DNA of 64,000 bases from the UHGV virus genome UHGV-1372970; one strand, written 5' to 3'. Made by a program: the position numbers and the translations under genes. This DNA comes from a virus. Below the pieces are notes generated by a model that was given only the letters and a program-made list of their open reading frames with translations, did no database searches and had not been told where the DNA came from. Below, piece after piece: positions 1 to 64,000 of the stretch. How positions within the stretch are numbered: the stretch's first letter is position 1; every line of letters begins with the position of its first letter.

Positions 1-3000
1 ACTTGGTCACAGCAGCGCCCTGGGATGTGATATCAGTACCGTTCTTTTCAACGGTAGAGTTCAGTGTCTGAATCGCAGACGCGTTGGCGTCGGACAGCTC
101 CTGAGTATTGTAGGCGTCGGTCACTTCCGTGAGCACAATGTTGTCAATCAGGAACGAATCACCGGCTTTAACCGTTGATACGTTCGGCACTGAAATTCGA
201 GCCATAGCCTGCTTTACGCCGCTCTTGGTCAGCTTAAGATAGCCAGAGACTTTAGTCCATGATGTCGCGGAAAGGTCTTTTACTGCCTTTGTCAGCGATG
301 GCCATTGCCAGGAGTCATCCTGATACTGAACAGACAGACCGACAGTGATTTGGGTGTTCGCGGCCATATTCGCTTTATTCGCGTCAAGCTTCACCCAATA
401 TTCGAGATAGAAGACTGCATTATCTCTGACCTGGAAACTGCCGAAGATATGGTTGTCGCTGTTATCTGTAGAATTAGGGTTGTAGTCATTCGGGCGAGTA
501 ACTCGAATGCACTTGCCACCACCCTGCGCGTCATCCGTGGTGACGATTACGCGGTTGTTCGACAGATTATAGCCATTGCTATAACTCTCAAATGTCCCAT
601 CAGGCAAAATGTTGGCGCCACGCTTTGACTGCTGATTCAGAGAGCTATTGAGAGATGTAATCGCGTCACTATTGCTTGAGACCCCATTCTCCGTATTGGT
701 CACGCGAGTGGTCAGCCCATTAAGCGCCGTCGTGTCCGCTTTCTTAGCAACGTCGCCTTTGACGGTATTGACAGTATTATTCAGGGTTGTGAGTGAACTA
801 CCCTGGCTGGTCAGCGTCTTGCCCTGCTCTACGACCGTATTCTGCAACGTCTGCAACGCAGAAGCGTCTGCCTTCTTCGACACGTCGGTCTTCGTAGACG
901 TCAGGTCGTTCTGTAGCTTAGTGATCGACGTTCCCTGAGAACTAATCGTGTCACCTTGCTTGGTCACTTTCGTGGACAGATCGCTCAACGCGCTGGCCGT
1001 CGCATCATTATTGACTGCGTCAGTAATATCGAACACTTGGAATGAATCGATCCAGATTTCCGCATTACTTGGATGGCAGTAGATGCCAAAGGCCTGGCCA
1101 TCCGCACCAGTGCTCGGGGAGAAGGGTGTATCCCATGTGATAGTCTGCCAGTCGCTCGTCAGCGTGACGTTTTTATCTTCGTAATTACCCTCGACAGACC
1201 CGTTAAAGTTCCAGCGGCGCAGAAGCATGTTCATCGAGCCTGAAACACCCTTGGCGCGAACGATATAGCGGAATTTGCGAGAACCATTTACCGGGACAGG
1301 TTTTTTACGGTTAGCAAAAAGCCCCGGAGATGTAGAGTTCACTCTGACCATGCGGACGCCGGAGGAATTTTCACCATAGGCGCCAAATTCTACGAGGCTT
1401 CCGGTCGGGACACTGTTCTTCTGAGTGCCAAATGCTGAGCCGTCACCGATGAGATCAGCATCCTGAACCAGATTATCGCCCATGTTCAGCATGGCATTGA
1501 CGTTGTTGTTCAGGCTAGTAATAGAATCGCCGGCTGAACTGATGTCCTTACCCTGCTGTGTAACGGTATTTTGAAGCGATGACAGCGCGGCTGCGTCAGC
1601 CTTCTTAGCTACATTTGCGTCGGTCGTCTTGAGGCTGTTCTCAAGGCTAGTGGCACGGCTACCAACACTGGTCAGATCCTTGCCTTGCTGGGTTACGGTA
1701 TTCTGCAGCGATGATAAAGCTGTGGCATCCGCTTTCTTTGCAACGTTGGCATTGGTGGTGCTCAGGTTGTTCTGCAGGCTTGTAATGCTGCTTGAGGCTG
1801 AAGCAATGTCTTTGCCCTGCTGGGTAACCGTATTTTGCAGTGTCTGGAGAGCTGCGGCGTCCGCTTTTTTCGCGACGTTCGCGTTGGTCGTGTCCAGATT
1901 GTTTTTCAGATCCGTAATGCTGGTGGACTGCGACGCAATGTCTTTACCCTGCTGGGTTACGGTATTCTGAATAGATGACAACGCAGATGCATTGGCGTCG
2001 ATATTGACGCTATCTGTCACATCGATGACATAGAAATCATCAAAGTAGCGGTTTCCTGCCGTCAGATAGTTGTTAAGCGTCACCGGCAAACTAGCCGTCT
2101 CGGTCGCCTTCCAGCGTCGGCTGAATTTAGTCCAGTCACCGGATACGCCGGTAAATGGCAACTCGAACACCGGATTGCCGGCGCTGCTGCCTACACGGAG
2201 TTTGTTATTTCCACTGCCATTATCCGTCGTGCCTGAAATCTGCTTAACCCATACCCCGATCTCATAAGTGCGGTCTTTGACGAAATCAATATTCTGACCC
2301 GGCGCGATGCTGCCCGGATCGATCTTCAATGCGCGAGTACCAGTATGCGGGGATTGAACCTCAACAACCGTGCTCTTAGAGCCAACGCCGATATACCCAT
2401 CAAATCCACGCTCAAAAGATGGGTTTACAATAAGGTTGTTTGGAGTCTTCGCAGAAGCATCAGAATCGGCAATTGCGTTACTCAGTGAGTTATTCAGCTG
2501 GACGATGCTGTCTGCCTGACTGGACACCTTGCCCTCGGTTGCGCTAACACGAGATGTCAGATCATTGACCGCCGTCGCGTCGGCTTTCTTCGCAACATTG
2601 CTGTTTGTCGTATCAAGAGACGTTTTGAGGTTAGTGATACTGCTATTCGCGGCGGAAATATCTTTACCCTGTTGCGTCACTGTTCCCTGCAGTGCGGTCA
2701 GCGCTGTCTGGTCGGCCTTTTTACCAACATTGGCGTTGGTGGTGCTCAGGTCATTTTGCAGTTTGGTGATCGACTGACCCTGGGTGGATATATTCGAACC
2801 CTGTTGATCCACTGACGTCTTCAGAGTCTGCAATGCAGAAGCGTCAGCTTTACCCTTCAGCGAAGATTTAAGACCAGTGATATCCGACGCCATCGCGCTG
2901 TCCTGAGTGTTCAGGGTGTCGAGCGACTTGTTGATGTTGGAAACGCTGTCGTTAACTTTCGTTTCAAGAGACTGACGGGCCGCTGCTTCTGCTTTATCAG

Positions 3001-6000
3001 CAGTCACGCGAGCCTGTTGCTCCTGGAAAATCAGACCAGAGCCGACTTTAGCCAGGTCACTCCCTTCGTAAGACCCGCGCATCTGGACAGCCAGAGTGTT
3101 TCGGCTCGCAGCTTCAGCAGCATCAGCGTCAACACGAGCGGCCTTTTCTTCCTGCAGAGCGGCCATGCCAGCGCCAGGGGTCGGGCGACCTACCGCAATC
3201 CAGTCAATCAGAAGATAGTTAGCATCATTCTGACCTTTCAAAAAATCGAGACGGAGACGGCGAATGGTCGTGGAGGAACGCCAGTCGATGTCGTGGAGAG
3301 ACAGCGTGGCAATGCCATTTGCATCATACTCAGGCTCATCGAAAGAGATAGAACGCGAATCGGACCACCCCTGCTCAGACGCACCAATCCAGTACAACTT
3401 ACCAGCCCATACTGGATTACCGACCTTCTTAATACGCAGTTTGATGAAGCGATAAGCGTTAGCGTCAATGGCCATGTTGTTCGGCGAACGGCACGAAGAT
3501 GTGCTGTTCGCGGACTTCAGCCAGCCATCGCTGGTCACGTTCATCGGCACGCTACTGCCATCGTCTTCAGTCCAGCCTTCGTTATTGGTATCGAAATACC
3601 AGATGTTCAGACTATCAAATTGCTCACCGGTGCCGGCCGCGATCTGAGAGATCTGTTGCGCCATCGACTCATTCGCTGTCTGCATTTGAGTGGAGAGATT
3701 ACTAATCTCAGACTGGCGGTTGTTTTTCTCCTGCAACAACCCATCAGCTCGAGCGCGAGCCTCGCTTTCCATGTCCGCAATTCGACTTGATGTTTCAGCC
3801 GTGATGGCATTTGCCGTCTTCGTATCCAGAGTAGAAACGGCGGTCGCTCGGTCGCTGACTTCTTTCTCGATTTTGGCATTGAGAGAGGTAGCGGAGTCGC
3901 TAATAGCTTTAGCTCGGTTACTAGCCTCAACTGCTACAGAGTCAGAAATGGCAGAGGCGCGGGCAATGGCCTCATCAGACACCGCTTTAGCTCGCGCTGA
4001 GGCCTCGTCTGAAATTGCTTTGTTACGAGCGTCAGCCTCACCAGAGATTGCAGCAGCGCGGGCGGTTGCTTCGTCTGAAACAGCCTTAATCCTTGCAGAC
4101 GTCTCATTAGAAACAGCCTGAGCACGTTTACTGGCCTCGTCCGCCACTGCACTTGCTCGATCCGTTATCTCTTTGTTGATCGCGGAGTTCAGCGTTTTTT
4201 TCGCATCACTGATCGCATTGGCGGACTCAGTACGAGCGTCATTAACCTGGGAAGTTGCCTGGCTTTTGGCTTCGTCGATTGCGGCGTCAACCTCAACGGC
4301 AACAGCCTTGCTGTCTATGTCAGCAATCAGATCCTTGCCCAGCTCTGACTCCGTGATTTTGTTCTTCAGGAACGAAAGTACATCACGCGTCGTTGCGGTT
4401 GTTGCAAGAGACGAGTTTAGAGCGCTGAGCATCCCGCGTTTGTTGGCTGCGCGTACCCAATAATACCAGGTGGCAGAATCTTCAAGACCGTTATGGCTAA
4501 ACGTCGTCCCGCTAACTTTTGCGATGACCTGAGCTTTTGCCTTATCGTTAATCTTGGACGCCAGCACCTCAATGTGGTCTAAGTCCACAGAAGACGGGTT
4601 GATCCAATTCAAAACGATTGAACGGTAGTCGCCTACAGCGGTCAAGCCAGTAGGTGCAGCTGGAGCTGACAGTGTGCCAAGCACTTTGTAGGTGATGCTG
4701 ATAGGATCAGTCTTCCTGCCCCCAACGGAAACAGCGTACACCTGAAAATCGTACTGCCCGTCTTCAGCGACATCACGGAGTTCGAATTGCTCTTCAGTGA
4801 CGCGCTGGGATTGCCAGTTAGAAACGTTACCAGCGTCAGAGCGGCGCCAGCTGACATAATACTGTGCTGATTTCCCCTGCCACGCGGCAGTTAACGATAC
4901 GGACAAGTTGCCCGGAGAAGACAGGTAAGTACCTTCTGTCACTGTCAGACCGGACGGCTTTGAGAAAGTCGGATCGAGGACAGTTGTATTTTGCGGGATC
5001 AGCTGTGCGCCGTTGTCGATGGCTTCGTATTTGGTCGGATTGTTCTGGATGGCCGTAATGTTAAACGACGTCCCGTCCGTGCCTTCAGCAACGCTCACGA
5101 CGCGTGCCTGAAGCGGAACCAGATCAGGTTGTGCGATTACCCATACAGCATCAGCAACGGGCGTTTCTGCCGATGTGAGGGCGGTTTTAAACGTCACAGT
5201 GGAAACATTCTTACCATTTTCCAGAATGTCACGCTCAACCATCTTACCCTCTGAACTCAGGAAGGTGATGTGATTTCCGACGGACGTCAAATCTACAGGC
5301 GAATCCAGCTTAACGCTGTTAGCAGTATATCCAGTGATTCGGCCGCTGTTGCGTCTTCCAGCACGGAATTTATCAGCGATAAGAACCACATCACCAGGCA
5401 TCAGGAATACTGAATCCATGCCTACAGAGTAAGTGATAACATCGGACTCCATGCGGGACGTGTAAAGCGTCCAGAGACCAACACGGTGAGCCTGGCCCCG
5501 TGAAGTACAACCAAAGGCGACGGATTCGGTTTTACGGATGCCGTATCGCTTAATTGCCTCCTGGTCTTCAACGTACTCTACACTTTGCTTGTAGCCATCT
5601 TCCTTGTTGTTGTAGGTGATGAGTGCAACGGAATAGCGGTCTTTTCGGGCCGAGCCTTTGTAGACGAAAGAGCCGTTAACCACGTTGCTGTTAGAGAACA
5701 GCATCACCGGGTCAGCTGGGGAATCCTGCGTGACGTGAACCATGCCACCAGCCCAATAAACCATGCCACGGAATGCCCCTGCGATGTCCTGCACGACGCG
5801 ATAAGCATCTTGGCGACTGGTAATCTGGGTGTTGATAGCGAAACGCTTCTCTTGGCTACCGAAGCCATCATCAACGAACGCATCACAGTAGCGGCCGATC
5901 TGATACAACTCGCCAATGTTTATCATTGACTCTTTAACGAACTCGCCTAAGCCATAACGGGTATTCGTTAACAGGTCAAAAAGGATCCATGCCGGGTTAG

Positions 6001-6920
6001 AAGTTGATGCCAGCTTAAACGTGCCATCCCAATTGCCGTCGTAGGTATTGGTGTCAGCGTTGTAGTTTGACGGTACGCGGATCTTCATACCTTTAATCAG
6101 GTATGAACGAGTCGGCATAGACGAGCCGAATTGCTCTGAGTTGATTTTCAGGCCAGCCAGAACAGAGTTCGGATAGTTCAGGCTGGTGTTGACGATTTCA
6201 CCAATAGAATCGATGTAGGTGTCGTCGTACAAATAGCTGTCGTCTTTATGGTCTTCGGTCAGACGAATTGCACGCAACGTGTAGGATTTGGCCGGCTTCG
6301 GCAAATCAAACACATAGCTGCGGTAATAAACGCCTGTCTTTTTGGCGGTCAAAGTAATGATCGACGCGTCTTCGCCTTCGGCTATCGCATCAACAAAACC
6401 TTTTCCATTTCCCGAATCAATCTGGAATTTGTACTGAACGGTTGTGCCGTTTGTATCTCCGTTTTTCTTGTCGATTTTGCGAAGTGACGGGAATTTCATA
6501 ACAACGCGAACACGATCGCTGTCAGCGGAGTCCAGAGAAACGTTAACCTGGCTCGTTTGCTTCAGCTGCATCCCAACCGACTTTGGCGTCTCGATGAAGT
6601 CGAAGCCATCGATAACAGTCTGATCCTGAGAGCCGTCCCGGAACCACCAGGTCACACCGCTGAAGTTATAGGAACCGTCAGCGTTCTGAAGCGGCGTGTC
6701 GTTCAGGAAAATGGATTTCGCACCATCAACCAGACCACCGACAACACCCTCCCCCAATAAATCCAGTACAGAAGCCATAGCACGGCTATTTACCGTGTCA
6801 TTGGCCTCTACTGGCGTTCTTGCGCTACCGCCTCCTTTACTTCCACCACGGCCTGAGATAATCAGACCATGAGCGACGAGTTGAGAAAGACGGGATTTTT
6901 TAAAAACTGAAGCTTCCATG
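1..6920 (-). CDS. Central tail fibre / host-specificity protein, lambda gpJ-like. Partial: the C-terminus lies beyond the window start.
   Basis: Minus-strand ATG at 6920 gives MEASVFKKSRLSQLVAHGLIISGRGGSKGGGSARTPVEANDTV... and GEGVVGGLVDGAKSIFLNDTP, which matches the lambda J N-terminus (GPIEGPVDGLKSVLLNSTP). No minus ORF with an in-window stop is listed in this interval, consistent with one very long frame running off the edge. Plus-strand ORFs here are antisense artefacts. Confidence 0.8.
1540..2000 (-). repeat. Four tandem copies of a roughly 132-bp (44-codon) unit inside the J-like gene. Related units occur near 700-1000 and 2530-2960.
   Basis: The motif ct(t)t(a/g)ccctgctgggt(t/a)acggtatt(c/t)tg recurs at about 1546, 1678, 1810 and 1942, an exact 132-nt spacing. 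Translated on the minus strand it gives ...LQNTVTQQGKDI..ANVAKKADAAAL... Confidence 0.8.
3900..4150 (-). repeat. Ala-rich roughly 30-bp (10-codon) tandem repeats inside the J-like gene.
   Basis: The unit gcctc(a/g)tc(a/t)ga(a/c)a...gc recurs at about 3971, 4001, 4031, 4060 and 4090. Confidence 0.6.
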
Positions 6921-6930
6921 CATCCCACCG

Positions 6931-7542
6931 TTAAATCTGGTCAATCGTGATAGAGGAACTTGCGATCTGAGAACCAACGAGAATTTCTTCGCCGTAGTTC
7001 AGCTGGACCGGGTTTCCTTGGTTAGTTGTGTTTTGTGGCCCGTCGAAATAGAACGAGTCGGAGTTATCCGCCTGTCTTACTTCCGGGTTTTTGGCTTGAG
7101 GCGAGAGGATTTGGGCAAGGCCACCCATCATCAAACTCATACCGGCGCCGATTAGCGCTGTTGATGTGCCAGCAGTAATCCCCGAGGCTAATGCGCCAAC
7201 GGCAACCATCACCGCGCCTACCACGACCTGCACATAGCCAAGAGCGTTCCCGCCTCGTCCTTTCGGGATAGGTGTAATGCGGATCTTCTCAACGTCTTTA
7301 CTCGCGCCGCGCATCATGTATTCGGTTTCGTCAACCGACCATGTGACGCCGCTTTTAGTGGTGATCTGAACGTGATAGCGGTCGTAGGCATTAGCGTTGC
7401 GACGAATCCAGGCGCCAAGGCCCGGCTTATTTGCGTCAATCAGATTGATGGCTTGCGCGGCATTGGACGCGCGAAGATGCCAGTGACGGCCGAAACGCTT
7501 TGCCAGCGCTCCGCCGAGCTGAACATGAACTAATTCAGACAT
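6931..7542 (-). CDS. Tail assembly protein, lambda gpI-like.
   Basis: 203 aa. Sits between the K-like and J-like genes. Has a Gly/Ala-rich hydrophobic core typical of gpI. Confidence 0.7.
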   Translation of the reverse strand: MSELVHVQLGGALAKRFGRHWHLRASNAAQAINLIDANKPGLGAWIRRNANAYDRYHVQITTKSGVTWSVDETEYMMRGASKDVEKIRITPIPKGRGGNALGYVQVVVGAVMVAVGALASGITAGTSTALIGAGMSLMMGGLAQILSPQAKNPEVRQADNSDSFYFDGPQNTTNQGNPVQLNYGEEILVGSQIASSSITIDQI

Positions 7543-8363
7543 TTTTCATTCCCTGTTAATAACGCCTGATGGCGCAAATGATGCGTCGTATTTTTCTGAT
7601 ACATGCCGCCGTAGGTGGCGTGGCCACTTAAACGGTCAATCTGGTGATGCAGGATCCGGTTGTCACCGACATAAACAGCGCAGTGATCTGGCATCTTTCC
7701 GTACTGGATAAAGAAGATGTCGCCTTTCCGCGGCTCTTCCCTAGGCGCCAGGCGGACGAGATTTTCGTTGCGATAATTCAGATCGAGAATGTCTTCGTCG
7801 CCCAGATACCATGACGGAATATGCAGGTGGGCATTGGCATTAATCTCGACGTCGAACTCTCGCTTCAGGTAGTCACGACACAGCATCCAGCAATCGAAAA
7901 TGCCAAAGACATAAGGGCGACCGGTGTACGGCATCTCGAAACCACCCGGCGTAATTACTTCCATCTCGCTTAAACGGAACTCGGCCTCAATGTCCGGGTT
8001 CAGGTTCTTTGTGACGGAAAGAATTAGCCATGGCAGTTCAGTCGCTTCGCAGCCGGCACGATCAGCGTCCGAGGGATTCGGGGAACGGTCAGTGTGGCTA
8101 TGCCAGATTGCAACAACCTCACCTTCGTCTTCAGCAGCAATCACATCTTCGTGATGCATAACGAACTCATTGACCGGGTCTTCAGAGACGTTTCTCGCTT
8201 CAATAAAGCGATACTTTTTCTCCGTCGTCTGGACAATGAAACCGCACGCTTCATTCGGGTAACGGGCAATTGCGCACTGATACAGCGACTGCGTGAACAG
8301 TGAGCCGCCGATCGATTCAATATCACGAAACACGAGTGGCCCCCGGAAACCCGCCAAACGCAA
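7530..8363 (-). CDS. Tail assembly protein, lambda gpK-like (NlpC/P60 plus JAB/MPN domains).
   Basis: Cys-His NlpC/P60-like segment (CWMLCRDYL). JAB/MPN motif (EGEVVAIWHSHTDRSPNPSDAD). Position between the L-like and I-like genes. Confidence 0.75.
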   Translation of the reverse strand: MRLAGFRGPLVFRDIESIGGSLFTQSLYQCAIARYPNEACGFIVQTTEKKYRFIEARNVSEDPVNEFVMHHEDVIAAEDEGEVVAIWHSHTDRSPNPSDADRAGCEATELPWLILSVTKNLNPDIEAEFRLSEMEVITPGGFEMPYTGRPYVFGIFDCWMLCRDYLKREFDVEINANAHLHIPSWYLGDEDILDLNYRNENLVRLAPREEPRKGDIFFIQYGKMPDHCAVYVGDNRILHHQIDRLSGHATYGGMYQKNTTHHLRHQALLTGNEKCLN

Positions 8364-9027
8364 TCACCCCGTTGGCAAAGAAGTTCTTCCTTGCCTTGCA
8401 CGCATCCAGTCGCTTAGTGCAGTAGTCGTCGCTCAACTTAGAGGTTTGATTGTTGTCCTTGTCGAAATACGGACCGCTGTACCCACACTCCGCGCCACGA
8501 TAATTCCACGGGCAGCTGTTTTTGATGATCTGACGCGCGGGCAGCTGAACCCCCATCAGGTCAAAAACACTGGATAGCTCAAATTCAACGCTCTCTTTGG
8601 TTTCTAACGTCTTCTGTTCCACGAACCATATTTCGTCCGGGAAGTGCTGAGAGGCGTCGGCGGTGGGGTTTCCAGCAGTAAAGTTAGAAGCATCAAGAAA
8701 ACGCACCAGCGTGCGCCGGCGAGTGATGGTGCAACCAACCAGATCATCATTTGCGAGAACTTCGGCCGAGATTGCGCCCCCATAGTTAGAGACAACAAGC
8801 TTCGGTCGGGGCAATGTCCCGGAGCCTGTTTTATCGAAACCGCTGGCTTTAATCGGCCACGGCTTATACTCGACCCCCTGCCAGATTACAGACGTGCCGA
8901 GTTTGTTCGTTCCTGCGTGGAAGAAGCTCTTCCCGCCTGAAGTTGTCACGGCCATATCAAGCTCAAAAAGCTCGATAACCGCGGAGGGTGACAACCCTTG
9001 AATTTCCGTGCGAATACTCATACTCAT
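8323..9027 (-). CDS. Minor tail protein, lambda gpL-like.
   Basis: 234 aa. C-terminal 4-Cys cluster (CPWNYRGAECGY...C...C) typical of the gpL Fe-S motif. Synteny between the M-like and K-like genes. Confidence 0.75.
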   Translation of the reverse strand: MSMSIRTEIQGLSPSAVIELFELDMAVTTSGGKSFFHAGTNKLGTSVIWQGVEYKPWPIKASGFDKTGSGTLPRPKLVVSNYGGAISAEVLANDDLVGCTITRRRTLVRFLDASNFTAGNPTADASQHFPDEIWFVEQKTLETKESVEFELSSVFDLMGVQLPARQIIKNSCPWNYRGAECGYSGPYFDKDNNQTSKLSDDYCTKRLDACKARKNFFANGVIAFGGFPGATRVS

Positions 9028-9075
9028 CCTTGAGTGCGAAACAAAACCTTATATTAATAAGTAAACACTTACTTA

Positions 9076-9411
9076 TCAAGCCTCAAAAACTTGTCTAAGG
9101 GTACAAGTGATCTCCAAGTACCCTGGATACCGCTTAACAGTATGGGAATCACACACGCAGATAATTTTTTTATTGCGGGGTGTTGTCCAGAAGAACGACT
9201 CTACCGCCCCTCGCGCCATCAAGAAATCGTCAATGGCATTGCCGATCGCGTAAGGCTGTCGGAAGGTCAGAGACCATTCTTCTTTTATGCGGTTTAAACC
9301 CTGTGACTGGCGCTGCTCGTAGTCGTCGCCAAATTTCAGGACAGTAACTTCAGGCTTTATGGTTTTCTCAGACTCGAAGTCAGGGAACCAGGTGAATGTT
9401 TGTCTAGCCAT
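9076..9411 (-). CDS. Minor tail protein, lambda gpM-like.
   Basis: 111 aa, immediately downstream of the tape-measure gene. Called by synteny and size. Confidence 0.6.
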   Translation of the reverse strand: MARQTFTWFPDFESEKTIKPEVTVLKFGDDYEQRQSQGLNRIKEEWSLTFRQPYAIGNAIDDFLMARGAVESFFWTTPRNKKIICVCDSHTVKRYPGYLEITCTLRQVFEA

Positions 9412-9457
9412 TTCTCTTCCTTGAGAAACTGCCTACGTCCTGTAGGCAGTATTTTTG

Positions 9458-12400
9458 TTATCGGTTGCCGTTGGTGTTCTTATTGAGAGAACCACCGGGG
9501 CGCTTTTCTTGGGTGATCGTGTCGAGGACAATATTCTTAATCCTCTGAGCCGCATCATTCCAACCGCTACTGTCGCTGTCTGAGCCAGACGTTGAGCTGG
9601 AACCATCAGAATTAACGCTGATATTGATAGCGACTGGCGCCACTGTTGAACCGCCTGTCATTCCGCCGGTCATAGTTACAGGAATAGAGCGACCGTCTGG
9701 CAGCGGAACATACGCCTCGTTCTGACGACCTTCACCAAACAGAGCGAGTTGAGGTGTGGTGGCAATACCGCCCTTGGAGTAAGTTTTTAATGGAACCACT
9801 CCTTTTGGCCCAAAAATCCCTCCATTTGCGTGAGCCACTGCACCACCGCTGCCTCCGCTACCACCGCTGTCACTGCCACCACTATTGGCCATGCTGCCCG
9901 CCCAAACGGACGTTGCCGCCGAGACCATGGACATACCGAAGTTAAGCCAGCGCCCCTTTGTCGAGTTCGACCCTGCCCCCATCGACGCAAATACAGCGGC
10001 CAGGCCACCAGCTACCGACGACAGATTGTTCATGCTCAGGATATTTGAGCTGATCGCTTTCGTCTGATTGCCGGTCGCAGTGCCGAGACCAAACAGTGAC
10101 TTCGTTGAATCCCAGGCGCTGGAAACCATGCCAGACAATCCGCTGTTTGCGTTTTCCGTCGCCGTGCTCATTTGACTCATGCCGACGCTGGTCTCTTTCG
10201 CTGACTGACCGATCGACTTGTCGCCATTATTCACACTAGACTTGCCACCACCGGCCACAAGACTAACGCCCTGATTCAGCATTGCTCCCGCGACATTTCC
10301 GGTGCTGCCCGTACCGTTAGTCCCCATCCCCATCATGTTCATGATCGGCGCAGTAATCTGGGACTTCACGATGATGCTTGCAATGTCTTTGACAATGGAA
10401 CGAGCAAAATCACTGAAGCTAGCTTTCCCGTCCATAATGAAACTGGTGATAGTGTCCGTCATGCTGGAGAAGGCGTTACTCCAGACACCTTCGATCTGCC
10501 CTGCGACATCTTCATATTCCAGAGCCATCTTCTGTGTTTCAGTGCCAAACTGCTCAACGAATGCCCGGTTCCCGCCTTCCTGCATGGCCTTCAGGCTGCG
10601 CTGATACACGTCTTTCATTACATCAGACTGAGTTGTTGCAATGTAGCTCTGTAACGTATTGATATCGCGCTTATAGTCCTCCTGCCACTTCGCCATCGTC
10701 GCCTGGCGATTTGCGCCATCATACGAAGACATAATCCCGCTAGTGGTCGTGGTGAACTTGGACACCGTTTGCTCTGCAGAATCACGGTCAAGACGCTGAG
10801 AGTAGTCAGACGCATTGGCCTTGATGAAGTCGCGATCGCGGATCATCTGTTGCTTCTGATCAGCCGAGAACCGGGAACCTTCCGGTAACGACTTGCCGTT
10901 GATATCCTGATCTTTCAGCGCGTTGTCGATTTGAGTCAGCGTCTTTTTGACCGATTCATCAAACCCTGCGCTTGCCTTTGACGTAAGACCTAATTGCCCA
11001 GCCAATTCGTTTGCGCTAGAAACGACCTGCTGGTTCGCCTTTGCCACAATTGCATCAATACTTTGCTGCTTAGAGGCGGCGATATTGGCGCTCTGGAGAC
11101 GCTTATTAGCGGCCGCTTGGTCTGCTTTAACAGCATCAGCAAGGCCTTTTTTAATCGACTTCTGCTCTGAATTACTCAGCTCTTCAAATTTCTTGCCACC
11201 AACAGCTGATAGATAACGCTGGTTAACGCTCATCTGGTTCTGGCCGGAAATAACATTCCCGAGTAGGTCGCGCAGCGCGGCGCCGGTGTCCGAGTTGACG
11301 AAGTCGCCGACTTTCTTACCTGCGTTATCAGTGATCAGCTTAATACGGTCGCCGGTTTTCGTCTGCGTGCTCAATTTTGGCGTGTCGCCAGTCATTGAAC
11401 CTTTTGCACGGTCAACGTCCGCCTGTGCCATCTTGATCTGATTGTCGTTTAGATCGTTAATCTGGCGTGACAGAGCAACATTCTTAGTGTCGAGTGTTTT
11501 TTTCTGCTCGGCAGTAAGATTGCTGGCCTTTAGCTGGTCTTCGACAGACTTTTTCTGGTCTTGGAGATTTTGCTCCAGAGTCTGATAACCCGCTAAACGC
11601 TTGTCCATTGCAGCAGCAAGCTTCTTCTGACGCTCGGCGTTCAGGTTCTCAAGTTTTGCAGCCCGCTGATCAGCGCTTAATGACTTATCAGTCTCAATAT
11701 CCTTGTAGCGATCTCGATAATCCTTGGCGGAATTGGAAAAAGACGCCGCGTCCTTGGTGAACTGATTATCAATATCTCTCAACGACGACTGGATATTTCG
11801 GCTTATCTCTTTACTGGCTACGGCAACAACCGCTCCGCCCATCGCATTCTGAATATCCTGACGGTTCCCCTGGATATCTTTCAGCCCAGCATTGATATTG
11901 TCGATGTTGAATTTCTCACCCTTCGACATTTCTTTTTGCTGTTCTGGTGTAGCCGACATGTAAATGCTACGACGACGCTTTAAATCGGCCTCGTCCTGAT
12001 CCAGCTGATTCAGTCGAGCGTTAAGCGCAGCCTGTTCCTGCTTACCCATCGCTTCCGGGACGGCTTTGATTTTCTCCAACGCATCCCCGGCTTTCTCTGC
12101 GACACTCTCAAACGTCGTCGCCAGAAGCGCTACAACCGCAACAACTGCAGTAATCCCGATAATGATTGGGTTGAACTGCAATGTTGCTGTGAAAGCCAGC
12201 CATGCTGTTTTTGCGCCACGAATCGCTTCAGTCACATTAATGACTGCAGCCGCAAACAATCCAATGTTACGGATATCCTGAACAATTCGTCCAGTGACAG
12301 AAAGAAAGCCACCAACCGCTTTGGTTGCAATACCCAAGGATTTATTCAGCGAAGAGAACATCCCCAGAGCTGTGCCGAGAGTTCCGGTAATGACCGTGCT

Positions 12401-13981
12401 AAGCAGTTTAAAACCTAACCCCATCCCCACGATTGACGCGATAGTTTTTACCAGGCCAATGTTTTCCCCGAGCCATGAAGCCATATCCGTCAACGTTTTC
12501 ACGATTGACGTCATACCCTGCCCGAAGTTGTAGGCAAACAACTGGCCCTCTGTCGTGTTCAGATAGGTCGACAATTGCTTGAGACTATCGGTCAGCGCAT
12601 CGAGATAACCGCCTTTGGCCATGTTGTCAGAGAAGCGCATAAACGCCGTCTGCATCTGCGCCATCGCACCCGTAAAGGTGTGAGAAAGACGATCAGCCGC
12701 ACCCGCGCTATCAACCTCCATTCCGATGAAGAGCATGTCCAGTGCTGATTTCGCCTCAACGCTTCCAAGAGAAACGTCTTTAACGAGCTTCGCCATGCTG
12801 ACACCCATCATATCTGCCATGGACTGCATTGCAGTTGGCACGGCTTCGCCCAACTGTTGACGCAACTCTTCCATAGAGATAACGCCCTTGCCGGACATCT
12901 GCTGGATGGCAACCGCTGCACGCTTCAGGATCTCGGAATCTCCGCCAAACTGAGCCACAGAGTTAACAAGCGCATTTAGCGAGCCGGTTGTCGGATCAAT
13001 CCCACCAGCTTTCAATTTGACGAAGGCATCGGACACAGCATCTAGCGATACGTGGACCTTTTCGGAAAGCCCCATGATGTAATTCATGTCTCTTTCCGCG
13101 GCTTGTTGCGGGTTCTGCGCGTCCTTCTCCAGCCCCTGCAGCAAGATACGGGTATTCTGCATCTTGCTCATGGCCTGAATCAGCGGCTCTTGCCAGCTGA
13201 ACAACACATCTTTAACTGTACGTGCCGCGTCACCAATTTCCCCTAAGAGGAAAATGTTGCCACGCAACCCTTCGAATAGCCCTGATTCAGAGCGGCCACG
13301 GCCACCTGAATTACCTGAACCACCCCCTCCACCGGGTCCACCACCACCGCTACCGCCTACACGACCGCCGCCCAGGATCCTCCCATTAAGCGCTTTTTGA
13401 CGATCGATAACTGCATCCATCTGGTCGCGAACGTTTTTAAGACCATCTGCGGCCTTGTCAGTCGTCCCTTTCCATCGATCTAACACCTTGCTGGTATTTG
13501 ACAGGCGGCGGTTTAGTGACGATGTCGTGCTGCCCATCTCTGAGGCATCGGAGGAAAATCTCTTCGCGGATTTGCCAGCGTGATCCGCAAAGTCGGAAAA
13601 GTCCATGAGTTCGGACTGCGCCTTCTTCAGCGCGGAAGTGAGCGTACCAACCTTTGCACTCGTCTGTTCTACTCGTGTAGAAAAGACAGATAAGCTTCGG
13701 TTGATAGCTGCAATGTTTTCACGGATAGTGCGAAGACTTTGACCTGCCAGCTCGGTACCGGCAGCAAAGTCCTCCATTTTGTCGGCGCCTTTGCCAAGGG
13801 CGACACTTAGAACGGAAAACGAACGACCTGTCGCATTGACAGCTCGTTCGAGTGATGACATTTTTTTAGAGTTGTTAGAGGCCGTTTTACCAAATGTCTC
13901 TAACAGATTTCCCGCATTTTTAATTGACATTGAAAACTCCTTGTCATTCAACGTCAACTTAAAATCTACAATATCGGACAT
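9458..13981 (-). CDS. Tail tape-measure protein.
   Basis: 1507 aa. Coiled-coil-rich with a Gly-rich segment and hydrophobic segments. Positioned after the G/GT chaperone genes. Confidence 0.9.
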   Translation of the reverse strand: MSDIVDFKLTLNDKEFSMSIKNAGNLLETFGKTASNNSKKMSSLERAVNATGRSFSVLSVALGKGADKMEDFAAGTELAGQSLRTIRENIAAINRSLSVFSTRVEQTSAKVGTLTSALKKAQSELMDFSDFADHAGKSAKRFSSDASEMGSTTSSLNRRLSNTSKVLDRWKGTTDKAADGLKNVRDQMDAVIDRQKALNGRILGGGRVGGSGGGGPGGGGGSGNSGGRGRSESGLFEGLRGNIFLLGEIGDAARTVKDVLFSWQEPLIQAMSKMQNTRILLQGLEKDAQNPQQAAERDMNYIMGLSEKVHVSLDAVSDAFVKLKAGGIDPTTGSLNALVNSVAQFGGDSEILKRAAVAIQQMSGKGVISMEELRQQLGEAVPTAMQSMADMMGVSMAKLVKDVSLGSVEAKSALDMLFIGMEVDSAGAADRLSHTFTGAMAQMQTAFMRFSDNMAKGGYLDALTDSLKQLSTYLNTTEGQLFAYNFGQGMTSIVKTLTDMASWLGENIGLVKTIASIVGMGLGFKLLSTVITGTLGTALGMFSSLNKSLGIATKAVGGFLSVTGRIVQDIRNIGLFAAAVINVTEAIRGAKTAWLAFTATLQFNPIIIGITAVVAVVALLATTFESVAEKAGDALEKIKAVPEAMGKQEQAALNARLNQLDQDEADLKRRRSIYMSATPEQQKEMSKGEKFNIDNINAGLKDIQGNRQDIQNAMGGAVVAVASKEISRNIQSSLRDIDNQFTKDAASFSNSAKDYRDRYKDIETDKSLSADQRAAKLENLNAERQKKLAAAMDKRLAGYQTLEQNLQDQKKSVEDQLKASNLTAEQKKTLDTKNVALSRQINDLNDNQIKMAQADVDRAKGSMTGDTPKLSTQTKTGDRIKLITDNAGKKVGDFVNSDTGAALRDLLGNVISGQNQMSVNQRYLSAVGGKKFEELSNSEQKSIKKGLADAVKADQAAANKRLQSANIAASKQQSIDAIVAKANQQVVSSANELAGQLGLTSKASAGFDESVKKTLTQIDNALKDQDINGKSLPEGSRFSADQKQQMIRDRDFIKANASDYSQRLDRDSAEQTVSKFTTTTSGIMSSYDGANRQATMAKWQEDYKRDINTLQSYIATTQSDVMKDVYQRSLKAMQEGGNRAFVEQFGTETQKMALEYEDVAGQIEGVWSNAFSSMTDTITSFIMDGKASFSDFARSIVKDIASIIVKSQITAPIMNMMGMGTNGTGSTGNVAGAMLNQGVSLVAGGGKSSVNNGDKSIGQSAKETSVGMSQMSTATENANSGLSGMVSSAWDSTKSLFGLGTATGNQTKAISSNILSMNNLSSVAGGLAAVFASMGAGSNSTKGRWLNFGMSMVSAATSVWAGSMANSGGSDSGGSGGSGGAVAHANGGIFGPKGVVPLKTYSKGGIATTPQLALFGEGRQNEAYVPLPDGRSIPVTMTGGMTGGSTVAPVAINISVNSDGSSSTSGSDSDSSGWNDAAQRIKNIVLDTITQEKRPGGSLNKNTNGNR

Positions 13982-13985
13982 TCCC

Positions 13986-14656
13986 TTATCCTATTCTTCC
14001 AAAGATTTCCATTAATTGCTCTTTGGCGTCAGGGTCTGCTTTCACTTTCGATGGATCGTAGACTTTATCGGTTACGACTGGTCTTCCTACCCGGTATTGC
14101 AAACCCTCCATGAACGCCGTAGCGTCTTCCGCCCCCGCCTGTGCTACTCGTGACACCTGGAAACCTCTCAGGTCGTCTTCTGCTTTTAGACGGTCGATGT
14201 TGCGGCTTAGCATCCAGAAGGTTGCCAGTGGCAGCATCAGAACTTCTCGCGGCGAAATGGCGTAATAAGCAATAACTCGGCTGAAGTAGAATCCGAAGTC
14301 GATAGAGATCGTAACGACACCGGATTCTTCGCGGGAAATTACTTTACTTCTTCACCGGCAGCGGCTTCGTTCTCTTCATCTGCCTGTTCCATGGCAAAGG
14401 TGAAGATCTGCTGAAGCTGCGGAATACTCAGACGATTGATAACTTCCTGCGGAACGTCTGGCATAACCTCAGCCACCAGGCCAGCGTATGCCTCAACCTG
14501 ATCCAGCATGGACATCGACTCGATGTCTTTACCTTCGAAGGCTTTGACTTTGGCAAACAAACCAACGGTCATTTCGGCAATGGCATAGGTTTTACCAGCC
14601 AGTTTGATTTCTTTTTTAGGTGGAAGGATGGAATCCAGATCCAGTAACTTAGTCAT
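13986..14656 (-). CDS. Tail assembly chaperone GT-like fusion, produced by a -1 frameshift near the end of the G-like ORF.
   Basis: The -1 frame opens just after the stop at minus-strand ...GAA GAA GTA AAG TAA. It continues as RSKVISREESGVVTISIDFGFYF... through the annotated ORF 13986..14237. Confidence 0.55.
14339..14656 (-). CDS. Tail assembly chaperone (gpG-like).
   Basis: 105 aa with an acidic C-terminus, directly upstream of the tape-measure gene. The overlapping -1 frame is open downstream. Confidence 0.7.
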   Translation of the reverse strand: MTKLLDLDSILPPKKEIKLAGKTYAIAEMTVGLFAKVKAFEGKDIESMSMLDQVEAYAGLVAEVMPDVPQEVINRLSIPQLQQIFTFAMEQADEENEAAAGEEVK

Positions 14657-14707
14657 TTAAAAATCCTTTTAAAACAGAGGGCCGTCCTGACCCTCTAAAA
14701 TCTGCAA

Positions 14708-15453
14708 TTAAGCGGTTACAGTTACGGTGACTTGCGAGGACACAATCGCACCGTCTTTCGTGGTAAACGTAATCTTCGCAGTACCCGTTGCCACACCCTT
14801 CACAACGCCATTGGCGTCTACAGTTGCAATCGCTGGGTTACTTGAAGTCCATGTACCACCTTTTTCATCTGCGGTTGACGGGGCAATCGTCTTAGTCAGC
14901 GTCGTTGTTGCTCCAACTCTGACTGACGCCGAAGCTGGCGACACAGTCACTCCCGTCACTTTTACTTTGGGGCCGAGAGAGTCCCCAACACGCCGGTGTC
15001 ATCCGGGTACGCATTGAACTCAACAGAGAACACGCGAACATCATCTGACTTATAAGCCATGGTGAAGTTACCACCGGTAGCGGCATTCGGTAGAGTCAGA
15101 ATGAAGTCAGTACCATCTTGCGGGGTCAGTACCAATTCCTGAGCAACATCAACGAGGTTGACGCCCTGCGCCGATTTGATGCTCAGCGTTTTGCTGTCGG
15201 TTGACATACTAGAACCAGGCATCAGGTTAACCATGTTCGCAAGCACGCTTTCGGCCAGCGGTACGGTTACTTTGATGTTACGACCCTGAATCAGCTCAGA
15301 GATGGTGGTTTGGCCTAACTGGTCAACGGTCACTTTCAGGGTTTCGGTAGAAACTTCCACCTCTACACCGCCCTTTGTGTAACCCAGATCAGCACCTGCA
15401 AAGGTCACTGCACAGGCACCTAGTTTGATATTTTTTACATGGGTATTAGCCAT
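14708..15453 (-). CDS. Major tail protein with C-terminal Ig-like (Big_2) extension, produced by a -1 programmed frameshift.
   Basis: The slippery heptamer C CCA AAG (plus-strand ctttggg, 14965-14971) sits immediately before the TAA at 14962-14964. The -1 frame continues as PKVKVTGVTVSPASASVRVGATTTL...VTVTA, a Big_2-type Ig fold. Confidence 0.7.
14962..15453 (-). CDS. Major tail protein.
   Basis: 163 aa, beta-rich, abundant-protein-like. Position between the tail terminator and G-like genes. AAGGAG ribosome-binding site. Confidence 0.75.
   Translation of the reverse strand: MANTHVKNIKLGACAVTFAGADLGYTKGGVEVEVSTETLKVTVDQLGQTTISELIQGRNIKVTVPLAESVLANMVNLMPGSSMSTDSKTLSIKSAQGVNLVDVAQELVLTPQDGTDFILTLPNAATGGNFTMAYKSDDVRVFSVEFNAYPDDTGVLGTLSAPK
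14965..14971 (-). promoter_or_regulatory. -1 programmed ribosomal frameshift slippery site (CCCAAAG).
   Basis: X XXY YYZ heptamer in the 0 frame, two codons before the stop. The downstream -1 frame is open for 85 codons. Confidence 0.65.
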
Positions 15454-15493
15454 TCTTGGTAAACTCCTTTTACCGGTTTCGTCATCTTGACAG

Positions 15494-15515
15494 TAAGTAA
15501 GTATATACTTACTTA
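15494..15515. promoter_or_regulatory. Conserved palindrome type 2 (TAAGTAAGTATATACTTACTTA), perfect 22-bp copy upstream of the major tail protein gene.
   Basis: About 13 related copies across the window, listed in findings. Confidence 0.6.
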
Positions 15516-15603
15516 TTTAAGCATTGCAATATCATAAGTGCGCTTGGTATAAACTTAGAAGGGAAATGGGGGCCATCACCCCCGTAGCCAACTGCCTGCT
15601 TTT

Positions 15604-16044
15604 TTAATCTTTTTTATTCATTTTCTTCTGGTACGCCTCGACCCCATCGGAGCAGGCGGTTGCGTAATTGTAATACTCTCGATTAATCATACCGGTCACG
15701 AAGTCATAGCGCGGGTATATATCGGTAAGAAAATCTTTTTCCTGATCGTTGAATTTTTTTGTCTCAAGGATTAGATCAGAAGCAAATTCAGTTTCAAAAT
15801 CATTGCCATGGGCGTCCCTGCCTTTAACCTTGCCGCACACGATATACTCGCCAAACGGGAGCTTGTTCTCTGCATGAAGATCAACGAACTTCATATCTGA
15901 AAATGTCGCCGACTCTGGGTCTGCCAGACGGGTCTTGACCTTCATCTTCGCAAATTCAATCGCTTCGGTTTCCATCTTATTATCGTCACAACCCGTAATA
16001 ACGACCGATAAACCAACAACCAACCCAATCAACGTTTTCTTCAT
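15604..16044 (-). CDS. Lipoprotein (moron inside the tail module).
   Basis: MKKTLIGLVVGLSVVITGCDD signal peptide with a lipobox. AT-richer than the flanking genes. Confidence 0.7.
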   Translation of the reverse strand: MKKTLIGLVVGLSVVITGCDDNKMETEAIEFAKMKVKTRLADPESATFSDMKFVDLHAENKLPFGEYIVCGKVKGRDAHGNDFETEFASDLILETKKFNDQEKDFLTDIYPRYDFVTGMINREYYNYATACSDGVEAYQKKMNKKD

Positions 16045-16136
16045 TTTTTAATCCGACCATTCCATTTTTATCTACTAATATTCAAAAGGTTCGAGCGGCC
16101 ATGCAAACGAAAAAGCCGCACGAAGCGGCCAGGAAA

Positions 16137-16517
16137 CTACAACATATACCCGGCAAATTCCACCGGTAACCCTATTTCGAACATTGCACCATCATTTCTT
16201 GGGTAAACGACTGGCAGGGTCATTGGTCTAACCATCTTAAAAAAGACCCCATTTGACGTAATATCTTCCGCAGGAAGCAGATCACTAATTGCTCGCATCT
16301 TCTTTTGTGCGGTGGAAAGAGAAACGTCGCGCACCACAATCAGCATAGAGTCCATATAAAAATCTCGTAACTCATGATCTACGGAGATACCACTGGTCGG
16401 CGATGTCACCATCACCGCACTTTTGACATCCTGCGGCATGGCGTCGGCAAAGACATTCGACCCGGCCTTCCCAATCCCCATTTTTGCCAGGTGCATTGCT
16501 AATCCCTCAACAAACAT
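16137..16517 (-). CDS. Putative tail terminator / tail completion protein (gpU-like position).
   Basis: 126 aa, immediately upstream of the lipoprotein and major tail protein genes. Synteny only. Confidence 0.4.
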   Translation of the reverse strand: MFVEGLAMHLAKMGIGKAGSNVFADAMPQDVKSAVMVTSPTSGISVDHELRDFYMDSMLIVVRDVSLSTAQKKMRAISDLLPAEDITSNGVFFKMVRPMTLPVVYPRNDGAMFEIGLPVEFAGYML

Positions 16518-17011
16518 TATCGTCTCCTTATGAAACCAGCTTTTCTCGCTGAATCTTCAACTATTTCAGGGAACCGCTTTCGGATGTATTCGACGGCTCT
16601 TTCCATGTACCGACGCCCGACGTTAACCCGCCGATTATCTACCGGCCCCTGTGTCATCTGCTTCAAAATAGAACCGGCACCGAGGCTGTATTTGTGCTTT
16701 TCCATATAGAGCGCATAATCACCAACCGTAGTGCCGGGCTTAACCTTCACAGTCCCATTACTCTGTCTTGGCCGGCTTTCATCAACCTTCATTTCGATGT
16801 GCAAGCTGTCGTAACCGGTCTTTACCACGCGAGCAAAAATGGCGCTTTCAAGCGATCCGGTTTCCATCGGGGCCATTGCTCTTGCCATTCTCTGAGCGAC
16901 ATTAGCCAGCTTCGCCATCTCAGAGACAAGCACGCGTTTATAGGCTTTCTGGCTGTTGCTGAGACGACTCTGGGCCTTCTTCAGATTCAGCGTGTTGATG
17001 TTTAAACCCAT
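16517..17011 (-). CDS. Putative head-tail joining / head completion protein.
   Basis: 164 aa in the connector region between head and tail genes. ATGA-type overlap with its neighbour. Confidence 0.4.
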   Translation of the reverse strand: MGLNINTLNLKKAQSRLSNSQKAYKRVLVSEMAKLANVAQRMARAMAPMETGSLESAIFARVVKTGYDSLHIEMKVDESRPRQSNGTVKVKPGTTVGDYALYMEKHKYSLGAGSILKQMTQGPVDNRRVNVGRRYMERAVEYIRKRFPEIVEDSARKAGFIRRR

Positions 17012-17346
17012 ATATTCGCCCCGACTTCATAATGCCCCGGACGGCCGCGTAACCCCCATCGCTGGTGGATGCTTTCGACTCGCATTTTTTTGCCGCTAAC
17101 GATAAGCACATCCTCCTTGGCGATCGGCGCTGACAGTGGCACGATGAAGACTGCATCAAACAGCGCAATCTCCGCCTTACCACGGCTTGCAGAACTATCC
17201 GCACGAACAGACGTTTTATCGATACTGTCAACGAACGAAACGGCGCCCATCTTTATCTGAGCAGCGAACTCGTATTTCGCCTCTCCGTACAAGTCCATAC
17301 CACCTTTCTTGTACAGAGCGCCCTCAACCTGCCAGGCAATATCCAT
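17002..17346 (-). CDS. Putative head-tail adaptor protein.
   Basis: 114 aa, called by synteny. Confidence 0.35.
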   Translation of the reverse strand: MDIAWQVEGALYKKGGMDLYGEAKYEFAAQIKMGAVSFVDSIDKTSVRADSSASRGKAEIALFDAVFIVPLSAPIAKEDVLIVSGKKMRVESIHQRWGLRGRPGHYEVGANIWV

Positions 17347-17356
17347 TTGACCCGCC

Positions 17357-18190
17357 TTACTGTCTGCGCACGATGACGCGGTTATCCATGTACTTCAGCA
17401 ACATTCTCCACGTCGTTTTGGCGACAATAGAGACAGCACCTTTACCCTGGCGGTAAGCCATGGTCGTTTCGCCAATCGATTCAGAGACGATCCCATCCTC
17501 ACGCGCACGCTGAATATCACTGCCACCGGCAATCTCACTGGCTTCATTCACAACGGCCAGTGCAAGTGCGTTTCGGAAGACTTCTGGAAACTCCATAAAG
17601 TCATCGTCGGTCAGCTTATCCCAATCAACAATGTCGGAGGTGTACTGACCTGCCCAGCGGAAAGGCAGAGTCGACGTCTGAAGCATATTCTGAGGGCGAT
17701 CATAATCATCCCAATCCATGCCATAGATCCGACGAATTGAAAACGACATCGACTTAATGCGCTTCGTTGCCTCAATCAGCTGACGCCGCAGGTCCCCTTC
17801 GCCACCGGTTAGTAAACTTCCGCCGTTAAGCATGTCGATCGCCTGTAGCTGCGCTTCGCCAATGGAGATAAACGACTGCTTCGGGACAGACAGCTCAAAA
17901 CTGCGTAAAACGATGTACTGCTGCTCTTTGGTAATGAAAGCGCCACCTGCATCAACTGATAGCGTAACGCGTCGCAAATCGCGTTCACGCTCACCCAGAG
18001 CGTTAATCGCCCCAGGGACAGTGATAGTGACAAACATCTGCCCATCAGAGACAGGGACATCGACGCCGGACGTGACGATATTTCCGCTGGCGTCTTTCAC
18101 AGAGTAACTGGCTGAGGTAGCGCTCATCACATCGAGAGAAAAGCGCAGCGTGACATCATCCCCGTCTTTATAAACGCCAAGCTGCCCCAT
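17357..18190 (-). CDS. Hypothetical structural protein.
   Basis: 277 aa, beta-rich N-terminal half, in the head-tail connector region. Confidence 0.4.
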   Translation of the reverse strand: MGQLGVYKDGDDVTLRFSLDVMSATSASYSVKDASGNIVTSGVDVPVSDGQMFVTITVPGAINALGERERDLRRVTLSVDAGGAFITKEQQYIVLRSFELSVPKQSFISIGEAQLQAIDMLNGGSLLTGGEGDLRRQLIEATKRIKSMSFSIRRIYGMDWDDYDRPQNMLQTSTLPFRWAGQYTSDIVDWDKLTDDDFMEFPEVFRNALALAVVNEASEIAGGSDIQRAREDGIVSESIGETTMAYRQGKGAVSIVAKTTWRMLLKYMDNRVIVRRQ

Positions 18191-18615
18191 TACACGCCGC
18201 CTTGCGCTTTCAGAATGCCGTCAATCATCTCTACGATGCCTTTGGCCTTCACGCCTACTACCCCACCAATCAAACGCAGACCCGCGATCCCTTCAATATC
18301 AGCGACAGCCTCAAGCTCTTCACGCGTGTAGATCTGAACACCCGGCTCGACAGTACCGCGAGCGAGATTGGTCACTGGCTCTGCGACATGTTCCTTAACG
18401 GCCTCAGCATTAACGGAGTATCGCTCGCTATAAGCGCCAGCTGCCGAAACATTGCGGCCATCAACGGTTTCCGCACGCATCGACGCGCAGATACGCTGCT
18501 GATCCACAAACGGTAGCTCTTCGACAGAAACACCATCTTCGAACTGAACGCCACAAAGCAGACCGGTGTATCCCTTAAAGGTCGATTCCAGCAACTTCAC
18601 TTTTGCACTTTTCAT
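18190..18615 (-). CDS. Hypothetical structural protein.
   Basis: 141 aa. ATGA overlap with the downstream gene. Confidence 0.4.
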   Translation of the reverse strand: MKSAKVKLLESTFKGYTGLLCGVQFEDGVSVEELPFVDQQRICASMRAETVDGRNVSAAGAYSERYSVNAEAVKEHVAEPVTNLARGTVEPGVQIYTREELEAVADIEGIAGLRLIGGVVGVKAKGIVEMIDGILKAQGGV

Positions 18616-18656
18616 TTTCTATCCCTGAATGTGGGCGCCATATGACGCCCTTTTGG

Positions 18657-19100
18657 TTAAACTTGGACTGTCTCTGGATTGTTTACGGTGATAGCCGCTT
18701 CGTCGAATACAGAGCCATCATTAGCAACCAGACGAATCTTCACACTGCCTTCGGCTACACCTTTCACCAGACCAGACGCATCGACGGTCGCAATGCCGGA
18801 ATCGTCAGTCACCCAATGGTAAGAGCGGTCAGTGGCGTTATCAGGCTTGATAGTGCCTCCCAACTGAACCGTCTCACCCACCAGCACCGTCGCCGTCTTC
18901 GGGGAAACCGTTACGCTCTGGACGTGAATGATAGCGGCCGCATCTTTGTGCGGTTCAGACTTGAAACATGCGGCCAGGCGATTCTGGCGGTACTCAGTCA
19001 TCGGCGCGTCAGAAACTGATTTGGTAAACGGCGTGTTAAACATCGTTCCGGTGAAATCAGTGAACTGCTCGTCCGTGATTTTCATTTTTTGCTCAGGCAT
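18657..19100 (-). CDS. Ig-like (Big_2) domain head decoration / accessory protein.
   Basis: Segment IHVQSVTVSPKTATVLVGETVQLGGTIKPDNATDRSYHWVTDDSGIATVDASGLVKGVAEGSVKIRLVANDGS is a Big_2-type Ig domain. Gene lies just downstream of the major capsid protein. Confidence 0.65.
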   Translation of the reverse strand: MPEQKMKITDEQFTDFTGTMFNTPFTKSVSDAPMTEYRQNRLAACFKSEPHKDAAAIIHVQSVTVSPKTATVLVGETVQLGGTIKPDNATDRSYHWVTDDSGIATVDASGLVKGVAEGSVKIRLVANDGSVFDEAAITVNNPETVQV

Positions 19101-19111
19101 ATCTTTCCCTC

Positions 19112-19140
19112 AAAAAAAAAGGGCGGGCGCAAGCCCACCC
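19112..19140 (-). terminator. Rho-independent terminator between the major capsid and decoration genes.
   Basis: Minus-strand RNA GGGUGGGC-UUGC-GCCCGCCC followed by U9. Confidence 0.7.
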
Positions 19141-19173
19141 GTTAATTAAGTAAGTATTTACTTACTAATCTAA

Positions 19174-20046
19174 TTAAATCTTAACGCCGCCCAGAGCTGC
19201 AATGGCTTTGTCATGCTTGTTAACCAGACCGGTGTACCACTTAACGCGGGTACGGGTTGCGTCTTTATCCTGAACGGTGCCGATGGACTCGACAACGATA
19301 CCGGCATTGTCACCGCCGTAGATACCGGACAGGCCGTTCTCTTCGGACATGTGCAGACAGTAAATCGGAGCCGCGCCGTCAGTAACCGGGATAAAGTCGT
19401 TCACGATGAACGGAATGCCGTTGTGGGTCAGCATCGGTCGACCGAAGTTCTCCACCATGATTTCGCTCGGGCCAGCGTTTACGGTACGCAGCAGCGCACG
19501 ATAAGCACGCAGGTGCTCGGAGCGAACCATCAGGCAGTCAGCGCCCAGATCTTTAACCGCATCCACCAGCTCATCGAGCATGGAGAAGGTCATAGAGGCG
19601 TTAGCCGCGATGTTCTGGTCCGCAGCCATCAGCTTCGCGATACCGTTGAAGGACTTCGGATTCAGAGTTTCGTCACCCTGGATCAGATTGCGGCGGAACG
19701 CACGCGCCAGACCTTTCACTTTCGCGCGGATCTGAATCGCCAGCTGGCTGTTGGTGTCATCCATGGTGGTAGCCAGGAATTTATCAACATCCACATCACC
19801 GGCCATAATACGCAGCTTCGCGGTATGTTCGGAGAAGGTTGCAGCGCCTTCAGGGATCACATCGTTCACGTCGATGAAACCGGCTTCAGACAGGGTCGCT
19901 TCGCGGTTGTACAGATAGGCTTTGCTGTTCACTTTGAAGAACGGCAGGATTGCAAACAGGTCATCACGGTCGATAATCGTTTCGATTACGCCCTGCTCCA
20001 GTTCGTTATTACTCAGCTTTTCAGCTTCTTCACGCAGTAAAGGCAT
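19174..20046 (-). CDS. Major capsid protein (HK97 fold).
   Basis: 290 aa with typical HK97-fold major capsid protein composition. Follows the scaffold gene. Confidence 0.85.
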   Translation of the reverse strand: MPLLREEAEKLSNNELEQGVIETIIDRDDLFAILPFFKVNSKAYLYNREATLSEAGFIDVNDVIPEGAATFSEHTAKLRIMAGDVDVDKFLATTMDDTNSQLAIQIRAKVKGLARAFRRNLIQGDETLNPKSFNGIAKLMAADQNIAANASMTFSMLDELVDAVKDLGADCLMVRSEHLRAYRALLRTVNAGPSEIMVENFGRPMLTHNGIPFIVNDFIPVTDGAAPIYCLHMSEENGLSGIYGGDNAGIVVESIGTVQDKDATRTRVKWYTGLVNKHDKAIAALGGVKI

Positions 20047-20075
20047 CTTTCATTTCCTTATGATTAAGATGTTTG

Positions 20076-20948
20076 TTACTTGTTCAATTTACCAATGCCA
20101 GCGGTCAACTTATCCAGTGTCGACATCTTGGTTTCGGTATTCAGTTTCGGTTTGGTGGTGGTCTTAGAGTGAGCACCTTGCTTAGCTTCACTGCGCAGCA
20201 AAGCGTCAGCTTCAGGGTCAGCACGCAGAATGCGCTCAATAGCACTTTCAAACGCCAGTGGACTACCTTGTCCATCAACCATAACCGTGCGATCTTTTGC
20301 GCCAGCTGGTTTGTCAAAACCAACGACGCGGCCGTCTTCGCCAATCTCAAAGTGAGCGCCGTAAATGACACGAGCCTTTGCTGGGGTCATCAGGACTTTC
20401 TCACGCAGGAAGTTGGACTCGCTAAAAGAGGTTCCGATGGTTTTCTCAACCAGCTCACCTTTCATGCCAGCGATAACCGCTTCGAGTTCAGCGATGCGAG
20501 TGTCACGACCTTCCAGATCTTTGCCGTGCGCTTCGACCATCTGCTTTTTAACAGCGTCAAATTCGCCGCGGCGTTCTAGCTCCAGACGCTCCGCGTCTTC
20601 ACGAGCTTTTTGAGCAGCGGACTCAGCTTGGACTAACTCGATGGCGCGTTCCGGTGCAATATCACCGTACTGAGCCAGCTTTTCCTTCAGAGATTGCTCG
20701 TTGCCTTTTCGCTTCATGCTTTCTTTCAGCAAAGTCGCGGAGGTTTTACGCTCTTCACGGACTTTAGCAATCAGCTCTTCAGCACTCAGACCATCCAGAT
20801 CGTCAATTTGGGCAGCGCCCTTCTCAACGTCTGAAACTTCTGCGCCGGATTCACCACCGCCACCGCCACCGCCACCGCCTAACTCTTCTTTGCCCGCAAC
20901 GTCCATGTACCCGGTATGGGCCAACTGCATCCACTGCCATAACTTCAT
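20076..20948 (-). CDS. Head scaffolding protein.
   Basis: 290 aa, highly charged coiled coil with a poly-Gly tract. Between the portal and major capsid genes. Confidence 0.75.
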   Translation of the reverse strand: MKLWQWMQLAHTGYMDVAGKEELGGGGGGGGGESGAEVSDVEKGAAQIDDLDGLSAEELIAKVREERKTSATLLKESMKRKGNEQSLKEKLAQYGDIAPERAIELVQAESAAQKAREDAERLELERRGEFDAVKKQMVEAHGKDLEGRDTRIAELEAVIAGMKGELVEKTIGTSFSESNFLREKVLMTPAKARVIYGAHFEIGEDGRVVGFDKPAGAKDRTVMVDGQGSPLAFESAIERILRADPEADALLRSEAKQGAHSKTTTKPKLNTETKMSTLDKLTAGIGKLNK

Positions 20949-20960
20949 TCAAAAATCCTT

Positions 20961-22535
20961 TTATTCGTCATTACCCGGTTTCTTGGGTGATGTTTTCCCT
21001 GTTCCTTGGGACTTCTCTTGCCCAGTTTCTCGGGCTGTACCTTTATCATAAGTAAGTGCTAACTTACTTTCAACCCCCATAGGTTCATTTTTTGGAGGAA
21101 ATTGCAATAAATCTTTCTCAATCTCCTTCATTTTCTCTTTCGGGAGGTTCGGGAAGATTTTATCAATCAGGATCTCCATCTGATAACGACGCACAGAATC
21201 CGGTGCCTGGAGCAATTGCAGGTTCTGGGCAACACTGAACTCGTCAGTCAGACCACGAATGTCGAAGCTCTCAGGGTACGCCACCAGCTCGTCATCTTCT
21301 GGCAGTTTGTCACCCATCCATGCAGTCACCAGCTTCATCAGCATTTCCTCGGCTCGCTGCAGGCGGCTTGATTTGTTGATAAGCAGACTATTCACTCGCT
21401 GGAAGTCATACAGCTTGGCCGCGCCGCTGGAGTTGTCGATACCCTTAGCGTTGTCCTGCTTCGTCCGCTCACCAGCCACGCCGACAGAGTGATAGATCTC
21501 ATTGATGATCTGCTGAACGGTCGAAATAATCATGCTCGCCTGTTTCGGGTCCGGCGACAGGTAGAATGGTTGCGCTCCGTTTTCGCCGTCGTAGGTGAAG
21601 ACGCGCTTCGTACCAAACTCCAGCACTTTTTTGTGGTTCTCGTCGCCAGGCAACAGCGACTGAACAGGGATGGCCAGCTGGGAAAATGTCTGATCCTGGA
21701 TGATGGCATCGAGGTTAGACAGATAGTTCGCCACGGCACGGTCGAGGTAAGCGATGTCATCAATAAGCGACGGGCTGAAATACTGCGACTCACTCTGCCC
21801 CATACAATCGACCGGGAATACCGGAACCATGCCGAGGCCATGCGAACCGTAATCTTCCAGAATCACCTTCGCTCGATTGCCGGCGCGTGAGCCCTTTTTC
21901 TCTTCACGGAACAGATACCAGTCGGTCTTTGTCCATAAACGGTAACGAAGGAACTCTTTGCCGGAGGATTTGAAAGGGTCAGAGTCATCACGACCGATTT
22001 CGCAGATCAGAATCCAGCTCAGATTACCCTCTTCATCCCACGCGCAATCCAGCATCTGCTGTGGCGATACCCAATAGGCGTAAGCGCGGCCGTCAGATTT
22101 CTTCTGATCCTCTTTCGACTCAATTTCACCCGATACAGTGCTATCCACGACAACCCAGATACGACCGTAAATTGATGACTGCAGGTCGACTTCGGCCATG
22201 AAGTCATCGATATTCATGTTCTGGCGTGTTGCACGTTTCCAAAAGTCTTTTACAGATTGCGGCGCGTCGTCCTCGCAGCGGTGAATATCCTCTTTAAACA
22301 GGTATTTGTTGATGAGGTTCACTACTTCGCGAGTGTGGTTAAACCGGTAAGCACGCTCCAGTCGCTCTTTAAATTCAGCATCCCCCTCTTTGAAGTAGCG
22401 GAAGATGTTGTCTTTAAACCATGTACGGCCACCAGCGTAAGTGGCCGCGATGAAGTCCCAATGCGCTTTGCGCGTTTCGTAATCAGGATGGCGACGGTTC
22501 ACCAGATCCTGAATCATTTTAGTAGACAATTCCAT
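20961..22535 (-). CDS. Portal protein.
   Basis: 524 aa, directly downstream of TerL. Confidence 0.85.
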   Translation of the reverse strand: MELSTKMIQDLVNRRHPDYETRKAHWDFIAATYAGGRTWFKDNIFRYFKEGDAEFKERLERAYRFNHTREVVNLINKYLFKEDIHRCEDDAPQSVKDFWKRATRQNMNIDDFMAEVDLQSSIYGRIWVVVDSTVSGEIESKEDQKKSDGRAYAYWVSPQQMLDCAWDEEGNLSWILICEIGRDDSDPFKSSGKEFLRYRLWTKTDWYLFREEKKGSRAGNRAKVILEDYGSHGLGMVPVFPVDCMGQSESQYFSPSLIDDIAYLDRAVANYLSNLDAIIQDQTFSQLAIPVQSLLPGDENHKKVLEFGTKRVFTYDGENGAQPFYLSPDPKQASMIISTVQQIINEIYHSVGVAGERTKQDNAKGIDNSSGAAKLYDFQRVNSLLINKSSRLQRAEEMLMKLVTAWMGDKLPEDDELVAYPESFDIRGLTDEFSVAQNLQLLQAPDSVRRYQMEILIDKIFPNLPKEKMKEIEKDLLQFPPKNEPMGVESKLALTYDKGTARETGQEKSQGTGKTSPKKPGNDE

Positions 22536-22566
22536 TTGTCATATCCTTACGTTAGTAAATACTTAC

Positions 22567-23823
22567 TTATCTCGATCCACCAAGAATAACACGAGTCTTG
22601 ACCGGGAATCGACGATGAATTGGATAACCCAGGGCATCGGCGCTGTGCTCGACGTTTCCAGTTTTATCAATGTCACGGCCACCTGGCTTATAAACCACCT
22701 TCTCCAGTGAATCGATCAGATGCTTACATTTCGGGTCGATGTACATGCGCACGTCGCCTGAAGCGGTCAGTAGCAGTCGGTTTACTGCGTTCACACGGTC
22801 AGCGATCGGCGGGTGCTTCTTCGGATGGTCAATTCGCATAAACCCCTTCTCCTTGAAGATGTCCACATCCGATTCACCTCGCGCGTGCTGTCGGTATGCA
22901 CCAGCGGGGTCAGGGAAAACTGTCACCTGGCTTTTCTGGCGCCAATACCGTCTCTCCAACTCATCACACACTTCTGACGTGTTGGAAGAGAACAGGACAA
23001 CCTCATCAATCGCCCAAACTTCGCCGTTAGGCTGCGGCTGCAGGATCACCGATGACATTGGGTCGATGTTGAAGTCCTGCCCCACCCAGATAGGTAAGCG
23101 TGGATTGAATTGCAGAGGCTTTACATGCACACCACGTTCAAACGGGTAATACACACGACCGGACATATTTTCGAACGAAGCAAGATACTCCTGCGCGAAC
23201 GATTTAGGGTCCATGTCGTTTTTGGCCGCTTCGATCTCGCTATCTGGGACGAATGGAGAATCTGCCGTCACAAACTGCCAGCTCTTCCACAACCCTTTTG
23301 CTTGCATCTCTGGGTTCTGGCCGATCATGAATAGCTTATGGAACTCTGAGAAGCCCTTTGGCGTACCGATGATCAGCGCACCACCGCGGGTAGACGACAG
23401 CGTCGGTCGAAGCACCTTGTACCAGGTGTCCGGCTTCATATCCTGAAACTCATCCAGTACGACAAAGTTCAGAGCAACACCACGAAGCGTATCCGGCTTA
23501 TCCGCCCCTTTTAGCGCGATCTCACTGCCGTTCTTCAGGATGATTGTCATCGTGGTATCGTTTTTCTTCGCGATCCACTTACGAGGCAATACTTCCTGAA
23601 GGTCATCCCACAGAATTTGTCGTGCCATCTGATACGTTGGTGCGATGTACCAGACACGCTGTTTGCGGTCAGCTGCGGCCGCTTTGATGATTTTAGAAAT
23701 CGACAGTCGTGACTTGCCCCAGCGTCGACCGGCGCACACCACCTTGAAGCGGTGCGGTGACTTGAAGACCCTCATCTGCCCCGAATGCAACTGAACCAAG
23801 CTCAGGGAGGATGGCATAGCCAT
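22567..23823 (-). CDS. Terminase large subunit.
   Basis: 418 aa. Walker A motif GRRWGKS and Walker B motif VVLDE. C-terminal nuclease domain. Confidence 0.9.
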   Translation of the reverse strand: MAMPSSLSLVQLHSGQMRVFKSPHRFKVVCAGRRWGKSRLSISKIIKAAAADRKQRVWYIAPTYQMARQILWDDLQEVLPRKWIAKKNDTTMTIILKNGSEIALKGADKPDTLRGVALNFVVLDEFQDMKPDTWYKVLRPTLSSTRGGALIIGTPKGFSEFHKLFMIGQNPEMQAKGLWKSWQFVTADSPFVPDSEIEAAKNDMDPKSFAQEYLASFENMSGRVYYPFERGVHVKPLQFNPRLPIWVGQDFNIDPMSSVILQPQPNGEVWAIDEVVLFSSNTSEVCDELERRYWRQKSQVTVFPDPAGAYRQHARGESDVDIFKEKGFMRIDHPKKHPPIADRVNAVNRLLLTASGDVRMYIDPKCKHLIDSLEKVVYKPGGRDIDKTGNVEHSADALGYPIHRRFPVKTRVILGGSR

Positions 23824-24413
23824 TAGTCATCCCCCTCGTCGTCTTCATCGAACGCATCCAGCATCTCAACGTCATCGACCAGATTATCCTCGTCCATTTT
23901 CTTGAGTTCGCTAACCTGGGCTGATGTCAGCTCACCGAAGACCAAATTCGGGATCTCGTCACTGATGTCATCGTCTTTTTCCAGACCTAACGCACGACTG
24001 GTCACGTCAAAGCATTTCTGAATGACCGCACTGGCTCGCTGAAGCGATTTGATGTTGTCCTCAATGAGCGCCAATGGCTTACCCTCTCGGGTGGCACTCA
24101 GAACCTCTTTCATGGTCAAGCGGCCGATGTTTTGCGCCCAGGTATCGTAGGATTCTTTTCGTTCTTCGATTTTCTGCGCACGTGCACGTGCACGGATTTC
24201 TGCATCCGATTTAAGCGACTCGCGGATCATCTCACCGACACTGTCTGAGCCTTTGGCGATACCCTTCTTTTTGAAGTACCGCGAGAAGGTTTCAGAGCGC
24301 GTGCCGTACTCTTCTTCGAGCATTGATAAGGTGTATTCGCCGGAGCGCCACTTAGCCTCAATCTCTGCCCACTGCGCCGGAGACAGGCGCGGTTTTTTGG
24401 CGGTTTCTGTCAT
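23823..24413 (-). CDS. Terminase small subunit (putative).
   Basis: 196 aa. N-terminal HTH-like segment and very acidic C-terminus. ATGA overlap with TerL. Confidence 0.6.
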   Translation of the reverse strand: MTETAKKPRLSPAQWAEIEAKWRSGEYTLSMLEEEYGTRSETFSRYFKKKGIAKGSDSVGEMIRESLKSDAEIRARARAQKIEERKESYDTWAQNIGRLTMKEVLSATREGKPLALIEDNIKSLQRASAVIQKCFDVTSRALGLEKDDDISDEIPNLVFGELTSAQVSELKKMDEDNLVDDVEMLDAFDEDDEGDD

Positions 24414-24582
24414 AGTTCCCTCTAATTCCGCTCGGCATCTTCCTGACGCCTTAAAACAAATTGTTTTCTGGTGGTAGTTGTTTACTAAGCAACCAAAAAA
24501 CTAAAAAAACAGAGCCGTGCTCTGGATATTTATATATCTGGCAGTTCTTCTTTTAAAAACATACAGAATCAGGCTCTTTCAA

Positions 24583-24849
24583 CTACACCAGCAGCATTTT
24601 TGCTTTTGCTCTGCCCAAGATAGTCAGCCCCAGCGTCCGACGATGATGCAGCGTTTCGCCCCGCGGCCGACAGTCGTGCTTTTCAACCAGTCCCTTTTTG
24701 ATGAGCGCACGTAGAGAAAACTGCATACTCTGCTTGGAGGTTCGGTATGGCAGGATCTCCAGCAACTCATCCAGATCGAGAAGATGCCCACGCTCATAAC
24801 CGAGACTGATTGTTTTGATGATGTCTTTTTGCTTTGATGTCAGGTTCAT
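24583..24849 (-). CDS. Small winged-helix DNA-binding protein.
   Basis: 88 aa. MarR/wHTH-like segment. Confidence 0.4.
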   Translation of the reverse strand: MNLTSKQKDIIKTISLGYERGHLLDLDELLEILPYRTSKQSMQFSLRALIKKGLVEKHDCRPRGETLHHRRTLGLTILGRAKAKMLLV

Positions 24850-24858
24850 TTTGTATCC

Positions 24859-25749
24859 TTACAAAATTTTCGTTAAATCCAGCGGCGCATCCAGCGGCTG
24901 GTTATCAAATGCCAGAAGCGGTAAAACGTCCGGCAGCTGGCGACCGAAGTCTGGGTTCCGATACACGCCATACAGAGGGCTGGTGAAGCTCAGTGTGTGA
25001 ATATCCTTCAGCAGCTTCACAATACTGCTCTCGTCAGTCAGCGAGTCAGCAATGTCCTGTACTGTCGTTCCGCGGTTTCGGCCAGCTTTAGCCAGACTTG
25101 AATTTTTGTGGTAGTTCGCAACCAGATCATGCAATGCACGTTTCCTGCGCCCCTCCGCCATTTTAAGCAGCTCTTTCACCACAGACTCGTTATCGCCAGG
25201 GTCAGCTCTGAAATGGCGCTGGAAGACTTTTAGAGCGCTTTCGTAGGAGCGTGGTCGTTCTGGTTTGATAAACTGGAACCCTGCTTTCATAGCGAACGGG
25301 TTGTATTTGCTCATCGACGACTGAACTTCCAGAATTGGCTTGTCGTGCATACGACTGGCAATATTCATGAACCGGTACGAAAGCCCCAGCCCACGGTACT
25401 GCGTATCGGCCACCAGACGACTGACAACGGCGAACTCCTGATTCACGCGCTTACCCCAGATCTGATTAGCCTCTTTCGTGTTCGACGTTGGCTTAATGTC
25501 TGGGAACATGCGGTGGCGCGGCGCCAGCAGCAGCTTCGGATAGGCCATAACCAAAACACCGATAAGACGGCCGTCAAGTTCGGCGCGATAGTAGGATGGT
25601 GCGAACGGCTTGCCGTCTGTTTTGTAGTGCAACCCTTTCAGCGCGTTCCAATCCTCAACCGTCCCTCTCTTCACCACGATGCGCTCCATGAAATCCAGAT
25701 GGCGCGGGAACTCTTCAGGCTGGTGGTGCGTGATAACTACATCGTTCAT
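24859..25749 (-). CDS. GNAT-family acetyltransferase domain protein.
   Basis: Central GNAT motif A (YRGLGLSYRFMN) followed by ...NPFAMKAGFQFIKP. Confidence 0.5.
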   Translation of the reverse strand: MNDVVITHHQPEEFPRHLDFMERIVVKRGTVEDWNALKGLHYKTDGKPFAPSYYRAELDGRLIGVLVMAYPKLLLAPRHRMFPDIKPTSNTKEANQIWGKRVNQEFAVVSRLVADTQYRGLGLSYRFMNIASRMHDKPILEVQSSMSKYNPFAMKAGFQFIKPERPRSYESALKVFQRHFRADPGDNESVVKELLKMAEGRRKRALHDLVANYHKNSSLAKAGRNRGTTVQDIADSLTDESSIVKLLKDIHTLSFTSPLYGVYRNPDFGRQLPDVLPLLAFDNQPLDAPLDLTKIL

Positions 25750-26303
25750 CGCTTCATCACCTTTCTGACACTCTCGAACCCACCCTGGCGAATCGTATGA
25801 GGATCTCGTGTTACGATTGAGGCGATCGGGGGCAAGCCACCGGCTTTCTTATCAGCCTTAAACTGACGAAATGCCGCATCGAGCATTTCCGCGACGTAGC
25901 CCTGTAGATAGGTGATGGCTTCCTGATCGGACAGATGTACACCGTGAGATTCAGCCGTCGACATCGCGACGTGCAATGCTTCATGCCACAGTGTTTTCTC
26001 GTCCTGACTGTCTGGCAGGAACACACCATGCACAGAGCGATCGGCTTCGAAGTAACCCATATCAGTGACCCAGCCGCCCACGTCATCAATGAACTGGCTG
26101 TCATCCACTCCGTATAGCTGTTTCATGGTTTCGACATAACGAGCGGCGCCGAAGACAACCACGCAGCGACTGTAATAAGGCGCCACGCGGAAACCGTATG
26201 CACCGTGCGCTCTCAGCCATTCACGCCATTCGCCTTCAGTGGTGAAGCGGCGCCGCAGCTGGGCGCCCTCGAAGATTGGAAAAACCTTGCTATCAATGCT
26301 CAT
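25746..26303 (-). CDS. HExxH motif protein (putative zinc metallopeptidase).
   Basis: 185 aa with WHEALHVAMS. Overlapping stop/start with both neighbours. Confidence 0.45.
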   Translation of the reverse strand: MSIDSKVFPIFEGAQLRRRFTTEGEWREWLRAHGAYGFRVAPYYSRCVVVFGAARYVETMKQLYGVDDSQFIDDVGGWVTDMGYFEADRSVHGVFLPDSQDEKTLWHEALHVAMSTAESHGVHLSDQEAITYLQGYVAEMLDAAFRQFKADKKAGGLPPIASIVTRDPHTIRQGGFESVRKVMKR

Positions 26304-26934
26304 AGTCCACCTTCACACGTTCTTTGTAGTGCTTGGTGATCTGCACAGACGGACGCAGCGCGTTCTTTAAATCTTCGTGCGTGGTAGCGACGATAACCGT
26401 TGCGCCGGCAGCGCGGGCGGCACGCTGTAGGTTCGACGCAACAACCTGCGCCGTGACACGGTCAAGAACGGCTCCAAATTCGTCAGCTACCCAGACATCA
26501 GCCCCGGACTCAATCAGCTTGGCGATTTTGAGACGGTACTTTTGACCGTCCGACATCTCAGACGGCTTCCGCACAAACAGATAGGCATCATTCAAGCCGG
26601 CCATGGACAACAGGCCCAGCGCGTCGCTGGTGGTTTTCCCCAACTGGTCTATTACGTTGGTATCGTCCCGAAAGACGAAGTCATCAATGGACGCAACAGT
26701 TTGACCGTTTTTCGCCATCAAACTCTGTAGCTCACGCAAAATAACGGACTTACCGGAACCAGACTGACCTGTCACGTAAACGACGTCGCCGCCTGCAATA
26801 TCCAGCTCAAGGTTGTCATAGAGAGTCCACTCTTTTTCCTCCAGACCCAGGCCAAACGACTCTGCAATCTCCAACGTGCGGATCGTTTTATTGACCCGCG
26901 TGTTAAAGGCAACGTTGATAAGGTACTTACCCAT
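26293..26934 (-). CDS. Stand-alone ABC-type ATPase.
   Basis: Walker A (GQSGSGKS), ABC signature (MSDGQKYRL), Walker B (DVWVADEF), H-loop (ATTHE). Start reassigned to MGKYLINV, where ATGGGTAA overlaps the upstream stop. Confidence 0.75.
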   Translation of the reverse strand: MGKYLINVAFNTRVNKTIRTLEIAESFGLGLEEKEWTLYDNLELDIAGGDVVYVTGQSGSGKSVILRELQSLMAKNGQTVASIDDFVFRDDTNVIDQLGKTTSDALGLLSMAGLNDAYLFVRKPSEMSDGQKYRLKIAKLIESGADVWVADEFGAVLDRVTAQVVASNLQRAARAAGATVIVATTHEDLKNALRPSVQITKHYKERVKVDYEH

Positions 26935-27607
26935 GCTCCGTCGCTCCTTCGGAGATTTTCGCAGCATAAGCGAGGAAGGCAGCTTCACCCATAAGACCGG
27001 TTTCGTCTTCCATCCACGCCAGCAAATCACCCACCACGATTGCATCGCTGGTCGGGACATCTTTAAAGCCCAGAATATCGACGATACGAGTGCGGCCACC
27101 TGCGACCTCTTCCGTAATCGACTTGTGCTCTTCGCGCTGGCGCTCTGCCTCTTCGTTGAGATCGTCAATCAGCGTGTCATCGGCCATCTTTTCAGTGAGA
27201 TCTTCGATAAACACCTTCAGCTCGCGATCCTCAAAACCGTAAATATCGACACCATCATCCTGAAGCAGCTCGGTCAGCTCTTCCTGCATACGAACTGCGT
27301 CATAATCGATACTGGCGAGTCGGTTGTCTTCGAGGCGCTTAGCGCGTACAGCGCTTTCTGACAGGTCATCACGAACGATGACGGGAACAGTAGCAAGCCC
27401 CGCCAGCAGTGCGGCTTCACGTCGGCCGTGACCGGTGATGATCACTCGATGCTTATCAACGGTGATAGGCTGGTCGAACCCGCGGCTTTTGATGGCAGCG
27501 GCCAGGTCTTTGATCTGGCGTTCATCATGTTTTTTCGCGTTTTTCTCATACGGGATGAGCGTGCGCGGGTCTAAATATTTAATTTTAAACGACTTTTCCA
27601 TCGACAA
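26927..27607 (-). CDS. ParB/Srx N-terminal domain protein 1.
   Basis: ParB box (ITGHGRREAALLAG). Acidic C-terminal half. Confidence 0.75.
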   Translation of the reverse strand: MSMEKSFKIKYLDPRTLIPYEKNAKKHDERQIKDLAAAIKSRGFDQPITVDKHRVIITGHGRREAALLAGLATVPVIVRDDLSESAVRAKRLEDNRLASIDYDAVRMQEELTELLQDDGVDIYGFEDRELKVFIEDLTEKMADDTLIDDLNEEAERQREEHKSITEEVAGGRTRIVDILGFKDVPTSDAIVVGDLLAWMEDETGLMGEAAFLAYAAKISEGATEHG

Positions 27608-28298
27608 CGTCCTTGTAATATTGAGTCAGCCATACCAGGGCCTCGCCAGCGTCTTCCATGTCGCTGCCTGTCTTAATACCCTGTTCACGGATAATGGTTT
27701 TTACGATTTCAGTGACACCTTCAGCGGTATCAAAAGAAACCTTAAAACGCATGGTCTGGTGCTCCACGCCGAGGCGCTCTTTCGTTTCACGGGGGTCTGC
27801 CTCCGCTACACTGTCACCTTCCTCACCCAGCAATCCCAGCTCTTCGAGGTCGATCCGGGACTCACGCGCCAGCGTTGCCGTCAATTCCTCGTCATATGGG
27901 GCGATTTCAGCCAGCGAGTAGTCGATTTCAGCCTGAATACTCTCAATCAGACGCTGAAGCTCGACCGCATCGTCCTCACCGTAACGCTCGTTATCGACCA
28001 GAGACATTTGCTTAGCGACGTTGTCCTCAACGACGCCCACTGATGTCACCGGCACTGAAGCCATGCCCTGCTCAATAGCAGCACGCCAGCGGTGTTCTCC
28101 GCCGAGGATCTGATAGGTGCCATCTTCCATATCGCGAACGAGGATCGGCTTGAAGAAACCGAGACGGTCGATTGAGTTTTTCAGCTTGTCGAAGTTTTGC
28201 GCACCGACAACATTCGTATTCCAGGGGTTAGGCCGCAGCTGGGCTGTCTCCACCGTCAAAATACTAATTTTAACGTCCATATTTTTGATACAATCCAT
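27585..28298 (-). CDS. ParB/Srx N-terminal domain protein 2 (paralog).
   Basis: QILGGEHRWRAAIEQG ParB box. Acidic C-terminal half. Confidence 0.75.
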   Translation of the reverse strand: MDCIKNMDVKISILTVETAQLRPNPWNTNVVGAQNFDKLKNSIDRLGFFKPILVRDMEDGTYQILGGEHRWRAAIEQGMASVPVTSVGVVEDNVAKQMSLVDNERYGEDDAVELQRLIESIQAEIDYSLAEIAPYDEELTATLARESRIDLEELGLLGEEGDSVAEADPRETKERLGVEHQTMRFKVSFDTAEGVTEIVKTIIREQGIKTGSDMEDAGEALVWLTQYYKDVVDGKVV

Positions 28299-28363
28299 TT
28301 AGTAAGTAGTTACTTATATAGAATACCCAATTAGCATAAATAAGGCACGAAGGAAATTAAAAA

Positions 28364-29941
28364 ATGACAGTCAGGATTGTTTTTGACGCAGTCAACGCCA
28401 TCGTCAAAGGGGCAGATGACGACGTTAATCTAAAAATACAGAAAATGCTTAGTTACGACGTGGATGGCGGTCGATACAGTGGCGGCGATAGTGGCTGGAA
28501 TGGTCAGAGCACCATGTTCAGTTGGGCTAACGGTGTGTTTCCCGCGGGATTTGCGCGAGCCGTCGCTGCAGATCTTGGTCGGTCTGGAGTTAAGTGCGCT
28601 CTTGTCAGGAAAGAACTCACTAAGCCTCTCGGTAAGCCAAACCCTGTAGTAAGCCCATTCCCATACAACCCAGATTACGCTTACCAAGATGAAACGTGCG
28701 AGCGTCTGGTTCGTTTTGGCGGAATGATCGCGCAAGTGGCTACCGGTGGCGGGAAATCTCAAATAGCGTGTAAGGCGGCTGCGCGGATTGGTCGCATGAC
28801 GCTGTTTATCACCACGCGGTCTATGCTCATGTACCAGATGCAGGAAAATTTTCAGGAATCAATGGATTACCGCGCCTCACATGGTGAGCCATGGCTGGAG
28901 AATGAAAAGGTTGGTGTCATCGGCTCTGGTGAACTGAAGTTCTCTCGCTTCATTAACGTGGCGACTGTTCAGACGCTCTCCAGCTTTCTGAGTGAGCCTG
29001 GCCGGGATTTAAGTAAAGAGAAGCGCGACTTCCATCTTCGTCGTCGCGAACTCATCAAAAAGATGCTGGCCAACGTATCTCTACTGATTCTCGAAGAGGC
29101 GCACGAGGCATCAGGCGAAAGCTTCTATGAAATAGCCCGGCTCTGTAAAAATGCGGATTATCGTTTAGCGCTGACAGCAACGCCCTTCATGAAGGACAGC
29201 ACCGAAGCGAACATGCGACTGATGGCCGTATCTGGTCGAATAGAGATCAAAGTGTCTGAAAAATATCTGATTGATAAAGGTATTTTGGCAAAACCCTTTT
29301 TCCTTTATCGTAAAATCGGTTACGTTCCTGATACTGAACGGCTTAACAAGGAATTAACAGGCAAACATGTAAACTTCCGCGTAAGCATGACGACAGCGTA
29401 TCAGAAGGCATATCAGCTCGGCATCACATATAATCTGGCTCGAAATAGCGCGATTGTTGACACCGCCGTGACCTTTAAGCAATTTGGTTTAAGCTGCATG
29501 ACGCTGGTTAGGCATGAAAGACACGGGCAGATACTGAAAGAAATGCTGGAGCAAAGAGGTTTAGTAGCGAGTTTTATCAATGGGAAATCTTCAGCAGCAA
29601 CGCGATCGGCCAAGCTGATTGAACTTGCTACAGGAAAGATTGACGTACTGATAGGCTCAACGATTCTGGATGTGGGTGTAGACGTCCCGAGCGTAGGATC
29701 GGTAATCATGGCTGGTGGCGGAAAAGCGGAAGTGGAGCTTAGACAGCGTGTGGGGCGAGGTCTTCGCAAAAAGAAAAACCAGGCTAACGTCTGCTTCGTT
29801 GCAGATTTTCTGGACACATCCAACAAGCACCTCATGTCACACTCCTACGAGCGGAAAAACATCATCGAGACGACGCCCGGGTTTGCGGAAGGTCTTCTTG
29901 GGATTGATGGTAAATTCGACTTCTCGATTCTCGCGTCTTAA
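28364..29941 (+). CDS. SF2 DNA helicase (DEAH-like).
   Basis: Walker A (QVATGGGKS), motif II (LILEEAHEAS). C-terminal helicase domain with ...TILDVGVDVP... and QRVGRGLR. Confidence 0.85.
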   Translation: MTVRIVFDAVNAIVKGADDDVNLKIQKMLSYDVDGGRYSGGDSGWNGQSTMFSWANGVFPAGFARAVAADLGRSGVKCALVRKELTKPLGKPNPVVSPFPYNPDYAYQDETCERLVRFGGMIAQVATGGGKSQIACKAAARIGRMTLFITTRSMLMYQMQENFQESMDYRASHGEPWLENEKVGVIGSGELKFSRFINVATVQTLSSFLSEPGRDLSKEKRDFHLRRRELIKKMLANVSLLILEEAHEASGESFYEIARLCKNADYRLALTATPFMKDSTEANMRLMAVSGRIEIKVSEKYLIDKGILAKPFFLYRKIGYVPDTERLNKELTGKHVNFRVSMTTAYQKAYQLGITYNLARNSAIVDTAVTFKQFGLSCMTLVRHERHGQILKEMLEQRGLVASFINGKSSAATRSAKLIELATGKIDVLIGSTILDVGVDVPSVGSVIMAGGGKAEVELRQRVGRGLRKKKNQANVCFVADFLDTSNKHLMSHSYERKNIIETTPGFAEGLLGIDGKFDFSILAS

Positions 29942-29986
29942 AGTTTATGGCCGGTCTTTTGACCGGCACTTATGGGGGGAAAGACC

Positions 29987-30340
29987 ATGAAAGAGCAATC
30001 TCAGCACAACTCAGACGTAGCTATCACGAAGCAACGCGGAGACGTGCACAAGCAAGATGACACGAAGTTCATAAGTTGCCATCTTAAGCTATCACCGGTT
30101 GCTGACAAACAATTGATTAAGATTCAGCAACTGTTGCGAAACGACAACATAAAATTATCAAAAACCGGTGTTATAAATCTCCTTCTTGAAAATTTAAATG
30201 CAGAACTTTTCCTTAACGATTTGTCTACAATACTCGGCAATCGTCTTCAAAATAAAATAGCCCAAGTTTTTCTCAATTCAGATATGAACGACGAAGATTT
30301 AGAGATATTGAAGAGAATGGAAAGAAACAAGAAGAAATAA
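29987..30340 (+). CDS. Hypothetical protein (AT-rich island).
   Basis: ORF 29972..30340. Start moved to the ATG at MKEQSQ. Confidence 0.4.
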   Translation: MKEQSQHNSDVAITKQRGDVHKQDDTKFISCHLKLSPVADKQLIKIQQLLRNDNIKLSKTGVINLLLENLNAELFLNDLSTILGNRLQNKIAQVFLNSDMNDEDLEILKRMERNKKK

Positions 30341-30404
30341 AGAAGATTACTATTAACACAAAGGCGTCAACAAGACGTCTTTTGATTTAACAAGTCGGGC
30401 TATT

Positions 30405-30938
30405 ATGAACAAGACAGATTTCACATACGGAATTAATGCAGAGAAGGAAAGAGATCTCTCATTAACTATGGGGTATTTTAAACATCTCCAGAGCAAAAGA
30501 TTACCTGTAAGGGTCGTGGCAGCTGATGGGCAGGCTTTCTCAATGCGAGTGACTGGGTTCGACCTACGGTCAAGTCGCATCTACTTCTCACCCTTTACTG
30601 ATGACGCCAAGGCGAATCGCGTCATCATACCAGCCGAGTATATAATCTCCGCAGAGGTGATTGACGCCTCAGAAGTAGACACAATCCATAAAGGCCAGCT
30701 GACGTTGAGGCGTGGTGATTTTGAAGACAATGGCTACATTCGCTCAGGCAGAGACTTCTTTCAGGTAATTCGTTACGCATACCAGCAGGGCAAGCCTATA
30801 AGGGTCTATCTGTCCGATAACCGAGTATTGGAAGGTGTATCAACCGGCATGAATGAGCAATCAGTCGGCTTAAGGCTTTCTAACAACAAAACCATCCAGC
30901 TATACTATGATTGGGTCGACCGTATTGTCCCCCTTTAA
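30405..30938 (+). CDS. Hypothetical protein.
   Basis: 177 aa ORF in the plus-strand operon. Confidence 0.5.
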   Translation: MNKTDFTYGINAEKERDLSLTMGYFKHLQSKRLPVRVVAADGQAFSMRVTGFDLRSSRIYFSPFTDDAKANRVIIPAEYIISAEVIDASEVDTIHKGQLTLRRGDFEDNGYIRSGRDFFQVIRYAYQQGKPIRVYLSDNRVLEGVSTGMNEQSVGLRLSNNKTIQLYYDWVDRIVPL

Positions 30939-30952
30939 GCAATCAAGTAGAG

Positions 30953-31261
30953 ATGAAGATGATTTATAAAGCTGTCGCAGTACCTCTTACTCTTTCCTGC
31001 CTCATGTTCGCCGCAACCTCATTCGCAAAGGAAGGTCCAAAAATGGCGCAGGTCCTCACGAATGTGTCCGCCACCATTTGCACGTCACCAGAGAAAAGAG
31101 AAGAGTGCTATGCGATGATCGCGGCCGTTGCGGAAATGTCGAGAGTGGTTGGGGAGACAGCAGCCAACTGCGGGGATGATGTAAGTAGTAAGGTTTGCAT
31201 CTACAACAAGACGGACTCTGTAATAATACAGAACTGGTACGATGGCAGCGCGAAAAAATAA
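30953..31261 (+). CDS. Small secreted protein.
   Basis: Signal peptide MKMIYKAVAVPLTLSCLMFAATSFA. Cysteine-containing mature part. Confidence 0.55.
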   Translation: MKMIYKAVAVPLTLSCLMFAATSFAKEGPKMAQVLTNVSATICTSPEKREECYAMIAAVAEMSRVVGETAANCGDDVSSKVCIYNKTDSVIIQNWYDGSAKK

Positions 31262-31569
31262 TATATAAGGTAATAATGCCGGCCTAGTGTCGGTATTATT
31301 ATATGCATCAGTTTTGACTAATTTAATTTAACCCCGACCGCACCACAGCTCATTATATATAAGGGTAAAAGCCCTAGCCTGTTATTTATTTAGGGAACAC
31401 CTTCCACGTAAACGCGTTTATTTCTAGGACTTTACTTTTTTGCGTTTTATTAAAAATAACGCTTGCGTAAATTTTCCGTATGTCGATAATGGAACCCAAC
31501 GAAACGACACGAACAAATAAACGTTTCGATTATGGCGAAAGCCAATACATTTAAATAAAGGAAAAAATT

Positions 31570-32214
31570 ATGTCACAGATTAAAAAAATCGACGTTCTGA
31601 ATGCTGCAATCATTGTATCAAAAGAATTGAGCGCAAACGCTGAAGCAATGGCTATCAAGTTTAACGAGCGTCTGAACGCTGGCATGGATACCAAAAAGGA
31701 CAAAGCGGATCTCCGTGCAGCACAGACCAAAAGCGCTTACTTTGACAATAACATCCTTTCAGCGATGAATGATGACAAACAGTGTGGCGTTTTCTACTTC
31801 TCTATTAAGATTGCTAAGAAAGATCCAGAGTTGTTTTTCCGCGAAACATTAGCGAATAGCTATGCACTCGAAAAGCTGGCGTATCTCATGTCCTCAATGG
31901 CTTCTGGTAAATGTGTGTTTAATAGTTCGCTTTCTACTAACTCTCGCGTTTTTGCAATGGTCGAGATTATCAAGAAAGATCCGACCACGTTTAGCAATGG
32001 GGAAGTATTTAAGTTAATGAATAAAGCTAAACAAGATAACGAGATGAAACCAGATGCGACATATACTCAAGCAAATCAGTTAATCAAATTGTTCCGTGAT
32101 CTGGGGATCGTAGAAGCAATCAAAGATGGCGGAAAATCTGAATTTGGAATGGCAAAATTTAAATTTATTAAAAATGATTTGTTTAATCATATAGCTACCA
32201 GCTTCAGCAAGTAA
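31570..32214 (+). CDS. Hypothetical protein with its own sigma70-like promoter.
   Basis: 214 aa. Upstream TTGCGT-N17-GATAAT at about 31455-31490. Confidence 0.55.
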   Translation: MSQIKKIDVLNAAIIVSKELSANAEAMAIKFNERLNAGMDTKKDKADLRAAQTKSAYFDNNILSAMNDDKQCGVFYFSIKIAKKDPELFFRETLANSYALEKLAYLMSSMASGKCVFNSSLSTNSRVFAMVEIIKKDPTTFSNGEVFKLMNKAKQDNEMKPDATYTQANQLIKLFRDLGIVEAIKDGGKSEFGMAKFKFIKNDLFNHIATSFSK

Positions 32215-32221
32215 CAAGACA

Positions 32222-32352
32222 AGCGCCCACTATGGGCGCTTTTTTGTTTCCGCTATAAAGCCACCAGCGCCCACTATGGGCGCTTTTTGCATTTCCAGTG
32301 ATCCAGACATGCCAGACCAAAGAAAAGCGCCCATAGTGGCGCTATTTTCGTT
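32222..32352 (+). terminator. Three tandem rho-independent terminator hairpins.
   Basis: AGCGCCCA-CTA-TGGGCGCT+T6 at 32222-32247. The same hairpin +T5 at about 32266-32292. A degenerate copy (GCGCC-CATAGT-GGCGC+ATTTT) at about 32327-32350. Confidence 0.8.
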
Positions 32353-32811
32353 ATACGTTAACCATTATCAGACACGACACAAAACAGGATGCGTCAGAGC
32401 GATTCTAAGCGCTCTTTTAATCCATTGGCAAGCAATCATATTACCAACATTAAAAATCGCTTAGGATGCGTTACAGAGCGTTTTAAAGTTTGTTAAGGCG
32501 AAAAATTTTTTCCCGTCACTAGTGCCATATAATAGCGATCTGTCTGAAGTGGTTTTCTGGCTATCTAGTGGTAAAGCGCTCCAGTGGTAAAGATGGCTTG
32601 AGACATTATCTCCCCATCCCTAAAATCGACGCCTTCCGAATACCTGACATGTACTAAGCCGGGACACCGGAGCGCCCCCGACGGTTCTGTATATGCAAAC
32701 CCAGCCGTATCCCGAAAAATTCACCTATATCGGCTTTTGACCGTTTCCCTTCGGTGAAGATGCAAACGCCGAAAGGGAGAAGACACAGCCCCCTCCCCTC
32801 TTCTTCTCGGT

Positions 32812-33300
32812 TTACTTTCCGGCAAGAATGATGATGTCGGACTTGAGCCGCGTTTTCCCCAGGACGCGCCCATTAAGGATGATTTTAAATTGGTCGTGAC
32901 CTGCTTCGTAAATAACGTTGGTGTACCTTTCGCTGTTCTCCACTGCGCGGACAGCTGCGCTTACCTGATAATCGCTATCCTGATGCGGTCTTGTCTCGGC
33001 CATCCAGCTTGCGATCTGGACAGCCATTTCAAAGCGGCGGCTCTCGCAGTCTCTGCCGTGTAATGGGAAGATGAAAGTACCGAACCCGGCTGACACGACG
33101 CGAGCGGCTTTAAAGGTTTGGGCATAACCATGTCCGTTTGCAAGATCCTGACGCAGAGACTCTCTTTCCCATTCCTGCAGTTGGCTTGTCACATCATCTT
33201 CGCCGTGCATTACGGTAATAAGTCGGTTGTGGATAGTATTGAACAGCGCGGTTGATTCCCCAAAACGAGTATTTACGGTCAGTAACTGGTTCATGTGCAT
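32812..33300 (-). CDS. Hypothetical protein.
   Basis: 162 aa. AAGGAA ribosome-binding site. Early promoter element upstream. Confidence 0.6.
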   Translation of the reverse strand: MHMNQLLTVNTRFGESTALFNTIHNRLITVMHGEDDVTSQLQEWERESLRQDLANGHGYAQTFKAARVVSAGFGTFIFPLHGRDCESRRFEMAVQIASWMAETRPHQDSDYQVSAAVRAVENSERYTNVIYEAGHDQFKIILNGRVLGKTRLKSDIIILAGK

Positions 33301-33351
33301 TCCTTAATTTGTTGTTTTGTTTTGATGGAATGATTATCGCAGTAGTGCCAA

Positions 33352-33376
33352 GGCAGAAAACAAATTGTTTAAGGCC
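33352..33376 (-). promoter_or_regulatory. Early promoter of the conserved family: (minus strand) CCTTAAACAAtTTGTTTTCTGCC - about 14 nt - TGcGATAAT.
   Basis: Palindrome core at 33358-33370. Extended -10 (TGcGATAAT) at about 33331-33340. AAGGAA ribosome-binding site and ATG at 33300. Confidence 0.65.
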
Positions 33377-33481
33377 ATTATAAAACAACAAAGGTGTTAT
33401 GCGGCAGCCGAAGAATAGCCGGAGGGTGACTAAGTGGTGTTTATACCGTGCGGTAGCCGAAGGATGGTTGAAGGGTACCTG

Positions 33482-33712
33482 TTATCGCAATAGCCAGTTA
33501 AGGCGCTTATTGAACTCTAAAATTTGCCTGGTCGTTAACTTTTTGGCCAGCATCCATTCATCTATCTCTTTCTGAATGGCTCGCTGGGCGTCAATTCGCT
33601 CGTCACTGAGGGACGGAAAAGAGAAAACAGATAGTCTGAAGCGTCCGGCGATGTACTGACAAAATTCTTCTTGCTCAGGTCGTGCGATTGGAGATGCGTT
33701 GTGAAAAATCAT
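33482..33712 (-). CDS. Hypothetical protein.
   Basis: 76 aa. Preceded by a terminator hairpin (33765-33785) and a TATAAT box. Confidence 0.45.
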   Translation of the reverse strand: MIFHNASPIARPEQEEFCQYIAGRFRLSVFSFPSLSDERIDAQRAIQKEIDEWMLAKKLTTRQILEFNKRLNWLLR

Positions 33713-33811
33713 CTTTGTTGCCGAAAATTAGTGATGAAGTCCGCAAATATTATAACTGTTTAAAAAATGTAAAAGCCACCAATACTGGTGGCTCAATAAA
33801 TAGCCTCTAGG

Positions 33812-34252
33812 TTAAGCGGCCGGCTCGGTGGCGGTTTCGGTGCCGTCGGCTTTCAGAACGTCTTCAGGTAACAGCTCGGTCAGCGCTTCGCCGGAATAAA
33901 TCTTCATACCGTAGACACCCATCCAGGTGCTGCCGGCAGCAAGGTTCCCATCGATGAAGTCCAGGACCTCAGAAATCAGGCTTTCGGTCAGAGTAACGGT
34001 GTCTTTGCGGAAGAATGCTTCTGCGGCCACCAGCAGCGCGTCGCCGCCGTCGTTAATCATCTGCTGCCCTACGGTGTAGACTTTCTGCTTATTGGAACGC
34101 AGAACGGTACGAGACAGCTGGGTAGACAGTTGAGTCGCCCCGGATTCATCACGCAACTGAATAGTCAGCGTAGCGATGCGATCGGCAGTCATAGGGTCAG
34201 TGTTAGATGCATAGAACAGGTCGTATACCAGATCGGTACGTTTTAGGCTCAT
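33812..34252 (-). CDS. Hypothetical protein.
   Basis: Start reassigned to MSLKRTD (strong GGAGGT ribosome-binding site). The listed upstream start is GTG. Confidence 0.55.
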   Translation of the reverse strand: MSLKRTDLVYDLFYASNTDPMTADRIATLTIQLRDESGATQLSTQLSRTVLRSNKQKVYTVGQQMINDGGDALLVAAEAFFRKDTVTLTESLISEVLDFIDGNLAAGSTWMGVYGMKIYSGEALTELLPEDVLKADGTETATEPAA

Positions 34253-34378
34253 AATTACCTCCATGTAGTTGAGCGGCACTAATCATATACTGGTAAGTAA
34301 ACACTTACAATACAGGCACAAAAAAGCCCCAAAAGGATGAAGGGGCTGTAGAAATTTTTGTGACTACTAAGCACATGA

Positions 34379-34708
34379 TTATGCGATAGCAGCAAGGGAC
34401 TCTCTTGAAATCTCTTTCTGAGCCATTTTGTTTGCATACAAGATGGCTGTCTCAAGCTGCGAAATTGGAAAGATACGCTGCACCGCTGACCATCCAGACT
34501 TCAGACCACTGCGACGCACGCTAACGACTACGCGATGAGATGAACCACTATCAAAGCTGACCGAGCACTCTTTAAATACGCGAATAGCAGTGCCATTTGC
34601 CAGGATGTCCAAAAGGGTCAAGCTCGACGTGTTTGTCTTGCGTGTTTCCTTGAACTCCGCGCGCTTGGCAATGTGATAAGCAGAGAATAAACGATCAGTG
34701 TTGTTCAT
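34379..34708 (-). CDS. Hypothetical protein.
   Basis: The listed TTG start lies inside the promoter palindrome. Start reassigned to MNNTDRLF. Confidence 0.5.
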   Translation of the reverse strand: MNNTDRLFSAYHIAKRAEFKETRKTNTSSLTLLDILANGTAIRVFKECSVSFDSGSSHRVVVSVRRSGLKSGWSAVQRIFPISQLETAILYANKMAQKEISRESLAAIA

Positions 34709-34876
34709 GGCTTCAATCTCGTTCCGTGTTTCGTTGAGAAGAATATTAACAGTGCTGATGAGGGTGAAAACAACTTGTTTAAGGCGATAAGAAAACAATA
34801 AAGGCGACTGAGCGTAGTAATTCGCCGCAGGTCTGGTGGGCTGAAAAGATAACGGATTGCTCCGCTATCTTTCTTA

Positions 34877-35239
34877 TTAGGCTGGGTCTAAATCCATGTA
34901 GAACGTCACGTCTTCCTCTTCGACCAGGCGAGCATCGTCTGGCAGTTTGTAAGCGAAATCACCAGATGCGCCATTGTCGTACTCTTCCGACATTCTCACG
35001 GCGTCCTTCGCTAGATAGTCAATGCTGGTGTCGAAGTCCACCAGGGCGAGCTTCTCTGTATTGAGTACGTGGACAGTGCCAAAATCGCCAGCGCCATACG
35101 TGTTGACCATCGCCAGCACGTTGGAAAGATCTGGTGCCACGTAAAATTCGTTCTGCCCTTCTACTGGCTCAGCGATGATCGCAGTAAAAGAAGTTTTGGC
35201 AGCGTTGCGAGTGGTGAAGTAGTGAAATCGTGTTGTCAT
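34877..35239 (-). CDS. Hypothetical protein.
   Basis: 120 aa. Early promoter upstream. Confidence 0.55.
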   Translation of the reverse strand: MTTRFHYFTTRNAAKTSFTAIIAEPVEGQNEFYVAPDLSNVLAMVNTYGAGDFGTVHVLNTEKLALVDFDTSIDYLAKDAVRMSEEYDNGASGDFAYKLPDDARLVEEEDVTFYMDLDPA

Positions 35240-35291
35240 TTTGTGTATTCCGTTGATTGTTCCGATGGATGTATTATCGCATCGTGAATCA

Positions 35292-35316
35292 GGCAGAAAA
35301 CAAATTGTTTAAGGCG
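35292..35316 (-). promoter_or_regulatory. Early promoter of the conserved family.
   Basis: Minus strand CCTTAAACAATTTGTTTTCTGCC...TGcGATAAT. Core at 35298-35310. Confidence 0.65.
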
Positions 35317-35391
35317 TTAAGAAAACAAACAAGGCGAGAAAACTGCCGTAGGGAACTTTCACACAAAAGCCACCGTAGCTGGTGGCATGTC

Positions 35392-35760
35392 TTACCTGAT
35401 AATCACAAAGTTGTGCCGGTGATTGCTTCCGCCGCAGTTGTCGCCGGTATAGCTCACCATCTCTTCGCCGGTCGTCATAATCATGATCTTCGCCTCAACA
35501 GATTTGTACCGGCCACAGAAGCGATCGAAGAAAGACAGGCTATTGGCCATATCAAGGCGAATGTCCGTTCGCAAGCGGCCGTTCTTTTTCAGCACTTCCC
35601 ACCCAGCGTCACTATTCCACCAGCTACAGAGTTTACGGGCCATCTCCGTCTTCTTATCCGCCGTCAGATTGCCGGTGTACGGAAACACGAACCGCAAATC
35701 GTTACAGGCGCCCATAACTGCCTTCGTTGGTTCCATAAGGGGCTTAATTTCCAGGCTCAT
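35392..35760 (-). CDS. Hypothetical Cys/His-containing protein.
   Basis: 122 aa. GGAGGA ribosome-binding site. TAATG overlap with the upstream gene. Confidence 0.55.
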   Translation of the reverse strand: MSLEIKPLMEPTKAVMGACNDLRFVFPYTGNLTADKKTEMARKLCSWWNSDAGWEVLKKNGRLRTDIRLDMANSLSFFDRFCGRYKSVEAKIMIMTTGEEMVSYTGDNCGGSNHRHNFVIIR

Positions 35761-35984
35761 TAGTCCTCCGGGAACTCTTTCGCGATTGCGGCGGCAACTT
35801 TTATCTTCTCTTCGTCAGTAAACGTCTCCCAGGCTACTTTGGCCAGAGGCGCGTTTTCTCCATCAGTTTCCGGTGTGATGAATGACCACAATTTACGGTA
35901 AAGATCCTCACCCACGCCGTCGATGCACTCGGCGACCTCATCGACAGTCCAGTAATTCAATAAATCAGGCATTTGGACGCTCAT
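35760..35984 (-). CDS. Hypothetical protein.
   Basis: 74 aa. GGGGGAG ribosome-binding site. Confidence 0.5.
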   Translation of the reverse strand: MSVQMPDLLNYWTVDEVAECIDGVGEDLYRKLWSFITPETDGENAPLAKVAWETFTDEEKIKVAAAIAKEFPED

Positions 35985-35992
35985 ATCTCCCC

Positions 35993-36211
35993 CTATACAA
36001 TCGACTCAGAAACAGAGCAGTTCCAGGCTAGTTCAAAACTCTCAGTCCCCACAGGCACCCCAAAGGCACCGGAGCAGTGGCCTTTGGCCAACATATCTGA
36101 CACCTTGGTAATAACTTCTGCCGAGCGAATCAAATTGCCTAGCGCCTCATCGTTGCGAAGGGTCATGCTATTGTCAGATAGCGTAATGCTGATATTTAAA
36201 TGCTTGTACAT
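35993..36211 (-). CDS. Hypothetical protein.
   Basis: 72 aa. Extended -10 (TGcAATAAT) and an AUAAGAAAACAA leader. Confidence 0.45.
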   Translation of the reverse strand: MYKHLNISITLSDNSMTLRNDEALGNLIRSAEVITKVSDMLAKGHCSGAFGVPVGTESFELAWNCSVSESIV

Positions 36212-36464
36212 GTGCTTTACTCAGTTGTTTTCTTATGTTGGTTATTATTGCAATAACCAGTAGGCGAAAAAGCACATTTAAAAGAGAAACGCGATAAAAT
36301 GGCCGGACTTAACTCATTGACACCCGTCGTTTTCCTGACAGAATGAATATCGCTGGTGGTATGACCGTATTTATACGAACCTATGCCTGGGTCGCCTCAT
36401 GCCACCAGCCGCCCAACTCCCGCGACCGCTCGGTTGACCTTTCATCAAGCAGCCTCGTCTATAC

Positions 36465-36550
36465 GGCAACCTCCCCGTTTCCCGACCGCAGGCTGTATCT
36501 GGCCGTTCCCCGTTTTGCCGCGGCTAAAGGCGACCGACCCGTTTCCTGGC
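36465..36550. repeat. Iteron array A: three CCCGTTT(C/T)C units at roughly 32-bp spacing.
   Basis: ctCCCCGTTTCCCGACCGC, ttCCCCGTTTTGCCGCGGC, gaCCCGTTTCCTGGCCGT. Confidence 0.6.
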
Positions 36551-36729
36551 CGTAGGGAGTTTGTGCGGCGCCAACGTTTTTGTAGGGCTGGGAAATTACA
36601 GCTTGAATTTATGCGAAGACGGAAGCGCGACTTTTTTTCTGACCCTACTTACACAAACACCTAAACACCCAAACCTCTTCCCTCTATAACGCCTTAATCC
36701 CAATACCCCAGAACTCTCTTAACGCTACC

Positions 36730-36803
36730 TTCCCAAAACGGTAAATGACCTTCCCAAACTGTCCCTTTCCTATTCCCAAACTGTTCTGGGTATCTTCCCA
36801 AAT
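36730..36803. repeat. Iteron array B: four TTCCCAAA units at 21-23-bp spacing.
   Basis: TTCCCAAA at 36730, 36751, 36773 and 36796. Confidence 0.7.
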
Positions 36804-37711
36804 TTCTTCTGACCTTCTCTATGGTGGATGTGTATCTGGGAGTGTTCTTCTCTACGGGATTTCCTTCTATCGCTTCCTATGGTGTGGTTGTTCTTTCTTG
36901 GTGGTTTCCTCTGGGTTGTTCTCTTATCCGGGATTCGTTCTACCTTGTGTAATGGCATATAGGCGAAGAGATTGTTTCGTCGTTTTGTTCTGGGAGATGG
37001 CAGGTAACCGACTGCTTGTTTTCTTGTGCTCTTAAACAAGTTGTTATCTGGGTGAATGTGTCGTTAAGCCTTGTCCTGGCTGCTTTCCGCAATTCTGGGG
37101 ATTTGAGGTTGCATTGCTATTGGGTGATGGCAGGTATGGGATTATCTCTTTATCGTTTCTCTCGTGTGCCTGGGGAACGCTGGATGTGTTTCCGTGACTG
37201 TTGGGGTTTGGCGGGTGCCCCAATGCCTGTGATAAGTCGAGTGGTGTTCTTGGGATTTTTGAGCCTCGCTTCCTTTGGTTGGTGGTATGCCGGTTCCGCT
37301 CTTTCAGTTATGATAGTGGGTTTTGCCTGAATGTATTGTTGGTGGTTCTTCCTCCCGATTTCGAGTTGATTGGCTTATCCTCGTATACGCTCTGTAATGC
37401 TCTCTAAGCAAATCTGATTTGTGGTGATGTGTTGGTGTGGCGTTTCCTGTTTAATCGAAGCCTGGGCGTTCTGGTGTAGTGTCGAGCGGGTATAAGAGTG
37501 GTTATGCTCAAATGTCAAAAAATGAGGGTAAAAATGGGTTTTGGTTTGACGTTACGTTGATCTGCAAACAAGTTGTTTTCTTATGGGTGTTATTGCTTTG
37601 TTTACAGCGGCGTTGCGGGTTGATGAGTGGTTGATTAGGTGGAAAAGTGATGATCAACCTCTCCTTATAGAAACTGCGAGAGGTTGACTGGTTACGTCAG
37701 TGAAAGGTCAA

Positions 37712-37981
37712 TCACTCTTTTGTGTCTGGGTACAGCCTATTTAATTCCTCTCTGACGTTCCCGAAACACTTCTGATCATTTGGTAGAGCTGCATCATCCA
37801 CGTTAGGGTCAGGTTTGAATTTTTCCTTGTACGCTTTATAAGCCTCTTGAACTTTTTGAGAAACTACAGCACCAGGGGCATGGGCGCATACATTCGTTAT
37901 CTGATCAGCGATTGAGCTTTCAGCCGCTGAAGCACTGAAGTTCGCCATAAATGCCAAAACAAGAATGCCTACTTTCTTCAT
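37712..37981 (-). CDS. Small secreted/periplasmic protein.
   Basis: Start reassigned to MKKVGILVLAFMANFSASAAE (signal peptide, TGGAG ribosome-binding site). Confidence 0.6.
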   Translation of the reverse strand: MKKVGILVLAFMANFSASAAESSIADQITNVCAHAPGAVVSQKVQEAYKAYKEKFKPDPNVDDAALPNDQKCFGNVREELNRLYPDTKE

Positions 37982-38032
37982 TACTAACTCCATTAGTGTG
38001 ATTCGAAGTGAGTGCAAATCGTCCCTTCAATG

Positions 38033-38413
38033 TTACTGCTTAACGATAGCAGAGGTGCAATCAAATACTGAAACCTTGTTCTCTTTTATCATATGAACGA
38101 GGTACGTTTTAGAAAATTCACCTAATCCCTTGGAGAAAACCAGCCCACCTGAAGGCTCGCTAGTAATCATCTTCTCACTGCGAAAAACAAGATCCCCACT
38201 GTAGAAATCTCCTGCGCTGCCTCGCACAATGAAACTACTTCCTTGGTCAACAATTGTGGCCTTATTTTGCATTACAGCACCATCGCCGAATTTAGCATTG
38301 CATCCAACATATGTAATGTGCTGGGTGTCTGACGGTCTTGTGCTACGACTTTCACTTGAACATCCCATTACTGAAAAACAGCATATGGACAAAAACAAAA
38401 GCTTACTTCTCAT
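38033..38413 (-). CDS. Lipoprotein.
   Basis: Start reassigned to MRSKLLFLSICCFSVMGCSSE (lipobox, AAGGGG ribosome-binding site). Confidence 0.6.
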   Translation of the reverse strand: MRSKLLFLSICCFSVMGCSSESRSTRPSDTQHITYVGCNAKFGDGAVMQNKATIVDQGSSFIVRGSAGDFYSGDLVFRSEKMITSEPSGGLVFSKGLGEFSKTYLVHMIKENKVSVFDCTSAIVKQ

Positions 38414-38435
38414 CGCCAACCCCTTTGTTCTGCAT

Positions 38436-38756
38436 TCACCAATCCCAAACTTGCAAGCCGTCAATCGTATCTGCGTCGCAGTCGAAATGCACGACCTCAA
38501 AATCAGCGTTCAGGACTTTCTCGATGTTCTCGATCGCCGACCAGCTAATACCTTCCTCGCGCAAAGACTCTTTCCATGCTTCAGCGTGAAGTCCGGCCCG
38601 GACAATCCAGCCATACTCTGTGCCGTGTACCCAATTCAGACCGCGATCTGTCAGTGGGTCAAAACTGATTTGAGGCAGTATCTCGGAGTCCGCTTGAGTA
38701 ACGTGGGCGGTGCTGATAACGGCGACTTTGTATGATTCAGTAATATTCAGGCTCAT
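38436..38756 (-). CDS. Hypothetical protein.
   Basis: 106 aa. Early promoter with TGaGATAAT. Confidence 0.55.
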   Translation of the reverse strand: MSLNITESYKVAVISTAHVTQADSEILPQISFDPLTDRGLNWVHGTEYGWIVRAGLHAEAWKESLREEGISWSAIENIEKVLNADFEVVHFDCDADTIDGLQVWDW

Positions 38757-38826
38757 GTGTTTTCTCTTTGTTGTTTTCTTAATGGTTTTATTATCTCAAC
38801 TTGCTATAGGCAGAAAACAAGTTGTT

Positions 38827-39054
38827 TTAGGCTTTGTTAAACTCTTTCAACCACTCGGCGGCTGCTTCGTGAACCATGCGTCCTTTTGCGATGGTCAATT
38901 CTGCCTGGGCCACTGTGATGCCGTAATCCTCTGCGAACGCAGCGACGGAAAGGTAGTTGTTCATCCAGTCACGGTAAAGTTCAGCGAGGTTCTCTGAGGT
39001 TACTTTTTCTGGGTGGGTCAAGCTGACTGTCAGGTATGTGTTGGAAGGGGTCAT
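38827..39054 (-). CDS. Hypothetical protein.
   Basis: Start reassigned to MTPSNTYL (AAAAGGAGAA ribosome-binding site). The listed GTG start lies in the promoter -10 region. Confidence 0.55.
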   Translation of the reverse strand: MTPSNTYLTVSLTHPEKVTSENLAELYRDWMNNYLSVAAFAEDYGITVAQAELTIAKGRMVHEAAAEWLKEFNKA

Positions 39055-39127
39055 GTTGGGTTCTCCTTTTCTGGTTGGCGTTATTATCACAAACCAGAAA
39101 AGGTAGAAAACAAATTGTTTAAGGTGA

Positions 39128-39739
39128 TTACTTAATGCTGTCCTCGTAGTTTTTTGCGTCTCTGGTTATTCCTGCCACTATCAACTTCTCAGGGCCGTTA
39201 GCGTAGATGCTCTTAGCCTTAACCAGCACATATACCTCATCTACATTGCCGTAAATTTCGTAATAGTCCATAGGGCAGTGGTTCTGTTCTAACCCTGCTT
39301 CTGGATTGTACGCTTTGCAGAAGCCTGGACTTGACTCGAAAGCGGCTTGATCTCTCACGCCAGCGCGAGTCGCCAGAGCTGGGCCATATTTACTTTTCAG
39401 CACATCCTGCACCTTCTTCATCTCATTCACACTCACATTGACGATGGAGTACGCAATTTTCCCGTCTAATGTGCTAAAGATGACTAAATCTGCGTCTTTC
39501 TCTTCCTTGAGGACTTTGCCTACGTATTCTGATGGTGCGTATAGATACTGAGAAAAACGATCCTTGGCTTTGACTGGTTTGTCCGTTGCCTTCCCGTCCT
39601 GATCAACCATCGTATAACCTGCCATATCTACCTGAGATGGTGTTTTGTTGAGCACCATCTCATATGGTTTAACGGCAACATCATTACAACCTGAAGCCAG
39701 AAAAAGTATTGCAACGATGCCAATGTTTTTAATTTTCAT
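39128..39739 (-). CDS. Lipoprotein.
   Basis: MKIKNIGIVAILFLASGCND lipobox. Confidence 0.65.
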   Translation of the reverse strand: MKIKNIGIVAILFLASGCNDVAVKPYEMVLNKTPSQVDMAGYTMVDQDGKATDKPVKAKDRFSQYLYAPSEYVGKVLKEEKDADLVIFSTLDGKIAYSIVNVSVNEMKKVQDVLKSKYGPALATRAGVRDQAAFESSPGFCKAYNPEAGLEQNHCPMDYYEIYGNVDEVYVLVKAKSIYANGPEKLIVAGITRDAKNYEDSIK

Positions 39740-39780
39740 TTCAATCTCTGATTAGTGGATTTTTTACAAGCCGTTTCATT

Positions 39781-39960
39781 CTAAACAATACGAAAGTGAA
39801 GATCTTCAATCAGCAGGCCACCGTGCTTCATCATGGTTCGTTTGCCCATGTATTGCTCTCTCACGCTTTCCCAATCGGGCCAGTCGGTTCGCTCCGTTGA
39901 CCATACGCCCCGATAGTCTGTGTGGATGGCGTTGTACTCCTTCAACGTTAACTCAATCAT
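39781..39960 (-). CDS. Small hypothetical protein (59 aa, below the ORF-track cutoff).
   Basis: ATG at 39960 with GAGG ribosome-binding site, 8 nt after the upstream stop. Translates cleanly to MIELTLKEYNAIHTDYRGVWSTERTDWPDWESVREQYMGKRTMMKHGGLLIEDLHFRIV. Confidence 0.4.
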   Translation of the reverse strand: MIELTLKEYNAIHTDYRGVWSTERTDWPDWESVREQYMGKRTMMKHGGLLIEDLHFRIV

Positions 39961-39968
39961 CTGCGCCT

Positions 39969-41642
39969 CTATGCTCTTTTGAAAACGAATACTGCGACTG
40001 TGATGCCGGTGTCCTCGAACTCACCTGAGAACTCTCGGCCTGATTTAGCGCAAACGAACTGATTACCTATCCATTCTTCCGGCTTGTAACCGGCTGGCAG
40101 GACTGCGGCCATAATTCCTTTTTCGTTGAGATGGTTAAGCGCGGTTAGCGTGTGCTCTTTTGCTCGACCTTCCGAATACGGTGGGTTGATGGCGATCTTG
40201 TCGTAGTCGTAAGGCAGCTGCTTTGACCAGTCGATAAAGTCTTTATTGTGAACGCTGTACCCTTTGGCCGAGAGGATGTCGCAGAACAATGGCGACACTT
40301 CTACGCAGGTCACATTCTCCGGTGTCGCGTTGAGAAATGTCAGCAAATCACCACGGCCGGCTGACGGCTCAAGTACGCGGTCAGTGGGTGTGCATTTCAG
40401 GATCTGCGCTACGTATTGAGCGATTGATTCCGGTGTCGGGTAGAACTGGTGTGACTTAACCTCTGGAATGAGGCCCATTGACACGATACTGTCGAATGTC
40501 GCGGTTGGCTCATACGGGAACAACCAGCTGCCTCTCTCCTTCACACCACCGATAAATCTCAGAGTGCGTTCAAGGTCTTCTATTTGAGCCTTTTGCAGTG
40601 ACGAATCGGAGAAGTACCACGTACCGTCTTTACTACTATGGCGACGATCACGAATGACGCCTCTGGTTCTTTCCGATACGGTCTTCTGGATGTAGCCGAA
40701 CTCTTTTGGTGCCTTAGTTGTTGGCGCCTTGCGACATGGTGCCGGTATTGCTGCAGGCATACTATGGGCCAGCACCTCATTCAGCTTCCAGGCGACGTCC
40801 GGGTGGATCTCAAAGTGTGCGTTTCCGTTTTTGAAGATTTTGACGCGCATTAAATTGCCATCGACATTCATCCATTTCCCGGTTTCGCAACCATGCGCTC
40901 TGTAAGCCGCTGAGAGCATCTCAGAGCAACGATTAAGGGTAATGAACTCCTTGTGGGCAAAAAAGTGCAGCATGACGCGCAGGTCGTCAATGACGTCCGA
41001 TTTGTGGTAATTCAGGGAAACACTTTCGTTCCAAAAGTCAGTGACACAGTAAGAGATGATCAGCTTCTCGCTAAAGCCGTATGTTTTATTGGTCTTGTGG
41101 GTCGGGCTTAATGCCTTAAACAGACCATAGACACGCTCTGCCAGATATTTATGGCGGTCATTGAGTAACGTCGTCATCGTTGGGATAACAGTGTCCGCGG
41201 TGAACTCGGGAACGCCAACGAACTCCTCAACTCTACGCTCAAAGCCGCCGCGGTCTTTTTTTACCGTCTTTTGCACGCCTAACGTGAACTGACTGCGCCA
41301 CTGATCTCGGCGCTCAGCTGGCATGATTAACAGTGCGCCTGTCATATCCGTCACCTTATGCCAGTATTCCGCCCAAATGTTCTGCTTCACGAAATCAAGG
41401 TTAACGGCGTTCAGCTGAGAGACGTTACGGAAGTTTTCATCATTCGGGCGGCGGCTCAGTACCTGCAGACGATTAATCATCGAGACACGGTCGCTAGAGT
41501 AAACAAAATCATGCACCTGGTTCATCAGGGATATTTCGTTTTCACACTCAGCGACAATATCGTGAATGACATTCATTTCCTTACGGAAGTCGACAGCGCC
41601 GGTTGTGCTACTGATGGTTGCTACGGCAGTTGACATGGTCAT
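39969..41642 (-). CDS. DNA methyltransferase (NPPY type) with a large N-terminal domain of unknown function.
   Basis: C-terminal EPSAGRGDL (motif I) followed by INPPYSEG (motif IV), gamma-class order. Start reassigned to MTMSTAV with ribosome-binding site TTTAAGGAA. The listed start is TTG. Confidence 0.65.
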   Translation of the reverse strand: MTMSTAVATISSTTGAVDFRKEMNVIHDIVAECENEISLMNQVHDFVYSSDRVSMINRLQVLSRRPNDENFRNVSQLNAVNLDFVKQNIWAEYWHKVTDMTGALLIMPAERRDQWRSQFTLGVQKTVKKDRGGFERRVEEFVGVPEFTADTVIPTMTTLLNDRHKYLAERVYGLFKALSPTHKTNKTYGFSEKLIISYCVTDFWNESVSLNYHKSDVIDDLRVMLHFFAHKEFITLNRCSEMLSAAYRAHGCETGKWMNVDGNLMRVKIFKNGNAHFEIHPDVAWKLNEVLAHSMPAAIPAPCRKAPTTKAPKEFGYIQKTVSERTRGVIRDRRHSSKDGTWYFSDSSLQKAQIEDLERTLRFIGGVKERGSWLFPYEPTATFDSIVSMGLIPEVKSHQFYPTPESIAQYVAQILKCTPTDRVLEPSAGRGDLLTFLNATPENVTCVEVSPLFCDILSAKGYSVHNKDFIDWSKQLPYDYDKIAINPPYSEGRAKEHTLTALNHLNEKGIMAAVLPAGYKPEEWIGNQFVCAKSGREFSGEFEDTGITVAVFVFKRA

Positions 41643-41699
41643 TTCCTTAAACAATTTGTTTTCTTATGCTAGTTATTATCTCAAACAATAAAAGGCGAT

Positions 41700-41712
41700 A
41701 AACAAATTATTT
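41700..41712 (-). promoter_or_regulatory. Early promoter palindrome plus TGaGATAAT, upstream of the methyltransferase gene. A second copy of the palindrome (41649-41661) lies in the leader abutting the ribosome-binding site.
   Basis: Minus strand CCTTAAATAATTTGTTTATCGCC..TGaGATAATAA..gcATAAGAAAACAAATTGTTTAAGGAA-ATG. Confidence 0.65.
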
Positions 41713-41739
41713 AAGGCAATGAAAAGACCGCCTAGGCGG

Positions 41740-42390
41740 TCATGGGATAGATTGTTTATTGAGGCTATTCCACTTATTCATCAACTCGGCATTGCGCTGA
41801 TCTGACTTGCTAAAGAGCTTTTCTGGCAGTTGGGAAAGGCTGGTTGCTATCGTTTTCTCGGCTTCAATCAGAAGAGGGTGATCTCCGCTTCTGTTTTCGA
41901 TCTCTTCGACTGATGCACCTATGTCCTTGCCGACGAACAGCACTCTCAATATAAATGCCTTTTCAGCCAGATATTGCGCCGCAAATTTTTGGTCATGCTT
42001 AACAATTGACCGAGTATTGTGGACAATATCTGCCAGCTTAATAACTCGACTTTGCATGTCCAGGCGCTCCTGCAGAGCGGTGACGTTGATGAAGAATCTC
42101 GCCTCACGATTACCGTCTTCTGACTTTGCCTTGTTGCTTAGTGCATCTATCATCTCAGCAACGCGCTCCCCGAACAGCTCGAAAAGGTGGCCGAATGTTA
42201 CGTCCGTGTCTTCGATAGTGTCATGTAGTAGCGCTGCGGCGATCATTTCCTCCGTGCCGCCGTGGTTGCGAACAATCTCTGCTACAGCCGCTGGGTGCGA
42301 GATATAGTCCTCTCCGGTGTATTTGCGCTTTTGGCCTACCCCTGCATGAGCGCCGGCCGCAAACATATAGGCTTTATCGACAATGTTCAT
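41740..42390 (-). CDS. HD-domain phosphohydrolase, (p)ppGpp-hydrolase-like (small alarmone hydrolase family).
   Basis: YISHPAAVAEIV...AALLHDTIEDTDVT matches the RelA/SpoT hydrolase HD motif. Confidence 0.6.
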   Translation of the reverse strand: MNIVDKAYMFAAGAHAGVGQKRKYTGEDYISHPAAVAEIVRNHGGTEEMIAAALLHDTIEDTDVTFGHLFELFGERVAEMIDALSNKAKSEDGNREARFFINVTALQERLDMQSRVIKLADIVHNTRSIVKHDQKFAAQYLAEKAFILRVLFVGKDIGASVEEIENRSGDHPLLIEAEKTIATSLSQLPEKLFSKSDQRNAELMNKWNSLNKQSIP

Positions 42391-42647
42391 ACCAGCTTCT
42401 CTCTGATGGCGGCTTTAATCTGGTCGCCGCTCAAAATATTCAGTTTTTGGTCATAGAAAACAGCCTCGCCAGTTTTGGACTCATGCTGTGAAATAACACC
42501 GTAACCATACTTTTCTAACGAGTCCAGTCCGCTCTGGGCTATACGGTAGGAGTAATCGCGCCCCCATGTTGCATCATTACGTCCTTCAAACCGGGCGTGC
42601 TTGTAGTGTTCACGGATGAACAGATAGTGTTTCTGTCTGAATATCAT
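42387..42647 (-). CDS. Hypothetical protein.
   Basis: 86 aa. ATGA overlap with the downstream gene. Confidence 0.5.
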   Translation of the reverse strand: MIFRQKHYLFIREHYKHARFEGRNDATWGRDYSYRIAQSGLDSLEKYGYGVISQHESKTGEAVFYDQKLNILSGDQIKAAIREKLV

Positions 42648-42782
42648 GCGTATTGTTCCATTGTTTTCTTATGCTTATTATTTTCACACACAAGAAAAGG
42701 CAGTAAACAAGTTGTTTGGTTATTTTATTAGGCTGTAAAATGCTTTAGGACTGAAACCGGGCGATTGCAAAGGGATTATGCA

Positions 42783-43082
42783 ATGGGATTCGGTCTCCAA
42801 TGCTGGGACGAAAACGGCAATCTTGTCGTGGATACCAGCGATTACAACTGCCGGTACATCGGCACGTACAGTGTGAAAATGAATGGGAGCGATAGCTCTG
42901 TTACCCAAGGGGTCTCTGGCATTAGCTCAGGAAACTCCTTTGCTGTTGTTGTTGCAGGCTCGTGGGGTTCCGGGTTTAACGAGGTTTACTGCGTCACCAG
43001 CGACAATGCCTTTACGCTCTTCTCGGCCTCCGGCAATCACACTGAACAGACGTTCACGGTAGAAGTTTATCGATATGCTTAG
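42783..43082 (+). CDS. Hypothetical beta-rich protein (paralog A).
   Basis: Plus strand. Start at MGFGLQCWDENGNL (AAGGGA ribosome-binding site). Upstream TTGTTT-N18-TAAAAT promoter overlaps the palindrome at 42705. Confidence 0.55.
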   Translation: MGFGLQCWDENGNLVVDTSDYNCRYIGTYSVKMNGSDSSVTQGVSGISSGNSFAVVVAGSWGSGFNEVYCVTSDNAFTLFSASGNHTEQTFTVEVYRYA

Positions 43083-43091
43083 GGATAATGC

Positions 43092-43742
43092 ATGACATAC
43101 GGATTTGAAGTTTACAACGATGCGGGGGCGCTGCAACTCGACTCCGAAAACAAGACGACGCTCTTCTCTGACATCAGAGACATCTCTGGCCTGACGGATA
43201 TCGGCTATTACGCGATAGATAACCCTTTTGGGGGGAAATACCCGTTTGGTTTTTTGAAGCCGGCAGACATGCCGACATCCGGCTACCTGCATTGGTTTAG
43301 ATTAAATGCCGGCGCCTTCGCTATGCCTGGGGCCTGGAGCTTTCAAAACAACAGCGGTCAGATAATCAGAACAACGCGCAACCTCAGTGTTGAAAGCGGA
43401 TATCTCGACGTGAGGAACGGTAATGGGGATCTCATCTGGAGTGCCAAAAGCGCCAACCGTGTGCCAAGAATAAGAGGGTTCATAGACCTTCCGGCAAACT
43501 CGCCCGTTGATAGCCAGGTCATATCTTTCACGCCGGGCTTCAATCCGTGGATCCTGTTAAATGCGACACCGGGCAACATATCTGACGACGGAGAGACCGT
43601 CGGCTATTCCGGTCTACTCATTCGATGGACAGGTTCACAAATACAGGTGAAGTATGCCCGCCAGAGACAAAAGAGCTTCTCAGAGTCATTTGGTGGTAGG
43701 GGAGGGCTGCGTATCCCTTATGCTCTCTTTCCGGGATACTAA
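43092..43742 (+). CDS. Hypothetical beta-rich protein (paralog B).
   Basis: 216 aa. N-terminus MTYGFEVYNDAGALQLDSEN resembles paralog A. Confidence 0.6.
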   Translation: MTYGFEVYNDAGALQLDSENKTTLFSDIRDISGLTDIGYYAIDNPFGGKYPFGFLKPADMPTSGYLHWFRLNAGAFAMPGAWSFQNNSGQIIRTTRNLSVESGYLDVRNGNGDLIWSAKSANRVPRIRGFIDLPANSPVDSQVISFTPGFNPWILLNATPGNISDDGETVGYSGLLIRWTGSQIQVKYARQRQKSFSESFGGRGGLRIPYALFPGY

Positions 43743-43743
43743 T

Positions 43744-43767
43744 GAAAAGGGGCATCAGCCCCTTTTC
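43744..43767. terminator. Bidirectional rho-independent terminator.
   Basis: GAAAAGGGGC-atca-GCCCCTTTTC at a convergent gene junction. Confidence 0.75.
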
Positions 43768-43924
43768 ATTTCTTCGAGTGATCTGGTTCGACATAGCGAG
43801 AAAGCACGTAACTTAGTGACTCACGCATGGACCCGGCGCCACAGTGCTTCTTTGCCACATCAGCAAGCTCAGAAACCAGTTCGCGATAGACGTGGGGCGG
43901 TAACTTCACCATAGGCTCTTTCAT
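43766..43924 (-). CDS. Small hypothetical protein.
   Basis: Start chosen at MKEPMVKL, overlapping the upstream stop (TGATG). The start at MVKLPP (43912) is an alternative. Confidence 0.35.
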   Translation of the reverse strand: MKEPMVKLPPHVYRELVSELADVAKKHCGAGSMRESLSYVLSRYVEPDHSKK

Positions 43925-44217
43925 CAACTCAATTTTCCCGCATAGTAATATGGGACGATAACCCACTCCGCATTCCAGTCGTTCACAACCTGCTGCGCTT
44001 CAGAAAGTGTTTTACGGTCTGCGGTAACTTCACCAGCTTTGTTCATGATGTGATAGCCGGCCGGGTTTGCCGAGGATGTGCTGAGTGACTCTTCCCGTAA
44101 ACAGACTTCTCGAACGGGTATGCCGTTCTCTTTGGCCCGGTTGAAGGCTTCCAATGAGCAGTCTATCCAGGTATTTCCGCCATCATTTGCTTGACGAATT
44201 ACTTTATTTTTAACCAT
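43924..44217 (-). CDS. Hypothetical protein.
   Basis: 97 aa. GGAG ribosome-binding site. Confidence 0.55.
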   Translation of the reverse strand: MVKNKVIRQANDGGNTWIDCSLEAFNRAKENGIPVREVCLREESLSTSSANPAGYHIMNKAGEVTADRKTLSEAQQVVNDWNAEWVIVPYYYAGKLS

Positions 44218-44369
44218 TTTCAGATCTCCACCACCAATAAATATTCAGATGCCACAGACAGAACGAGTAAAACGGCCCATCGTTCCAGAATCGGCCAAAC
44301 CCCCATCGCGCCACGCGGCGTGGAATCCAGCTAATAGCAAGCCACCAGCCACCATGACGACCGGGGAGT

Positions 44370-44687
44370 TTAATTTTCAAGGAAATCTCCCTCATCTCGA
44401 TCATGACGACGCTCGAAAGCGATAGTAAGACGCTCGCCTTTCTTCGGCTTCCCCGCATCAAGTCGCCAATGCTTCATGTCACTGACGATTTGCTTTGTGA
44501 AATAGCCGTCTTTGTCGTCCTCTACAACAACATTCTCGACGCGACCGACTCGATTAACATCGTATTTCACATGAACAGTACCGTACACACCGTGCTGATA
44601 TGCGCGAACAGGGAATTTAACGGTGTTATCTGGTTTTATGCTGCATCCTGTCAGGGCGATCGCCAACAGGAGGTATGAAAACTTCAT
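44370..44687 (-). CDS. Lipoprotein with a TonB C-terminal-like domain.
   Basis: Start at MKFSYLLLAIALTGCS (GGAGGA ribosome-binding site, lipobox). Downstream segment VRAYQHGVYGTVHVKYDVNRVGRVENVVVED...HWRL fits the TonB_C pattern. Confidence 0.5.
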   Translation of the reverse strand: MKFSYLLLAIALTGCSIKPDNTVKFPVRAYQHGVYGTVHVKYDVNRVGRVENVVVEDDKDGYFTKQIVSDMKHWRLDAGKPKKGERLTIAFERRHDRDEGDFLEN

Positions 44688-44742
44688 GAGGTCCTCCGTG
44701 ACAAGAAGCGCAACCTTATCGCTGCGCCAATTGTTTATTTGT

Positions 44743-45177
44743 TTATTTGTTAAGGCCAAAGCGATTCTTCAGCTCGCGGATCTGAGCATTCGCGCCGGCC
44801 ATTGCTCGCGTCTGGGCCAACTCAAAGGTATTCACGATGGTTTCGACGATGCGAAGAGCCTCTTCATGAGACATTTTATTAGCGTCTGCCTCGGGGGCTT
44901 TTTCTTTAACAGGCATCCAGCTCAGTGTCTCGTGCAGACGCTTGTTGTCTGCTTCAAGCTCTTTATTCTGGCTGGCGAAGTGAGCGATCAGAAGAAGCAT
45001 GTTCGCGGGGTCAAGCAGACCAGCCTCGCCATAATGATCCAGTTGCAGCTTTAGCTTCAGTGCATCAGTTACAGAGTCAATTTCACCGGTTGCTAGAATC
45101 GCCAGCTCAGCAATTTCGTTTGCGTGAGACAGGGTTTGTTGGCGTTGAGCTTTAATTCGTTCACAGTTCTGGCACAT
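44743..45177 (-). CDS. Hypothetical coiled-coil protein.
   Basis: Start reassigned to MCQNCERIK (AAAGGAAAA ribosome-binding site). Confidence 0.5.
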   Translation of the reverse strand: MCQNCERIKAQRQQTLSHANEIAELAILATGEIDSVTDALKLKLQLDHYGEAGLLDPANMLLLIAHFASQNKELEADNKRLHETLSWMPVKEKAPEADANKMSHEEALRIVETIVNTFELAQTRAMAGANAQIRELKNRFGLNK

Positions 45178-45264
45178 GTATTTTCCTTTTTTTGTTTTGA
45201 TAACAATTTGTTTTCTGATGTGGTTAATTATGGGCTGACCCAAAAGGGGTCAGCCCATGTTTAA

Positions 45265-46044
45265 TCAGGCGATAGCTTTCTCTGCGGTCATCTCTTTTAC
45301 GCTATCTCGACAGACGTCATGAGAGATTGAATCGACACGGATAATCCCGCGCTTGATAAGGAGTAGGGCGATAAAGCACAGACCTTTAAACGTAAATTTG
45401 GCCTGAGTATGGCCACCGACAACACTGGTTACGTTACGGCCCAGGCCGCGGTCAATGAACGTCTTCAACAGCTGGCGTGGGGTCGTGGTGTATTTGCGCT
45501 TAACGAACACACCTCCTGCCATTTCCATGCACGATGCCATTACTGCGCCAGAAGTACCTAGGATGCGGCCAGGTTCATTAACGCCGTACAGCTGATCTGC
45601 AGTGCCGGCCAGTCGGTCCATAAGAACAGCCTTCGGACTCGCTACGCTGAGTGCCTCACCCAAAGCGACATTCTCATCAGTCAGCCGCTCATTTTCTTCA
45701 ACCTGAGCAACAAGGTGGATCAGCGCCTCTTTATAGGTACGTGGCAGAGCCGGTTCTTTTACAGCCTTCTCAAGCTCAAGCCAGCGGTCTACCAGACGCG
45801 CCGTGAACTCTGGACTTAGCTGGGCTACAACGATAATGCTGTCTCGCTTCCCCATCTCCCCGGAGAACACGAAAAACGTCGCGGAGCGGCCTGCCGTGGG
45901 CTTTTCCCCCATTGGGGGAGAAGTTATAACGCCGCGTTTTACAAGTCTTTCGATGGACTGCTTGACCTTGTCATGGCGATTTCCGATCAGCTCGGCAATA
46001 TCCATGCTGGTCATCGTTGCTGTGGTGATGCTTAATTCTTTCAT
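45265..46044 (-). CDS. Phage regulatory protein, Rha / KilA-C (anti-repressor-like).
   Basis: N-terminal Rha-like HTH (SMDIAELIGNRHDKVKQSIERL). C-terminal KilAC-like domain. Confidence 0.55.
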   Translation of the reverse strand: MKELSITTATMTSMDIAELIGNRHDKVKQSIERLVKRGVITSPPMGEKPTAGRSATFFVFSGEMGKRDSIIVVAQLSPEFTARLVDRWLELEKAVKEPALPRTYKEALIHLVAQVEENERLTDENVALGEALSVASPKAVLMDRLAGTADQLYGVNEPGRILGTSGAVMASCMEMAGGVFVKRKYTTTPRQLLKTFIDRGLGRNVTSVVGGHTQAKFTFKGLCFIALLLIKRGIIRVDSISHDVCRDSVKEMTAEKAIA

Positions 46045-46232
46045 TCGTTCTCTTCAACAAAAAGGAGCCGAAGCTCCTTATATTGTTTTGGCGCCTTTAA
46101 TCAGCAAAGGCAGTAATAAAGTGATGCCAGTAATAACCAGCACCCCATCCGCAGCCACTGATAAAATCCGGCTGGTGAAGTCCACCAGCACAGACAGAAC
46201 CAGCAGCGCCAGCGCGACGCTGACGCGGACCA

Positions 46233-46658
46233 TCACAGGTACTGATCCAGAGACAGTTGCAGTGCCTGGGCAATTTTCTTCAGCATCAGTTCTTCTTTCT
46301 CATCGATGCCGTCGTTATCAGCGATGTCCAGGCACAGGCACAGAACATCGACCGCATCAGTGGTTCCAGCTACATCGGCCAGCTGACGCATAGCTTCAGC
46401 GTTAGCGGAGCGCGGGGAAGCTTCGTAGCGTGAACGAATATTTGAACTCATTTGGGCGATTTCGCCGGCAAACGGAGAGAAAGAGGGCAGTGCGGAGATG
46501 GTCTTCTCCAGAACGCTAATTTCTTTAGCATCGCAGGTGCCGTCGGCATATGCGATCGCATAGGCGCCCCACACGGTGGCTTCTACTGCATCGCGGTTTT
46601 CCATCTTTTTGACTTCAACAGCGGCTTTACGAACTTTCTTTTTAAAAATACCGAACAT
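46233..46658 (-). CDS. TerB-like (tellurite-resistance TerB family) protein.
   Basis: 141 aa with a TerB-type pattern (AYADGTCDAKEISVLEK...DGIDEKEELMLKKIAQAL). Confidence 0.5.
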   Translation of the reverse strand: MFGIFKKKVRKAAVEVKKMENRDAVEATVWGAYAIAYADGTCDAKEISVLEKTISALPSFSPFAGEIAQMSSNIRSRYEASPRSANAEAMRQLADVAGTTDAVDVLCLCLDIADNDGIDEKEELMLKKIAQALQLSLDQYL

Positions 46659-46715
46659 GTGATTTCCTTTGTTTTCTTATTTTAGAAAATAATTTGTTTT
46701 CTACTTCAGGCTGTG

Positions 46716-47162
46716 TCAGTCACAACCGAAGAAGCTGGACGACGAATCGGAGCATCCAGAGTCATACCCTCCAGTGTCGCCGCCGGAGTAGTGGTGGTGA
46801 TGTCCGTGGCTGTGGTGATATGACGGGGCCGGATCGTCTGCAATGGTGTTGATGGGCGAACTGTAGTGCTGGGTGCGGGACTCAGAGCCTGACTTACTGG
46901 AACCAGAACGAAAGGAGCTAACACCAGAACGCAAATCGCCAGGGCGAGAGGCTGAAGCCGCTTTCTCTGGTACTTTTCCACGAATAGGGTCCTTGATAGA
47001 TTGCGCGCTCTCTAGGCCTGCAGTCAGCTGAGAGATCGTAGCTGCTTGATTGCTAACGACGCGCTCAAGCATCTCGATACGCAGATTTTGGGCATCCAGG
47101 CCTCTGGCAATCAGCCTAATCTGCTGTTCGAAACGCTTGCTTGGGAATAGGAGACTGAACAT
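46716..47162 (-). CDS. Hypothetical protein with a His-rich C-terminus.
   Basis: Start reassigned to MFSLLF (AAGAGG ribosome-binding site). C-terminal HHSHGHHHH. Confidence 0.45.
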   Translation of the reverse strand: MFSLLFPSKRFEQQIRLIARGLDAQNLRIEMLERVVSNQAATISQLTAGLESAQSIKDPIRGKVPEKAASASRPGDLRSGVSSFRSGSSKSGSESRTQHYSSPINTIADDPAPSYHHSHGHHHHYSGGDTGGYDSGCSDSSSSFFGCD

Positions 47163-47311
47163 AAAGCCTCTTTGCATGTTTTAGAAACGGTTGCGGCTGG
47201 GGAGAACCCAGCCGCCTATTTGCGCCTCGTCCATGAGGCCAGCGCTAACCGCGCTATCTTCCGTGCAAAAGAAACATACAATAACGCAAAAAATAAGTAA
47301 ACACTTATTTA

Positions 47312-47875
47312 TTATTCGCGGTAATAAATAGCCTCATACATGCGATCGACCATCGTTGGGGATTCGGCCATGGATTTAGCCATCATGTCGCACAGCTCGT
47401 TATTCACGTCATGTCTGGTGCTTTTGACGCGGCTCCAACGAATGCGGTGTCCAGATGCGGCAGCATCCAGTTCCTGCCAGAGATCGGCATCCTTCACACG
47501 CTCACCGTTCGCCATCTTCCAGCCGCGCTTTTTCCAGCCTTTAACCCACAACTTCATGCCGTTGATTAGCTGCTGGTTGCTGGTGTAGATCGTCACATTG
47601 CATTTCTGATTAAGAAGATCCAACCCTCTGATAACGGCAAGTATTTCCATGCGGTCGCTGGTTGAGGATCTGAAACCTTCCTGAACAGTTTTGTTGTGGT
47701 TGCCAAAACGAACAATGGCCGCAGCACCACCGGCACCGTTTCTCATACAGAAGCCATTTGTATACAAAAGAACCTCTTTCAGCCGCGGGTCAAATTTTGC
47801 GGCCCCGTTTTCATCGGAAACACGACTATTACGGTTGTATTTGATGCCTTCCTGTTTTGCTGGTGCCTTCGCCAT
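47312..47875 (-). CDS. rnhA: Ribonuclease HI.
   Basis: Aligns with E. coli RnhA (TNGFC.., SDRMEILA, YTSNQQLINGMKLWVKGWKKRGWKMANGERVKDADLWQEL) with the catalytic residues conserved. Confidence 0.85.
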   Translation of the reverse strand: MAKAPAKQEGIKYNRNSRVSDENGAAKFDPRLKEVLLYTNGFCMRNGAGGAAAIVRFGNHNKTVQEGFRSSTSDRMEILAVIRGLDLLNQKCNVTIYTSNQQLINGMKLWVKGWKKRGWKMANGERVKDADLWQELDAAASGHRIRWSRVKSTRHDVNNELCDMMAKSMAESPTMVDRMYEAIYYRE

Positions 47876-48436
47876 TTTGCCTTTCCGTTTTCGCTTCGCT
47901 GTTTCGCTGAATGTTTTTGTTTTCTCGGTAGGGGCTGCTGACCATACTTATCCTAACAATTCCGTTAAAAAAACTTCGGCCCATTTTGTTTAACGGTTCG
48001 GCCGAATCAGTGTTTTCTTAATCGAAAAAGTTAGGCGTAGTTTCAGCAGTCCCTCCCACTGGTAAGCACTCTCATTCTTCTGGAAAGGGCTTACTCGTAC
48101 AGGTTCCTCTTAGAATTTAACGGTTGAGCTTTTATTCTGCGCGGTAGGTATCTAAGTCGCTCCCCCCACCTCACAGCCCTGTAGCTTTTACCCTCAACCA
48201 ACGTGGGCTACCAACCCACGTTCACACCGGCAATACAGACCCTATGCTACAAATCCCGTCTGGGTCTTCCCATGAGCCTCGGCTCAAGGTTCTTTACTGC
48301 TCCACCAATCCCGACCGTTTCTCACCGAGAGACTGGTGTCGTTGCCATTTTGTAATAGCTTGGCTGCTAAAAAATTTGGCCACATAAAAGTGGCCGCGCA
48401 ATCATACATACGACAAACATATAAGTAAATTATTAC

Positions 48437-48664
48437 TTACCATTTTGACTCAGCACGCCCTTTCAACTGAACATCCAGCGCAAAGTTCGTGTTAATCAGA
48501 TCCCCGACCAGCATACCGATTTCGTCGGAGTGTTTGCCTTCGCGAAGACTGTCGACAACCCACTGGTAAAGCGTGAATGCCTGGTCTCGGTTCTCCATCA
48601 ACTTTCGGGTGTTGGCCAGGAAGTCATTTTCAACCAAGGCGACGATATTTGTTTCGTAAGTCAT
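48437..48664 (-). CDS. Hypothetical protein.
   Basis: 75 aa. AAGGAC ribosome-binding site. Confidence 0.5.
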   Translation of the reverse strand: MTYETNIVALVENDFLANTRKLMENRDQAFTLYQWVVDSLREGKHSDEIGMLVGDLINTNFALDVQLKGRAESKW

Positions 48665-48847
48665 TTTTTAGTCCTTATTGTTTTCTTAACGCTATGGTAA
48701 AGCCATGCAGCAGGCTGCAAAGCTGGGGTGTTAGGTTGTTTTTTTCACAAGAACCCCAGAGGAAAAAGGAGATTAAGGCACGTAAGTGCCTGAATCTCTT
48801 AAACAGCCTTGCTCTGGATAGTATTTAAAGCTCTTTTTAAAATCTTT

Positions 48848-49396
48848 TTAATTAAGGGGAGTCTTGGTTTTCTTAACAGGCTTCTTAGCGGCTTTTTTCC
48901 GAGGCTTTCGCTTCGCTGTCAGTGGGTCATATCCACCCAGCGCTTTCATCACACCGATGTCAATCTCTGACGTTTGATGCCCGGCTGCGCCACAGAACCC
49001 GCGGAAAACGAGCAACATGCTGCCGCCAGTGTTCTCTCTGACTTCAACCAGACCCAGATTAGTGTCTGGCTCCATGAACGCCACGCGCCCGCCCACAATC
49101 AGCACTGTCTGATTAGCATTGCGCTTCACGTCCAGATACCACTGAGTGTCGAGGGACTGAGGAACGAGCATGACAGTCGTTGCCCCATTGGCTTGTTCAC
49201 GCGCTGCGGCGTCAATCCATGGTTTGATTTTGGGGTAGGGCGAATTGAGAAATGCGATCGTGCCGGCCGAACCCCAAATGGACTTTAGCGCATCACGTTC
49301 AACGCCTATAAAATCAGGCAGGATCGCATTGTCTTTGTTACATGCGACGTCGACCTGGAACTTCATACCGAGATACACCTCAATGGCATGAAACAT
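48848..49396 (-). CDS. dam: DNA N6-adenine methyltransferase (phage Dam family).
   Basis: LNSPYPK (N/D-PPY variant), small phage-type Dam size. Basic C-terminal tail. Confidence 0.7.
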   Translation of the reverse strand: MFHAIEVYLGMKFQVDVACNKDNAILPDFIGVERDALKSIWGSAGTIAFLNSPYPKIKPWIDAAAREQANGATTVMLVPQSLDTQWYLDVKRNANQTVLIVGGRVAFMEPDTNLGLVEVRENTGGSMLLVFRGFCGAAGHQTSEIDIGVMKALGGYDPLTAKRKPRKKAAKKPVKKTKTPLN

Positions 49397-49670
49397 GCCA
49401 TTGAGGTGTTCTCCAGAGGTCGCGAAGATTTCCGTCGCGCTCTCTTTTTTTGATTTTCTGAGAACCGTTCACAAACATTATAATAGGTAAATATTTACTT
49501 ATTTTACAGGATTGATTGTAACTAACAAGAGCATGTGTCGGGATCTGCTCTGTAACGCTCGGGATCGCGTTTTTCAGTGATGGGTAATGCGATGGTGCTG
49601 GTCAAGATAAAAAAGCCCACATGGGGCTTTTAAGAATGTCTGGCAAATGAGTGGAACGGACTAGGAGTGA

Positions 49671-50753
49671 TCAACCCAATGAGTGCTTTATGAAGAGATA
49701 AATACCCAAGATCACTACCGCATAAGCTATAAATTGCTTTACCTTATATTTTTCAGTATCACTTGCCTTTCTGGAAACTGAAATCCGCCCAGGTTGGACG
49801 TCAACATCATAGCTAATATGACCTCTATAACTACTTGACACATAAAAGCTCTCAAATTTTCTTTTGAAATTAAAAGAAAATTTTATGCAATTTTCCCCTA
49901 GGTTTTTTACTGGCAGATCAGTCACTAATGCCTGCTCTTTCTGCTCACCTGGATTTAATATTATACCGGGGATTGTTTTATACACCTTTTGCACCCCATT
50001 CATCGGGTCTTTTTCATGAGCTGCCTTTATTTCAGCCGCATTCGCAGCACGGATTGTTAAATCAAAATGTGCATCTTCCTTGCCGGGATTTTTTAACTTA
50101 ACTAGATATTCAGATTTATATGAATATTTTGTGCGCAACACCGATCTGCCCTTATTTATTCGACCTGTGTTTTCAATATCGCTAAGTTTTGATTCTCTAT
50201 ACTCCACTTCAGCGGAAACTTCAGATATTGCAATAAAATAACCCAAAACTAATTTTATGAAGTAGGCCGTATGCTTTTTTTGCAACTCCTTGGCTTTTGC
50301 CACTCGCTTTTCAATCGATATCATTGATAATTGTTCGGCCACATCCTGAAATTGCAATGCTTCGTGCTCACAAGAAAAATAAGTTCTGCAACCTTTTTCG
50401 TCAGGGTCATGACTCCAAACACCCTTTTCTTTCAAAGATTCTAGATAAGAAATATAATCATTAATGTCATCCTTGAAAACATATTCTGCTCTTGCTTTGT
50501 AGGCGTGAGTGTAGGCTTCATTTAAACCTAACGAGCCAGCGAGTTCATAATATTCAATAGCCTTCTCAATATTTTTTTTGGTTCCATTGCTTGTTAAATA
50601 GCAATACGCCATATTGAAATATGCTTCAGGGTTATTATCCTTCTGGGCTATACCAGACCACTCGGCAAAAGCCTGATACCAGTCATCTTGTAATTTTCCC
50701 CCAAGAAAAAAAACTTTATCTTCTTTTATTGCTAAGTCTATTTGCTCTTTCAT
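49671..50753 (-). CDS. Sel1-like repeat protein with a C-terminal transmembrane anchor (moron).
   Basis: Sel1/TPR-like repeats (AYFNMAYCYL...AIEYYELAGSLGLNEAYTHAY...). C-terminal AYAVVILGIYLFIKH. Very AT-rich. Confidence 0.6.
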   Translation of the reverse strand: MKEQIDLAIKEDKVFFLGGKLQDDWYQAFAEWSGIAQKDNNPEAYFNMAYCYLTSNGTKKNIEKAIEYYELAGSLGLNEAYTHAYKARAEYVFKDDINDYISYLESLKEKGVWSHDPDEKGCRTYFSCEHEALQFQDVAEQLSMISIEKRVAKAKELQKKHTAYFIKLVLGYFIAISEVSAEVEYRESKLSDIENTGRINKGRSVLRTKYSYKSEYLVKLKNPGKEDAHFDLTIRAANAAEIKAAHEKDPMNGVQKVYKTIPGIILNPGEQKEQALVTDLPVKNLGENCIKFSFNFKRKFESFYVSSSYRGHISYDVDVQPGRISVSRKASDTEKYKVKQFIAYAVVILGIYLFIKHSLG

Positions 50754-50794
50754 TACTAATCATTCCTTTAATAGGCTTACCCATCGAAGACTTT

Positions 50795-51229
50795 TCAATA
50801 AAAATTGAACGTCATGCCATTTGGATTCATTTTGATAGTTTCATCCACATGTTCTTTTTTATTCACCTTCCTCATTTCAGATGTTATTTTTCCATTATTA
50901 TCTTTAACTAAGAGAGTAACAACCACCTTATGACTCAACAAATTATAGTAAGTAACTTGATACCCCTTTATACTTGAGCCGTTTTCTATCTTTTCTATTT
51001 TTTTTAGTTGTTTATCTGGAACACCCCAAAAATGATTATCTATCCTTCCATTTACTCTACTTGCTATTATTAGATTTCCAGTTGTATTTTTACAAAGCAA
51101 TACTTCTGCGGAGGGATCATTTAATTGAAATGCTGCGTAACGACAAACAGGTGCTGCCGACGCATGAAAGCCAACCATAAGCAGCAAGGATGCGATGATT
51201 TGTTTTTTCATTTTTATAACCATATTCAT
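50795..51229 (-). CDS. Secreted protein (moron).
   Basis: Signal peptide MKKQIIASLLLMVGFHASAAP. AT-rich. Confidence 0.55.
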   Translation of the reverse strand: MNMVIKMKKQIIASLLLMVGFHASAAPVCRYAAFQLNDPSAEVLLCKNTTGNLIIASRVNGRIDNHFWGVPDKQLKKIEKIENGSSIKGYQVTYYNLLSHKVVVTLLVKDNNGKITSEMRKVNKKEHVDETIKMNPNGMTFNFY

Positions 51230-51482
51230 TTATCCATCTTGGCAATATACAAATCGTAGATAGTTTAACCAATTCACTGACTAAGTGCTTAAGACTCTTA
51301 GCTTTATGCCCCCCTAACCGGCATAACCTAACTCATGAAAGCATGTAGAAAGCTAAGAAAGCAGCCGCTGGTGTTTTCAAACATACAGAACTTCTCTTCA
51401 AAAGAATTGTATATAATCACAACATCACACATAAGCAAAACCGTAACTTTATCGAAAATTAGCTATGCATGATAATGTTTCT

Positions 51483-52298
51483 TTACGAAATTATTTCTCT
51501 TCTAAATTTTTTAACCAACGGTGAATCCTCTTTAACTTTCAGAGCGTTACCGTCTTTAGTCGCCATCCCCAGAACCGGTAGGATACTCATCATCTGGCCA
51601 GCCTGCGCTGAAGCGGTAGAAGATGGGTAAGGCTTATCTGGGTTGCTCATCATAGCCAGACGGAATCCGGCGGTATCAGTTGAACCGGTTTTAACCAGGT
51701 GAGTCACGGAAATTATCGTATAGACACTCAGGTCGGATAAACCCTGGCTCCATGCCATGACGTTTTGCACCTTGTCCATCGCTTTAACCGGGCACGCATT
51801 GTACCCATCCATAAAGGTCTTTCTCTCAAAACCCAGGCTGGCCATCGCATCGTCGGAAAGCTGATCCAAGGAGAAGCGTTTCCGACGTCCTGCAGGCTCT
51901 CTTTTTGCCGGCGCTGGTTCTGGTGCAGCCTTAATGACTGGCTCTTCCGTAGGCTTATCTTCCTCTTTTTCGACTTTCGTTTCAGCTACAGCCTCGATAA
52001 CCGGTTCTTCTTCAGCTGGTGGCGGGGTCACGACCTCGATTTCATCCTCGATGTCACCTAGCAACGTTGCGATCACCTCTTTCTCACTTTTCTTAACTTC
52101 GGGCTTAGGCGCGGCCACCAGCGGGAGTAGCTCACTGAACAGGTCGTCAGTTGAGAAGGTGGGTGATGTTTTCACCTCAATGACTTCAGCTTTTTCGCTA
52201 CTTGGCTCGTCCAGATTGTCCAGTTCATCGAGTTCTGACAGCATAGCGATCAGGTCTGCATTGCTGTTATCTTTACCAGTAGAATGAATAGCGCTCAT
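51483..52298 (-). CDS. Hypothetical protein with an acidic Pro/Glu-rich disordered N-terminal half.
   Basis: 271 aa. AAGGAAAACAC ribosome-binding site. Confidence 0.55.
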   Translation of the reverse strand: MSAIHSTGKDNSNADLIAMLSELDELDNLDEPSSEKAEVIEVKTSPTFSTDDLFSELLPLVAAPKPEVKKSEKEVIATLLGDIEDEIEVVTPPPAEEEPVIEAVAETKVEKEEDKPTEEPVIKAAPEPAPAKREPAGRRKRFSLDQLSDDAMASLGFERKTFMDGYNACPVKAMDKVQNVMAWSQGLSDLSVYTIISVTHLVKTGSTDTAGFRLAMMSNPDKPYPSSTASAQAGQMMSILPVLGMATKDGNALKVKEDSPLVKKFRREIIS

Positions 52299-52409
52299 GT
52301 GTTTTCCTTTGTTTTATTGTAATCATTTCGATGGATGTATCTTGCCATGTGTCATCAGGCAAAGAAGTAAACAAAACAGGTAAACAAGTTGTTTTGAGGC
52401 ATAAGAAAA

Positions 52410-52425
52410 GCCGCCAATCGGCGGC
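52410..52425. terminator. Terminator hairpin.
   Basis: GCCGCC-AATC-GGCGGC flanked by A and T runs, just downstream of the exonuclease gene. Confidence 0.6.
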
Positions 52426-52431
52426 TTTCTG

Positions 52432-52974
52432 TCAAGCGGGGATGGGAAAGAATCCGTAGTCCTTTCTAGCCTTCATGAAGCACTGCATCAGAAGCTGGGT
52501 ATCATAAAGCGCCCCGTGCGCCTTCTCTTCGTCGTGGACAAATCCCATGGCGACGGCCAGTTCCTGCAGGCGTGGGATCTTGCCATTCTCGCACGCCCAT
52601 CGTGCATCCATTGTGTCAATCAGAGGCCTCTGCGCCAGTTCTACGCCGCAATCACTCATCTGCTTGGTGATGAATGGAATATCGAACTTACGCCCGTTGT
52701 GAGCAACCCAGATGTCGGATGCGACCATCGCTTTTGCCAGCGCCGCGGCTTTGTCTTCGAACAGCGGAGAGTCGGCCAACATATCCAGCGAGATCCCATG
52801 AACCGCCTGGGCCTTTGCATCGATATTTCGACGTGGGTTGAAGCGCAGAGATACCTCTCTGAGTTTATTTTCTGTCTCGATCTCATAAGATACGAGGGCG
52901 ATTTCAATAATTTTGTGACCGCTATAGACATCAAGCCCAGTTGTCTCAATGTCTATGCCCGTTGCAACTGTCAT
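52432..52974 (-). CDS. DnaQ-like 3'-5' exonuclease (DEDDh).
   Basis: Exo I (IDIETTG), Exo II (HNGRKFD), Exo III (HGALYD). Confidence 0.8.
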   Translation of the reverse strand: MTVATGIDIETTGLDVYSGHKIIEIALVSYEIETENKLREVSLRFNPRRNIDAKAQAVHGISLDMLADSPLFEDKAAALAKAMVASDIWVAHNGRKFDIPFITKQMSDCGVELAQRPLIDTMDARWACENGKIPRLQELAVAMGFVHDEEKAHGALYDTQLLMQCFMKARKDYGFFPIPA

Positions 52975-53378
52975 AAGCGCTCTGCACCCTGTTTAATAAG
53001 TAAATGCACTACGCTGAGTGCCTTTTTCATAGTCGCGGCAGCACTGTCGCATTCATATTCGACTGGCTTGTATTCGCTCGCCATGACGCGAACCATGACC
53101 TTTCTTGTCGTGGTATCCGGCGACACTGAGATATAAACGCCACCGGTTGTTTTCAGGTAAAGTGGGAACGGGGAAGGGCGCTCTCTTTCTATCGAGTTCA
53201 TCGCCTCTTCAAGAAGTTCAGCCACTTCAGCACTGACCAGCCCCATGGCAGAGCAAAACACCGCATGGATTGCTGCTTTTGCCTCATATGTAGGCATCAG
53301 CCCACTAGTCTGCTTTGTGATGATGTCTACGAGTGTCTCAGACACCTTTCGATCCAGCTCTTCATCGAAGCTATACAT
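52971..53378 (-). CDS. Hypothetical protein.
   Basis: 135 aa. ATGA overlap with the downstream gene. Confidence 0.5.
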   Translation of the reverse strand: MYSFDEELDRKVSETLVDIITKQTSGLMPTYEAKAAIHAVFCSAMGLVSAEVAELLEEAMNSIERERPSPFPLYLKTTGGVYISVSPDTTTRKVMVRVMASEYKPVEYECDSAAATMKKALSVVHLLIKQGAERL

Positions 53379-53431
53379 GTGTTTTCCTCTGTTTTTTTAT
53401 TATTCTCACCCATCCAGAAAGGGACTCAACA

Positions 53432-54082
53432 TCAATGGATAGGTTCGCAGGAATGCTCGGAATCAGTGGCGATCGTATTCACGACCTCTGTCAGAGACTC
53501 CACCCGGAGATCCAAATCAATGACCTCATCCTTCATAAAAGCAAAGCGCGACAACATCCCGCGGTTCGGCAATTTTGAGAATGAGAGGATGAACGACGAC
53601 ATCAGCATATCCATGTGGTTCACATAGAAGGGGTTTAGCGAGCCTCGCTGCTTTCGCTGGTGATCTTCTTCAGTTAACGGAACACCCGGGCGGAGAATCA
53701 GGCTCAGGTTGAAGTTTGCGATGGTCGTCTCTGTGCATACCATGTGAGTCTGGGTGTACAGTTCCATGACCTCGTCATTTTTGTAGTGCGGCGCCGCAAT
53801 GTCGTGCGTATGAGCCATAACATCGATCGGTGTTCTGTCGGTAATGAATCCGGTCTTACTAAGACCAGGGGCTTCAATTATCGAAGCGATATGCCCAGCT
53901 ACCATCAGCTGCGCTTTCATTCGCTCAATGACGGGGATGTCGTTGCGTGACAGATCCACGCCACTATCCAGAAGGAAGTCGCCGACTTTCGCGTCGATAT
54001 ATGGAATGCCAGTGGCCTCACTGTATGCTTTTGCCAGTGTTGTTTTGCCAGTTCCCTGCGCACCGCAAAGGCCTATTTTCAT
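53432..54082 (-). CDS. P-loop NTPase, putative (deoxy)nucleotide kinase.
   Basis: N-terminal Walker A (MKIGLCGAQGTGKTTLAKA). Confidence 0.5.
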   Translation of the reverse strand: MKIGLCGAQGTGKTTLAKAYSEATGIPYIDAKVGDFLLDSGVDLSRNDIPVIERMKAQLMVAGHIASIIEAPGLSKTGFITDRTPIDVMAHTHDIAAPHYKNDEVMELYTQTHMVCTETTIANFNLSLILRPGVPLTEEDHQRKQRGSLNPFYVNHMDMLMSSFILSFSKLPNRGMLSRFAFMKDEVIDLDLRVESLTEVVNTIATDSEHSCEPIH

Positions 54083-54554
54083 TTCAACTTCCTGTAAACA
54101 ATTTGTTTAAACGCTGGGGAATATCCATCACCTGCGTATTCATGAGTGGTGGCAACTGCTTCAAACCCCATCTGACGCATTTTCTTAAATGGGAAGAATG
54201 CGTCAGCGGCCGGCACGCTGGTATCGATATGACTAATCCAGATCTCATCGACATGCGGAAGCATCGCCTCATATACAACGCCGCCCCAATAACCCAGGAA
54301 TTGGGGAACTCACGCAGACACCGCGCCAAAGAGGCAACGTGAAAGCCTGACGGCGCCTCACCACCATGAGTGAGCATGACATTGCGACGTCCGGGAAGAG
54401 GCCTTCCCAAACTCTCTGCTGTCTTCCTCCCCATGATGACCGTAAAGCCGTGCGTCAGCTCTTTGAAGAGTTGCAGATCTGCAGGGCATTTCCACGGCAG
54501 ATCATTTCCTTTGCCAATCTCAAAATTTTGGCCAACGGCCACTATCATTCTCAT
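54079..54554 (-). CDS. folA: Dihydrofolate reductase, reading frame interrupted by a frameshift near 54270.
   Basis: N-terminal 94 residues (MIVAVGQNFEIGKGNDLPWKCPADL...LGRPLPGRRNVMLT...WVIGAALY) and the C-terminus (EAMLPHVDEIWISHIDTSVPAADAFFP...) are both DHFR-like. They lie in frames offset by one nucleotide. Confidence 0.8.
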
Positions 54555-54964
54555 CGGTGTACTCGGTAAATATGAGGCTTGTGCGGGTGGTTGTTCGCCA
54601 TGGTGATCAGCTGATTACTGGCGCAGATCGCCATGACAAATATATTTTCCCGCTGGTTTTCTTTTATCCATTGAGCCAGATGCTCGGGCGCTTCTACCTG
54701 AACCAGATAGTCGTAACCGATGCCATGAGCGGAAAGCCACGCTCGCGTGACCTCCCTCTCTTCTTTCAGGAGACGCTTGTTCGTCACCAGAACAACCTCG
54801 ATACCGGAGCGATAGAAGCCTTTCAGCATTCTGCTCGTGGGATACACCAGCTCATCGCCAGCCATCAGGTTGATGCGATCTTTCTCAATGTCTGCGGCGG
54901 CACGATGTCTGCTGTCTGCGACAACATCATCAATCTCGACAATTGCAAACATTCCCTTTGCCAT
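54551..54964 (-). CDS. Hypothetical protein.
   Basis: Start at MAKGMFAIV, 1 nt after the thyA stop. No secure motif. Confidence 0.45.
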   Translation of the reverse strand: MAKGMFAIVEIDDVVADSRHRAAADIEKDRINLMAGDELVYPTSRMLKGFYRSGIEVVLVTNKRLLKEEREVTRAWLSAHGIGYDYLVQVEAPEHLAQWIKENQRENIFVMAICASNQLITMANNHPHKPHIYRVHR

Positions 54965-54965
54965 A

Positions 54966-56057
54966 TCAGACAGCCACCGGCACTTTGATCCACGGCAGCG
55001 GGTTGTAGCCCTCGATACGGACATCCTGCCAGCGGAAATCGTCAACCTCTTCCCATGAGTCAGGCAGAAGAACGACAGGGTTAGAGTCTTCAGGGATGTC
55101 GCGATCTATCATCTCGTTAACACCGTCCATATGGTTTTCGTAGACGTGAACGTCCATACCAAAATGGGAGAGCATCATCGGCATGTGGTTTGTTACCTGG
55201 GCGATCAGCGCAGTCAGCACGCCATAGCCGGAGATGTTGAATGGCATCCCAACAAACACATCGACACTGCGCTGAATCATGGCAGCACACAGGGCGCGGC
55301 GAGGGATGCCCAGCTCGTCCAGCATTTCCTCAGTGGCTTCGCCACGTCGTGCTATCTCGGCCAGAAGCGCCGTATAACGTGACTCATGGAGATATTTAGC
55401 GTGGGCTTCACCAATGGCATTAGCCTGACGCAGACGCTCTTCAAACCCCATCTCGCGGCTCCAAGTGTGATAGAGGAAGTGGCAAGGCGGCAGCGCCATG
55501 TCTTCCAGTTCACCCACGTTCCACGCGCTCATCATAATTCGGCGATCGGCAGGGTCGCTTCGCAGTTTGTCGACGATGCGCTGTAGTTGGTCGATTTCGC
55601 GAGAGAGGACGACGCGATCTTCGTCGTCTCCCAGATACCCCTCAACTTTGTATCCGCGAGCGCGGTAGTTCAGACCGTTTTTAACGAAGTCATAGCGCTC
55701 AACAATCCGAGTATCTTCCCAACGGCGCCACTGCTTACCGTATACCGGGCCTAATGTCCCATCCTCACGCGTCCAGGCTTCCCAGATCTTGACGTCATGC
55801 TCGCGGAGAAACGCAACGTCGCCGGTTCCTTTCAGATACCACTCAAGTTCGACCAGCAGCGGCTTCAGGTTTACGGCTTTAGATGAGATAAGAGGCACAG
55901 CAGCGCCCCACAGCGGATATTGTGAGTTGACGTAGCAAGTCCCAACTGTTGGCACGCCGGTTCGATTGTCGGATTTGATGCCGGTAGATACGGCTTCAGC
56001 CAGAACACAGCCATAAGCTGCATCAGTCAAAAGGCCATTGTCGAATGATTCGTTCAT
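54966..56057 (-). CDS. thyA: Thymidylate synthase (ThyA family) with two large insertions.
   Basis: LGPVYGKQWRRW, RRIMMSAWNVGELEDMALPPCH, QRSVDVFVGMPFNISGYGVL, DVHVYENHMDG. 363 aa versus about 264 for E. coli ThyA. Confidence 0.8.
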   Translation of the reverse strand: MNESFDNGLLTDAAYGCVLAEAVSTGIKSDNRTGVPTVGTCYVNSQYPLWGAAVPLISSKAVNLKPLLVELEWYLKGTGDVAFLREHDVKIWEAWTREDGTLGPVYGKQWRRWEDTRIVERYDFVKNGLNYRARGYKVEGYLGDDEDRVVLSREIDQLQRIVDKLRSDPADRRIMMSAWNVGELEDMALPPCHFLYHTWSREMGFEERLRQANAIGEAHAKYLHESRYTALLAEIARRGEATEEMLDELGIPRRALCAAMIQRSVDVFVGMPFNISGYGVLTALIAQVTNHMPMMLSHFGMDVHVYENHMDGVNEMIDRDIPEDSNPVVLLPDSWEEVDDFRWQDVRIEGYNPLPWIKVPVAV

Positions 56058-56127
56058 GCTGTCCTTTATTGATAAGTATTTGTTTACTTATTTTACACAA
56101 CAAAAGGAGGCGTTAAAGAAAAAAAAA

Positions 56128-56149
56128 CGGTCAACCAAAAGGTTGACCG
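56128..56149 (-). terminator. Rho-independent terminator.
   Basis: Minus-strand RNA CGGUCAACC-UUUU-GGUUGACCG followed by U9-10. Confidence 0.8.
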
Positions 56150-56254
56150 CAAAAAGGAATGCTATATATGAATTGAAAATAATCAATGTAATACAAGGCG
56201 GAAAGGAATATACATTAATAAGCATTTACTTACCAATAAAAACCCATCATTTTT

Positions 56255-57121
56255 TTAGAAAAAATGACGCCCGATTACTGAATTGAGTGCCATATCCACA
56301 AATCGCCCCAAATCGGCCGGCTCATACGTTGGCGACTTCAGGATTTTCCCATCAGAAATACGATAGCCGATCATACCATCGCGCCCTTCAGCAACGCGGA
56401 AAGCCAGGTCGTCTTTGTCATATTTGCAGTTCGCAACCAACTCAGTACGCAGTCCTGCGTCTGACGGCCACAGCTTTGTCATATTGCTGCGGTGGACTTC
56501 AGCCACCAGCTCGACAACGGGCACGTTCATCAGATCCGCCAATTGGTAGGTCATCTGGGATGCCACGTAAATTCGGTTCATTGCACCGCGCATCTCAATC
56601 GCCAGCTTCGTCTCGTCGGCATAACCAGTGCGGATTTTGGCAGCAATAGCCTCAATTTCGTCCACGACGATCGCAAATTGGGACAGGCCAAGGATGATGT
56701 CATCCTGCGGCTTTTTGCTATGAGCGTGAACATAGTTGTTGTAGGTGTCTTCGCTCTGCTCTTTTGTGAAATACGCCATGGCATTTGTCACACCGCCACG
56801 CAAGCTGATCATCGTACCAATACCCACGTACAGGCCATCAGCCATGGCATCCAGCACCTTGTCCAGATCCAGCAACTCAACGGCCTCAGCTGCCTCATCT
56901 ACCGCCTCTTCGCGGATAAGACGGGCGCGAAGCTCTAACAGTTCTGGCGTAATCTCTGCCGCAATAGGATGCTGAAACAGCTCATGGAACTCGCACACCA
57001 TCTCACCGATTTTCATTGTGGTATCAATCCCGCCCGGGTAAACCTCATGGAATTGCTCAATGACGGCGCCATTTTTCGCATCTGATTTCAGACGGTGATT
57101 TTCTAATAATTTCTTCAACAT
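56255..57121 (-). CDS. MazG-like nucleoside triphosphate pyrophosphohydrolase (putative, tandem domains).
   Basis: Two EExxE...DxL-type all-alpha NTP-PPase segments (ELLELRARLIREEAVDEAAEAVELLDLDKVLDAMADGLYV and a second ...EIEAIAAKIRTGYADETKLAIEMRGAMNRIYVASQ...). Confidence 0.4.
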   Translation of the reverse strand: MLKKLLENHRLKSDAKNGAVIEQFHEVYPGGIDTTMKIGEMVCEFHELFQHPIAAEITPELLELRARLIREEAVDEAAEAVELLDLDKVLDAMADGLYVGIGTMISLRGGVTNAMAYFTKEQSEDTYNNYVHAHSKKPQDDIILGLSQFAIVVDEIEAIAAKIRTGYADETKLAIEMRGAMNRIYVASQMTYQLADLMNVPVVELVAEVHRSNMTKLWPSDAGLRTELVANCKYDKDDLAFRVAEGRDGMIGYRISDGKILKSPTYEPADLGRFVDMALNSVIGRHFF

Positions 57122-57194
57122 TTTTCTAATTCCGTTCGTTTCGATTCGTTCATTGTGACCCAGCAACCCAGGCCACAAAGATAAAAAGTAAGGT

Positions 57195-58337
57195 TTACAG
57201 GTCGCCAAATCCACCCAGCGAGGACGTGTCGACCGCGGCGTCAATCTGCCCAACCAGATAAGACGGGATCTCTGTCTCTTGCGGAGCAACCTGAACGTTG
57301 TCGGTTAACAACCAGCTACTCATCCACGGCAGCGGATCAGAAATAACGTCGTCAAAGAGTGGGTTGAGGTGTAAGCGACGCATGGCCAGGTTGGTACGGT
57401 ATTTAACGTACTGCTTCAGGATCTTCGCGTTCAGGCCAATCATCGAACCGTCTTTAAACAGGTAGTCAGCCCAGCGCATTTCCTGCTCGGCCACATCGAG
57501 CATGGTTTGATAGACGAACGGTTCTTCGTCTTCGGCGATCTGCTTCCAGAGCAACCCTTCGCGACCGGCTTTGATGTTACGCATCATGCGCTCAGTGCCT
57601 TCGCAATGAAGCGCCTCATCACGCGCAATCAGTCGCATAATTTTTGCGTTGCCTTCCAGCAGCTTTCTTTCACCAAACGCGAACGTACACGCAAAGCTGA
57701 CATAGAAGCGAATGGCCTCCAGCGCGTTCACAGCGACGAGGGTGCGATAAATCTGGCGATGCATAGGATATGGGTAGCCATTGAAATCTCCTGCATACAG
57801 ACGCTCAAATTCATCCTCACCGAGATACTCACGCGCACAGATCATCTGATACAGCTTATCGTATTCCGCCGAGACGCTTGATGCGCGACTGATAATTTCC
57901 TCGTCCGTCACGATGCCGTCGAAGACTACGCTCGGATCGTCCACCATGCCGCGGATAATATGCGTATAGCTGCGGCTATGAATCGTTTCAGAGAAAGACC
58001 AAGTCTCGATCCACGTTTCCAGCTCTGGGATAGAGGCTAGCGGCAGAAGAGTCACGTTTGGGCTTCGGCCCTGAACGCTGTCCAGAAGTGTCTGGTAACG
58101 CAGGTTGTTGATAAAGATCTGTCGTTCGTGCGGGGCCAGCTTCGTCTGGAAGTCGATACGGTCTTGTGAGATGTCTACTTCTTCCGGGCGCCAGAAGAAT
58201 GACAGCTGTTTCTCGATCAGCTTTTCAAACTCACGGTACTTTTGAATGTCGTAGCGCGACACGTTTACGGAATTGCCGAGGAACATCGGCTCTTTCGTCG
58301 CATCGTTGGCGCCGAGACGGAAGGTTGAATAAGACAT
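57195..58337 (-). CDS. nrdB: Ribonucleotide reductase class Ia beta subunit.
   Basis: Near-colinear with E. coli NrdB ([20 protein letters not shown].., [32 protein letters not shown]-terminal tail). Confidence 0.9.
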
Positions 58338-58350
58338 GTATTTTCCTTTG

Positions 58351-58755
58351 TTATTTAATAAATTCAGTGCCGCTTAGTGCAACCAGCGCAGCGAGGGATG
58401 CAGCCAGCTCTGGTCGCTCGACATATTGGGTAGTGAACTCTTCACCGCCTGAGTAATAGACGTTGGCCATCCATCTTTCTGAGTTTTCAGTACCTTCACG
58501 ACCATCATGCGATTCGGGTGACAGTGAGACCTGCAGGCGAGTGATTGTCGGACCGATGTCTTCCCATGTACGAGTGGCGCAGAACTGACGCCAAGGCGTT
58601 TCCTGGTCTGTCACCCAAACCGTGTGAGGAAAGTGGTGGTGATACCATGCCGTCATACCGGTTGAACGAGTGTTGTCAATTTCCTGAACTTCCAACCCTA
58701 ATAAATTGGCTAGACGTTTGTTAATGTCGAACTCAGACAGATCGTAAATGGTCAT
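58351..58755 (-). CDS. Hypothetical protein between nrdA and nrdB.
   Basis: 134 aa. GGAA ribosome-binding site. Confidence 0.5.
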
Positions 58756-58850
58756 TTCAATTCCGCTTTGTTTATCAGTGGAGCTATGTTAATTGGGGTT
58801 TATAGGCTTACTAATCAGATAGATGAGGTGGGCTTTCGCCCACCTGTTTG

Positions 58851-61181
58851 TTAGATCTTGCAGGCGCCCCCGCACTCGTCGTCATCCTCTTCAATAACTT
58901 CTGGCGACGTTGGGAGATGAGCCTGGTGTGTGACTTTGTCTTCTTCACGCGCACCAGCACCATCGCGGGTATTGTGGTAATAAAGCGTTTTAACGCCCAT
59001 GCGGTATGCATCCAGCAAATCAGTCAGCATTTGCTGCATCGGTACGCGGCCGCTCTGGAAGCGCGAAGGGTCATAGTTGGTGTTGGCCGAAATCGACTGG
59101 TCGATGAATTTCTGCATGATCGCGACTTTGGTCAGGTAGCCAAAATTGTCAGCAATGTCCCACAGGTATTCATACTGGTGGCCAATGCGGGAGAACTCCG
59201 GCACAACCATTTTCACGACGCCATCTTTGGACGACTTGACGGATACCGGGCCACGCGGAGGCTCAATGCCATTGGTGGAGTTGGTGATCTGGCTCGACGT
59301 CTCACAAGGCATTTGTGCCGAAAGCGTGGAGTTACGCAGACCGTGAGCCGCAATATCGGCACGCAGACTTTCCCAATCCAGCAGAAGAGGGTGGTTAGCG
59401 TTCAGATCGGCGGCATCCAGCTGCTTACGGTAATGGTCGATAGGCAGCAAGCCTTTTGCATACTTAGTCTGACCAAACCACTCACAGGCGCCTTTGTGTG
59501 CTGCAAGCAGATTGCTGGCCTTCAGCAGATAGAATTGGACCGCTTCGAACGTTTCATGAACCAGCTTATTGCCGTCGATGCCGGAATACTTCGCGCCGTT
59601 CTTAGCCAACCAGTAAGCGAAGTTAGTCACGCCCACACCCAGACTGCGACGCGCTTTAGCGGGGATCTCCGCTGCCAGCATCGGGTAATTCTGGTAATCC
59701 AACAGACAATCCAGCGCAGATACAGCATAGAAGGCGACTTCTTCCAGATCGTCCAGTGACTCCAGCGCACCGAGGTTGAACGCGGACAGCGTGCAAAGGG
59801 CAATTTCACCGTTCGGATCGTCAGTAAAGGCGAGTGGCTTCGTTGGCAGGGCGATTTCAGCGCAGAGGTTTGACTGCTTAATCGGGGCAACCGCTTCATC
59901 GAACGCGCCATGCGTATTCATGTGGTCAATGTTCGCGATGTAAATGCGGCCGGTGGAGGCTCGCTCCTGCATCAGAGAAGAGAACAGGTCGACCGCAGGG
60001 ACTGACTCTTTGCGAATGGACGGATCGTTCTCGTACTGAACATACAGACGGTCAAATTCGTCCTGATTGGCATAGAACGCATCCAGTAACCCAGGAACGT
60101 CATGAGGACTAAACAGCGTGATCTTGCCACCTTCCAGAAGACGACGATACATGAGGCGGTTCAGCTCGACGCCGTAATCCATGTGACGCACGCGATTGCT
60201 TTCAACTCCGCGGTTGTTCTTTAGCACCAGAAGGCTGTTTGCTTCGAGGTGCCATAGCGGGTAGTACGCCGTCGCTGCGCCGCCACGAACACCGCCTTGA
60301 GAACATGACTTCACCGCCGCCTGGAATAGTTTCAGGAATGGAATGACACCGGTATGCGTCGCTTCACCGTTGCGGATCGGACTACCCAGCGCACGAAGAG
60401 AACCGAAGTTAACGCCAATGCCGGCACGCTGAGAGATGTACTCGACGATAGCCGCGGTGGTTGCGTTGATTGACTTCAGCGAGTCGCCGGATTCAATTAG
60501 AACGCAACTGGAGAACTGACGAGTAGGGGTGCGAACGCCAGCCATAATCGGAGTAGGAAGCGACAACTTAAACGTACTGGTGACGTCGTAGAAGCCCTTG
60601 ACCATTTCCAGTCGGGTTTTGCCCATGTCGCCATCAATCCAGCTCTGATATAGACACATGCCCACCAGCATGTAGATATGTTGAGGTGACTCATAAACTT
60701 CCCCATTCACTCGGTGTTGAACCAAATATTTGCCACGCAGCTGAGTGGTGGCCGCATAGCCAAAGTTGTCATCACGCTCAGGCTTCATGTACACGCCCAG
60801 CTGGTTGATTTCTTCGCAGCTGTATTTGTCCATGAGTTCGCGGTCATAAACGCCGCGGGTAACGTTCTTCAGGATATGTTCGTAGAAGTCCGGGTATTCG
60901 TACTGGCCATGGGCATCTTTGCGGATCTTGAAGATGGCCAGGCGTGCAGCAACTTTGCTGTAATTCGGATTGTCAGCGCTAATGAGATCAGCAGCAGCTT
61001 TGATCAGTGCGTCATGCACCTGGCTGGTGGTCATCCCATTAACGATACTTGCCGCCGCTCCCATGGCGATTGCGGAGGCGCTTACGCCTTCGATACCATC
61101 CGTCGCCCATAAGACGACACGGTTATACTTCTCTTCGCACAGTGGCTCTGCGCTGCCGTTCCGTTTGGTAATTTGAATCAT
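58851..61181 (-). CDS. nrdA: Ribonucleotide reductase class Ia alpha subunit (with ATP-cone).
   Basis: Strong colinearity with E. coli NrdA (LPTPIMAGVRTPTRQFSSCVLIESGDSL, NLCAEIALPT, C-terminal CGGACKI). ATG at MIQITKRNGS aligns with the E. coli start. A GTG at 61208 is the alternative start. Confidence 0.9.
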   Translation of the reverse strand: MIQITKRNGSAEPLCEEKYNRVVLWATDGIEGVSASAIAMGAAASIVNGMTTSQVHDALIKAAADLISADNPNYSKVAARLAIFKIRKDAHGQYEYPDFYEHILKNVTRGVYDRELMDKYSCEEINQLGVYMKPERDDNFGYAATTQLRGKYLVQHRVNGEVYESPQHIYMLVGMCLYQSWIDGDMGKTRLEMVKGFYDVTSTFKLSLPTPIMAGVRTPTRQFSSCVLIESGDSLKSINATTAAIVEYISQRAGIGVNFGSLRALGSPIRNGEATHTGVIPFLKLFQAAVKSCSQGGVRGGAATAYYPLWHLEANSLLVLKNNRGVESNRVRHMDYGVELNRLMYRRLLEGGKITLFSPHDVPGLLDAFYANQDEFDRLYVQYENDPSIRKESVPAVDLFSSLMQERASTGRIYIANIDHMNTHGAFDEAVAPIKQSNLCAEIALPTKPLAFTDDPNGEIALCTLSAFNLGALESLDDLEEVAFYAVSALDCLLDYQNYPMLAAEIPAKARRSLGVGVTNFAYWLAKNGAKYSGIDGNKLVHETFEAVQFYLLKASNLLAAHKGACEWFGQTKYAKGLLPIDHYRKQLDAADLNANHPLLLDWESLRADIAAHGLRNSTLSAQMPCETSSQITNSTNGIEPPRGPVSVKSSKDGVVKMVVPEFSRIGHQYEYLWDIADNFGYLTKVAIMQKFIDQSISANTNYDPSRFQSGRVPMQQMLTDLLDAYRMGVKTLYYHNTRDGAGAREEDKVTHQAHLPTSPEVIEEDDDECGGACKI

Positions 61182-61201
61182 GTTGTTGTCCGAAATAAAA
61201 A

Positions 61202-61223
61202 AGGCCACTAAATGTAGTGGCCT
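61202..61223 (-). terminator. Terminator-like or 5'-leader hairpin immediately upstream of nrdA.
   Basis: AGGCCACUA-loop-UAGUGGCCU followed by U-rich sequence on the minus strand. Confidence 0.45.
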
Positions 61224-61228
61224 ATAGT

Positions 61229-61249
61229 AATAAGTAAATACTTACTTAT
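61229..61249. promoter_or_regulatory. Palindrome type 2 copy lying as the 17-bp spacer of a TTGATA-N17-TACTAT sigma70-like promoter upstream of nrdA.
   Basis: Minus strand cgtaTTGATAagtaagtatttacttatTACTATagg. Confidence 0.5.
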
Positions 61250-61263
61250 CAATACGAGTGAAG

Positions 61264-61836
61264 TTAAAAGAAAGCCCTCATCATTGATACGGCTTGGCGA
61301 TACTGGTCAGTTTCCAAACCGGTATAGACAGCGGCCAGTGCGTCGGCTGGGTGTTCGTTTTTAGCTAAAAGACTTACTTCACCTTTAGTCTTTTTCGTAA
61401 ACCAACCAGCGTCCGGGTGTTTAGATACAGCCCACTCGATGATGGTGTTTTTGGAGGTGTCTTTTTTTCCGCCGATGTGCATTTTGATGTCATTAGGAGT
61501 CAACTGAATAATAGGTTTATCGATACAAGCCAGAACCCCCAGGCACAGACCATATGAGGTTTGCGCACGAGATGACTGGCTACCAACAGGCAGCTCAGCA
61601 AAGACGATATTCACGCTATCGACGATGGGCTTTATGCCGCGCCACAGCTCGTTAGCCCGTCGCAGATCATCACTGTTGGTACGGACTGTTTTCTTTGACG
61701 CAGTGGCCTCAGTTTCAATTAACTTTATCTCCACCTCGCTAATTCTGGATGTATCCAAGTTCAGCAGACCGGTGACGACCCCAAAATTACGCAGACTAGG
61801 GTCAAAACCTGCAAATCGAATAATTTTACTACTCAT
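61264..61836 (-). CDS. RuvC-like Holliday junction resolvase.
   Basis: IIRFAGFDPSLRNFGVV (compare RuvC IILGIDPGSRVTGYGV), FAELP, C-terminal HPADALAAVYTG (compare RuvC DAADALAIA). Start reassigned to MSSKII (AAGGAAAG ribosome-binding site). Confidence 0.6.
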   Translation of the reverse strand: MSSKIIRFAGFDPSLRNFGVVTGLLNLDTSRISEVEIKLIETEATASKKTVRTNSDDLRRANELWRGIKPIVDSVNIVFAELPVGSQSSRAQTSYGLCLGVLACIDKPIIQLTPNDIKMHIGGKKDTSKNTIIEWAVSKHPDAGWFTKKTKGEVSLLAKNEHPADALAAVYTGLETDQYRQAVSMMRAFF

Positions 61837-61852
61837 GTGCTTTCCTTTGTTA

Positions 61853-62551
61853 TTACCACGAACCCCACAGAGGGTTTGATTTTCTAAGTTCTCTAATTCC
61901 ACTGAACTCATCCAGAACGCCTTCAGCTGGCTGGCTTTCGAAAAAGCCATCGATCACAGTAGGCCAGACTTCAGTGATGGCATCAGCGAGTTTTTTCATT
62001 ACACCGGTGGCGTACTGCAGGCTATCTTTTGCGTCGCTCGGATCAGTGGTCGTTACAATGAAGCCTGTCTTCACCTCATCATCGAAACAAACACCAAAAT
62101 ACAAAGCGCCTTCGCCCATCAGTGTCACTGGCATTTCAACCTTTCTGAATGGTCTGGATTTGTATCGTTTTCCATATCGCGACATTTCACCTTGAACGCG
62201 ACGAACAGCAAGCCTGGCGCTCATATGCTGAACGCGATCAGTCGCCTTCTTGGACTTAGTAGCGTCGAAGGTGATTTCACCATCCTCATTGGATGACATA
62301 ATCACACCTTTCCCCAAGTGATCGGGGCCAAATACGTTCCCCAGATAAGACAGCTCAGAGCTACCGACATGCTGCGCATCGAACAGAGTTTCACTCCCTT
62401 CAATGAGACGCTGGCGCGTTACTGAATCTTTGTAATGGCTATCGAAAGAGCCAAAATCCACATTACCGCCAAAACGAACAGCCATGTGCCGCGCAGCTGC
62501 TACACAGGTGGCAATCTGACCAAACTGATTGCCAGTCAGCTTAGACGACAT
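61853..62551 (-). CDS. Hypothetical protein.
   Basis: 232 aa. AGAGGG ribosome-binding site. Confidence 0.5.
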   Translation of the reverse strand: MSSKLTGNQFGQIATCVAAARHMAVRFGGNVDFGSFDSHYKDSVTRQRLIEGSETLFDAQHVGSSELSYLGNVFGPDHLGKGVIMSSNEDGEITFDATKSKKATDRVQHMSARLAVRRVQGEMSRYGKRYKSRPFRKVEMPVTLMGEGALYFGVCFDDEVKTGFIVTTTDPSDAKDSLQYATGVMKKLADAITEVWPTVIDGFFESQPAEGVLDEFSGIRELRKSNPLWGSW

Positions 62552-64000
62552 AACTGCGGCCCTCTTTCACCTCCAGCGTTACCGTTTCGCGGAACCACGA
62601 CTTCATCTCTTTGTGAGAGACGATCATCACCGTGCCACGCTCACGCGCCTTCGCTTCCAGAATACCCATCAAACGCTCAAGCCCAGCCTGATCCAGGGCA
62701 TCATCAATCTCGTCACCGATAAACAGCTGAATGCTTTTGCTGGCACGGTTAGCAACCATATCCTGAAGCGCCAGCGCACACGCCAAACGGACTTTTCGCT
62801 TTTCACCACCGGACAAACCACGGAAGTCTTTGCTGAAACCGACTTTCTCGACGGCAATGTTGAATTTGTCGCGGATCTCGCCTTTCTTGGTCGTGTCCAT
62901 TGTCGACCAGACCGCAGTGATATTGCCGTCCGACATCGTGCTCAGATACTCGGCTGTTTTGTCATTCAGGAATGGCGTCACCGCCGTCAGAACGTGGGAA
63001 CGGACGCCAGATGGCGAATAAACCTGACGCGCCTTCTCAAGCAGTAGCGCCTGATCCTTCATTCCTTCGATTTCGCGGCGGATCTCTTTCAGCTTCTCTT
63101 TGTGCGTAGCCAGATTTTCGCGATGTCGCTGAACAGCCGCGTTATGCGGATTGCTCTCTTCGGAAATAGACAAGACTTGCGCATTAGCACGCTGCAGGGC
63201 GTTCTCTGCCGCTTTTACTTCAATCTGGCGTGACTTTACATCACCCAGCTCGCGGGTAAGCCCAGAGATGCGCTCAGTGATTGCGGAGACGTCCGGCGTC
63301 GACTCAACAAGTCGGTCACGCAGTGCGACCATTTTATCGTGACGTTCTTTTTTGGCCGCTAAGTCAGCAGTCAGTGATTTGGCTTCATCGACCTGCTTGC
63401 GGACTTCCCCGGCATGAGTGTCGTGAACGTGTGATAGATCATCGCTGGTGTATGGCTTGCCGCACGTCGAGCATGGCTTCCCGACACTGGAACTTACGTT
63501 GTCTGCGTTCAGCTTGGCTCTTTTGGCTGCGCTGACGGCTCTGTCTCGGGCGGCTTCTGTCGCTCGGATCTCCGCCGCTGCATCAGCCACCATTGTGTTC
63601 GCTGCCTGAACTTTCTTATCATGTTCAGTCCGACCTGATAGTTTTTTCTTTTCATCCGTGATCTTATTCTCAATCGTTTTTATCGTGAGAGGTATGTCGG
63701 ACAGCTCCATGCTGACCTCAGTTACTTTCACCTCCATGTCATTCGCGTAAACACGCGCCGCCGATAGACGTTCTGCCCTGGTCTTCTCCCAGCTCGACAC
63801 GGCCGCGCTGCTTGTCTCGATCTCCGACTCCGTGGAAGTGATTAACGAAACAGCGTTATCAGCCTGAGCAGTCGCTCGATCCAGACGTGCCGTCATTGCG
63901 TTCGCTCTGTCGCGAGCAATCGCATAAGCCTTAGTCAGACGGTCGATGCCGGCCGCTTCTTCGACAATGCCCTTTAAATTCTTGTCCGTCATACCTGGCA
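62541..64000 (-). CDS. SbcC/Rad50-like ATPase, C-terminal part (the gene continues beyond the window end).
   Basis: Long coiled coil, then ABC signature (LSGGEKRKVRLACALAL), Walker B (QLFIGDEIDDALD) and H-loop. No Walker A in the window. The frame is open to the window edge. Confidence 0.75.
   Translation of the reverse strand, partial: PGMTDKNLKGIVEEAAGIDRLTKAYAIARDRANAMTARLDRATAQADNAVSLITSTESEIETSSAAVSSWEKTRAERLSAARVYANDMEVKVTEVSMELSDIPLTIKTIENKITDEKKKLSGRTEHDKKVQAANTMVADAAAEIRATEAARDRAVSAAKRAKLNADNVSSSVGKPCSTCGKPYTSDDLSHVHDTHAGEVRKQVDEAKSLTADLAAKKERHDKMVALRDRLVESTPDVSAITERISGLTRELGDVKSRQIEVKAAENALQRANAQVLSISEESNPHNAAVQRHRENLATHKEKLKEIRREIEGMKDQALLLEKARQVYSPSGVRSHVLTAVTPFLNDKTAEYLSTMSDGNITAVWSTMDTTKKGEIRDKFNIAVEKVGFSKDFRGLSGGEKRKVRLACALALQDMVANRASKSIQLFIGDEIDDALDQAGLERLMGILEAKARERGTVMIVSHKEMKSWFRETVTLEVKEGRSYVV

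Follow-up and report, generated by a model that had tools for sequence, protein, structure and literature searches.

What purpose is served by a short palindrome that recurs at the gene boundaries of a phage-plasmid? The stretch of DNA analysed here, a window of 64,000 nucleotides of which about 88% is coding, belongs to an SSU5-type phage-plasmid of Klebsiella and is approximately 99% identical in its structural region to the K. oxytoca plasmid pCAV1099-111. Elements of this type are widespread in Klebsiella, E. coli, Salmonella, Enterobacter, Yersinia and Acinetobacter, with 967 plasmid records matched by the portal gene alone, and phage-plasmids are reported to bear antibiotic-resistance genes (PMC9600943). 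In the literature that we searched, we found no account of how the approximately 100 lytic genes of SSU5-type elements are silenced during plasmid life. The palindromes were compared with those of pCAV1099-111, SSU5, Cyrano, which is inducible by genotoxic stress (PMC9928086), an Acinetobacter plasmid and more distant lineages, including the virulent Pseudomonas phage nickie, which has kept the gene order and lacks both the integrase and the repressor.

The original prediction listed about 13 copies of the palindrome, and all 13 are present. They share one layout of 18 bp, in which a 7-bp half-site is followed by 4 bp and the inverted half-site, with the consensus TAAGTAA-N4-TTACTTA. The sites and two adjacent hairpins are given below in window coordinates, with mismatches counted against this consensus and the strand given for the hairpins only.

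9058-9075: exact palindrome TAAGTAAACACTTACTTA, flanked by the stop (9076) of an ORF resembling tail gene M and by the minor tail protein L ATG (9027); on the gene (minus) strand it lies inside TTGATA-N17-TAATAT
15494-15515: perfect 22-bp palindrome TAAGTAAGTATATACTTACTTA comprising two overlapping 18-bp registers (15494 and 15498) with one mismatch each; the major tail protein ATG (15453) is 40 nt downstream
19112-19140 (approximate), minus strand: GC-rich hairpin GGGTGGGCTTGCGCCCGCCC plus T-run, intrinsic-terminator-like, directly downstream of the 19147 palindrome in the direction of transcription
19147-19164: exact palindrome TAAGTAAGTATTTACTTA, between the capsid stop (19174) and the terminator hairpin
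21049-21066: palindrome TAAGTAAGTGCTAACTTA, one mismatch, inside portal at its 3' end; the scaffold ATG (20948) follows 100 nt on
22552-22569: palindrome TTAGTAAATACTTACTTA, one mismatch, overlapping the TerL stop (22567-22569), before the portal ATG (22535)
28299-28316: palindrome TTAGTAAGTAGTTACTTA, one mismatch, in the divergent region between a ParB-like gene (ATG 28298, minus strand), which it abuts, and a helicase gene (ATG 28364, plus strand)
34294-34311: weak site TAAGTAAACACTTACAAT, three mismatches, upstream of ORF 33812-34279 (minus strand); left half perfect, right half TTACAAT
47294-47311: palindrome TAAGTAAACACTTATTTA, one mismatch, immediately following the RNase H stop codon (47312)
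48422-48439: exact palindrome TAAGTAAATTATTACTTA, overlapping the stop of ORF 48437-48664 (minus strand), with a predicted -35 in the downstream half of the palindrome
49484-49501: palindrome TAGGTAAATATTTACTTA, one mismatch, fitting TARGTAA-N4-TTACYTA; the Dam methyltransferase start is 11 nt downstream, and the first base of the palindrome is the end of a predicted promoter TTGTTA-N16-TAAAAT
56073-56090: palindrome TAAGTATTTGTTTACTTA, one mismatch; a terminator (56150-56127) lies upstream of it and the thymidylate synthase ATG (56057) 15 nt downstream
56215-56232: degenerate palindrome TTAATAAGCATTTACTTA, two mismatches, upstream of the same terminator; spacer of a predicted promoter TTGGTA-N18-TATATT (56236-56207, minus strand)
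61202-61223, minus strand: hairpin AGGCCACTACATTTAGTGGCCT plus T-run, between the nrdA palindrome with its -10 and the nrdA start
61231-61248: exact palindrome TAAGTAAATACTTACTTA, in TTGATA-N17-TACTAT (61252-61224, minus strand), upstream of nrdA

Thus, four sites match the consensus exactly (9058, 19147, 48422 and 61231), seven have one mismatch (15494, 21049, 22552, 28299, 47294, 49484 and 56073), one has two (56215) and one has three (34294). When compared with 200 dinucleotide-preserving shuffles of the window, which gave means of 0, 0.01, 0.105 and 1.2 sites at 0, 1, 2 and 3 mismatches, respectively, the 12 sites with up to two mismatches stand against about 0.1 expected by chance, which agrees with the over-representation that the original prediction had proposed to check by such a scan. 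The half-site TAAGTAA alone occurs 22 times in the window (4.35 expected), and a scan of the window for further sites gave no convincing additional ones. The site at 34294, originally listed along with the others, does exist, but it is weak and may be a chance occurrence. The placement at gene boundaries was borne out as well, with 12 of the 13 sites lying outside annotated genes or touching a stop codon only, the site in the portal gene (21049) being the sole intragenic one, and gaps to the start codon ranging from 0 to 100 nt. Two of the junctions had to be redrawn. The palindrome at 19147 does not overlap the capsid stop, which occupies 19174-19176: the palindrome comes 5-9 nt after the stop, and the strong terminator hairpin follows 6 nt further on; the one at 22552 does overlap the TerL stop, but its end is 16 nt and not 18 nt from the portal ATG.

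At equivalent junctions, the palindromes recur in SSU5, Cyrano and more distant relatives, as the original prediction required, in flanking DNA that has diverged. On the whole replicons, TARGTAA-N4-TTACYTA with up to two mismatches was found 26 times in pCAV1099-111, 23 times in SSU5 and 22 times in Cyrano, and between the window and pCAV1099-111 the N4 centre changes with the half-sites unchanged. The palindrome inside the portal gene is conserved in both SSU5 and Cyrano, the order of stop, palindrome and terminator at the capsid end is kept in four lineages, and the succession of palindrome and hairpin upstream of nrdA is kept in SSU5, Cyrano and Acinetobacter, the hairpin sequences being different. 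In further lineages, the same junctions are occupied by 7-4-7 palindromes of another sequence, namely TCAGTCA-N4-TGACTGA in Acinetobacter (about 25-35 copies, the number varying with how many mismatches are allowed) and TATCTCA-N4-TGAGATA in lineage L141, both of which have their own palindrome at the TerL/portal junction, as well as variants with the half-sites TAWGTAW (L134/L314), TARGTAG (L285-290) and TMAGTCA (L313). In nickie, no recurrent palindrome was found in the 100 of 112 kb that were examined.

This distribution bears on the identity of a protein that could bind the sites. In every lineage, a palindrome stands directly against the start of the ParB-like gene, and the window encodes two proteins with ParB N-terminal domains (ORFs 27585-28298 and 26927-27607) and, just upstream of the terminase genes, an 88-aa protein with a LexA-type winged-helix match (ORF 24583-24849, minus strand; E = 1.5e-4). 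Any of these could in principle act on the palindromes as a KorB-like global regulator or as a genome organiser. All three proteins are, however, conserved in nickie, in which the 100 kb examined had no recurrent palindrome, and ParB-family proteins normally use few clustered sites or sites of another architecture, so that we regard a role of these proteins as improbable.

The original prediction had also considered AU-rich intercistronic hairpins acting in RNA processing or stability (RNase III/E sites). The location of the palindromes in transcribed intergenic regions, often next to stop or start codons, would suit such a role or one in translational control. The predicted hairpin energies range from -1.6 to -8.5 kcal/mol, which is weak, and a search of the window against Rfam gave no family match. 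Departures from the consensus mostly break the pairing of the arms: broken versus compensated arm positions numbered 24 versus 0 in pCAV1099-111, 25 versus 7 in SSU5, 24 versus 6 in Cyrano and 44 versus 1 in Acinetobacter, i.e. 24-44 of 35-49 off-consensus arm positions per genome break pairing and 0-7 are compensated. For the G/C pair at positions 3/16, the association was not significant (Fisher p = 0.07 and 0.40). Information content was profiled over 70 sites from enterobacteria and 35 from Acinetobacter: the outer positions were near-invariant and the four central bases looser, and the A/T-rich flanks were weak and mirrored each other, a profile that is typical of operators for HTH (helix-turn-helix) dimers. 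The flank on the upstream side is richer in A than its counterpart. The arms are conserved in sequence and not just in complementarity, and the motif has twofold symmetry, towards which the N4 centre also tends. Since the departures mostly break arm pairing and the outer half-sites are conserved in sequence, the palindrome is best read as a double-stranded DNA site for a dimeric protein, and an RNA element appears highly improbable.

A further proposal, that the palindrome serves as a core-promoter spacer, applies to a part of the sites only. At nrdA, the predicted promoter geometry is correct, but the palindrome is not exactly the 17-bp spacer, as the 18-mer consists of the last 2 bp of TTGATA and 16 of the 17 spacer bp. 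Besides nrdA, a position between -35 and -10 was found at the M/L junction and at 56215, but elsewhere the palindromes lie over -10/+1, over the -35 or directly against the start codon. Since the geometry differs among sites, the spacer position is not a defining property of the motif. Consensus-like promoter hexamers are overlapped at 61231, 56215, 49484, 48422 and 9058, but such hexamers are not enriched over shuffles: 18 sigma-70 consensus promoters were predicted in the window compared to 21 expected in shuffled sequence. The overlap of palindromes with promoters is therefore a predicted one.

The same geometry is relevant to the possibility of a phage-specific promoter class in which the palindrome binds a dimeric activator, just upstream of a -10, that takes the place of the -35, as Lpa does at the late promoters of P1. 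In both phage-plasmids, a short AAGT/ACTT inverted repeat occurs in many copies upstream of a -10; the P1 record has the repeats AAGTTACTT and ATGTGACTT 4-9 nt upstream of the -10, and the centre of our motif with N4 = GTAC is AAGTACTT. For three sites (nrdA, M/L and 56215), the midpoint of the palindrome falls near -22 of a TTGATA/TTGGTA ... TAnnAT pair, and the A-richness of the upstream flank also speaks for this reading. Yet there is no fixed distance to a -10-like hexamer, TAnnnT being symmetric on both sides with no preferred downstream offset, and several sites are 0-16 nt from a start codon, which leaves no room for a leader. In addition, palindromes precede early genes and the repressor gene described below, and nickie, with no recurrent palindrome in the 100 kb examined, must still express its late genes. 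Lpa has a Pfam family of its own (PF25716), and a sequence-level search for a homologue by tblastn of P1 Lpa against four genomes found none (best E = 0.86). Taken together, we consider an Lpa-type activator quite unlikely.

A better candidate is a small, putatively Cro/CI-type HTH repressor, the gene of which adjoins the integrase gene outside the window (WP_047719694.1, 71394-71699, in pCAV1099-111). Among the pCAV1099-111 ORFs that are common to Cyrano and the Acinetobacter plasmid and absent from nickie, it is the only DNA-binding protein, the remaining ones being tail proteins and ParA. The proposed HTH proteins have 101-154 aa and no S24 peptidase domain. The pCAV1099-111 protein matched Pfam HTH_3 with E = 0.0015 and 19 bits, below the curated cutoff of 23; matches to PHROG 8 'transcriptional regulator' had E values of 1e-11 to 3e-6, and the match to the immunity repressor of PDB entry 8bny was weak (E = 0.09). 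The Cyrano homologue, CYRAN_45, is annotated as putative repressor and is expressed in the lysogen 10-fold over local background (PMC9928086). Degenerate copies of the palindrome lie just upstream of the repressor gene in pCAV1099-111, Cyrano and Acinetobacter. SSU5 has kept the sites without the repressor; it is no counter-example, since it arose recently by deletion from Enterobacter plasmids to which it is 99% identical.

Across the lineages, the putative recognition helix and the half-site vary together as follows.

G[FY]xN[AP]NN[LI]SLIKSG: half-site TARGTAA, at all 80 enterobacterial loci (a set biased towards this helix, which was itself one search pattern)
ENANNLSNIKT: half-site TARGTAG
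PNVNT: half-site TAWGTAW
KRPNV: half-site TCAGTCA
NKPNI: half-site TMAGTCA

Helix and half-site both follow the phylogeny, so that their co-variation across about six lineages is suggestive of recognition rather than proof of it. Based on the excess of sites, their conservation at junctions, the lineage-specific variants, the lack of selection for pairing and the co-distribution and co-variation with the repressor, we find it somewhat more probable than otherwise that the palindromes are double-stranded operators for a dimer of the phage-plasmid's own Cro/CI-type repressor, in line with the operator for a global phage regulator that had been among the roles proposed originally. Each monomer would read one half-site of 7-9 bp, TA(A/G)GTAA(G)(T), with half-site centres 11 bp or about one helical turn apart, and the predicted target of WP_047719694.1 or CYRAN_45 is TAAGTAAGTACTTACTTA. 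We infer both that binding represses transcription and that an active promoter lies beside each site. The genome would then be split into many lytic transcription units, most of which have a site in or beside their start region, and one repressor species could keep the genes for replication, nucleotide metabolism, packaging, head, tail and lysis off in the plasmid state, and its loss would release them jointly. The positions between the capsid stop and the terminator and inside the portal gene are odd for an operator.

Such an arrangement resembles the C1 network of P1 in logic, not by homology. Both elements are enterobacterial plasmid prophages with lytic genes in many transcription units and with a short sequence repeated around the genome at the unit starts, which in P1 is annotated as C1 protein-binding sites, and in both, one repressor would silence the whole set. 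The P1 operators are, however, 17 bp long in the record and asymmetric, in contrast to the symmetric 18-bp palindrome, and C1 has 283 aa and is, to our knowledge, unrelated to the HTH protein. Moreover, late genes of P1 are under the separate control of Lpa, whereas here the same motif also occurs inside the packaging, head and tail operons. With regard to the Cro/CI-type (HTH_3) repressors of 434 and P22, the protein proposed here appears to belong to the same broad class of small HTH proteins, as judged from PHROG 8 and the weak HTH_3 and 8bny matches. The operators are likewise palindromes of 14-18 bp in which the outer half-sites are conserved and the centre varies, which is typical of 434 and P22 operators. 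Lambdoid repressors act at two clustered operator regions, compared to about 25 single sites over 110 kb here, and both the missing S24 peptidase domain and the HTH match below the Pfam threshold are unlike classical lambdoid repressors. If the operator reading is right, these elements offer a testable circuit in which a single small repressor faces about 25 defined operators of 18 bp, at least five helix/half-site pairs that form a natural specificity series suited to swaps, and a simple sequence marker of transcription-unit boundaries in the family.

Immunity repressors usually diversify fast. Here, those of elements from Klebsiella, E. coli and Salmonella have just 40-48% identity and a single half-site in common, a constancy that a conserved host factor would fit equally well. 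The host nucleoid-occlusion protein SlmA, of which the element encodes no homologue, is such a factor, and the motif is indeed invariant in the phage-plasmids of these three hosts. The published SlmA consensus AAGTAAGTGAGCGCTCACTTACGT contains TAAGTGA-GCGC-TCACTTA (PMC4423959), which has the same 7-4-7 spacing as our motif and is identical at 12 of the 14 specified positions, and the two differing positions are reported to accept any purine with similar Kd (PMC3020112). The natural E. coli site SBS17 contains TTAGTGA-CCAT-TTACTTA, the right half of which is exactly the phage half-site, and the window sites have 1-3 mismatches to the 12-bp SlmA rule GTRAGYRCTYAC, to which SBS17 itself has two. 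With several copies per cell of about 25 sites each, SlmA would be recruited or titrated, so that plasmid position or lytic replication would be coupled to inhibition of the FtsZ ring, or it would serve as a transcription factor, since it is capable of acting on transcription (PMC5519180).

The conservation pattern, however, has its weight beyond the 12-bp SlmA core: conservation is highest at the two ends of the motif (T1, A2, T17 and A18), whereas of the core bases reported as critical for SlmA, the G at motif position 8 is found in only 63% of sites and the C at position 11 in 53%. No window site matches perfectly the core GTRAGY|RCTYAC, the rule for which demands G, T, A and G as bases 1, 2, 4 and 5 of each half. 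The recognition helix of SlmA is reported to be conserved among gamma-proteobacteria, yet sister lineages, some of them metagenomic, have half-sites at the same junctions that break the SlmA rules (GTCA, TATCTCA and TATGTAT), including L134 with its enterobacterial-like GC content. The sites thus appear to follow the phage lineage rather than the host protein. Furthermore, chromosomal SlmA sites are reported to be mostly intragenic, with 2 of 24 intergenic and none in a promoter region, as opposed to 12 of 13 intergenic sites here. We therefore deem it unlikely that the enterobacterial palindromes are SlmA sites in place of repressor operators, and it is likewise a doubtful idea that the enterobacterial operator doubles as a working SlmA site. 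If it did, about 25 sites on each of several copies of a 110-kb replicon would exceed the 24-52 sites reported for the chromosome, and the element would recruit or drain the host's DNA-activated FtsZ antagonist; the plasmid would be shielded from the closing septum, or division would be blocked once lytic replication multiplies the sites, by an inhibitor written in DNA and not encoded as a protein. The likeness to SlmA sites is a separate lead that is cheap to test and would tie plasmid-prophage biology to the control of host cell division.

The 18-bp palindrome TAAGTAA-N4-TTACTTA (for an enterobacterial example, TAAGTAAGTACTTACTTA) recurs in the window, and this recurrence is real and strongly non-random. 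All 13 sites of the original prediction exist and have one layout in common, in which a 7-bp half-site is followed by 4 bp and the inverted half-site. Scored against TAAGTAA-N4-TTACTTA, four sites in the window were exact, seven separate ones had one mismatch, one had two (56215) and a weak one had three (34294), compared to means of 0, 0.01, 0.105 and 1.2 sites at 0, 1, 2 and 3 mismatches, respectively, in 200 dinucleotide-preserving shuffles of the window. The pattern TAAGTAAR-N(0-8)-YTTACTTA gave four matches in the window and none in 100 shuffles, and the half-site TAAGTAA alone was present in 22 copies versus 4.35 expected. Of the 13 sites, 12 are extragenic or touch no more than a stop codon, and coding sequence makes up about 88% of the window; site 21049 is the exception, being located within the 3'-terminal part of portal. 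Two details of placement had to be corrected: the site at 19147 does not overlap the stop codon of the capsid gene but lies just downstream of it, and the distance between the site at 22552 and the portal ATG is 16 nt instead of 18 nt. The palindrome is undescribed in the searchable literature, where none was found under SSU5 combined with promoter or palindrome, or under motif strings.

The capsid and terminase proteins encoded in the window share 80-89% identity with their counterparts in Salmonella phage SSU5, Escherichia phage Cyrano and Klebsiella phage-plasmids, and the 12-kb structural region that was searched showed about 99% identity to the K. oxytoca plasmid pCAV1099-111 (NZ_CP011594.1, 111,395 bp; hereafter pCAV). 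Since phage records gave no match in a megablast with 8 kb of the window (15000-23000), relatives were taken from protein-level searches and the plasmid collection. The genes of the window are mostly oriented on the minus strand, including the one at its beginning:

1-6928, minus strand: inside of a very long tail gene, annotated in pCAV1099-111 as 'phage tail protein' (38315-50740, about 4,100 codons)

The complete pCAV plasmid contains 26 sites (TARGTAA-N4-TTACYTA, at most two mismatches) all around the circle, which precede or separate replication, nucleotide-metabolism, packaging, head, tail and lysis genes; by the same rule, SSU5 has 23 sites and Cyrano 22. We set ten junctions side by side (terL/portal, portal 3' end, after the capsid gene, before the major tail gene, the M/L junction between the tail gene M-like ORF and minor tail protein L, nrdA, thymidylate synthase, dam, after RNase H, and parB/helicase), and found the palindrome kept and the flanks diverged. 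The half-sites of the window recur unchanged in pCAV but the four central bases differ, as exemplified by nrdA with GTAT versus GGGT. The motif is conserved across a large phage-plasmid family. At the equivalent junctions, more distant relatives have other palindromes, again of 7-4-7 architecture. An exact-pattern scan of viral contigs returned mostly single chance matches. The virulent relative Pseudomonas phage nickie has kept the gene order and lacks both integrase and repressor; within the 100 kb covered, its genome showed no palindrome that recurs.

Table. Palindromes and half-sites of more distant relatives (L, lineage).
Acinetobacter baumannii plasmid (portal 56% identical): TCAGTCA-N4-TGACTGA, some 25-35 copies according to the number of mismatches allowed, e.g. 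TCAGTCAGTACTGACTGA
Metagenomic L141: TATCTCA-N4-TGAGATA
L134/L314: half-site TAWGTAW
L285-290: half-site TARGTAG
L313 and L145: half-site TMAGTCA
L135: everted, TTACTTA-N4-TAAGTAA

The everted half-sites of the metagenomic lineage L135 are found at 5346, 13599 and 17415, the latter two directly preceding GC hairpins; the usual dimer geometry does not account for this order.

A position profile built from 70 enterobacterial and 35 Acinetobacter sites revealed nearly invariant outer half-site positions and a looser centre leaning to G-T-A-C, with which each half reads TARGTAAGT. The A/T-rich flanks are weakly mirrored, the upstream flank being more conserved. Departures of the arms from the consensus usually break pairing:

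Table. Effect of arm departures on pairing.
pCAV: 24 broken, 0 compensated
SSU5: 25 broken, 7 compensated
Cyrano: 24 broken, 6 compensated
Acinetobacter: 44 broken, 1 compensated

The sole recurrent double change, from A/T to G/C at positions 3/16, showed no significant association (Fisher p = 0.07 and 0.40). Moreover, folding predictions gave weak hairpins (-1.6 to -8.5 kcal/mol), and no Rfam family matches the window. On these three grounds, namely arm pairing that is not maintained by compensation, weak folding and the lack of an Rfam match, we rejected the proposed role as an RNA processing or stability hairpin. Together with the conserved half-sites, the same observations argue that the element has the properties of a double-stranded DNA binding site for a symmetric dimer.

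With regard to expression signals, no single geometry applies to all sites. The proposal that the palindrome serves as a core-promoter spacer holds for nrdA (61231), M/L (9058) and 56215, where it fills the spacer of a consensus-like TTGATA/TTGGTA-N17/18-TAnnAT pair, but not elsewhere. At dam (49484), the predicted -10 ends on the first base of the palindrome, at 48422 the predicted -35 lies inside it, and other sites are 0-16 nt from a start codon (parB, portal, thymidylate synthase, dam). TAnnnT hexamers are distributed symmetrically on both sides of the sites with no preferred downstream offset, and a consensus promoter scan of the window gave 18 promoter-like matches compared to 21 in shuffled sequence, i.e. 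no excess. A strong hairpin with a T-run follows the palindrome after the capsid gene, before nrdA and at M/L, and these arrangements are conserved across lineages with differing hairpin sequences; since only 3-5 sites per genome are of this type, coupling to termination or antitermination was rejected as a general rule. The variable placement around start regions suits steric repression better than an activator of fixed geometry.

Three of these regions are laid out as follows:

61202-61252, minus strand: nrdA site; stop codon, palindrome, GC hairpin with T-run, next gene
19112-19164, minus strand: capsid site; same order
49470-49501, minus strand: dam site; palindrome, TTATAAT, then GTG where pCAV has the ATG start

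At the nrdA and capsid sites, the terminator-like hairpin follows the putative promoter/operator, and transcription starting about 7 nt past TACTAT would begin in the 5' arm of the hairpin. The order of stop codon, palindrome and hairpin is kept in four lineages, again with different hairpin sequences. A dam transcript from the TTATAAT -10 would have almost no leader; in pCAV, this stretch reads CTTAAGT.

P1, which is also an enterobacterial plasmid prophage, has two comparable systems, C1 and Lpa. The Lpa activator acts at 11 late promoters with a 9-bp inverted repeat (PMC10695390), represented in the P1 record by AAGTTACTT and ATGTGACTT. Comparing the P1 lpa region and boxes, we rejected an Lpa-type late promoter because tblastn in four genomes found no Lpa homologue and the distance to the -10 is not fixed. 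The C1 repressor has many dispersed operators, which the P1 record lists as protein-binding sites, and the likeness to this network is one of logic: unlike the C1 operators, the present site is symmetric, and the motif also occupies late operons.

On balance, we slightly favour dispersed operators for the element's own small helix-turn-helix repressor, whose binding is predicted from sequence comparison, and this is the best-supported explanation. The candidate emerged when pCAV ORFs were filtered for a homologue both in Cyrano and in the Acinetobacter plasmid and for absence from nickie, which left tail proteins, ParA and one DNA-binding protein. The latter, presumably unrelated to P1 C1, is a 101-aa helix-turn-helix protein that adjoins the integrase outside the window (pCAV 71394-71699, WP_047719694.1), with homologues in Cyrano (CYRAN_45) and the Acinetobacter plasmid (3454-3918, WP_001107553.1). 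Its match is to PHROG 8 ('transcriptional regulator'), with weak matches to Pfam HTH_3 and to an immunity repressor of known structure. CYRAN_45 is listed as a putative repressor with an expression in the LF82 lysogen 10-fold above local background, and Cyrano is inducible by genotoxic stress (PMC9928086). Across lineages, the recognition helix changes together with the half-site, both of them tracking phylogeny and the helix itself being one of the two patterns used in the search for repressor homologues.

Table. Recognition helices of candidate repressors and associated half-sites.
G[FY]xN[AP]NN[LI]SLIKSG: TARGTAA (all enterobacterial loci found)
ENANNLSNIKT: TARGTAG
PNVNT: TAWGTAW
SAHNN: TRGGTAT
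KRPNV: TCAGTCA
NKPNI: TMAGTCA

This co-variation and the conserved dimer-type half-sites make an operator for a global phage regulator the best supported of the roles originally proposed. In three lineages, degenerate copies of the palindrome are present just upstream of the repressor gene. SSU5 has kept the palindromes in the absence of the repressor gene: its integrase-repressor module is missing at about 42640, and it seems to have arisen recently from a temperate phage-plasmid by deletion, because 99%-identical Enterobacter plasmids (NZ_CP134668.1) carry extra DNA at exactly this spot. Binding by ParB-like proteins, or by an 88-aa winged-helix protein encoded upstream of the terminase genes, would fit less well, as both are conserved even in the virulent nickie. 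The latter gene occupies the same position as the late activator gene lpa in P1:

24583-24849, minus strand: 88-aa protein, its gene immediately preceding the terminase genes; match to a winged helix of the LexA type at E = 1.5e-4, slightly short of the Pfam threshold; in PHROG 900 (function unknown)

Apart from the element's own repressor, the host cell-division regulator SlmA (nucleoid occlusion) has a binding site that resembles the enterobacterial motif too closely for the match to be dismissed. Its published consensus binding site, AAGTAAGTGAGCGCTCACTTACGT (PMC4423959), contains TAAGTGA-GCGC-TCACTTA, which matches the motif at 12 of 14 positions with the same spacing, at the two differing positions any purine gives a similar Kd (PMC3020112), and the right half-site of the natural site SBS17, TCAACGTTAGTGACCATTTACTTACTTTTG (PMC4423959), is TTACTTA. 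However, the best-conserved positions of the motif fall outside the 12-bp SlmA core, whose critical G and C are kept in just 63% and 53% of sites, the half-sites of sister lineages do not fit the SlmA rules, and chromosomal SlmA sites are mostly inside genes and absent from promoter regions (PMC3020112, PMC5519180). These four points argue against SlmA as the main reader, and SlmA binding is an improbable reading; the near-identity to a host site is an unusual lead. Using an approximate SlmA sequence as query, we found no homologue encoded by the element, and literature searches on SlmA with phage or plasmid, or on SlmA in Acinetobacter, returned no description.

The window contains a different, 13-bp palindrome, AAACAAnTTGTTT, in 15 copies (at most one mismatch) versus 0.27 expected, which probably corresponds to the 'early-promoter palindrome' of the original prediction:

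AAACAAnTTGTTT copies: 24454, 33358, 34768, 35298, 37034, 37566, 38815, 39108, 41649, 41700, 42705, 45201, 46687, 52382, 54096
30405-30938, plus strand: 177-aa protein, Pfam PF03614 'repressor of phase-1 flagellin' (FljA family), E = 5.7e-29; also PHROG 1444 'transcriptional repressor'

This palindrome either overlaps the -35 of promoters having a GATAAT -10, or lies about 10 nt downstream of GATAAT promoters, just before the ribosome-binding site. FljA of Salmonella acts on an mRNA 5' untranslated region. The FljA-family protein of the window may be the reader of AAACAAnTTGTTT, because gene and palindrome have the same distribution, pCAV, SSU5 and Cyrano having both and the Acinetobacter relative neither.

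Follow-up and report, generated by a model that had tools for sequence, protein, structure and literature searches.

The window, that is, the entire 64-kb stretch of DNA analyzed here, carries on its minus strand a 163-amino-acid (aa) open reading frame (ORF) for a tail tube protein and, in the -1 frame relative to it, an extension encoding a Big_2 Ig-like domain (Table 1). The tube ORF has the C terminus ...GVLGTLSAPK; its last codons are TCG GCC CCA AAG TAA, with the stop codon at positions 14962 to 14964. An initial annotation had described an ending ...GTLSAPK-TAA preceded by the slippery heptamer C CCA AAG, and both are confirmed in the sequence. The heptamer has the X XXY YYZ phase of a bacterial -1 frameshift site with respect to the 0 frame, and the TAA stop follows directly on its 3' side.

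Table 1. Features of the tube/Ig locus, with positions in the window and the evidence for each
Feature	Position	Strand	Evidence
Tail tube (major tail) protein ORF, 163 aa, 0 frame	14962..15453	-	ORF list, phrog_1280, AlphaFold/Foldseek, gene order
0/-1 frame overlap, 34 nt	14965..14998	-	Frame scan; same 34 nt in all eight close plasmid relatives
Slippery heptamer C CCA AAG, X XXY YYZ phase, proposed -1 shift site	14965..14971	-	Sequence, conservation
-1-frame extension, Big_2 Ig-like domain	14708..14964	-	Translation, Pfam, phrog_1280, dN/dS
Candidate stimulatory RNA, branched fold	14876..14958	-	MFE of -34.4 kcal/mol, z = -2.34 (100 nt after heptamer)

A Pfam scan of the 163-aa ORF returned no match, and its identity as a tube protein was therefore taken from PHROGs and structure prediction. 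The ORF matched positions 1 to 163 of the 248-position profile phrog_1280 (E = 7e-89). An AlphaFold model based on 49 homologs reached a pLDDT of 80 and a pTM of 0.70, and its best Foldseek matches in the PDB were tail tube proteins (probability of 1.0, TM of about 0.5 to 0.6) that span siphophages, myophages, and contractile injection systems. The tail-tube fold, the PHROG match, and the gene order bear out the label "major tail protein" of the initial annotation.

The -1 frame is closed upstream by a TGA at positions 14999 to 15001 and opens 34 nt upstream of the 0-frame stop, which confines any joining shift to positions 14965 to 14998; the heptamer forms the 3' end of this overlap. The -1 reading from the heptamer, PKVKVTGVTVSPASAS...VTVTA*, comprises 87 residues including PK and ends at a stop codon at positions 14708 to 14710 (translation start, PKVKVTGVTVSPASASVRVGATTTL...VTVTA). 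As proposed earlier, the frame stays open for 85 codons past the heptamer and encodes a Big_2 domain, confirmed by translation and by a Pfam match (E = 1.2e-19). The predicted fusion would thus have 163 + 85 = 248 aa (~26 kDa). Its expected junction, ...SAPK-VKVTGV..., matches the -1-frame translation, and the predicted junction peptide is ...GTLSAPKVKVTGVTVSPASASVR. When compared with PHROGs, the Ig ORF aligned with positions 164 to 244 of phrog_1280, the same profile that the tube ORF matches, and its sequence also matches the C-terminal Ig domains carried by lambda gpV and T5 pb6 (2l04, 9mfe, 7qg9). The frame overlap, the Big_2 match, and the dN/dS values given below indicate that the frame is open across the heptamer and specifies a real, selected protein segment.

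The heptamer C_CCA_AAG is listed as highly shift-prone in Escherichia coli (Atkins et al. 2016, PMC5009743). CCCAAAG occurs three times on both strands of the window, compared to 8.0 ± 2.9 copies expected from shuffled sequences; one of the two further copies runs antisense to a gene, the other falls in a small ORF of doubtful status, and neither is comparable to the copy at the tube stop. Such scarcity may reflect avoidance of a shift-prone heptamer, a deficit that is not significant when taken alone.

We consider it highly probable that a programmed -1 frameshift at C CCA AAG produces a tube-Ig fusion of about 26 kDa. Most ribosomes would stop at the TAA after the heptamer and release the 163-aa tube protein. 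A fraction would slip back by one base at the heptamer, as the Pro and Lys tRNAs re-pair with CCC and AAA, and would then read GTA AAA GTG... to yield a 248-aa tube protein with a C-terminal Big_2 domain. Slippage is probably stimulated by the structured RNA that begins 6 nt downstream of the heptamer. The tail tube would consequently carry the Ig domain on some subunits only, whereas in SSU5-type in-frame relatives every subunit carries it. Both the slippage itself and the role of the RNA structure are what we infer from sequence. Every computational test run supported the earlier proposal that such a shift fuses the Big_2 domain to a fraction of the tube subunits. By analogy with other phages, the extension presumably mediates weak adhesion to cell-surface or mucosal carbohydrates.

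The surrounding genes place the locus in a tail module with the order tail terminator (PF12691), tube, two small chaperone-like ORFs, and a 1,507-aa tape measure. This order is the same as in Salmonella phage SSU5, and the module shows both the synteny and the homology expected of SSU5-like phage-plasmids. Over its entire length, the predicted fusion aligns with a single in-frame CDS (245 to 248 aa) in each of four phages, namely, SSU5, Klebsiella phage ST13-OXA48phi12.3, Escherichia phage PhiR41_1, and Klebsiella phage pJN2-26, in all of which the CDS is annotated as "Ig domain-containing protein". Across SSU5-type relatives, tube and Ig domain lie in one frame and form a protein of 245 to 253 aa. 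As the fusion aligns in one piece with these CDSs, the window is an SSU5-like Klebsiella phage-plasmid.

At the DNA level, a megablast search of the region against deposited phages gave no match, and relatives were recovered only by protein comparison and among the plasmids of PLSDB. There, the region matches the 111-kb circular plasmid pCAV1099-111 of Klebsiella oxytoca (98.9% DNA identity). Eight other plasmids match the region at 95 to 99% identity and about 20 Klebsiella plasmids at approximately 85%; the Klebsiella phage-plasmid group is widespread and counts at least 29 PLSDB records, plus many metagenomic contigs.

The arrangement of a tube ORF with the Ig domain in the -1 frame (here termed split, as opposed to in-frame) was examined in 80 IMG/VR loci and in contigs encoding more divergent 163-aa homologs. 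It was found in all eight PLSDB plasmids fetched, 11 IMG/VR contigs, and five further metagenome or SRA lineages. The eight plasmids share the same junction, with the heptamer followed by TAA or TAG and the Ig domain in the -1 frame. Dozens of independent assemblies represent at least eight diverged split lineages, which are mutually related, so that counting them as independent overstates their independence. The 0-frame stop is TAA in the window group and in lineages L088, L098, L100, and L101; TAG in the group at about 85% identity and in L102; and TGA in L103. Across these lineages, identity to the window falls to 75% for the tube and to about 45% for the Ig domain.

C CCA AAG is exact in every split lineage, directly followed by the stop codon, while the preceding codon varies (GCC, AGC, AAC). 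In contrast, the corresponding site drifts among in-frame relatives, where about 20 of some 70 loci have a nonslippery sequence (T CCT AAA, C CCT AAA, or G CCT AAG). The initial annotation had held that a heptamer mutated in relatives that keep both ORFs would speak against a frameshift. No such case was found: the heptamer is invariant wherever the gene is split, and synonymous variants are confined to in-frame loci. This conservation exceeds what coding alone would require; wherever the Ig domain depends on a shift the heptamer is fixed, and where no shift is required it drifts freely. Its recurrence, base for base, in at least eight diverged lineages argues that the arrangement is beyond chance.

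The only serious rival is independent initiation. Reinitiation or new initiation at the GTG at positions 14957 to 14959 would yield a free 83-aa Ig protein and no fusion. It had been anticipated that ORF callers would report a separate GTG-initiated Ig gene, and this is borne out: an 83-aa ORF at 14708..14959 is listed, and gene callers annotate separate Big_2 ORFs. In all nine aligned split-lineage sequences, moreover, a GTG is found at codon 5 of the -1 frame, 2 to 3 nt past the 0-frame stop. However, no lineage has a Shine-Dalgarno-like sequence 4 to 12 nt upstream of this GTG, which is itself part of the 5' arm of the predicted helix described below. Nor was a conserved Shine-Dalgarno sequence found across relatives before any GTG of the Ig ORF; a GGGAG located 5 nt before the third GTG in the window was rejected as a candidate, as relatives read GGGTG or GGGCG at this position. 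Free Ig protein would have no evident route onto the virion, and in all in-frame relatives the Ig domain is covalently attached to the tube. Nor would independent initiation account for the invariance, confined to the split lineages, of rare codons (CCA, AAG, and a preceding codon with C in third position). Overall, we regard two separate proteins as improbable and retain the frameshift fusion. Among the in-frame relatives (65 to 86% tube identity), tube and Ig domain form a single polypeptide; in the window, the fusion would depend on the frameshift.

A pseudogene, with an ancestral in-frame tube-Ig gene disrupted by a frameshift mutation and its Ig domain no longer expressed, is very unlikely. 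In-frame relatives of the kind such a history requires do exist, and the eight PLSDB records list no CDS in the tube/Ig region and skip a locus tag there, which fits a pseudogene call. Genuine Ig truncations also occur in the in-frame clade (P0012, P0014, P0015, P0029, P0033, L091). These, however, lie at scattered positions and resemble ordinary mutations or assembly errors, whereas the split lineages are always broken at the same slippery heptamer. The Big_2 match also remains strong.

Furthermore, the Ig ORF is intact in at least eight lineages and bears the signature of purifying selection in the -1 frame. In comparisons of the window with L010, L088, and L102, where synonymous sites are unsaturated, dN/dS was 0.13 to 0.34, and the same DNA gave dN/dS values above 1 in the other two frames. 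Deeper comparisons (L100, L103, and L098) were saturated at synonymous sites and provide no ratio, with pN (0.30 to 0.33) well below pS (0.74 to 0.85). The Ig domain has thus been maintained as a coding sequence for a long time although its frame differs from that of the tube gene, a pattern that rules out a decaying pseudogene.

Least credible of all is a sequencing or assembly error, or transcriptional rather than ribosomal slippage, at the short homopolymers of the junction (C4 and A3): the identical junction recurs in dozens of assemblies made independently, across sequencing platforms and hosts, and the difference from in-frame relatives is a linker indel of 2 or 22 nt rather than a 1-nt homopolymer change, on which grounds a homopolymer error was rejected, while efficient transcriptional slippage needs runs of roughly 7 to 9 bases, far above the 3 to 4 present.

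Disruption of the Ig domain is frequent in the in-frame clade; in L091 (IMG/VR 3300014614_000001), for instance, 47 nt are deleted directly 3' of the heptamer, and P0029 represents 77 member sequences. Such disruptions may mean that the domain is dispensable, or some of them may be assembly errors.

The initial annotation had suggested a search for a stimulatory stem-loop or pseudoknot downstream of the heptamer, and a candidate was found. The 100 nt following the heptamer are predicted to adopt a branched fold, whose closing helix pairs UGACGGG (positions 14952 to 14958, 6 nt after the heptamer) with CCCGUCA (14876 to 14882). The same closing helix was predicted in L010, L088, L101, and L102. 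In L098, the equivalent helix is UGGCGAG/CUCGCCA, with both arms changed; because its 3' arm is shifted by one codon, the changes were rejected as column-wise covariation. L100 and L103 are without the closing helix and have only local hairpins 8 to 10 nt downstream. The z-scores of the eight split lineages (-2.34, -2.36, -3.31, -4.49, -2.92, -2.92, -4.46, and -0.35) were lower than the values for this stretch in eight in-frame relatives (-0.31 to -1.59). Split loci were thus more structured (one-sided Mann-Whitney P = 0.005, a value that overstates independence because the lineages are related).

The lineages nevertheless do not converge on one fold. Base pair counts in three lineages exceeded those of shuffled controls, but most pairs never vary and strict covariation is limited; the closing helix, which overlaps conserved codons, shows no variation in most lineages. 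An RNAalifold consensus over nine lineages was weak (-3.9 kcal/mol). A single conserved RNA structure was accordingly dropped, leaving the lineage-wise helices and the z-score contrast, which make the downstream RNA a candidate stimulator. Upstream, a GGGGA lies 10 nt from the heptamer, with dnaX-like spacing, and encodes a conserved Leu-Gly. As it is equally present in the in-frame relatives, this possible Shine-Dalgarno-like stimulator does not distinguish the two forms.

The heptamer probably predates the split, since it is present in most in-frame relatives. Directly 3' of the heptamer that both share, the split clade has a 22-nt indel relative to its closest in-frame relatives (L013 to L019, 85 to 86% tube identity); compared to the SSU5 type, the linker differs by 2 nt. 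A tree of the tube domain grouped seven of the eight split lineages into one clade with the in-frame L013 group as its sister, whereas in the Ig-domain tree the L013 group adjoins split lineage L103. The eighth lineage, L098, was missed by the search pattern and is absent from both trees; placed by pairwise identity, its tube is 78 to 80% identical to SSU5-type proteins and about 75% identical to the main split clade. Given the conflict between the trees and the identities of L098, the split arrangement would be either old or switched or exchanged more than once. Ig-like domains have been described as spreading by nonhomologous recombination, with insertions that may or may not be in frame; some of those out of frame are rescued by frameshifting (PMC5009743). 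The apparent origin of the split fits this view.

Ig-like extensions of phage virion proteins by programmed frameshifting are established (PMC5009743; PMC9022992). The gp17.1/gp17.1* pair of Bacillus phage SPP1 resembles the arrangement proposed here in that one gene gives two tube proteins by a frameshift at its 3' end, placing an Ig-superfamily domain on a fraction of the subunits (PMC9022992). However, SPP1 uses a +1 shift and an FN3 domain, whereas the window has a putative -1 shift at C CCA AAG, a Big_2 domain, and a Gram-negative host, and no sequence relationship between the two is detectable. In Lactobacillus phage A2 (major head and major tail proteins) and in the coliphage T3 capsid, a -1 frameshift near the gene end likewise adds an Ig-like C-terminal extension (PMC5009743). 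Those cases concern other proteins and hosts, and the extension was proven there at the protein level, whereas here it is read from the DNA. Listeria phages A118, A500, and PSA also produce a C-terminally extended second major tail product by recoding; in contrast to the window, to which these phages are unrelated, +1 frameshifting was reported for the tail gene (PMC5009743).

As in the predicted fusion, a tube domain is followed by Big_2 in lambda gpV and T5 pb6. There, the Ig domain is in frame and present on every subunit, a state shared by the SSU5-type relatives. The lambda G/GT chaperone genes, whose frameshift site is G GGA AAG, provide another parallel, namely, a -1 slip on an XXA AAG-type site in the tail cluster, and the window also has a G/T pair. 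The lambda product differs in having a chaperone function rather than decorating the virion.

Our search of the literature on SSU5 frameshifting and on pCAV1099-111 found no prior description of the proposed slip site. It is the occurrence of this site in SSU5-like elements that is new; the mechanism itself is already known in other phages, and no new mechanism is opened here. The locus adds a well-supported Gram-negative example of substoichiometric Ig-like tail decoration by recoding. With in-frame, split, and Ig-less forms at the same codon, it also offers a convenient system for studying the function and dose of the Ig domain. As the elements live in clinically important Klebsiella, phage adhesion to capsule or mucus could affect host range.

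The arrangement also bears on annotation. In all eight PLSDB records fetched (L005 to L012: NZ_CP011594, CP018360, NZ_CP031578, NZ_CP097685, NZ_CP057316, NZ_CP101792, CP067502, and NZ_CP084809), no CDS is listed for the tube/Ig region, and one or more locus tags are missing from the numbering. As pseudogenes are left out of PLSDB, these gaps suggest that the gene is probably recorded as a frameshifted pseudogene in RefSeq throughout the plasmid group. Pipelines split the tube gene into two ORFs or apparently flag it as a pseudogene, where a single gene with a programmed -1 frameshift would be the proper annotation.

Recoding at codon 163 could in principle run in both directions and set the level of tube decoration throughout the family. 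In the split lineages, a -1 slip would add the Ig domain; in the in-frame relatives, the same slip would yield an Ig-less tube protein, much as E. coli dnaX makes gamma from tau by this kind of slip. In most in-frame relatives (among them L001, L003, L013, L050, and L068), C CCA AAG or C CCA AAA is retained where the two domains meet, and a stop codon closes the -1 frame 2 to 3 codons after the heptamer (PKAG*, PKA*, or PKTG*). As about 20 of the 70 in-frame loci are nonslippery, an Ig-less product is not a general requirement, and we regard such a family-wide, two-way recoding point as rather doubtful. If it were true, the family would represent a natural series in which a preexisting slippery site moves decoration between full and partial occupancy.

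More distant tube genes end in a different sequence at the same codon. Loci from Xenorhabdus (L093), Moellerella (L094 and L095), and Providencia (L096 and L097) encode 163-aa tubes, 63 to 66% identical to that of the window, at locus positions of about 1980 to 2100. These ORFs end in K-K-K-stop, encoded by A AAA AAA AAG (nine A's and a G) followed by TAA or TAG. Their -1 frame is open for 30 to 48 further codons, encoding a hydrophilic, non-Ig sequence that differs among the three genera, and the gap between tube and chaperone genes is too short for an Ig domain. Recoding may take place at the same codon in these loci, by either ribosomal or transcriptional slippage.

Between the tube and tape measure genes of the window, ORFs of 105 aa (14339 to 14656) and 83 aa (13986 to 14237), both on the minus strand, look like a G/GT chaperone pair. 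A terminator scan between the Ig stop codon and the chaperone gene did not flag the hairpin there, whose T run has only 4 bases. The pair looks as if it has a -1 frameshift of its own. The 105-aa ORF ends in GTA AAG TAA, and the 83-aa ORF lies in the -1 frame, which is open from position 14351, placing the putative slip site at about 14342 to 14345. The window has no full slippery heptamer in this G/T overlap. The two frames overlap by 10 nt in the window and by 7 nt in L098 and L103; with so short an overlap, a slip would be possible only on the A AAG just before the stop. The chaperone ORF ends in ...A AAG plus a stop codon in all 17 relatives checked.

A further ORF of 146 aa with a lipoprotein-type signal (MKKTLIGLVVGLSVVITGC...) lies between the tail terminator and tube genes (15604 to 16044, minus strand). 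SSU5, the other in-frame phages, and L007 to L009 have no such ORF at this position. ORFs that resemble it in size (441 to 450 nt) and location lie there in L005, L006, and L010 to L012. The 146-aa ORF is flanked by a terminator-like hairpin (15568 to 15583) and a promoter-like site (15500 to 15529) and looks like an inserted accessory gene ("moron").

Follow-up and report, generated by a model that had tools for sequence, protein, structure and literature searches.

The element and its palindromes

The window, which is the whole stretch of 64,000 nucleotides analysed here, belongs to an SSU5-like phage-plasmid of Klebsiella and shares 95% identity with K. oxytoca pCAV1099-111. It contains 15 copies of the 13-base palindrome AAACAAnTTGTTT with at most one mismatch, compared with 0.27 expected and a maximum of two in 100 shuffles, and the exact form AAACAANTTGTTT occurs 11 times (expected 0.00). 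All 15 copies lie within 1-2 nt of the positions given in the original prediction. Moreover, the half-site AGAAAACAA is present 18 times (expected 1.0). In the following list, units with the palindrome ahead of a -10 box are called upstream-type and those with the palindrome behind it leader-type.

24454-24466, minus: exact palindrome from the sequence scan, AGA-core-tAAGG orientation, upstream of terS (23823-24413) and after the terminator of the 88-aa gene
24583-24849, minus: 88-aa winged-helix protein, weak LexA_DNA_bind match, 75% identity to CYRAN_123
30405-30938, plus: FljA-family protein of 177 aa with tandem Sm/Hfq-like domains (Pfam PF03614, E=5.7e-29), candidate RNA reader of leader-type copies
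32481-32499, minus: degenerate copy, GCCTT-AACAAACTTTAAAA
33333-33370, minus: upstream-type unit (palindrome at 33358), GCCTT-AAACAATTTGTTT-TCTGCC, 19 nt, then TGCGATAAT; for gene 32812-33294
34743-34798, minus: upstream-type unit, palindrome 34768-34780, 19 nt to TGTTAATAT (34743-34751), extra upstream TTGTTTTCT (34790-34798); for gene 34379-34708
35273-35328, minus: upstream-type unit, palindrome 35298-35310, 19 nt to TGCGATAAT (35273-35281), extra upstream TTGTTTTCT (35320-35328); for gene 34877-35239
36225-36233, minus: leader half-site AGAAAACAA alone, 10 nt past AATAAT, upstream palindrome decayed; for gene 35993-36211
37034-37046, minus: copy with one mismatch, AGA-core-AAG orientation, within the ORF-poor region 36260-37700; conserved in pCAV, KpPF25 and Kp1498
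37566-37578, minus: exact copy in cATAAGA-core context, heading the ORF-poor region
38771-38827, minus: upstream-type unit, palindrome 38815-38827, TGAGATAAT (38790-38798), leader half-site AGAAAACAA (38771-38779) 10 nt past the -10; for gene 38436-38756
39083-39120, minus: upstream-type unit, palindrome 39108-39120, 19 nt to TGTGATAAT (39083-39091); for gene 38827-39054
41649-41712, minus: double-operator promoter, palindrome 41700-41712 (about -38), TGAGATAAT (41675-41683), palindrome 41649-41661 (about +14) abutting the SD AAGGA
42661-42741, both directions: palindrome 42705-42717 common to divergent promoters; minus-strand side with TGTGAAAAT (42680-42688) and leader half-site (42661-42669), serving 42387-42647; plus-strand side with N18, then TAAAAT (42736-42741), serving 42783-43742
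near 43746-43766: bidirectional terminator
44727-44757, minus: degenerate copy, GGCCTT, AACAAATAAACAAATAAACAATTGG, then GATAAG; right arm gone
45201-45213, minus: leader-type copy with one mismatch, 13 nt past CATAAT and 23 nt ahead of the ATG of 44743-45177
46669-46699, minus: AGA-core copy 46687-46699 (one mismatch) and half-site AGAAAACAA (46669-46677); for the TerB/TciA-like gene 46233-46658
47917-47925 and 48678-48686: half-site leaders resembling that at 36225
52382-52394, minus: exact copy immediately past an intrinsic terminator, no -10 at canonical spacing, 83 nt ahead of the ATG of 51483-52298
54096-54108, minus: exact copy within the 3' end of gene 54084-54554, 13 nt ahead of the ATG of 53432-54082; kept in Klebsiella relatives

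The degenerate copies expected at about 44729 and 32480 are present, but they retain only GCCTT plus the left half.

Conservation of the palindrome

When all perfect 6-N(0-6)-6 palindromes were counted without bias, AAACAA-N1-TTGTTT was the most frequent one in each of the window (11 copies), Cyrano (9) and SSU5 (11). As had been anticipated for related elements, the family is also kept in the relatives SSU5, Cyrano, pCAV1099-111, KpPF25 and Kp1498. Four Klebsiella elements were compared at orthologous sites, namely the window, pCAV1099-111 and two plasmids of K. pneumoniae. Identity there is 98.5% over the 12 specified bases, against 77-84% in the flanks and 62% at the centre base. Judged from these alignments, the palindrome is under purifying selection. 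Since the arms are selected but the centre base is free, it carries the signature of a dyad-symmetric binding site. A second palindrome family, TAAGTA...TACTTA, is present as well and looks more like the master-repressor set than the AAACAA-N1-TTGTTT family does.

Two registers on promoters

The palindrome copies do not form one uniform promoter. The original prediction of one co-regulated class built on a dimer-type palindrome is supported, and all seven upstream-type copies have an extended -10; however, the palindrome is not a simple replacement of the -35 region but occupies two fixed registers, with centres at about -38 and +14 relative to starts that were derived solely from -10 boxes. 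The proposed flanks GCCTT...TCTGCC with a downstream extended -10 are found at 7 of the 15 copies (33358, 34768, 35298, 38815, 39108, 41700 and 42705) and not at the rest. In these seven, TTGTTT and the -10 hexamer are exactly 19 nt apart although the spacer sequences differ, and the TG of the extended -10 follows after 16 nt, instead of the spacing of about 14 nt that had been proposed. The boxes read TGnGATAAT, TGnTAATAT or TGnGAAAAT and lack a consensus -35, which likens the units to extended -10 (TGn) sigma-70 promoters; this likeness accounts for the promoter chassis only, not for the palindrome.

In the second register, the palindrome lies 13 nt downstream of the -10 and covers +8 to +20, as at 41649 and 45201. 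The sequence previously described as a conserved leader, cAUAAGAAAACAA, does exist, but it is the promoter-proximal arm of this second operator position, which holds the full palindrome at 41649 and in most copies of Cyrano and SSU5, where the majority of sites are at +14. When 51 sites from the window, Cyrano and SSU5 were pooled, -10-like hexamers peaked at two distances, 19 nt on the downstream side (12 sites) and 12-14 nt on the upstream side (18 sites), and about 20 sites had no -10 at either register by a simple criterion (e.g. 52382, 54096, 24454 and 37034). The copies at 24454, 37034, 37566 and 46687 have the AGA-core orientation of 41649 and 45201, yet the scan found no -10 at that register. 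Relative to the -10 the palindrome is fixed in place, whereas its distance from the ATG differs by about 11-35 nt.

Pairs of palindromes 51 bp apart are found in five elements (including Cyrano, SSU5, KpPF25 and Kp1498). In the window, the centres at 41649 and 41700 are separated by this distance in the promoter of the DUF4942 DNA methyltransferase gene 39969-41636. As 51 bp correspond to about five helical turns, both sites would lie on one face of the helix, so that cooperative binding or looping is possible. At the position orthologous to 24454, SSU5 and Cyrano carry a tandem pair 25 bp apart. The first late gene, terS, has the copy at 24454 immediately in front of it; thus, the late operon belongs to the motif-bearing set, which contradicts the claim that the motif is absent from it. 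In agreement with the original prediction, the site at 42705 lies between divergent promoters, the plus-strand one reading TTGTTT-N18-TAAAAT.

Silence in the Cyrano lysogen

Published RNA-seq data are available for the lysogen of Cyrano, whose proteins are about 40-80% identical to those of the window (PMC9928086, S1 Table). Behind palindrome promoters, the values are 7.1 for terS, 7.8 for CYRAN_47, 5.7 for CYRAN_58, 7.0 for CYRAN_85, 7.1 for CYRAN_87, 6.3 for CYRAN_93, 7.5 for CYRAN_101, 5.7 for CYRAN_108 and 6.7 for CYRAN_110, with a background of 9.8 (PMC9928086). Genes with palindrome promoters are thus at background despite their TGn-extended -10 boxes, including CYRAN_93 and CYRAN_108, which bear only the -38 copy; parA is the sole motif-bearing operon that is on. 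We favour, with a probability of about 55%, the reading that the palindromes are dispersed DNA operators of one sequence-specific dimeric or tetrameric regulator acting as a repressor. In the -38 register, the right arm would overlap the -35 slot of a sigma-70-type promoter, and a protein bound at either register could exclude or trap RNA polymerase. At paired sites, binding might be cooperative or the DNA might loop over the -10.

The low RNA levels could alternatively stem from decay. FljA has been reported to bind an operator in the fliC mRNA, to block translation and to destabilise the message (PMC4122451; PMC2652032). By analogy, the FljA homologue might recognise the leader copies at the 5' end of the mRNA, preventing translation and setting off decay, in which case the -38 copies would be secondary or read by another factor. 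We consider this improbable. It is true that the protein is of full length, that it is syntenic in all relatives, with counterparts in SSU5 and Cyrano, that it is retained in non-flagellated Klebsiella, that its homologue is expressed in the Cyrano lysogen, and that its fold is predicted to be Hfq-like (Foldseek matches of the AF2 model). Leader copies also lie between start and SD, which many of them abut, and the verified fliC leader (...AAUAACAUCAAGUUGUAAUUGAUAAGGAAAAGAUCAUG) and the leaders here have the common layout AUAA...CAAGUUGU...AAGGA...AUG (chance estimate about 0.02). However, seven of the 15 palindromes precede the deduced start, about half being in no leader at all. As DNA the element forms a perfect dyad, an exact symmetry without obvious use in single-stranded RNA, and its position follows the -10 and not the SD or ATG. 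The site at 42705 is upstream of both divergent starts as placed from the -10 boxes, hence it should escape local transcription and would act as DNA; the copies at 41700, 35298 and 52382, which come after intrinsic terminators, were counted in the same direction. Moreover, leader RNA shows no structure (-2.9 kcal/mol, z +0.5), FljA homologues from different lineages share just 35-40% identity despite an invariant motif, and the fljA-like gene has no palindrome copy within 2 kb.

Close to the original idea is an activator or dual switch, in which a lytic-only factor such as the 88-aa winged helix would recruit polymerase at -38 and shut off another set at +14. The -38 centre is indeed a classical position for class II activators, no TTGACA-like -35 is present at the upstream-type copies, and the promoters are silent while the winged-helix homologue is silent. 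This protein is also the most conserved small DNA binder, and its operon appears to be under control of the other palindrome family. Nevertheless, TGn-extended -10 promoters normally require neither a -35 nor an activator, and most SSU5 and Cyrano copies are at +14, where activation is not expected and which fits a repressor. The leader-type promoters of these two elements have a usable -35 and -10 and are still silent in the lysogen; thus, a repressor would still be needed, and the activator is unlikely.

It is also doubtful that the motif works without a dedicated element-encoded regulator, either as an intrinsic part of a duplicated promoter-leader cassette, with an A/T-rich upstream element and an A-rich unstructured leader aiding translation, or as the site of a conserved host protein. 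The common spacer starts (GCCTT) and -10 context suggest shared descent, AGAAAACAA stands alone in several leaders, a near-identical cassette occurs in many non-SSU5-like enterobacterial prophage contigs, and hosts from four genera carry the motif without change. However, the selection on both arms and not on the centre base points to a binding site, one palindrome has been retained at two very different promoter positions, and a strong intrinsic promoter would not be silent in the lysogen. To our knowledge, no enterobacterial factor has an AAACAA-N1-TTGTTT site.

Candidate binders and known systems

The binders originally suggested find no support. CYRAN_123, the homologue of the winged helix, shows background expression in the lysogen in which the promoters are silent, and a role of this conserved protein as lysogenic repressor is not supported. 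In KpPF25 a GIY-YIG nuclease stands in the place of Rha, and Cyrano has no annotated Rha, yet the motif persists in both. Among other conserved DNA binders are the ParB-like proteins (63-65% identity), encoded at 27585-28298 and 26927-27607, whose homologues are silent in the Cyrano lysogen.

Our best guess, tentative and rather less likely right than wrong, is the small ribbon-helix-helix partner of ParA, whose gene follows parA outside the window (WP_047719674.1 of pCAV1099-111, CYRAN_29 and SSU5_034). The parA leader carries the palindrome in five lineages, and the segment QGRPxRGKxxIxSRTMSxEDE...TRSDVIRAA of the partner is, like the palindrome, invariant across lineages. In the Cyrano lysogen, the partner is expressed at 89 (PMC9928086). 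The evidence for a ribbon-helix-helix protein is weak: Pfam matches to RHH_8 and RHH_1 were obtained for a remote family member, and the partner itself gave no significant match in direct Pfam, PDB, hhalign and Foldseek tests. Furthermore, the invariant N-terminal arm could serve ParA stimulation instead of DNA reading.

Dispersed operators of a single silencer have precedents. In the plasmid prophage P1, scattered lytic promoters are each overlapped by one copy of the C1 operator and one protein hence silences many units. The element studied here is likewise a plasmid prophage with a single operator type on scattered promoters, but it has two palindrome families instead of one, C1 recognises an asymmetric 17-mer that is unrelated in sequence, and no C1 homologue was seen among the proteins scanned. 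The IncP plasmid RK2 has a dozen or more dispersed copies of the 13-bp palindrome OB (TTTAGCSGCTAAA), one class of which is centred at about -39/-40, close to the -38 found here. OB differs in sequence, and its reader KorB, a global silencer from the partition operon, is a ParB-family CTPase and not a ribbon-helix-helix protein like the present candidate. The type Ib partition proteins omega (pSM19035) and ParG (TP228), ribbon-helix-helix proteins with an additional repressor function, resemble the candidate and its weakly supported ribbon-helix-helix signature; they are likewise small proteins encoded after a small Walker ParA and have a short repeat in their own promoter; omega controls several further promoters. 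In contrast to their heptad or tetramer-box arrays, which cluster at few promoters, about 20 single palindromes, where binding is putative, are spread over 60-100 kb here.

Most likely, one repressor docks on the DNA at this palindrome and so keeps about 20 promoters silent during plasmid life. The regulon would comprise about 15 sites in the window and about 20 per whole element, and include small early genes, the DNA methyltransferase gene, replication and nucleotide-metabolism genes, parA and terS. If the ParA partner is the binder, it would autoregulate parA via the palindrome and act like omega or KorB, a partition protein thereby serving as a global silencer.

The phage-plasmid and its dispersed palindrome

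The structural half of the window matches Salmonella phage SSU5 at ~76%, and the region at 33-43 kb is matched by 62 non-mobilizable plasmids from Klebsiella, E. coli, Shigella and Citrobacter, of which the top matches belong to K. oxytoca (e.g. pCAV1099-111, 95%) and the best 15 range in size from 108 to 118 kb. Thus, the window represents ~64 kb of an SSU5-like phage-plasmid. Clinical isolates of Klebsiella, E. coli and Salmonella commonly contain elements of this kind, some of which carry resistance genes; pHCM2 of S. Typhi is reportedly named together with SSU5. Most of the genes are located on the minus strand, and the gene order comprises tail genes, terS (24413), an operon encoding two ParB-like proteins, two ABC proteins and a winged-helix protein, a block on the plus strand that runs from the helicase gene to 32464, numerous small early genes and genes of nucleotide metabolism. 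No closed ORF is listed for positions 1-6900 (minus strand) because a very large tail gene extends past the window start; its orthologue in pCAV1099-111 has 12,426 nt and encodes 4,141 aa. The junction between the ABC ATPase and ParB-Srx genes (26300-26940) is the only stretch within 9-29 kb with a DNA-level match to E. coli and Klebsiella SSU5-like phages (~76%), and no other small protein is as conserved between pCAV1099-111 and the related phage-plasmid Cyrano as the ABC ATPase (84%). Behind the plus-strand gene block, at 32215-32350, a GC-rich hairpin, AGCGCCCACTATGGGCGCTTTTT, occurs three times (two direct copies, one inverted), and the trio looks like stacked bidirectional terminators.

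The original prediction of a recurrent 13-bp palindrome, AAACAA-N-TTGTTT, was borne out: 15 copies with at most one mismatch are present where they had been placed, versus 0.27 expected, and AAACAANTTGTTT occurs in 11 exact copies versus 0 expected. In an unbiased count, this palindrome ranks first among all 6-N-6 palindromes of the window as well as those of Cyrano and SSU5. In the four Klebsiella elements compared, orthologous sites are 98.5% identical at the 12 specified bases, 77-84% in the flanks and only 62% at the central base; such a pattern of conserved arms and variable centre is the footprint that would be expected for a dyad-symmetric protein site. Moreover, all related loci that were examined contain the palindrome, with 18 copies in Cyrano, 20 in the 100 kb of SSU5, 20 in the whole of pCAV1099-111 and 0.43 copies per kb across 67 related IMG/VR loci. 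A lineage with a divergent motif was sought for analysing co-variation, and the same palindrome was found in all 67 of these FljA-anchored loci, in a Cronobacter-type element and in the related locus L159. As in a dispersed-operator regulon, one short site is thus scattered over the element far above chance.

Two probable operator positions in predicted promoters

The promoters were predicted from sequence only, and the transcription start was assumed to lie 7 nt past the -10 hexamer. Two main types of copies can be distinguished by their position relative to this hexamer:

33358, 34768, 35298, 38815, 39108, 41700 and 42705, minus strand: upstream type, (G)CCTT-AAACAAnTTGTTT-TCTgCC followed by TGn and the -10 hexamer
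41649 and 45201, with most copies of SSU5 and Cyrano: leader type, -10 hexamer 13 nt ahead of AAACAA, that is 10 nt ahead of AGAAAACAA

In all seven upstream-type copies the distance from TTGTTT to the -10 hexamer is exactly 19 nt, while the spacer sequences vary. With the assumed start, the dyad is centred at about -38 and its right arm fills the -35 slot. The leader-type dyad spans +8 to +20 (centre about +14), and its distance to the ATG is not fixed but varies by ~11-35 nt. When 51 sites of three divergent lineages are taken together, the -10-like hexamers form two sharp peaks, one 19 nt downstream of the palindrome (12 sites) and the other 12-14 nt upstream of it (18 sites). Where a promoter has two sites, they are separated by 51 bp from centre to centre in five different elements, and the additional conserved flank (TCT or AGA) consistently occupies the -10-proximal side. 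For the copies at 24454, 37034, 37566 and 46687, which all share the AGA-core orientation, a scan detected no -10 hexamer at the leader-type register. The palindromes thus overlap the predicted core promoters at fixed positions, 19 nt before or 13 nt after the -10 hexamer, as dispersed operators do.

The conserved leader cAUAAGAAAACAA, which had been described as the beginning of the transcript, is actually the promoter-proximal arm of the second (+14) operator position. Half-sites of this position persist in the leaders at 36225, 38771, 42661, 46669, 47917 and 48678, and AGAAAACAA occurs 18 times versus 1.0 expected. The original prediction was right about the set itself, but merged two operator positions into one promoter model and named unlikely binders. 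Taken as a whole, the palindromes are a real, strongly selected, family-wide set associated with promoters.

Expression of the palindrome promoters in a lysogen

Published RNA-seq data are available for E. coli LF82 carrying Cyrano, an SSU5-like relative of the element studied here (PMC9928086 S1 Table). The median background in this lysogen is 9.8, and many first genes behind motif promoters do not exceed it: terS (7.1), CYRAN_47 (7.8), CYRAN_58 (5.7), CYRAN_85 (7.0), CYRAN_87 (7.1), CYRAN_93 (6.3), CYRAN_101 (7.5), CYRAN_108 (5.7) and CYRAN_110 (6.7) (PMC9928086 S1 Table). Higher values were reported for CYRAN_70, 105 and 106 (~12-13), the helicase gene (21) and CYRAN_111 (25), and only parA (50) and the genes following it (89, 55) are clearly on (PMC9928086). 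With the exception of parA, the target genes are thus off in the carrier state of this relative, as would be the case for a dispersed-operator regulon. Promoters with a TGn-extended -10 hexamer are expected to fire unaided, yet they are silent, which favours repression; likewise, a site at +14 favours a repressor over an activator. Most likely, the palindromes are operators of one repressor, the binder being putative.

Candidate binders

The two binders of the original prediction fared poorly: the homologue of the 88-aa winged-helix protein (24583-24849) is at background in the lysogen (7.8), and the Rha-family protein (45265-46044) is not conserved among these phage-plasmids, a GIY-YIG nuclease taking its place in the related phage-plasmid KpPF25 and no Rha being annotated in Cyrano. 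The ParB-like proteins were rejected as a lysogenic repressor analogous to KorB, as the homologues CYRAN_119 (5.0) and CYRAN_120 (9.5) do not exceed the background (9.8). An Xre-type HTH protein encoded next to the integrase gene, outside the window, is expressed (96) and was also rejected; its own control region contains another type of palindrome and not this one.

Another small protein is encoded between the helicase and FljA-like genes (29972-30340, plus strand). A ribbon-helix-helix fold is suggested by its strand-helix-helix sequence pattern (KFISCHLKLS...LSKTGVINLLLENL). The protein has no Pfam match, and its homologue in Cyrano, CYRAN_117, shows strong expression in the lysogen (114). 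This candidate was rejected since its predicted DNA-facing strand residues differ between lineages (S/N-H-K versus Y/H-Q-A/Q) while the motif is invariant.

The best candidate is a small protein encoded outside the window, the ParA partner (WP_047719674.1 in pCAV1099-111, CYRAN_29, SSU5_034), for which AGAAAACAAnTTGTTTTCT would be the target of a tetramer. In five lineages (pCAV1099-111, Cyrano, SSU5, the Cronobacter-type element and L159) its gene directly follows a small Walker-type ParA gene, and the parA leader holds the palindrome; this gene order and the palindrome in the par promoter are as in omega/ParG-type systems. The partner is expressed in the Cyrano lysogen (89; PMC9928086 S1 Table). 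Lineages with otherwise ~50% identity in this protein share one invariant segment, QGRPxRGKxxIxSRTMSxEDE...TRSDVIRAA. A profile search recovered only a small family, in which the remote member P0069 passes Pfam RHH_8 (25.5 versus 25.4 bits) and RHH_1, and P0055 has a weak match to RHH_1 (E=0.005). For the partner itself, direct Pfam tests for ribbon-helix-helix domains were negative, and PDB, Foldseek and hhalign comparisons with ParG, CopG and omega gave no support. We estimate a chance of about one in three that this protein is a type Ib partition adaptor working as a global repressor, like omega or, functionally, KorB.

Recognition as DNA or as RNA

Several copies are placed where a DNA function is expected. 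The copy at 42705 is flanked by divergent promoters and is upstream of either inferred start, and those at 41700, 35298 and 52382 are located immediately 3' of intrinsic terminators; these copies are therefore expected to work as DNA. A bidirectional terminator closes the unit neighbouring 42705. Furthermore, the position of the palindrome is set by the -10 hexamer and not by the SD sequence. An RNA hairpin or known RNA family was rejected, with the leader RNA being unstructured and Rfam giving no match in the window, and no compensatory arm changes were seen among the palindrome variants. An intrinsic terminator was likewise discarded because a loop of 1 nt is too small for the 6-bp stem to fold. 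Read-through RNA over paired sites would form a 17-bp stem that masks the SD sequence (-23.2 kcal/mol, z -4.2); this is a trivial consequence of two palindromes, and a terminator sits just upstream.

Nevertheless, the reading in which leader-type copies are recognised as RNA by a FljA-like protein is kept alive. The gene at 30405-30938 (plus strand) encodes a FljA-family protein with a full-length PF03614 (Flag1_repress) match (E=5.7e-29); it has syntenic counterparts in SSU5 and Cyrano (35-40% identity) and is also kept by Klebsiella phage-plasmids. Klebsiella is non-flagellated, so flagellin mRNA cannot be the target of the protein there. The AlphaFold (AF2) model (pLDDT 72) shows two tandem helix-plus-five-strand domains, and the top PDB matches in Foldseek are Hfq structures (TM 0.7-0.83 on target, rmsd 1.3-1.6 Å); judged by this model, the FljA family appears to consist of tandem Sm/Hfq-like proteins. 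In the fliC leader of Salmonella and Citrobacter genomes (...CCCAAUAACAUCAAGUUGUAAUUGAUAAGGAAAAGAUCAUG), AUAA, CAAGUUGU and AAGGA follow each other in the same order as in the leaders studied here, e.g. cAUAAGAAAACAAaUUGUUUAAGGAAAUGACCAUG, the chance of a shared 8-mer being roughly estimated at ~0.02. Both the presence of the protein and the likeness to the fliC leader thus support recognition as RNA, and the copies at 41649, 45201 and 54096 and most of those in SSU5 and Cyrano indeed lie in a transcribed 5'UTR next to the SD sequence. However, a translational operator of the FljA type is located in the leader, which holds for only part of the copies: the seven upstream-type copies, including 42705, lie outside any inferred leader. 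Recognition as RNA can account neither for them nor for the anchoring to the -10 hexamer.

A combination of both levels seems improbable to us. Here, the 13-nt element would act as DNA for a ribbon-helix-helix partition protein, with the segregation machinery silencing lytic promoters throughout the genome of SSU5-like phage-plasmids, and as the 5' end of mRNAs for a FljA paralogue of the tandem Sm/Hfq-like type, by which translation of the same genes would be locked. Salmonella FljA, the phase-variation repressor, would then derive from a phage-plasmid regulator by domestication.

A second palindrome family and further loci

A second dispersed family, TAAGTA-N2-6-TACTTA, has nine matches in the window versus 0.26 expected:

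9059, 15495 (e.g. AAGTAAGTATATACTTACTT), 19148, 28304, 47305, 48423, 49495, 56074 and 61232: copies of TAAGTA...TACTTA

It sits in the spacer of hexamer pairs that resemble -35 and -10 boxes (TTGATA-N17-TAATAT or TACTAT), occurs also within the late structural operon and the ParB/helicase divergent region, and is kept in Cyrano and SSU5. Since it adjoins the Xre-type HTH gene of pCAV1099-111 and Cyrano, it is probably the operator set of this repressor. The integrase and Xre genes are also adjoined by CYRAN_43 (L071:40268-40822, minus strand; pCAV1099-111 69605-70096), which is located outside the window and encodes 184 aa without a Pfam match. Its RNA (~7,000 versus a background of 10) is by far the highest of the phage-plasmid in the lysogen (PMC9928086).

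The region at 36260-37700 comprises ~1.4 kb without a convincing ORF, is A/C-rich on the transcribed (minus) strand and is conserved in relatives. At its head is a promoter-like leader that includes the palindrome at 37566; another copy follows after 532 bp (37034), and the region contains several short direct repeats, e.g. three copies of ACCTTCCCAAA. Rfam gave no match for this region, which may represent an origin or a long non-coding RNA. Moreover, the locus L005 and ~30 other IMG/VR loci (e.g. L013, L014 and L017), enterobacterial prophage contigs of diverse size, share one copy each of a near-identical ~120-bp stretch made up of a hairpin with CCTT at its end, the palindrome, TCTgcttttt and a box resembling an extended -10. 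This stretch is flanked by convergent genes in L005, and stretches of this type may be mobile terminator-promoter cassettes.

Relation to known systems and significance

Functionally, the palindrome set described here resembles known systems of dispersed operators. The C1 repressor of P1 also acts through dispersed operators on a plasmid prophage, but its operator is an asymmetric 17-bp site, ATTGCTCTAATAAATTT, unrelated in sequence to the perfect 13-bp dyad found here, and no C1-like protein was matched among the proteins scanned. The OB sites bound by KorB of RK2 are likewise 13-bp palindromes, with one class at -39/-40; KorB is a ParB-family binder active in the plasmid state, whereas the ParB-like homologues of Cyrano are not expressed above background in the lysogen. 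As site sequence and binder type differ, the palindromes fall outside the C1 and KorB families. A MotA-type box, centred near -30, replacing the -35 region and dependent on a phage activator and a co-activator, also differs from dyads centred at -38 and, in the second class, at +14. The putative regulator also has a functional likeness to omega as a multi-promoter repressor, and it may be a member of the omega/ParG class.

A full-text literature search returned no account of the motif, its regulators, FljA in phage-plasmids or SSU5 operators, and the quiet plasmid state and lytic switch of SSU5-like phage-plasmids are essentially undescribed. The analysis provides a concrete, conserved wiring diagram for them, consisting of two dispersed palindrome families, ~20 promoters with defined operator geometry and a small number of candidate regulators. 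Should the silencer prove to be the partition adaptor, these phage-plasmids would have a mechanistic link between segregation and the choice of lysis or lysogeny.

Follow-up and report, generated by a model that had tools for sequence, protein, structure and literature searches.

A conserved non-coding block with phased iterons and a strand-asymmetric core in SSU5-group phage-plasmids is a candidate lytic origin

The 64-kb stretch of DNA analysed here (the window) belongs to an SSU5-group phage-plasmid and contains a gene-free block of about 1.5 kb (36212-37710) that is common to hundreds of SSU5-type phage-plasmids of enteric bacteria. The block is real, conserved and non-coding, and, judged from its sequence, it is a cis-acting control region of SSU5-group phage-plasmids. 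Our tentative reading, favoured here with caution and short of what we would call probable, is that it may serve as a repressor-controlled, transcription-activated lytic origin or as a similar cis-acting protein-loading site. A full-text literature search found no description of the block.

Matches to the block of SSU5 are present in 859 plasmid records, and an equivalent gene-free block lies beside the homologue of a 72-aa early gene (35993-36211 in the window) in SSU5 and in Klebsiella and E. coli relatives. The position is kept in relatives from Klebsiella, Escherichia, Enterobacter and Salmonella. The preliminary description had asked whether related phages keep a non-coding block here or carry ordinary genes with conserved reading frames instead: the relatives retain the block at the equivalent position, and it is non-coding. 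All types share one layout, consisting of a predicted rightward promoter (in SSU5, an ORF instead), three to six CC(G/T)TT(T/C)C(C/T) iterons that are mostly 22 bp apart, a G/T-rich segment of about 700 nt that includes a conserved operator-like palindrome and, finally, a predicted leftward promoter. A nucleotide search of a phage collection gave no near match to the block and a distant search recovered the flanking gene only; the search for deeper relatives via the DUF4942 protein returned a single distant MAG locus that lacks the skewed block.

In sequence, the block diverges faster than its neighbours: in one close pair it is 93% identical, versus 98% over the 9.6-kb alignment that contains it. 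Pieces of it are also found as debris in unrelated large plasmids, adjoining IS1, and scrambled copies of promoter and leader cassettes are present within it. All this would suit a decayed gene remnant or a functionless neutral spacer, but neutral decay would erase the low A content (5-14%) that is held in four diverged lineages, and it would not account for the conservation of iteron spacing, of both promoters and of the position of the block in the genera named above. We consider a remnant or spacer highly improbable.

The absence of any convincing ORF over about 1.5 kb was seen correctly in the preliminary description. The longest ORF within 36212-37710 has 104 aa and a TTG start, and the open frames of the block differ among close relatives, being disrupted by indels of 1, 22 and 34 nt. 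Variable alignment columns between 36810 and 37520 are distributed over the three codon phases without preference (65/60/60); neither of the two marks of a protein-coding region, a conserved frame and a third-position substitution bias, is found. A coding reading based on in-frame (V/E/G)MA(F/G/Y) peptide repeats in a + frame of the relatives L003 and SSU5 was rejected: the very close relative L004 breaks the frame, in the window it is divided between two frames and the substitutions have no codon phase. Current annotations of the region are either blank or contain spurious hypothetical ORFs.

The two direct-repeat arrays that had been noticed in the window are indeed there, as same-strand clusters. 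Array A (36465..36565, + strand) has three copies of CC(G/T)TT(T/C)C(C/T) that start at 36475, 36503 and 36539; the related pattern CCCGTTT(C/T)(C/G) is found at 36474, 36509 and 36538 (the middle copy is CCCGTTTTG) and only once more in the window. Close relatives have a fourth unit, carried by a 34-nt insertion, the SSU5 and E. coli types have six copies with identical spacing (22, 31, 22, 22 and 22 bp in both) and the Klebsiella-major type has three (22 and 22 bp); between types, the cores are conserved and the spacers divergent. Array B (36727..36803, + strand) consists of four ACCTTCCCAAA-type units at 36730, 36751, 36773 and 36795; TTCCCAAA starts at each of these positions (spacing 21, 22 and 22) and has one other copy in the 64 kb. 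Relatives have two to four units, which differ by exact indels of one 21- or 22-nt unit, and there is no further array-B cluster in the window or in the complete 111-kb relative. Apart from the iterons of RepB, neither the window nor the full 111-kb relative has such arrays outside the block; the total numbers of repeats in the window are unremarkable and it is the clustering that is remarkable. The arrangement of at least three direct repeats in one orientation, about two helical turns apart, is that of iteron origins. Because the repeats lie on a single strand, preserve the 22-bp register between types that are only about 68% identical and change in copy number by whole units, the comparison supports their behaving as true iterons. 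Their presence in the relatives also answers the concern that they might be peculiar to the window. Across the family the iteron types contrast, TTCCCAAA versus CCGTTTCCC. Between the arrays lies a linker with GCTTGAATTT and a run of seven Ts (36570..36645, no strand assigned), with 91-93% column identity within the type and a (G/C)TTGAAT..TACG motif that is recognisable in the SSU5, E. coli and Klebsiella-major types.

Iterons at helical spacing could mark the vegetative (plasmid-mode) origin, bound by the Rep protein of the plasmid, but this is barely credible and already contradicted by the close relative pCAV1099-111. Here, RepB, of a P1/RepFIB-like replicon, is encoded about 30 kb from the block and is flanked by 12 copies of its own iteron, ACCGCTGACAGCATA, at 21-22 bp; these have no similarity to TTCCCAAA or CCGTTTCC. 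As RepB and its 12 unrelated iterons are located elsewhere, the block is not the plasmid origin. In the IncpKPHS1 literature, iterons adjoin repA (PMC6735626). The annotation of pCAV1099-111 includes helicase, primase, ligase and RNase H, and no initiator besides RepB. The gene that precedes the helicase gene contains no internal repeats, and an origin of the lambda type within it was therefore rejected. With no annotated initiator besides RepB and no repeats upstream of the helicase, the lytic origin is therefore without assignment.

Several companions of classical origins are absent from the surroundings of the block. No initiator-like gene adjoins it, the neighbouring ORFs having no Pfam hit and matching only PHROGs of unknown function. 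There is no AT-rich unwinding element near the iterons (the sole 50-nt windows of the block with GC <= 0.30, at 36213-36234, belong to the promoter of the 72-aa gene), no GATC cluster near the iterons and no DnaA box (TTWTNCACA, up to one mismatch) between 35366 and 37501; three one-mismatch DnaA sites are found at the right edge (37502-37646), and the total for the window is below chance. The suggestion of an origin or protein-loading site in the preliminary description thus holds in part: the block is non-coding and conserved, with phased iterons and inward promoter-like elements, but adjacent initiator, unwinding element and DnaA boxes are missing and it is not the plasmid origin.

In their single orientation and their spacing of about two helical turns, the repeats of the block also resemble type Ib/II centromeres; the plasmid-prophage N15 has dispersed centromeres. 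A partition or ParB-like protein of the phage-plasmid might act on the phased repeats in segregation or organisation of the DNA, as on a centromere-like or other protein-loading array. No obvious repeat array adjoins the ParA-like ATPase gene of a close relative, and two ParB-family genes are encoded nearby in a relative. However, the distance between block and ParA gene is 46 kb, the ParB/Srx genes are part of the packaging module, beside the terminase, and a centromere would leave both the skewed core and the converging promoters unexplained, all of which makes this alternative doubtful.

The skewed core (36800..37480, no strand assigned) has 29% G, 39% T, 18% C and 14% A on the top strand. 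Between 36800 and 37500 the top strand is 68% G+T with 13.8% A; the G+T maximum over 300 nt, 70.7%, is the extreme of the 64-kb window (z about 5), and at 36880 begins a stretch of 46 nt without A, longer than any other in the window. The strong strand skew reported previously is thus real, but it covers only part of the interval to which it had been ascribed: to the left (36430-36800), the top strand is instead rich in C (33% C, 19% G). GC skew switches its sign at the iterons, at the position of array B, and each strand of the block has a C-rich 5' half and a G-rich 3' half. The whole-plasmid cumulative GC skew rises almost steadily and marks neither the block nor repB as an origin, which we attribute to gene orientation. 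Autocorrelation detects neither a 3-nt nor a 10.5-nt period in the core. Dispersed RWRATGGYR repeats are present at 36949, 36994 and 37124; there are three copies in the core of the window, five in L003 and seven in SSU5, essentially all on the + strand. The composition is maintained even in types whose core cannot be aligned to that of the window. A segment of about 700 bp that keeps an extreme strand composition despite sequence drift is unusual, and suggests that the function of the core is read from composition rather than from sequence. A Chi recombination hotspot was rejected: Chi is frequent throughout the 64-kb window, and it does not explain the skew because the Chi orientations would preserve strands outside the G/T-rich top strand.

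On the left, the block is bounded by the region that serves the 72-aa early gene as promoter and A/C-rich leader (36240..36290, - strand). Its elements, a -10-like AATAAT (ATTATT on the top strand, at about 36243-36248), a degenerate version of the operator palindrome (at about 36269-36284) and the leader motif CATAAGAAAACAAC, align with those of the window's remaining leftward early promoters. There are five occurrences of TTGTTTTCTTATG..GTTATTAT (0 expected), a motif conserved in relatives of all types. Divergent from the promoter of the 72-aa gene is a predicted rightward promoter, P_R (36317..36344, + strand; TTGACA, 16 nt, TGA-CAGAAT with extended -10), with a putative start near 36351. 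P_R is the top sigma-70 match of the region (10/12 with TG), and its pattern is found once per block, at the equivalent place, in 6/7 relatives of the window type, 2/2 of the Klebsiella-major type and 3/3 of the E. coli type; SSU5 has no P_R and a rightward ORF in that place. On the other side, a predicted leftward promoter, P_L (37490..37518, - strand; TTGACA, 17 nt, TTATAC(CC); on the top strand TGTCAA at 37513-37518 and GTATAA at 37490-37495), would start near 37483 and read into the core. P_L was missed by a simple promoter scan because of its weak -10. The window, E. coli and SSU5 types have identical hexamers on either side of a divergent 17-nt spacer, and the Klebsiella-major type has TTGACG-17-TTATAT. 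The conservation of -35 and -10 hexamers at 16-18 bp despite divergent spacers is what sigma-70 promoters would show, and P_R and P_L are best described as promoter-like elements that face inward from both sides of the block and are conserved across types.

The early promoters of the window share an operator-like palindrome, AAACAAnTTGTTT (15 sites in the 64-kb window versus about 0.9 expected), copies of which are also found inside the block. Both copies reported earlier, at 37034-37046 (one mismatch) and 37566-37578 (perfect), are confirmed as having no gene downstream, with no start codon leftward. The 13-bp mid-block palindrome (37034..37046, no strand assigned; AAACAAGTTGTTA) has no -10 element at promoter distance on either side; the L003, E. 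coli and SSU5 types have a perfect or one-mismatch palindrome in the equivalent position. The perfect copy is fused to a promoter/leader-like cassette, AATAAC..CATAAGAAAACAAC (37566..37600, - strand). At the right boundary, a hairpin with a 10-bp stem (37654..37687, - strand; folding z -2.9 on this strand) follows directly after the stop of a 101-aa gene (37712-38017) and is probably its terminator; it overlaps GATCAAC-N5-CTTATAGAAA, a motif conserved in all types. An rrn boxA-like TGCTCTTAAACAA at 37027-37039 was discarded, as it is not conserved in close relatives.

Conserved promoters that face each other at a distance of about 1.15 kb lead to the main rival of a lytic origin, a pair of non-coding transcription units, which we regard as possible but rather unlikely. 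Convergent transcription and Rho loading would gate or insulate early genes, as a lysis-lysogeny or timing switch: transcription from P_L would yield a long A/C-rich leader without structure that runs toward the early-left operon, the product of P_R would be an antisense RNA protected by a hairpin at its 5' end, regulators would bind the iterons and Rho would load on the C-rich, G-poor, untranslated 5' halves. The divergent arrangement of P_R and the promoter of the 72-aa gene is a classic switch layout. The leftward RNA of the core is A/C-rich with a C/G ratio of 1.57 over 680 nt and folds weakly (-8 to -25 kcal/mol per 150 nt), and the rightward RNA of the left part has a C/G ratio of 1.75 over 370 nt; in composition, though in composition only, these are rut-like (untranslated, unstructured, at least 80 nt, C > G). 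Real early genes have A/C-rich leaders with the same CATAAGAAAACAA motif, the core has the look of an expanded leader, and what is conserved is composition and not sequence. At the 5' end of the predicted P_R transcript there is a stem-loop (36352..36409, + strand) with a 13-bp outer stem and the Chi octamer GCTGGTGG in both arms (+ at 36352, - at 36402). It has a folding z of -3.6 on the + strand only, and RNAalifold with nine relatives predicts 23 pairs with one compensatory change and several G-U-compatible one-sided changes. This covariation and three G.U pairs, which would be A.C on the other strand, favour an RNA of the + strand.

However, a leader of 1.2 kb is not needed, since the 72-aa gene has its own promoter, iterons phased at exactly 22 bp suggest proteins bound along one face of a DNA duplex rather than an RNA feature, and insulation normally takes tens of nucleotides, not 1.1 kb. 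Face-to-face promoter switches are known from the coliphages 186/P2 (pR-pL) and from pCF10 (prgQ/prgX). The block resembles these in having conserved convergent promoters in the early region of a temperate element, beside divergent early promoters, but its overlap is about 1.1 kb of non-coding DNA versus 60-220 bp, and neither predicted transcript encodes a regulator gene.

A long non-coding RNA had been offered as the alternative to an origin. It could be structured and ribozyme-like, or act as a sponge for CsrA, Hfq or ribosomes, and a large non-coding block with conserved promoters would suit it, as would the mild enrichment of SD-like motifs and the depletion of AUG in the leftward RNA, seen in the window type only. 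The data make it very unlikely. Rfam 15 has no match at E <= 1 on either strand of 34000-40000, a tRNA/tmRNA scan found none, folding over 701 nt does not exceed that of shuffled sequences (z +0.89 on the + strand, +0.44 on the - strand), sliding-window z-scores reveal no excess structure across the core, and the sequence of the core turns over fast. The 58-nt hairpin at 36352-36409 is the only structure of the block with support. The GGA and AGGA motifs that had been highlighted in the leftward RNA are not enriched beyond base composition: GGA occurs 13 times in 681 nt in the window type, versus 9.0 +/- 2.7 expected, and enrichment is absent also from the L003, SSU5 and E. coli types (0/4 types). 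A CsrA sponge of the CsrB/RsmZ type, with dense GGA or A(N)GGA at roughly one per 20 nt, was dismissed on these grounds. Two further ideas were rejected: pairing of the C-rich with the G/T-rich half into one giant hairpin (there are nested inverted repeats, but folding is no better than in shuffles) and an antisense 'anti-RBS' for the GTAATGGCG repeats (the matching translation start is absent from the 64-kb window). In the E. coli relative Cyrano, the ORFs annotated within the block are at background in RNA-seq of the lysogen (PMC9928086 supplement). Such background counts speak against a long functional RNA but are as expected for a lytic-phase element, and transcription of the block is likely during lytic growth.

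For the lytic origin that we favour, protein binding, transcription and a role in replication are inferred from the features above. Plasmid-mode replication would depend on RepB and its own iterons elsewhere, and the block would serve phage-mode (lytic) replication. A phage protein would bind the 22-bp-phased iterons, array A everywhere and array B as an addition of the window lineage; on derepression of the prophage, the facing P_R (36317-36344) and P_L (37490-37518) would fire into the block, and their transcription would aid DNA opening or provide primers. Divergence of leading strands from the centre of the iterons would be expected to give the polarity that the flip in composition shows. 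Speaking against an origin, the RNA made first in each direction would be C-rich and G-poor, which favours Rho termination over a persistent priming RNA, and we know of no characterised origin with a 700-bp strand-skewed segment. The greater divergence of the block than of its flanking genes in the close pair mentioned above also counts against an origin.

Iteron origins such as P1 oriR/incA, F, R6K and lambda ori are, like the block, non-coding cis elements on a plasmid or phage, with same-strand repeats that keep to a register of roughly 22 bp and are gained or lost as whole units. Unlike them, the block has no adjacent or overlapping Rep or O-type gene, no AT-rich 13-mers and no DnaA boxes, and its short repeat core (8-12 bp) is attached to a strand-skewed segment of 700 bp. 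In P1, the C1-operator-controlled promoter P53 of the lytic replicon reads across oriL, which lies inside the repL coding sequence. P1 and the SSU5 group are both phage-plasmids with, as proposed here, a separate lytic origin, many scattered repressor operators and repressor-controlled transcription into the origin; in contrast to P1 with its oriL within repL, the block encodes no protein, and a nucleotide search of the phage collection, which gave no match to the block, revealed no homology to P1.

Transcription-primed or R-loop origins are known from ColE1 (RNA II), T7 (primary origin), T4 (oriF/oriG) and mitochondria (LSP/CSB). A specific form of the favoured reading, which on its own we consider unlikely, is a transcription-primed phage origin without AT-rich unwinding element: converging repressor-controlled promoters would send RNAs across the phased iterons, and R-loops past the centre would prime diverging leading strands. 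Each RNA would be G-rich only beyond the centre and form its R-loop there, and the conserved keto/amino strand asymmetry would encode polarity while the sequence drifts. The block shares with R-loop origins the promoters directed toward a non-coding segment, the G-rich downstream part of the RNA-like strand and an RNase H family gene, annotated in the record of the relative. It differs in its G content (29-33%, below that of typical R-loop zones), in the Rho-favouring C-rich stretches that come first, in having two converging promoters rather than one and in the absence of a structured primer RNA.

Clinical Klebsiella, E. coli, Enterobacter and Salmonella very often contain SSU5-type phage-plasmids, which carry resistance genes. 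In these elements, the block is the strongest candidate for the site in cis at which plasmid replication would be switched to lytic amplification.

The block at 36212-37710 is non-coding and ORF-free as first described: its longest ORF is at most 104 aa, the open frames are not the same among close relatives, where indels of 1 nt (core) and of 22 and 34 nt (repeat arrays) break them, and variable alignment columns between 36810 and 37520 show no codon phase (65/60/60). Deposited phages include no near match to the interval, which does match, at full length and with 80-93% identity, about 30 plasmids from Klebsiella and Citrobacter, each of about 110 kb. These are non-mobilizable SSU5-group phage-plasmids; the close relative pCAV1099-111 is annotated with terminase, portal, capsid and tail genes, a DnaB-like helicase, primase, ligase and RNase H, and also with a RepB-family initiator and a ParA-like ATPase. 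The block is shared across the family: in all annotated relatives the corresponding 1.5 kb or so are blank or carry one short non-conserved 'hypothetical protein', and a gap of 1.5-1.9 kb, empty or with dubious ORFs, adjoins the homologue of the leftward 72-aa gene in the Klebsiella phages ST13-OXA48phi12.3 and pJN2-26, in SSU5 and in E. coli plasmids. With the SSU5 block as query, 859 plasmid records were found (among them 449 Klebsiella, 224 Escherichia, 91 Enterobacter and 49 Salmonella). Our literature search found no paper describing the block. Its right 580-760 nt only are present as isolated remnants at 7001-7746 of L019 (K. pneumoniae pGH27TC_fusion, a 250-kb IncFIB/IncHI1B plasmid), beside IS1 and defence genes, and at 3001-3577 of L013 (a C. 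freundii plasmid, Citrobacter phage-plasmid), beside unrelated genes; the L013 record also contains a second matching place.

The top strand had been called about 70% G+T and almost devoid of A over long stretches; this applies to 36800-37500 (68% G+T, 13.8% A), which contains the most G/T-rich 300-nt stretch of the 64 kb (70.7%, about 5 sd) and its longest A-free run (46 nt), but not to 36430-36800, which is C-rich (33% C, 19% G). All sequence types have this profile in common, about 400 nt of C-rich sequence followed by 600-700 nt with 5-16% A and G+T near 70%. When a profile of the window type is compared with the Klebsiella-major type, both ends align and the core is unalignable. Second in G/T-richness on the top strand is 1550-2000, with several nearly identical units, each about 115-120 nt long (e.g. 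...CTTGCCTTGCTGGGTTACGGTATTCTGCAG...). These units are part of a very long tail-protein gene on the minus strand, which extends beyond the window start.

Both direct-repeat arrays of the preliminary description are real: the block has four copies of TTCCCAAA, 21-22 bp apart (36727-36803), and three of CCCGTTTYS (36465-36565), each with one copy elsewhere in the window. Iterons of the form CC(G/T)TT(T/C)C(C/T) are found on the top strand only, within the arrays. The SSU5 and E. coli types have six each at identical spacing (22, 31, 22, 22, 22 bp), while the sequence between the iteron cores differs; the Klebsiella-major type has three (spacing 22, 22) and the window type three (28, 36) and, in addition, the four TTCCCAAA units 21-22 bp apart, which look like a diverged form of the same unit (CCTT-CCC-AAA versus CCGTTTCCCTGAAAA). 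Because the repeats are phased, locked in orientation and keep their spacing while the spacers drift, their pattern would point to proteins arrayed along one face of the duplex. A centromere-like array is ranked lower than the two readings weighed at the end. A second cluster of the block's repeats was found neither in the 111-kb relative nor in the window. The block also has a conserved linker with GCTTGAATTT, and in its core RWRATGGYR repeats are dispersed, nearly all on the top strand.

The plasmid origin is not here: RepB is about 30 kb away and has 12 iterons of its own on its flanks, spaced 21-22 bp and unrelated to the block's repeats. In a close relative, these iterons, ACCGCTGACAGCATA(C/T), are on both sides of the RepB gene (L014, NZ_CP011594 around repB, 89525-90649; iterons at 23240-23547 and 24667-24772 of L014, a replicon outside the window), a layout like that of P1/RepFIB, and the IncpKPHS1 literature agrees, with the iterons adjoining repA (PMC6735626).

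Two predicted sigma-70 promoters are aimed into the block. The rightward one, P_R (36317-36344, + strand, TTGACA-16-TGACAGAAT), is found once per block in 11 of the 12 non-SSU5 relatives examined. In SSU5 itself, a rightward ORF of 80 aa lies where P_R would be; in SSU5-type relatives this real-looking acidic ORF (SSU5_110, 4613-4855 of the SSU5 locus L015; rightward in window orientation) replaces both P_R and the hairpin that follows it. Since the ORF is rightward at the place of P_R, rightward transcription into the iterons seems to be kept in the family although the promoter element is not. The window type has a 58-nt stem-loop (36352-36409, + strand) where the P_R transcript is predicted to begin; one change in it is compensatory and several are G-U-compatible, and the G.U pairs in its stem favour a structure of the + strand RNA. 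Both arms carry Chi (36352-36359, +; 36402-36409, -). In the 64 kb there are 25 copies of the Chi octamer GCTGGTGG (+ strand 9, - strand 16), where 1.8 would be expected, and Chi is denser than on the E. coli chromosome with roughly one per 4.5 kb; this density suggests selection for protection of the phage-plasmid from RecBCD. The leftward promoter, P_L (- strand, TTGAC(A/G)-17-TTATAC(CC)), combines a diverging spacer with two hexamers that do not vary between the window, E. coli and SSU5 types, and the right edge of the block has the motif GATCAAC-N5-CTTATAGAAA at the upstream gene's probable terminator. Elsewhere, at 32219-32288, two tandem terminator-like hairpins with a T-run (ACAAGCGCCCACTATGGGCGCTTTTT; 96% identical, 44 bp apart) follow the + strand ORF 31570-32214.

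The window contains 15 sites of the 13-bp palindrome AAACAAnTTGTTT, where about 0.9 would be expected: 37034 and 37566 in the block, and 24454, 33358, 34768, 35298, 38815, 39108, 41649, 41700, 42705, 45201, 46687, 52382 and 54096 outside. Aligned in leftward orientation, most provide the -35 of leftward early promoters (TTGTTT-19-GATAAT): the cassette common to true early genes is the palindrome (TTGTTT half at -35), a 19-nt gap, GATAAT, a leader rich in A/C that carries CATAAGAAAACAA, and then SD and ATG. The 72-aa gene has this cassette with a degenerate palindrome, which places the block's left boundary near 36290. The copy in the skewed core is conserved, and the one at 37566-37600 has a leader-like cassette and no gene after it, as had been noticed for both copies. 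Given the shared cassette, the palindrome is best read as the putative operator of a master repressor that probably controls many scattered early promoters, by analogy with the C1 operators of P1, which are scattered over the genome in a like arrangement.

A known or structured RNA is rejected, as the block has no Rfam match, folding over 701 nt is not in excess (z-scores +0.9 and +0.4) and the leftward RNA is predicted to be almost unstructured over the core. The many GGA motifs ascribed to this RNA vanish as a signal once composition is controlled, and a CsrA-type sponge is rejected for lack of such an excess. A functional long RNA is ranked lower than the two leading readings. In the E. coli LF82 lysogen of Cyrano, CYRAN_103 and CYRAN_104, two ORFs which the authors of that study placed inside the equivalent block, are at background in five of five conditions, in data of unstated strandedness (PMC9928086 supplement), and the block is not abundantly expressed in lysogens. 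By far the highest expression of this phage-plasmid in lysogen RNA-seq, about 720-fold over prophage background, is that of CYRAN_43, a 'hypothetical protein' by the integrase (PMC9928086; outside this window), which may act in immunity or represent a non-coding RNA; the counterpart of this area in pCAV1099-111 (68.5-70.1 kb) is sparsely annotated.

We tentatively rank first a lytic origin or cis-acting replication-control region, because of the protein-array repeats, the derepression-type element and an annotation of pCAV1099-111 that has replisome genes and no initiator besides RepB. The composition skew changes sign at the iterons, with a polarity suggestive of diverging leading strands. 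Of the origin or protein-loading site first proposed, the phased, orientation-locked iterons and inward promoters speak in favour; against an origin, no initiator gene adjoins the block, no AT-rich element is inside it and no DnaA boxes lie near the iterons. Its faster divergence than the flanks (93% identity versus 98% for the enclosing 9.6-kb alignment) also counts against a lytic origin; neutral debris is ranked lower. The main rival, which we consider rather unlikely, holds that two non-coding transcripts converge and gate the early-left operon: their 5' halves are C-rich and G-poor (C/G 1.57 and 1.75), which makes Rho-dependent attenuation plausible, and the core looks like an expanded early-gene leader. 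A lytic origin and converging transcripts are not mutually exclusive. As an iteron-bearing, promoter-flanked cis element, the block is known in kind; unusual are its composition-conserved, strand-asymmetric segment and the absence of the usual origin accessories. The conserved inward promoters, the operator copies and the silence in lysogeny point to an element that derepression activates: silent in the lysogen, the block would be switched on once repression is lifted.
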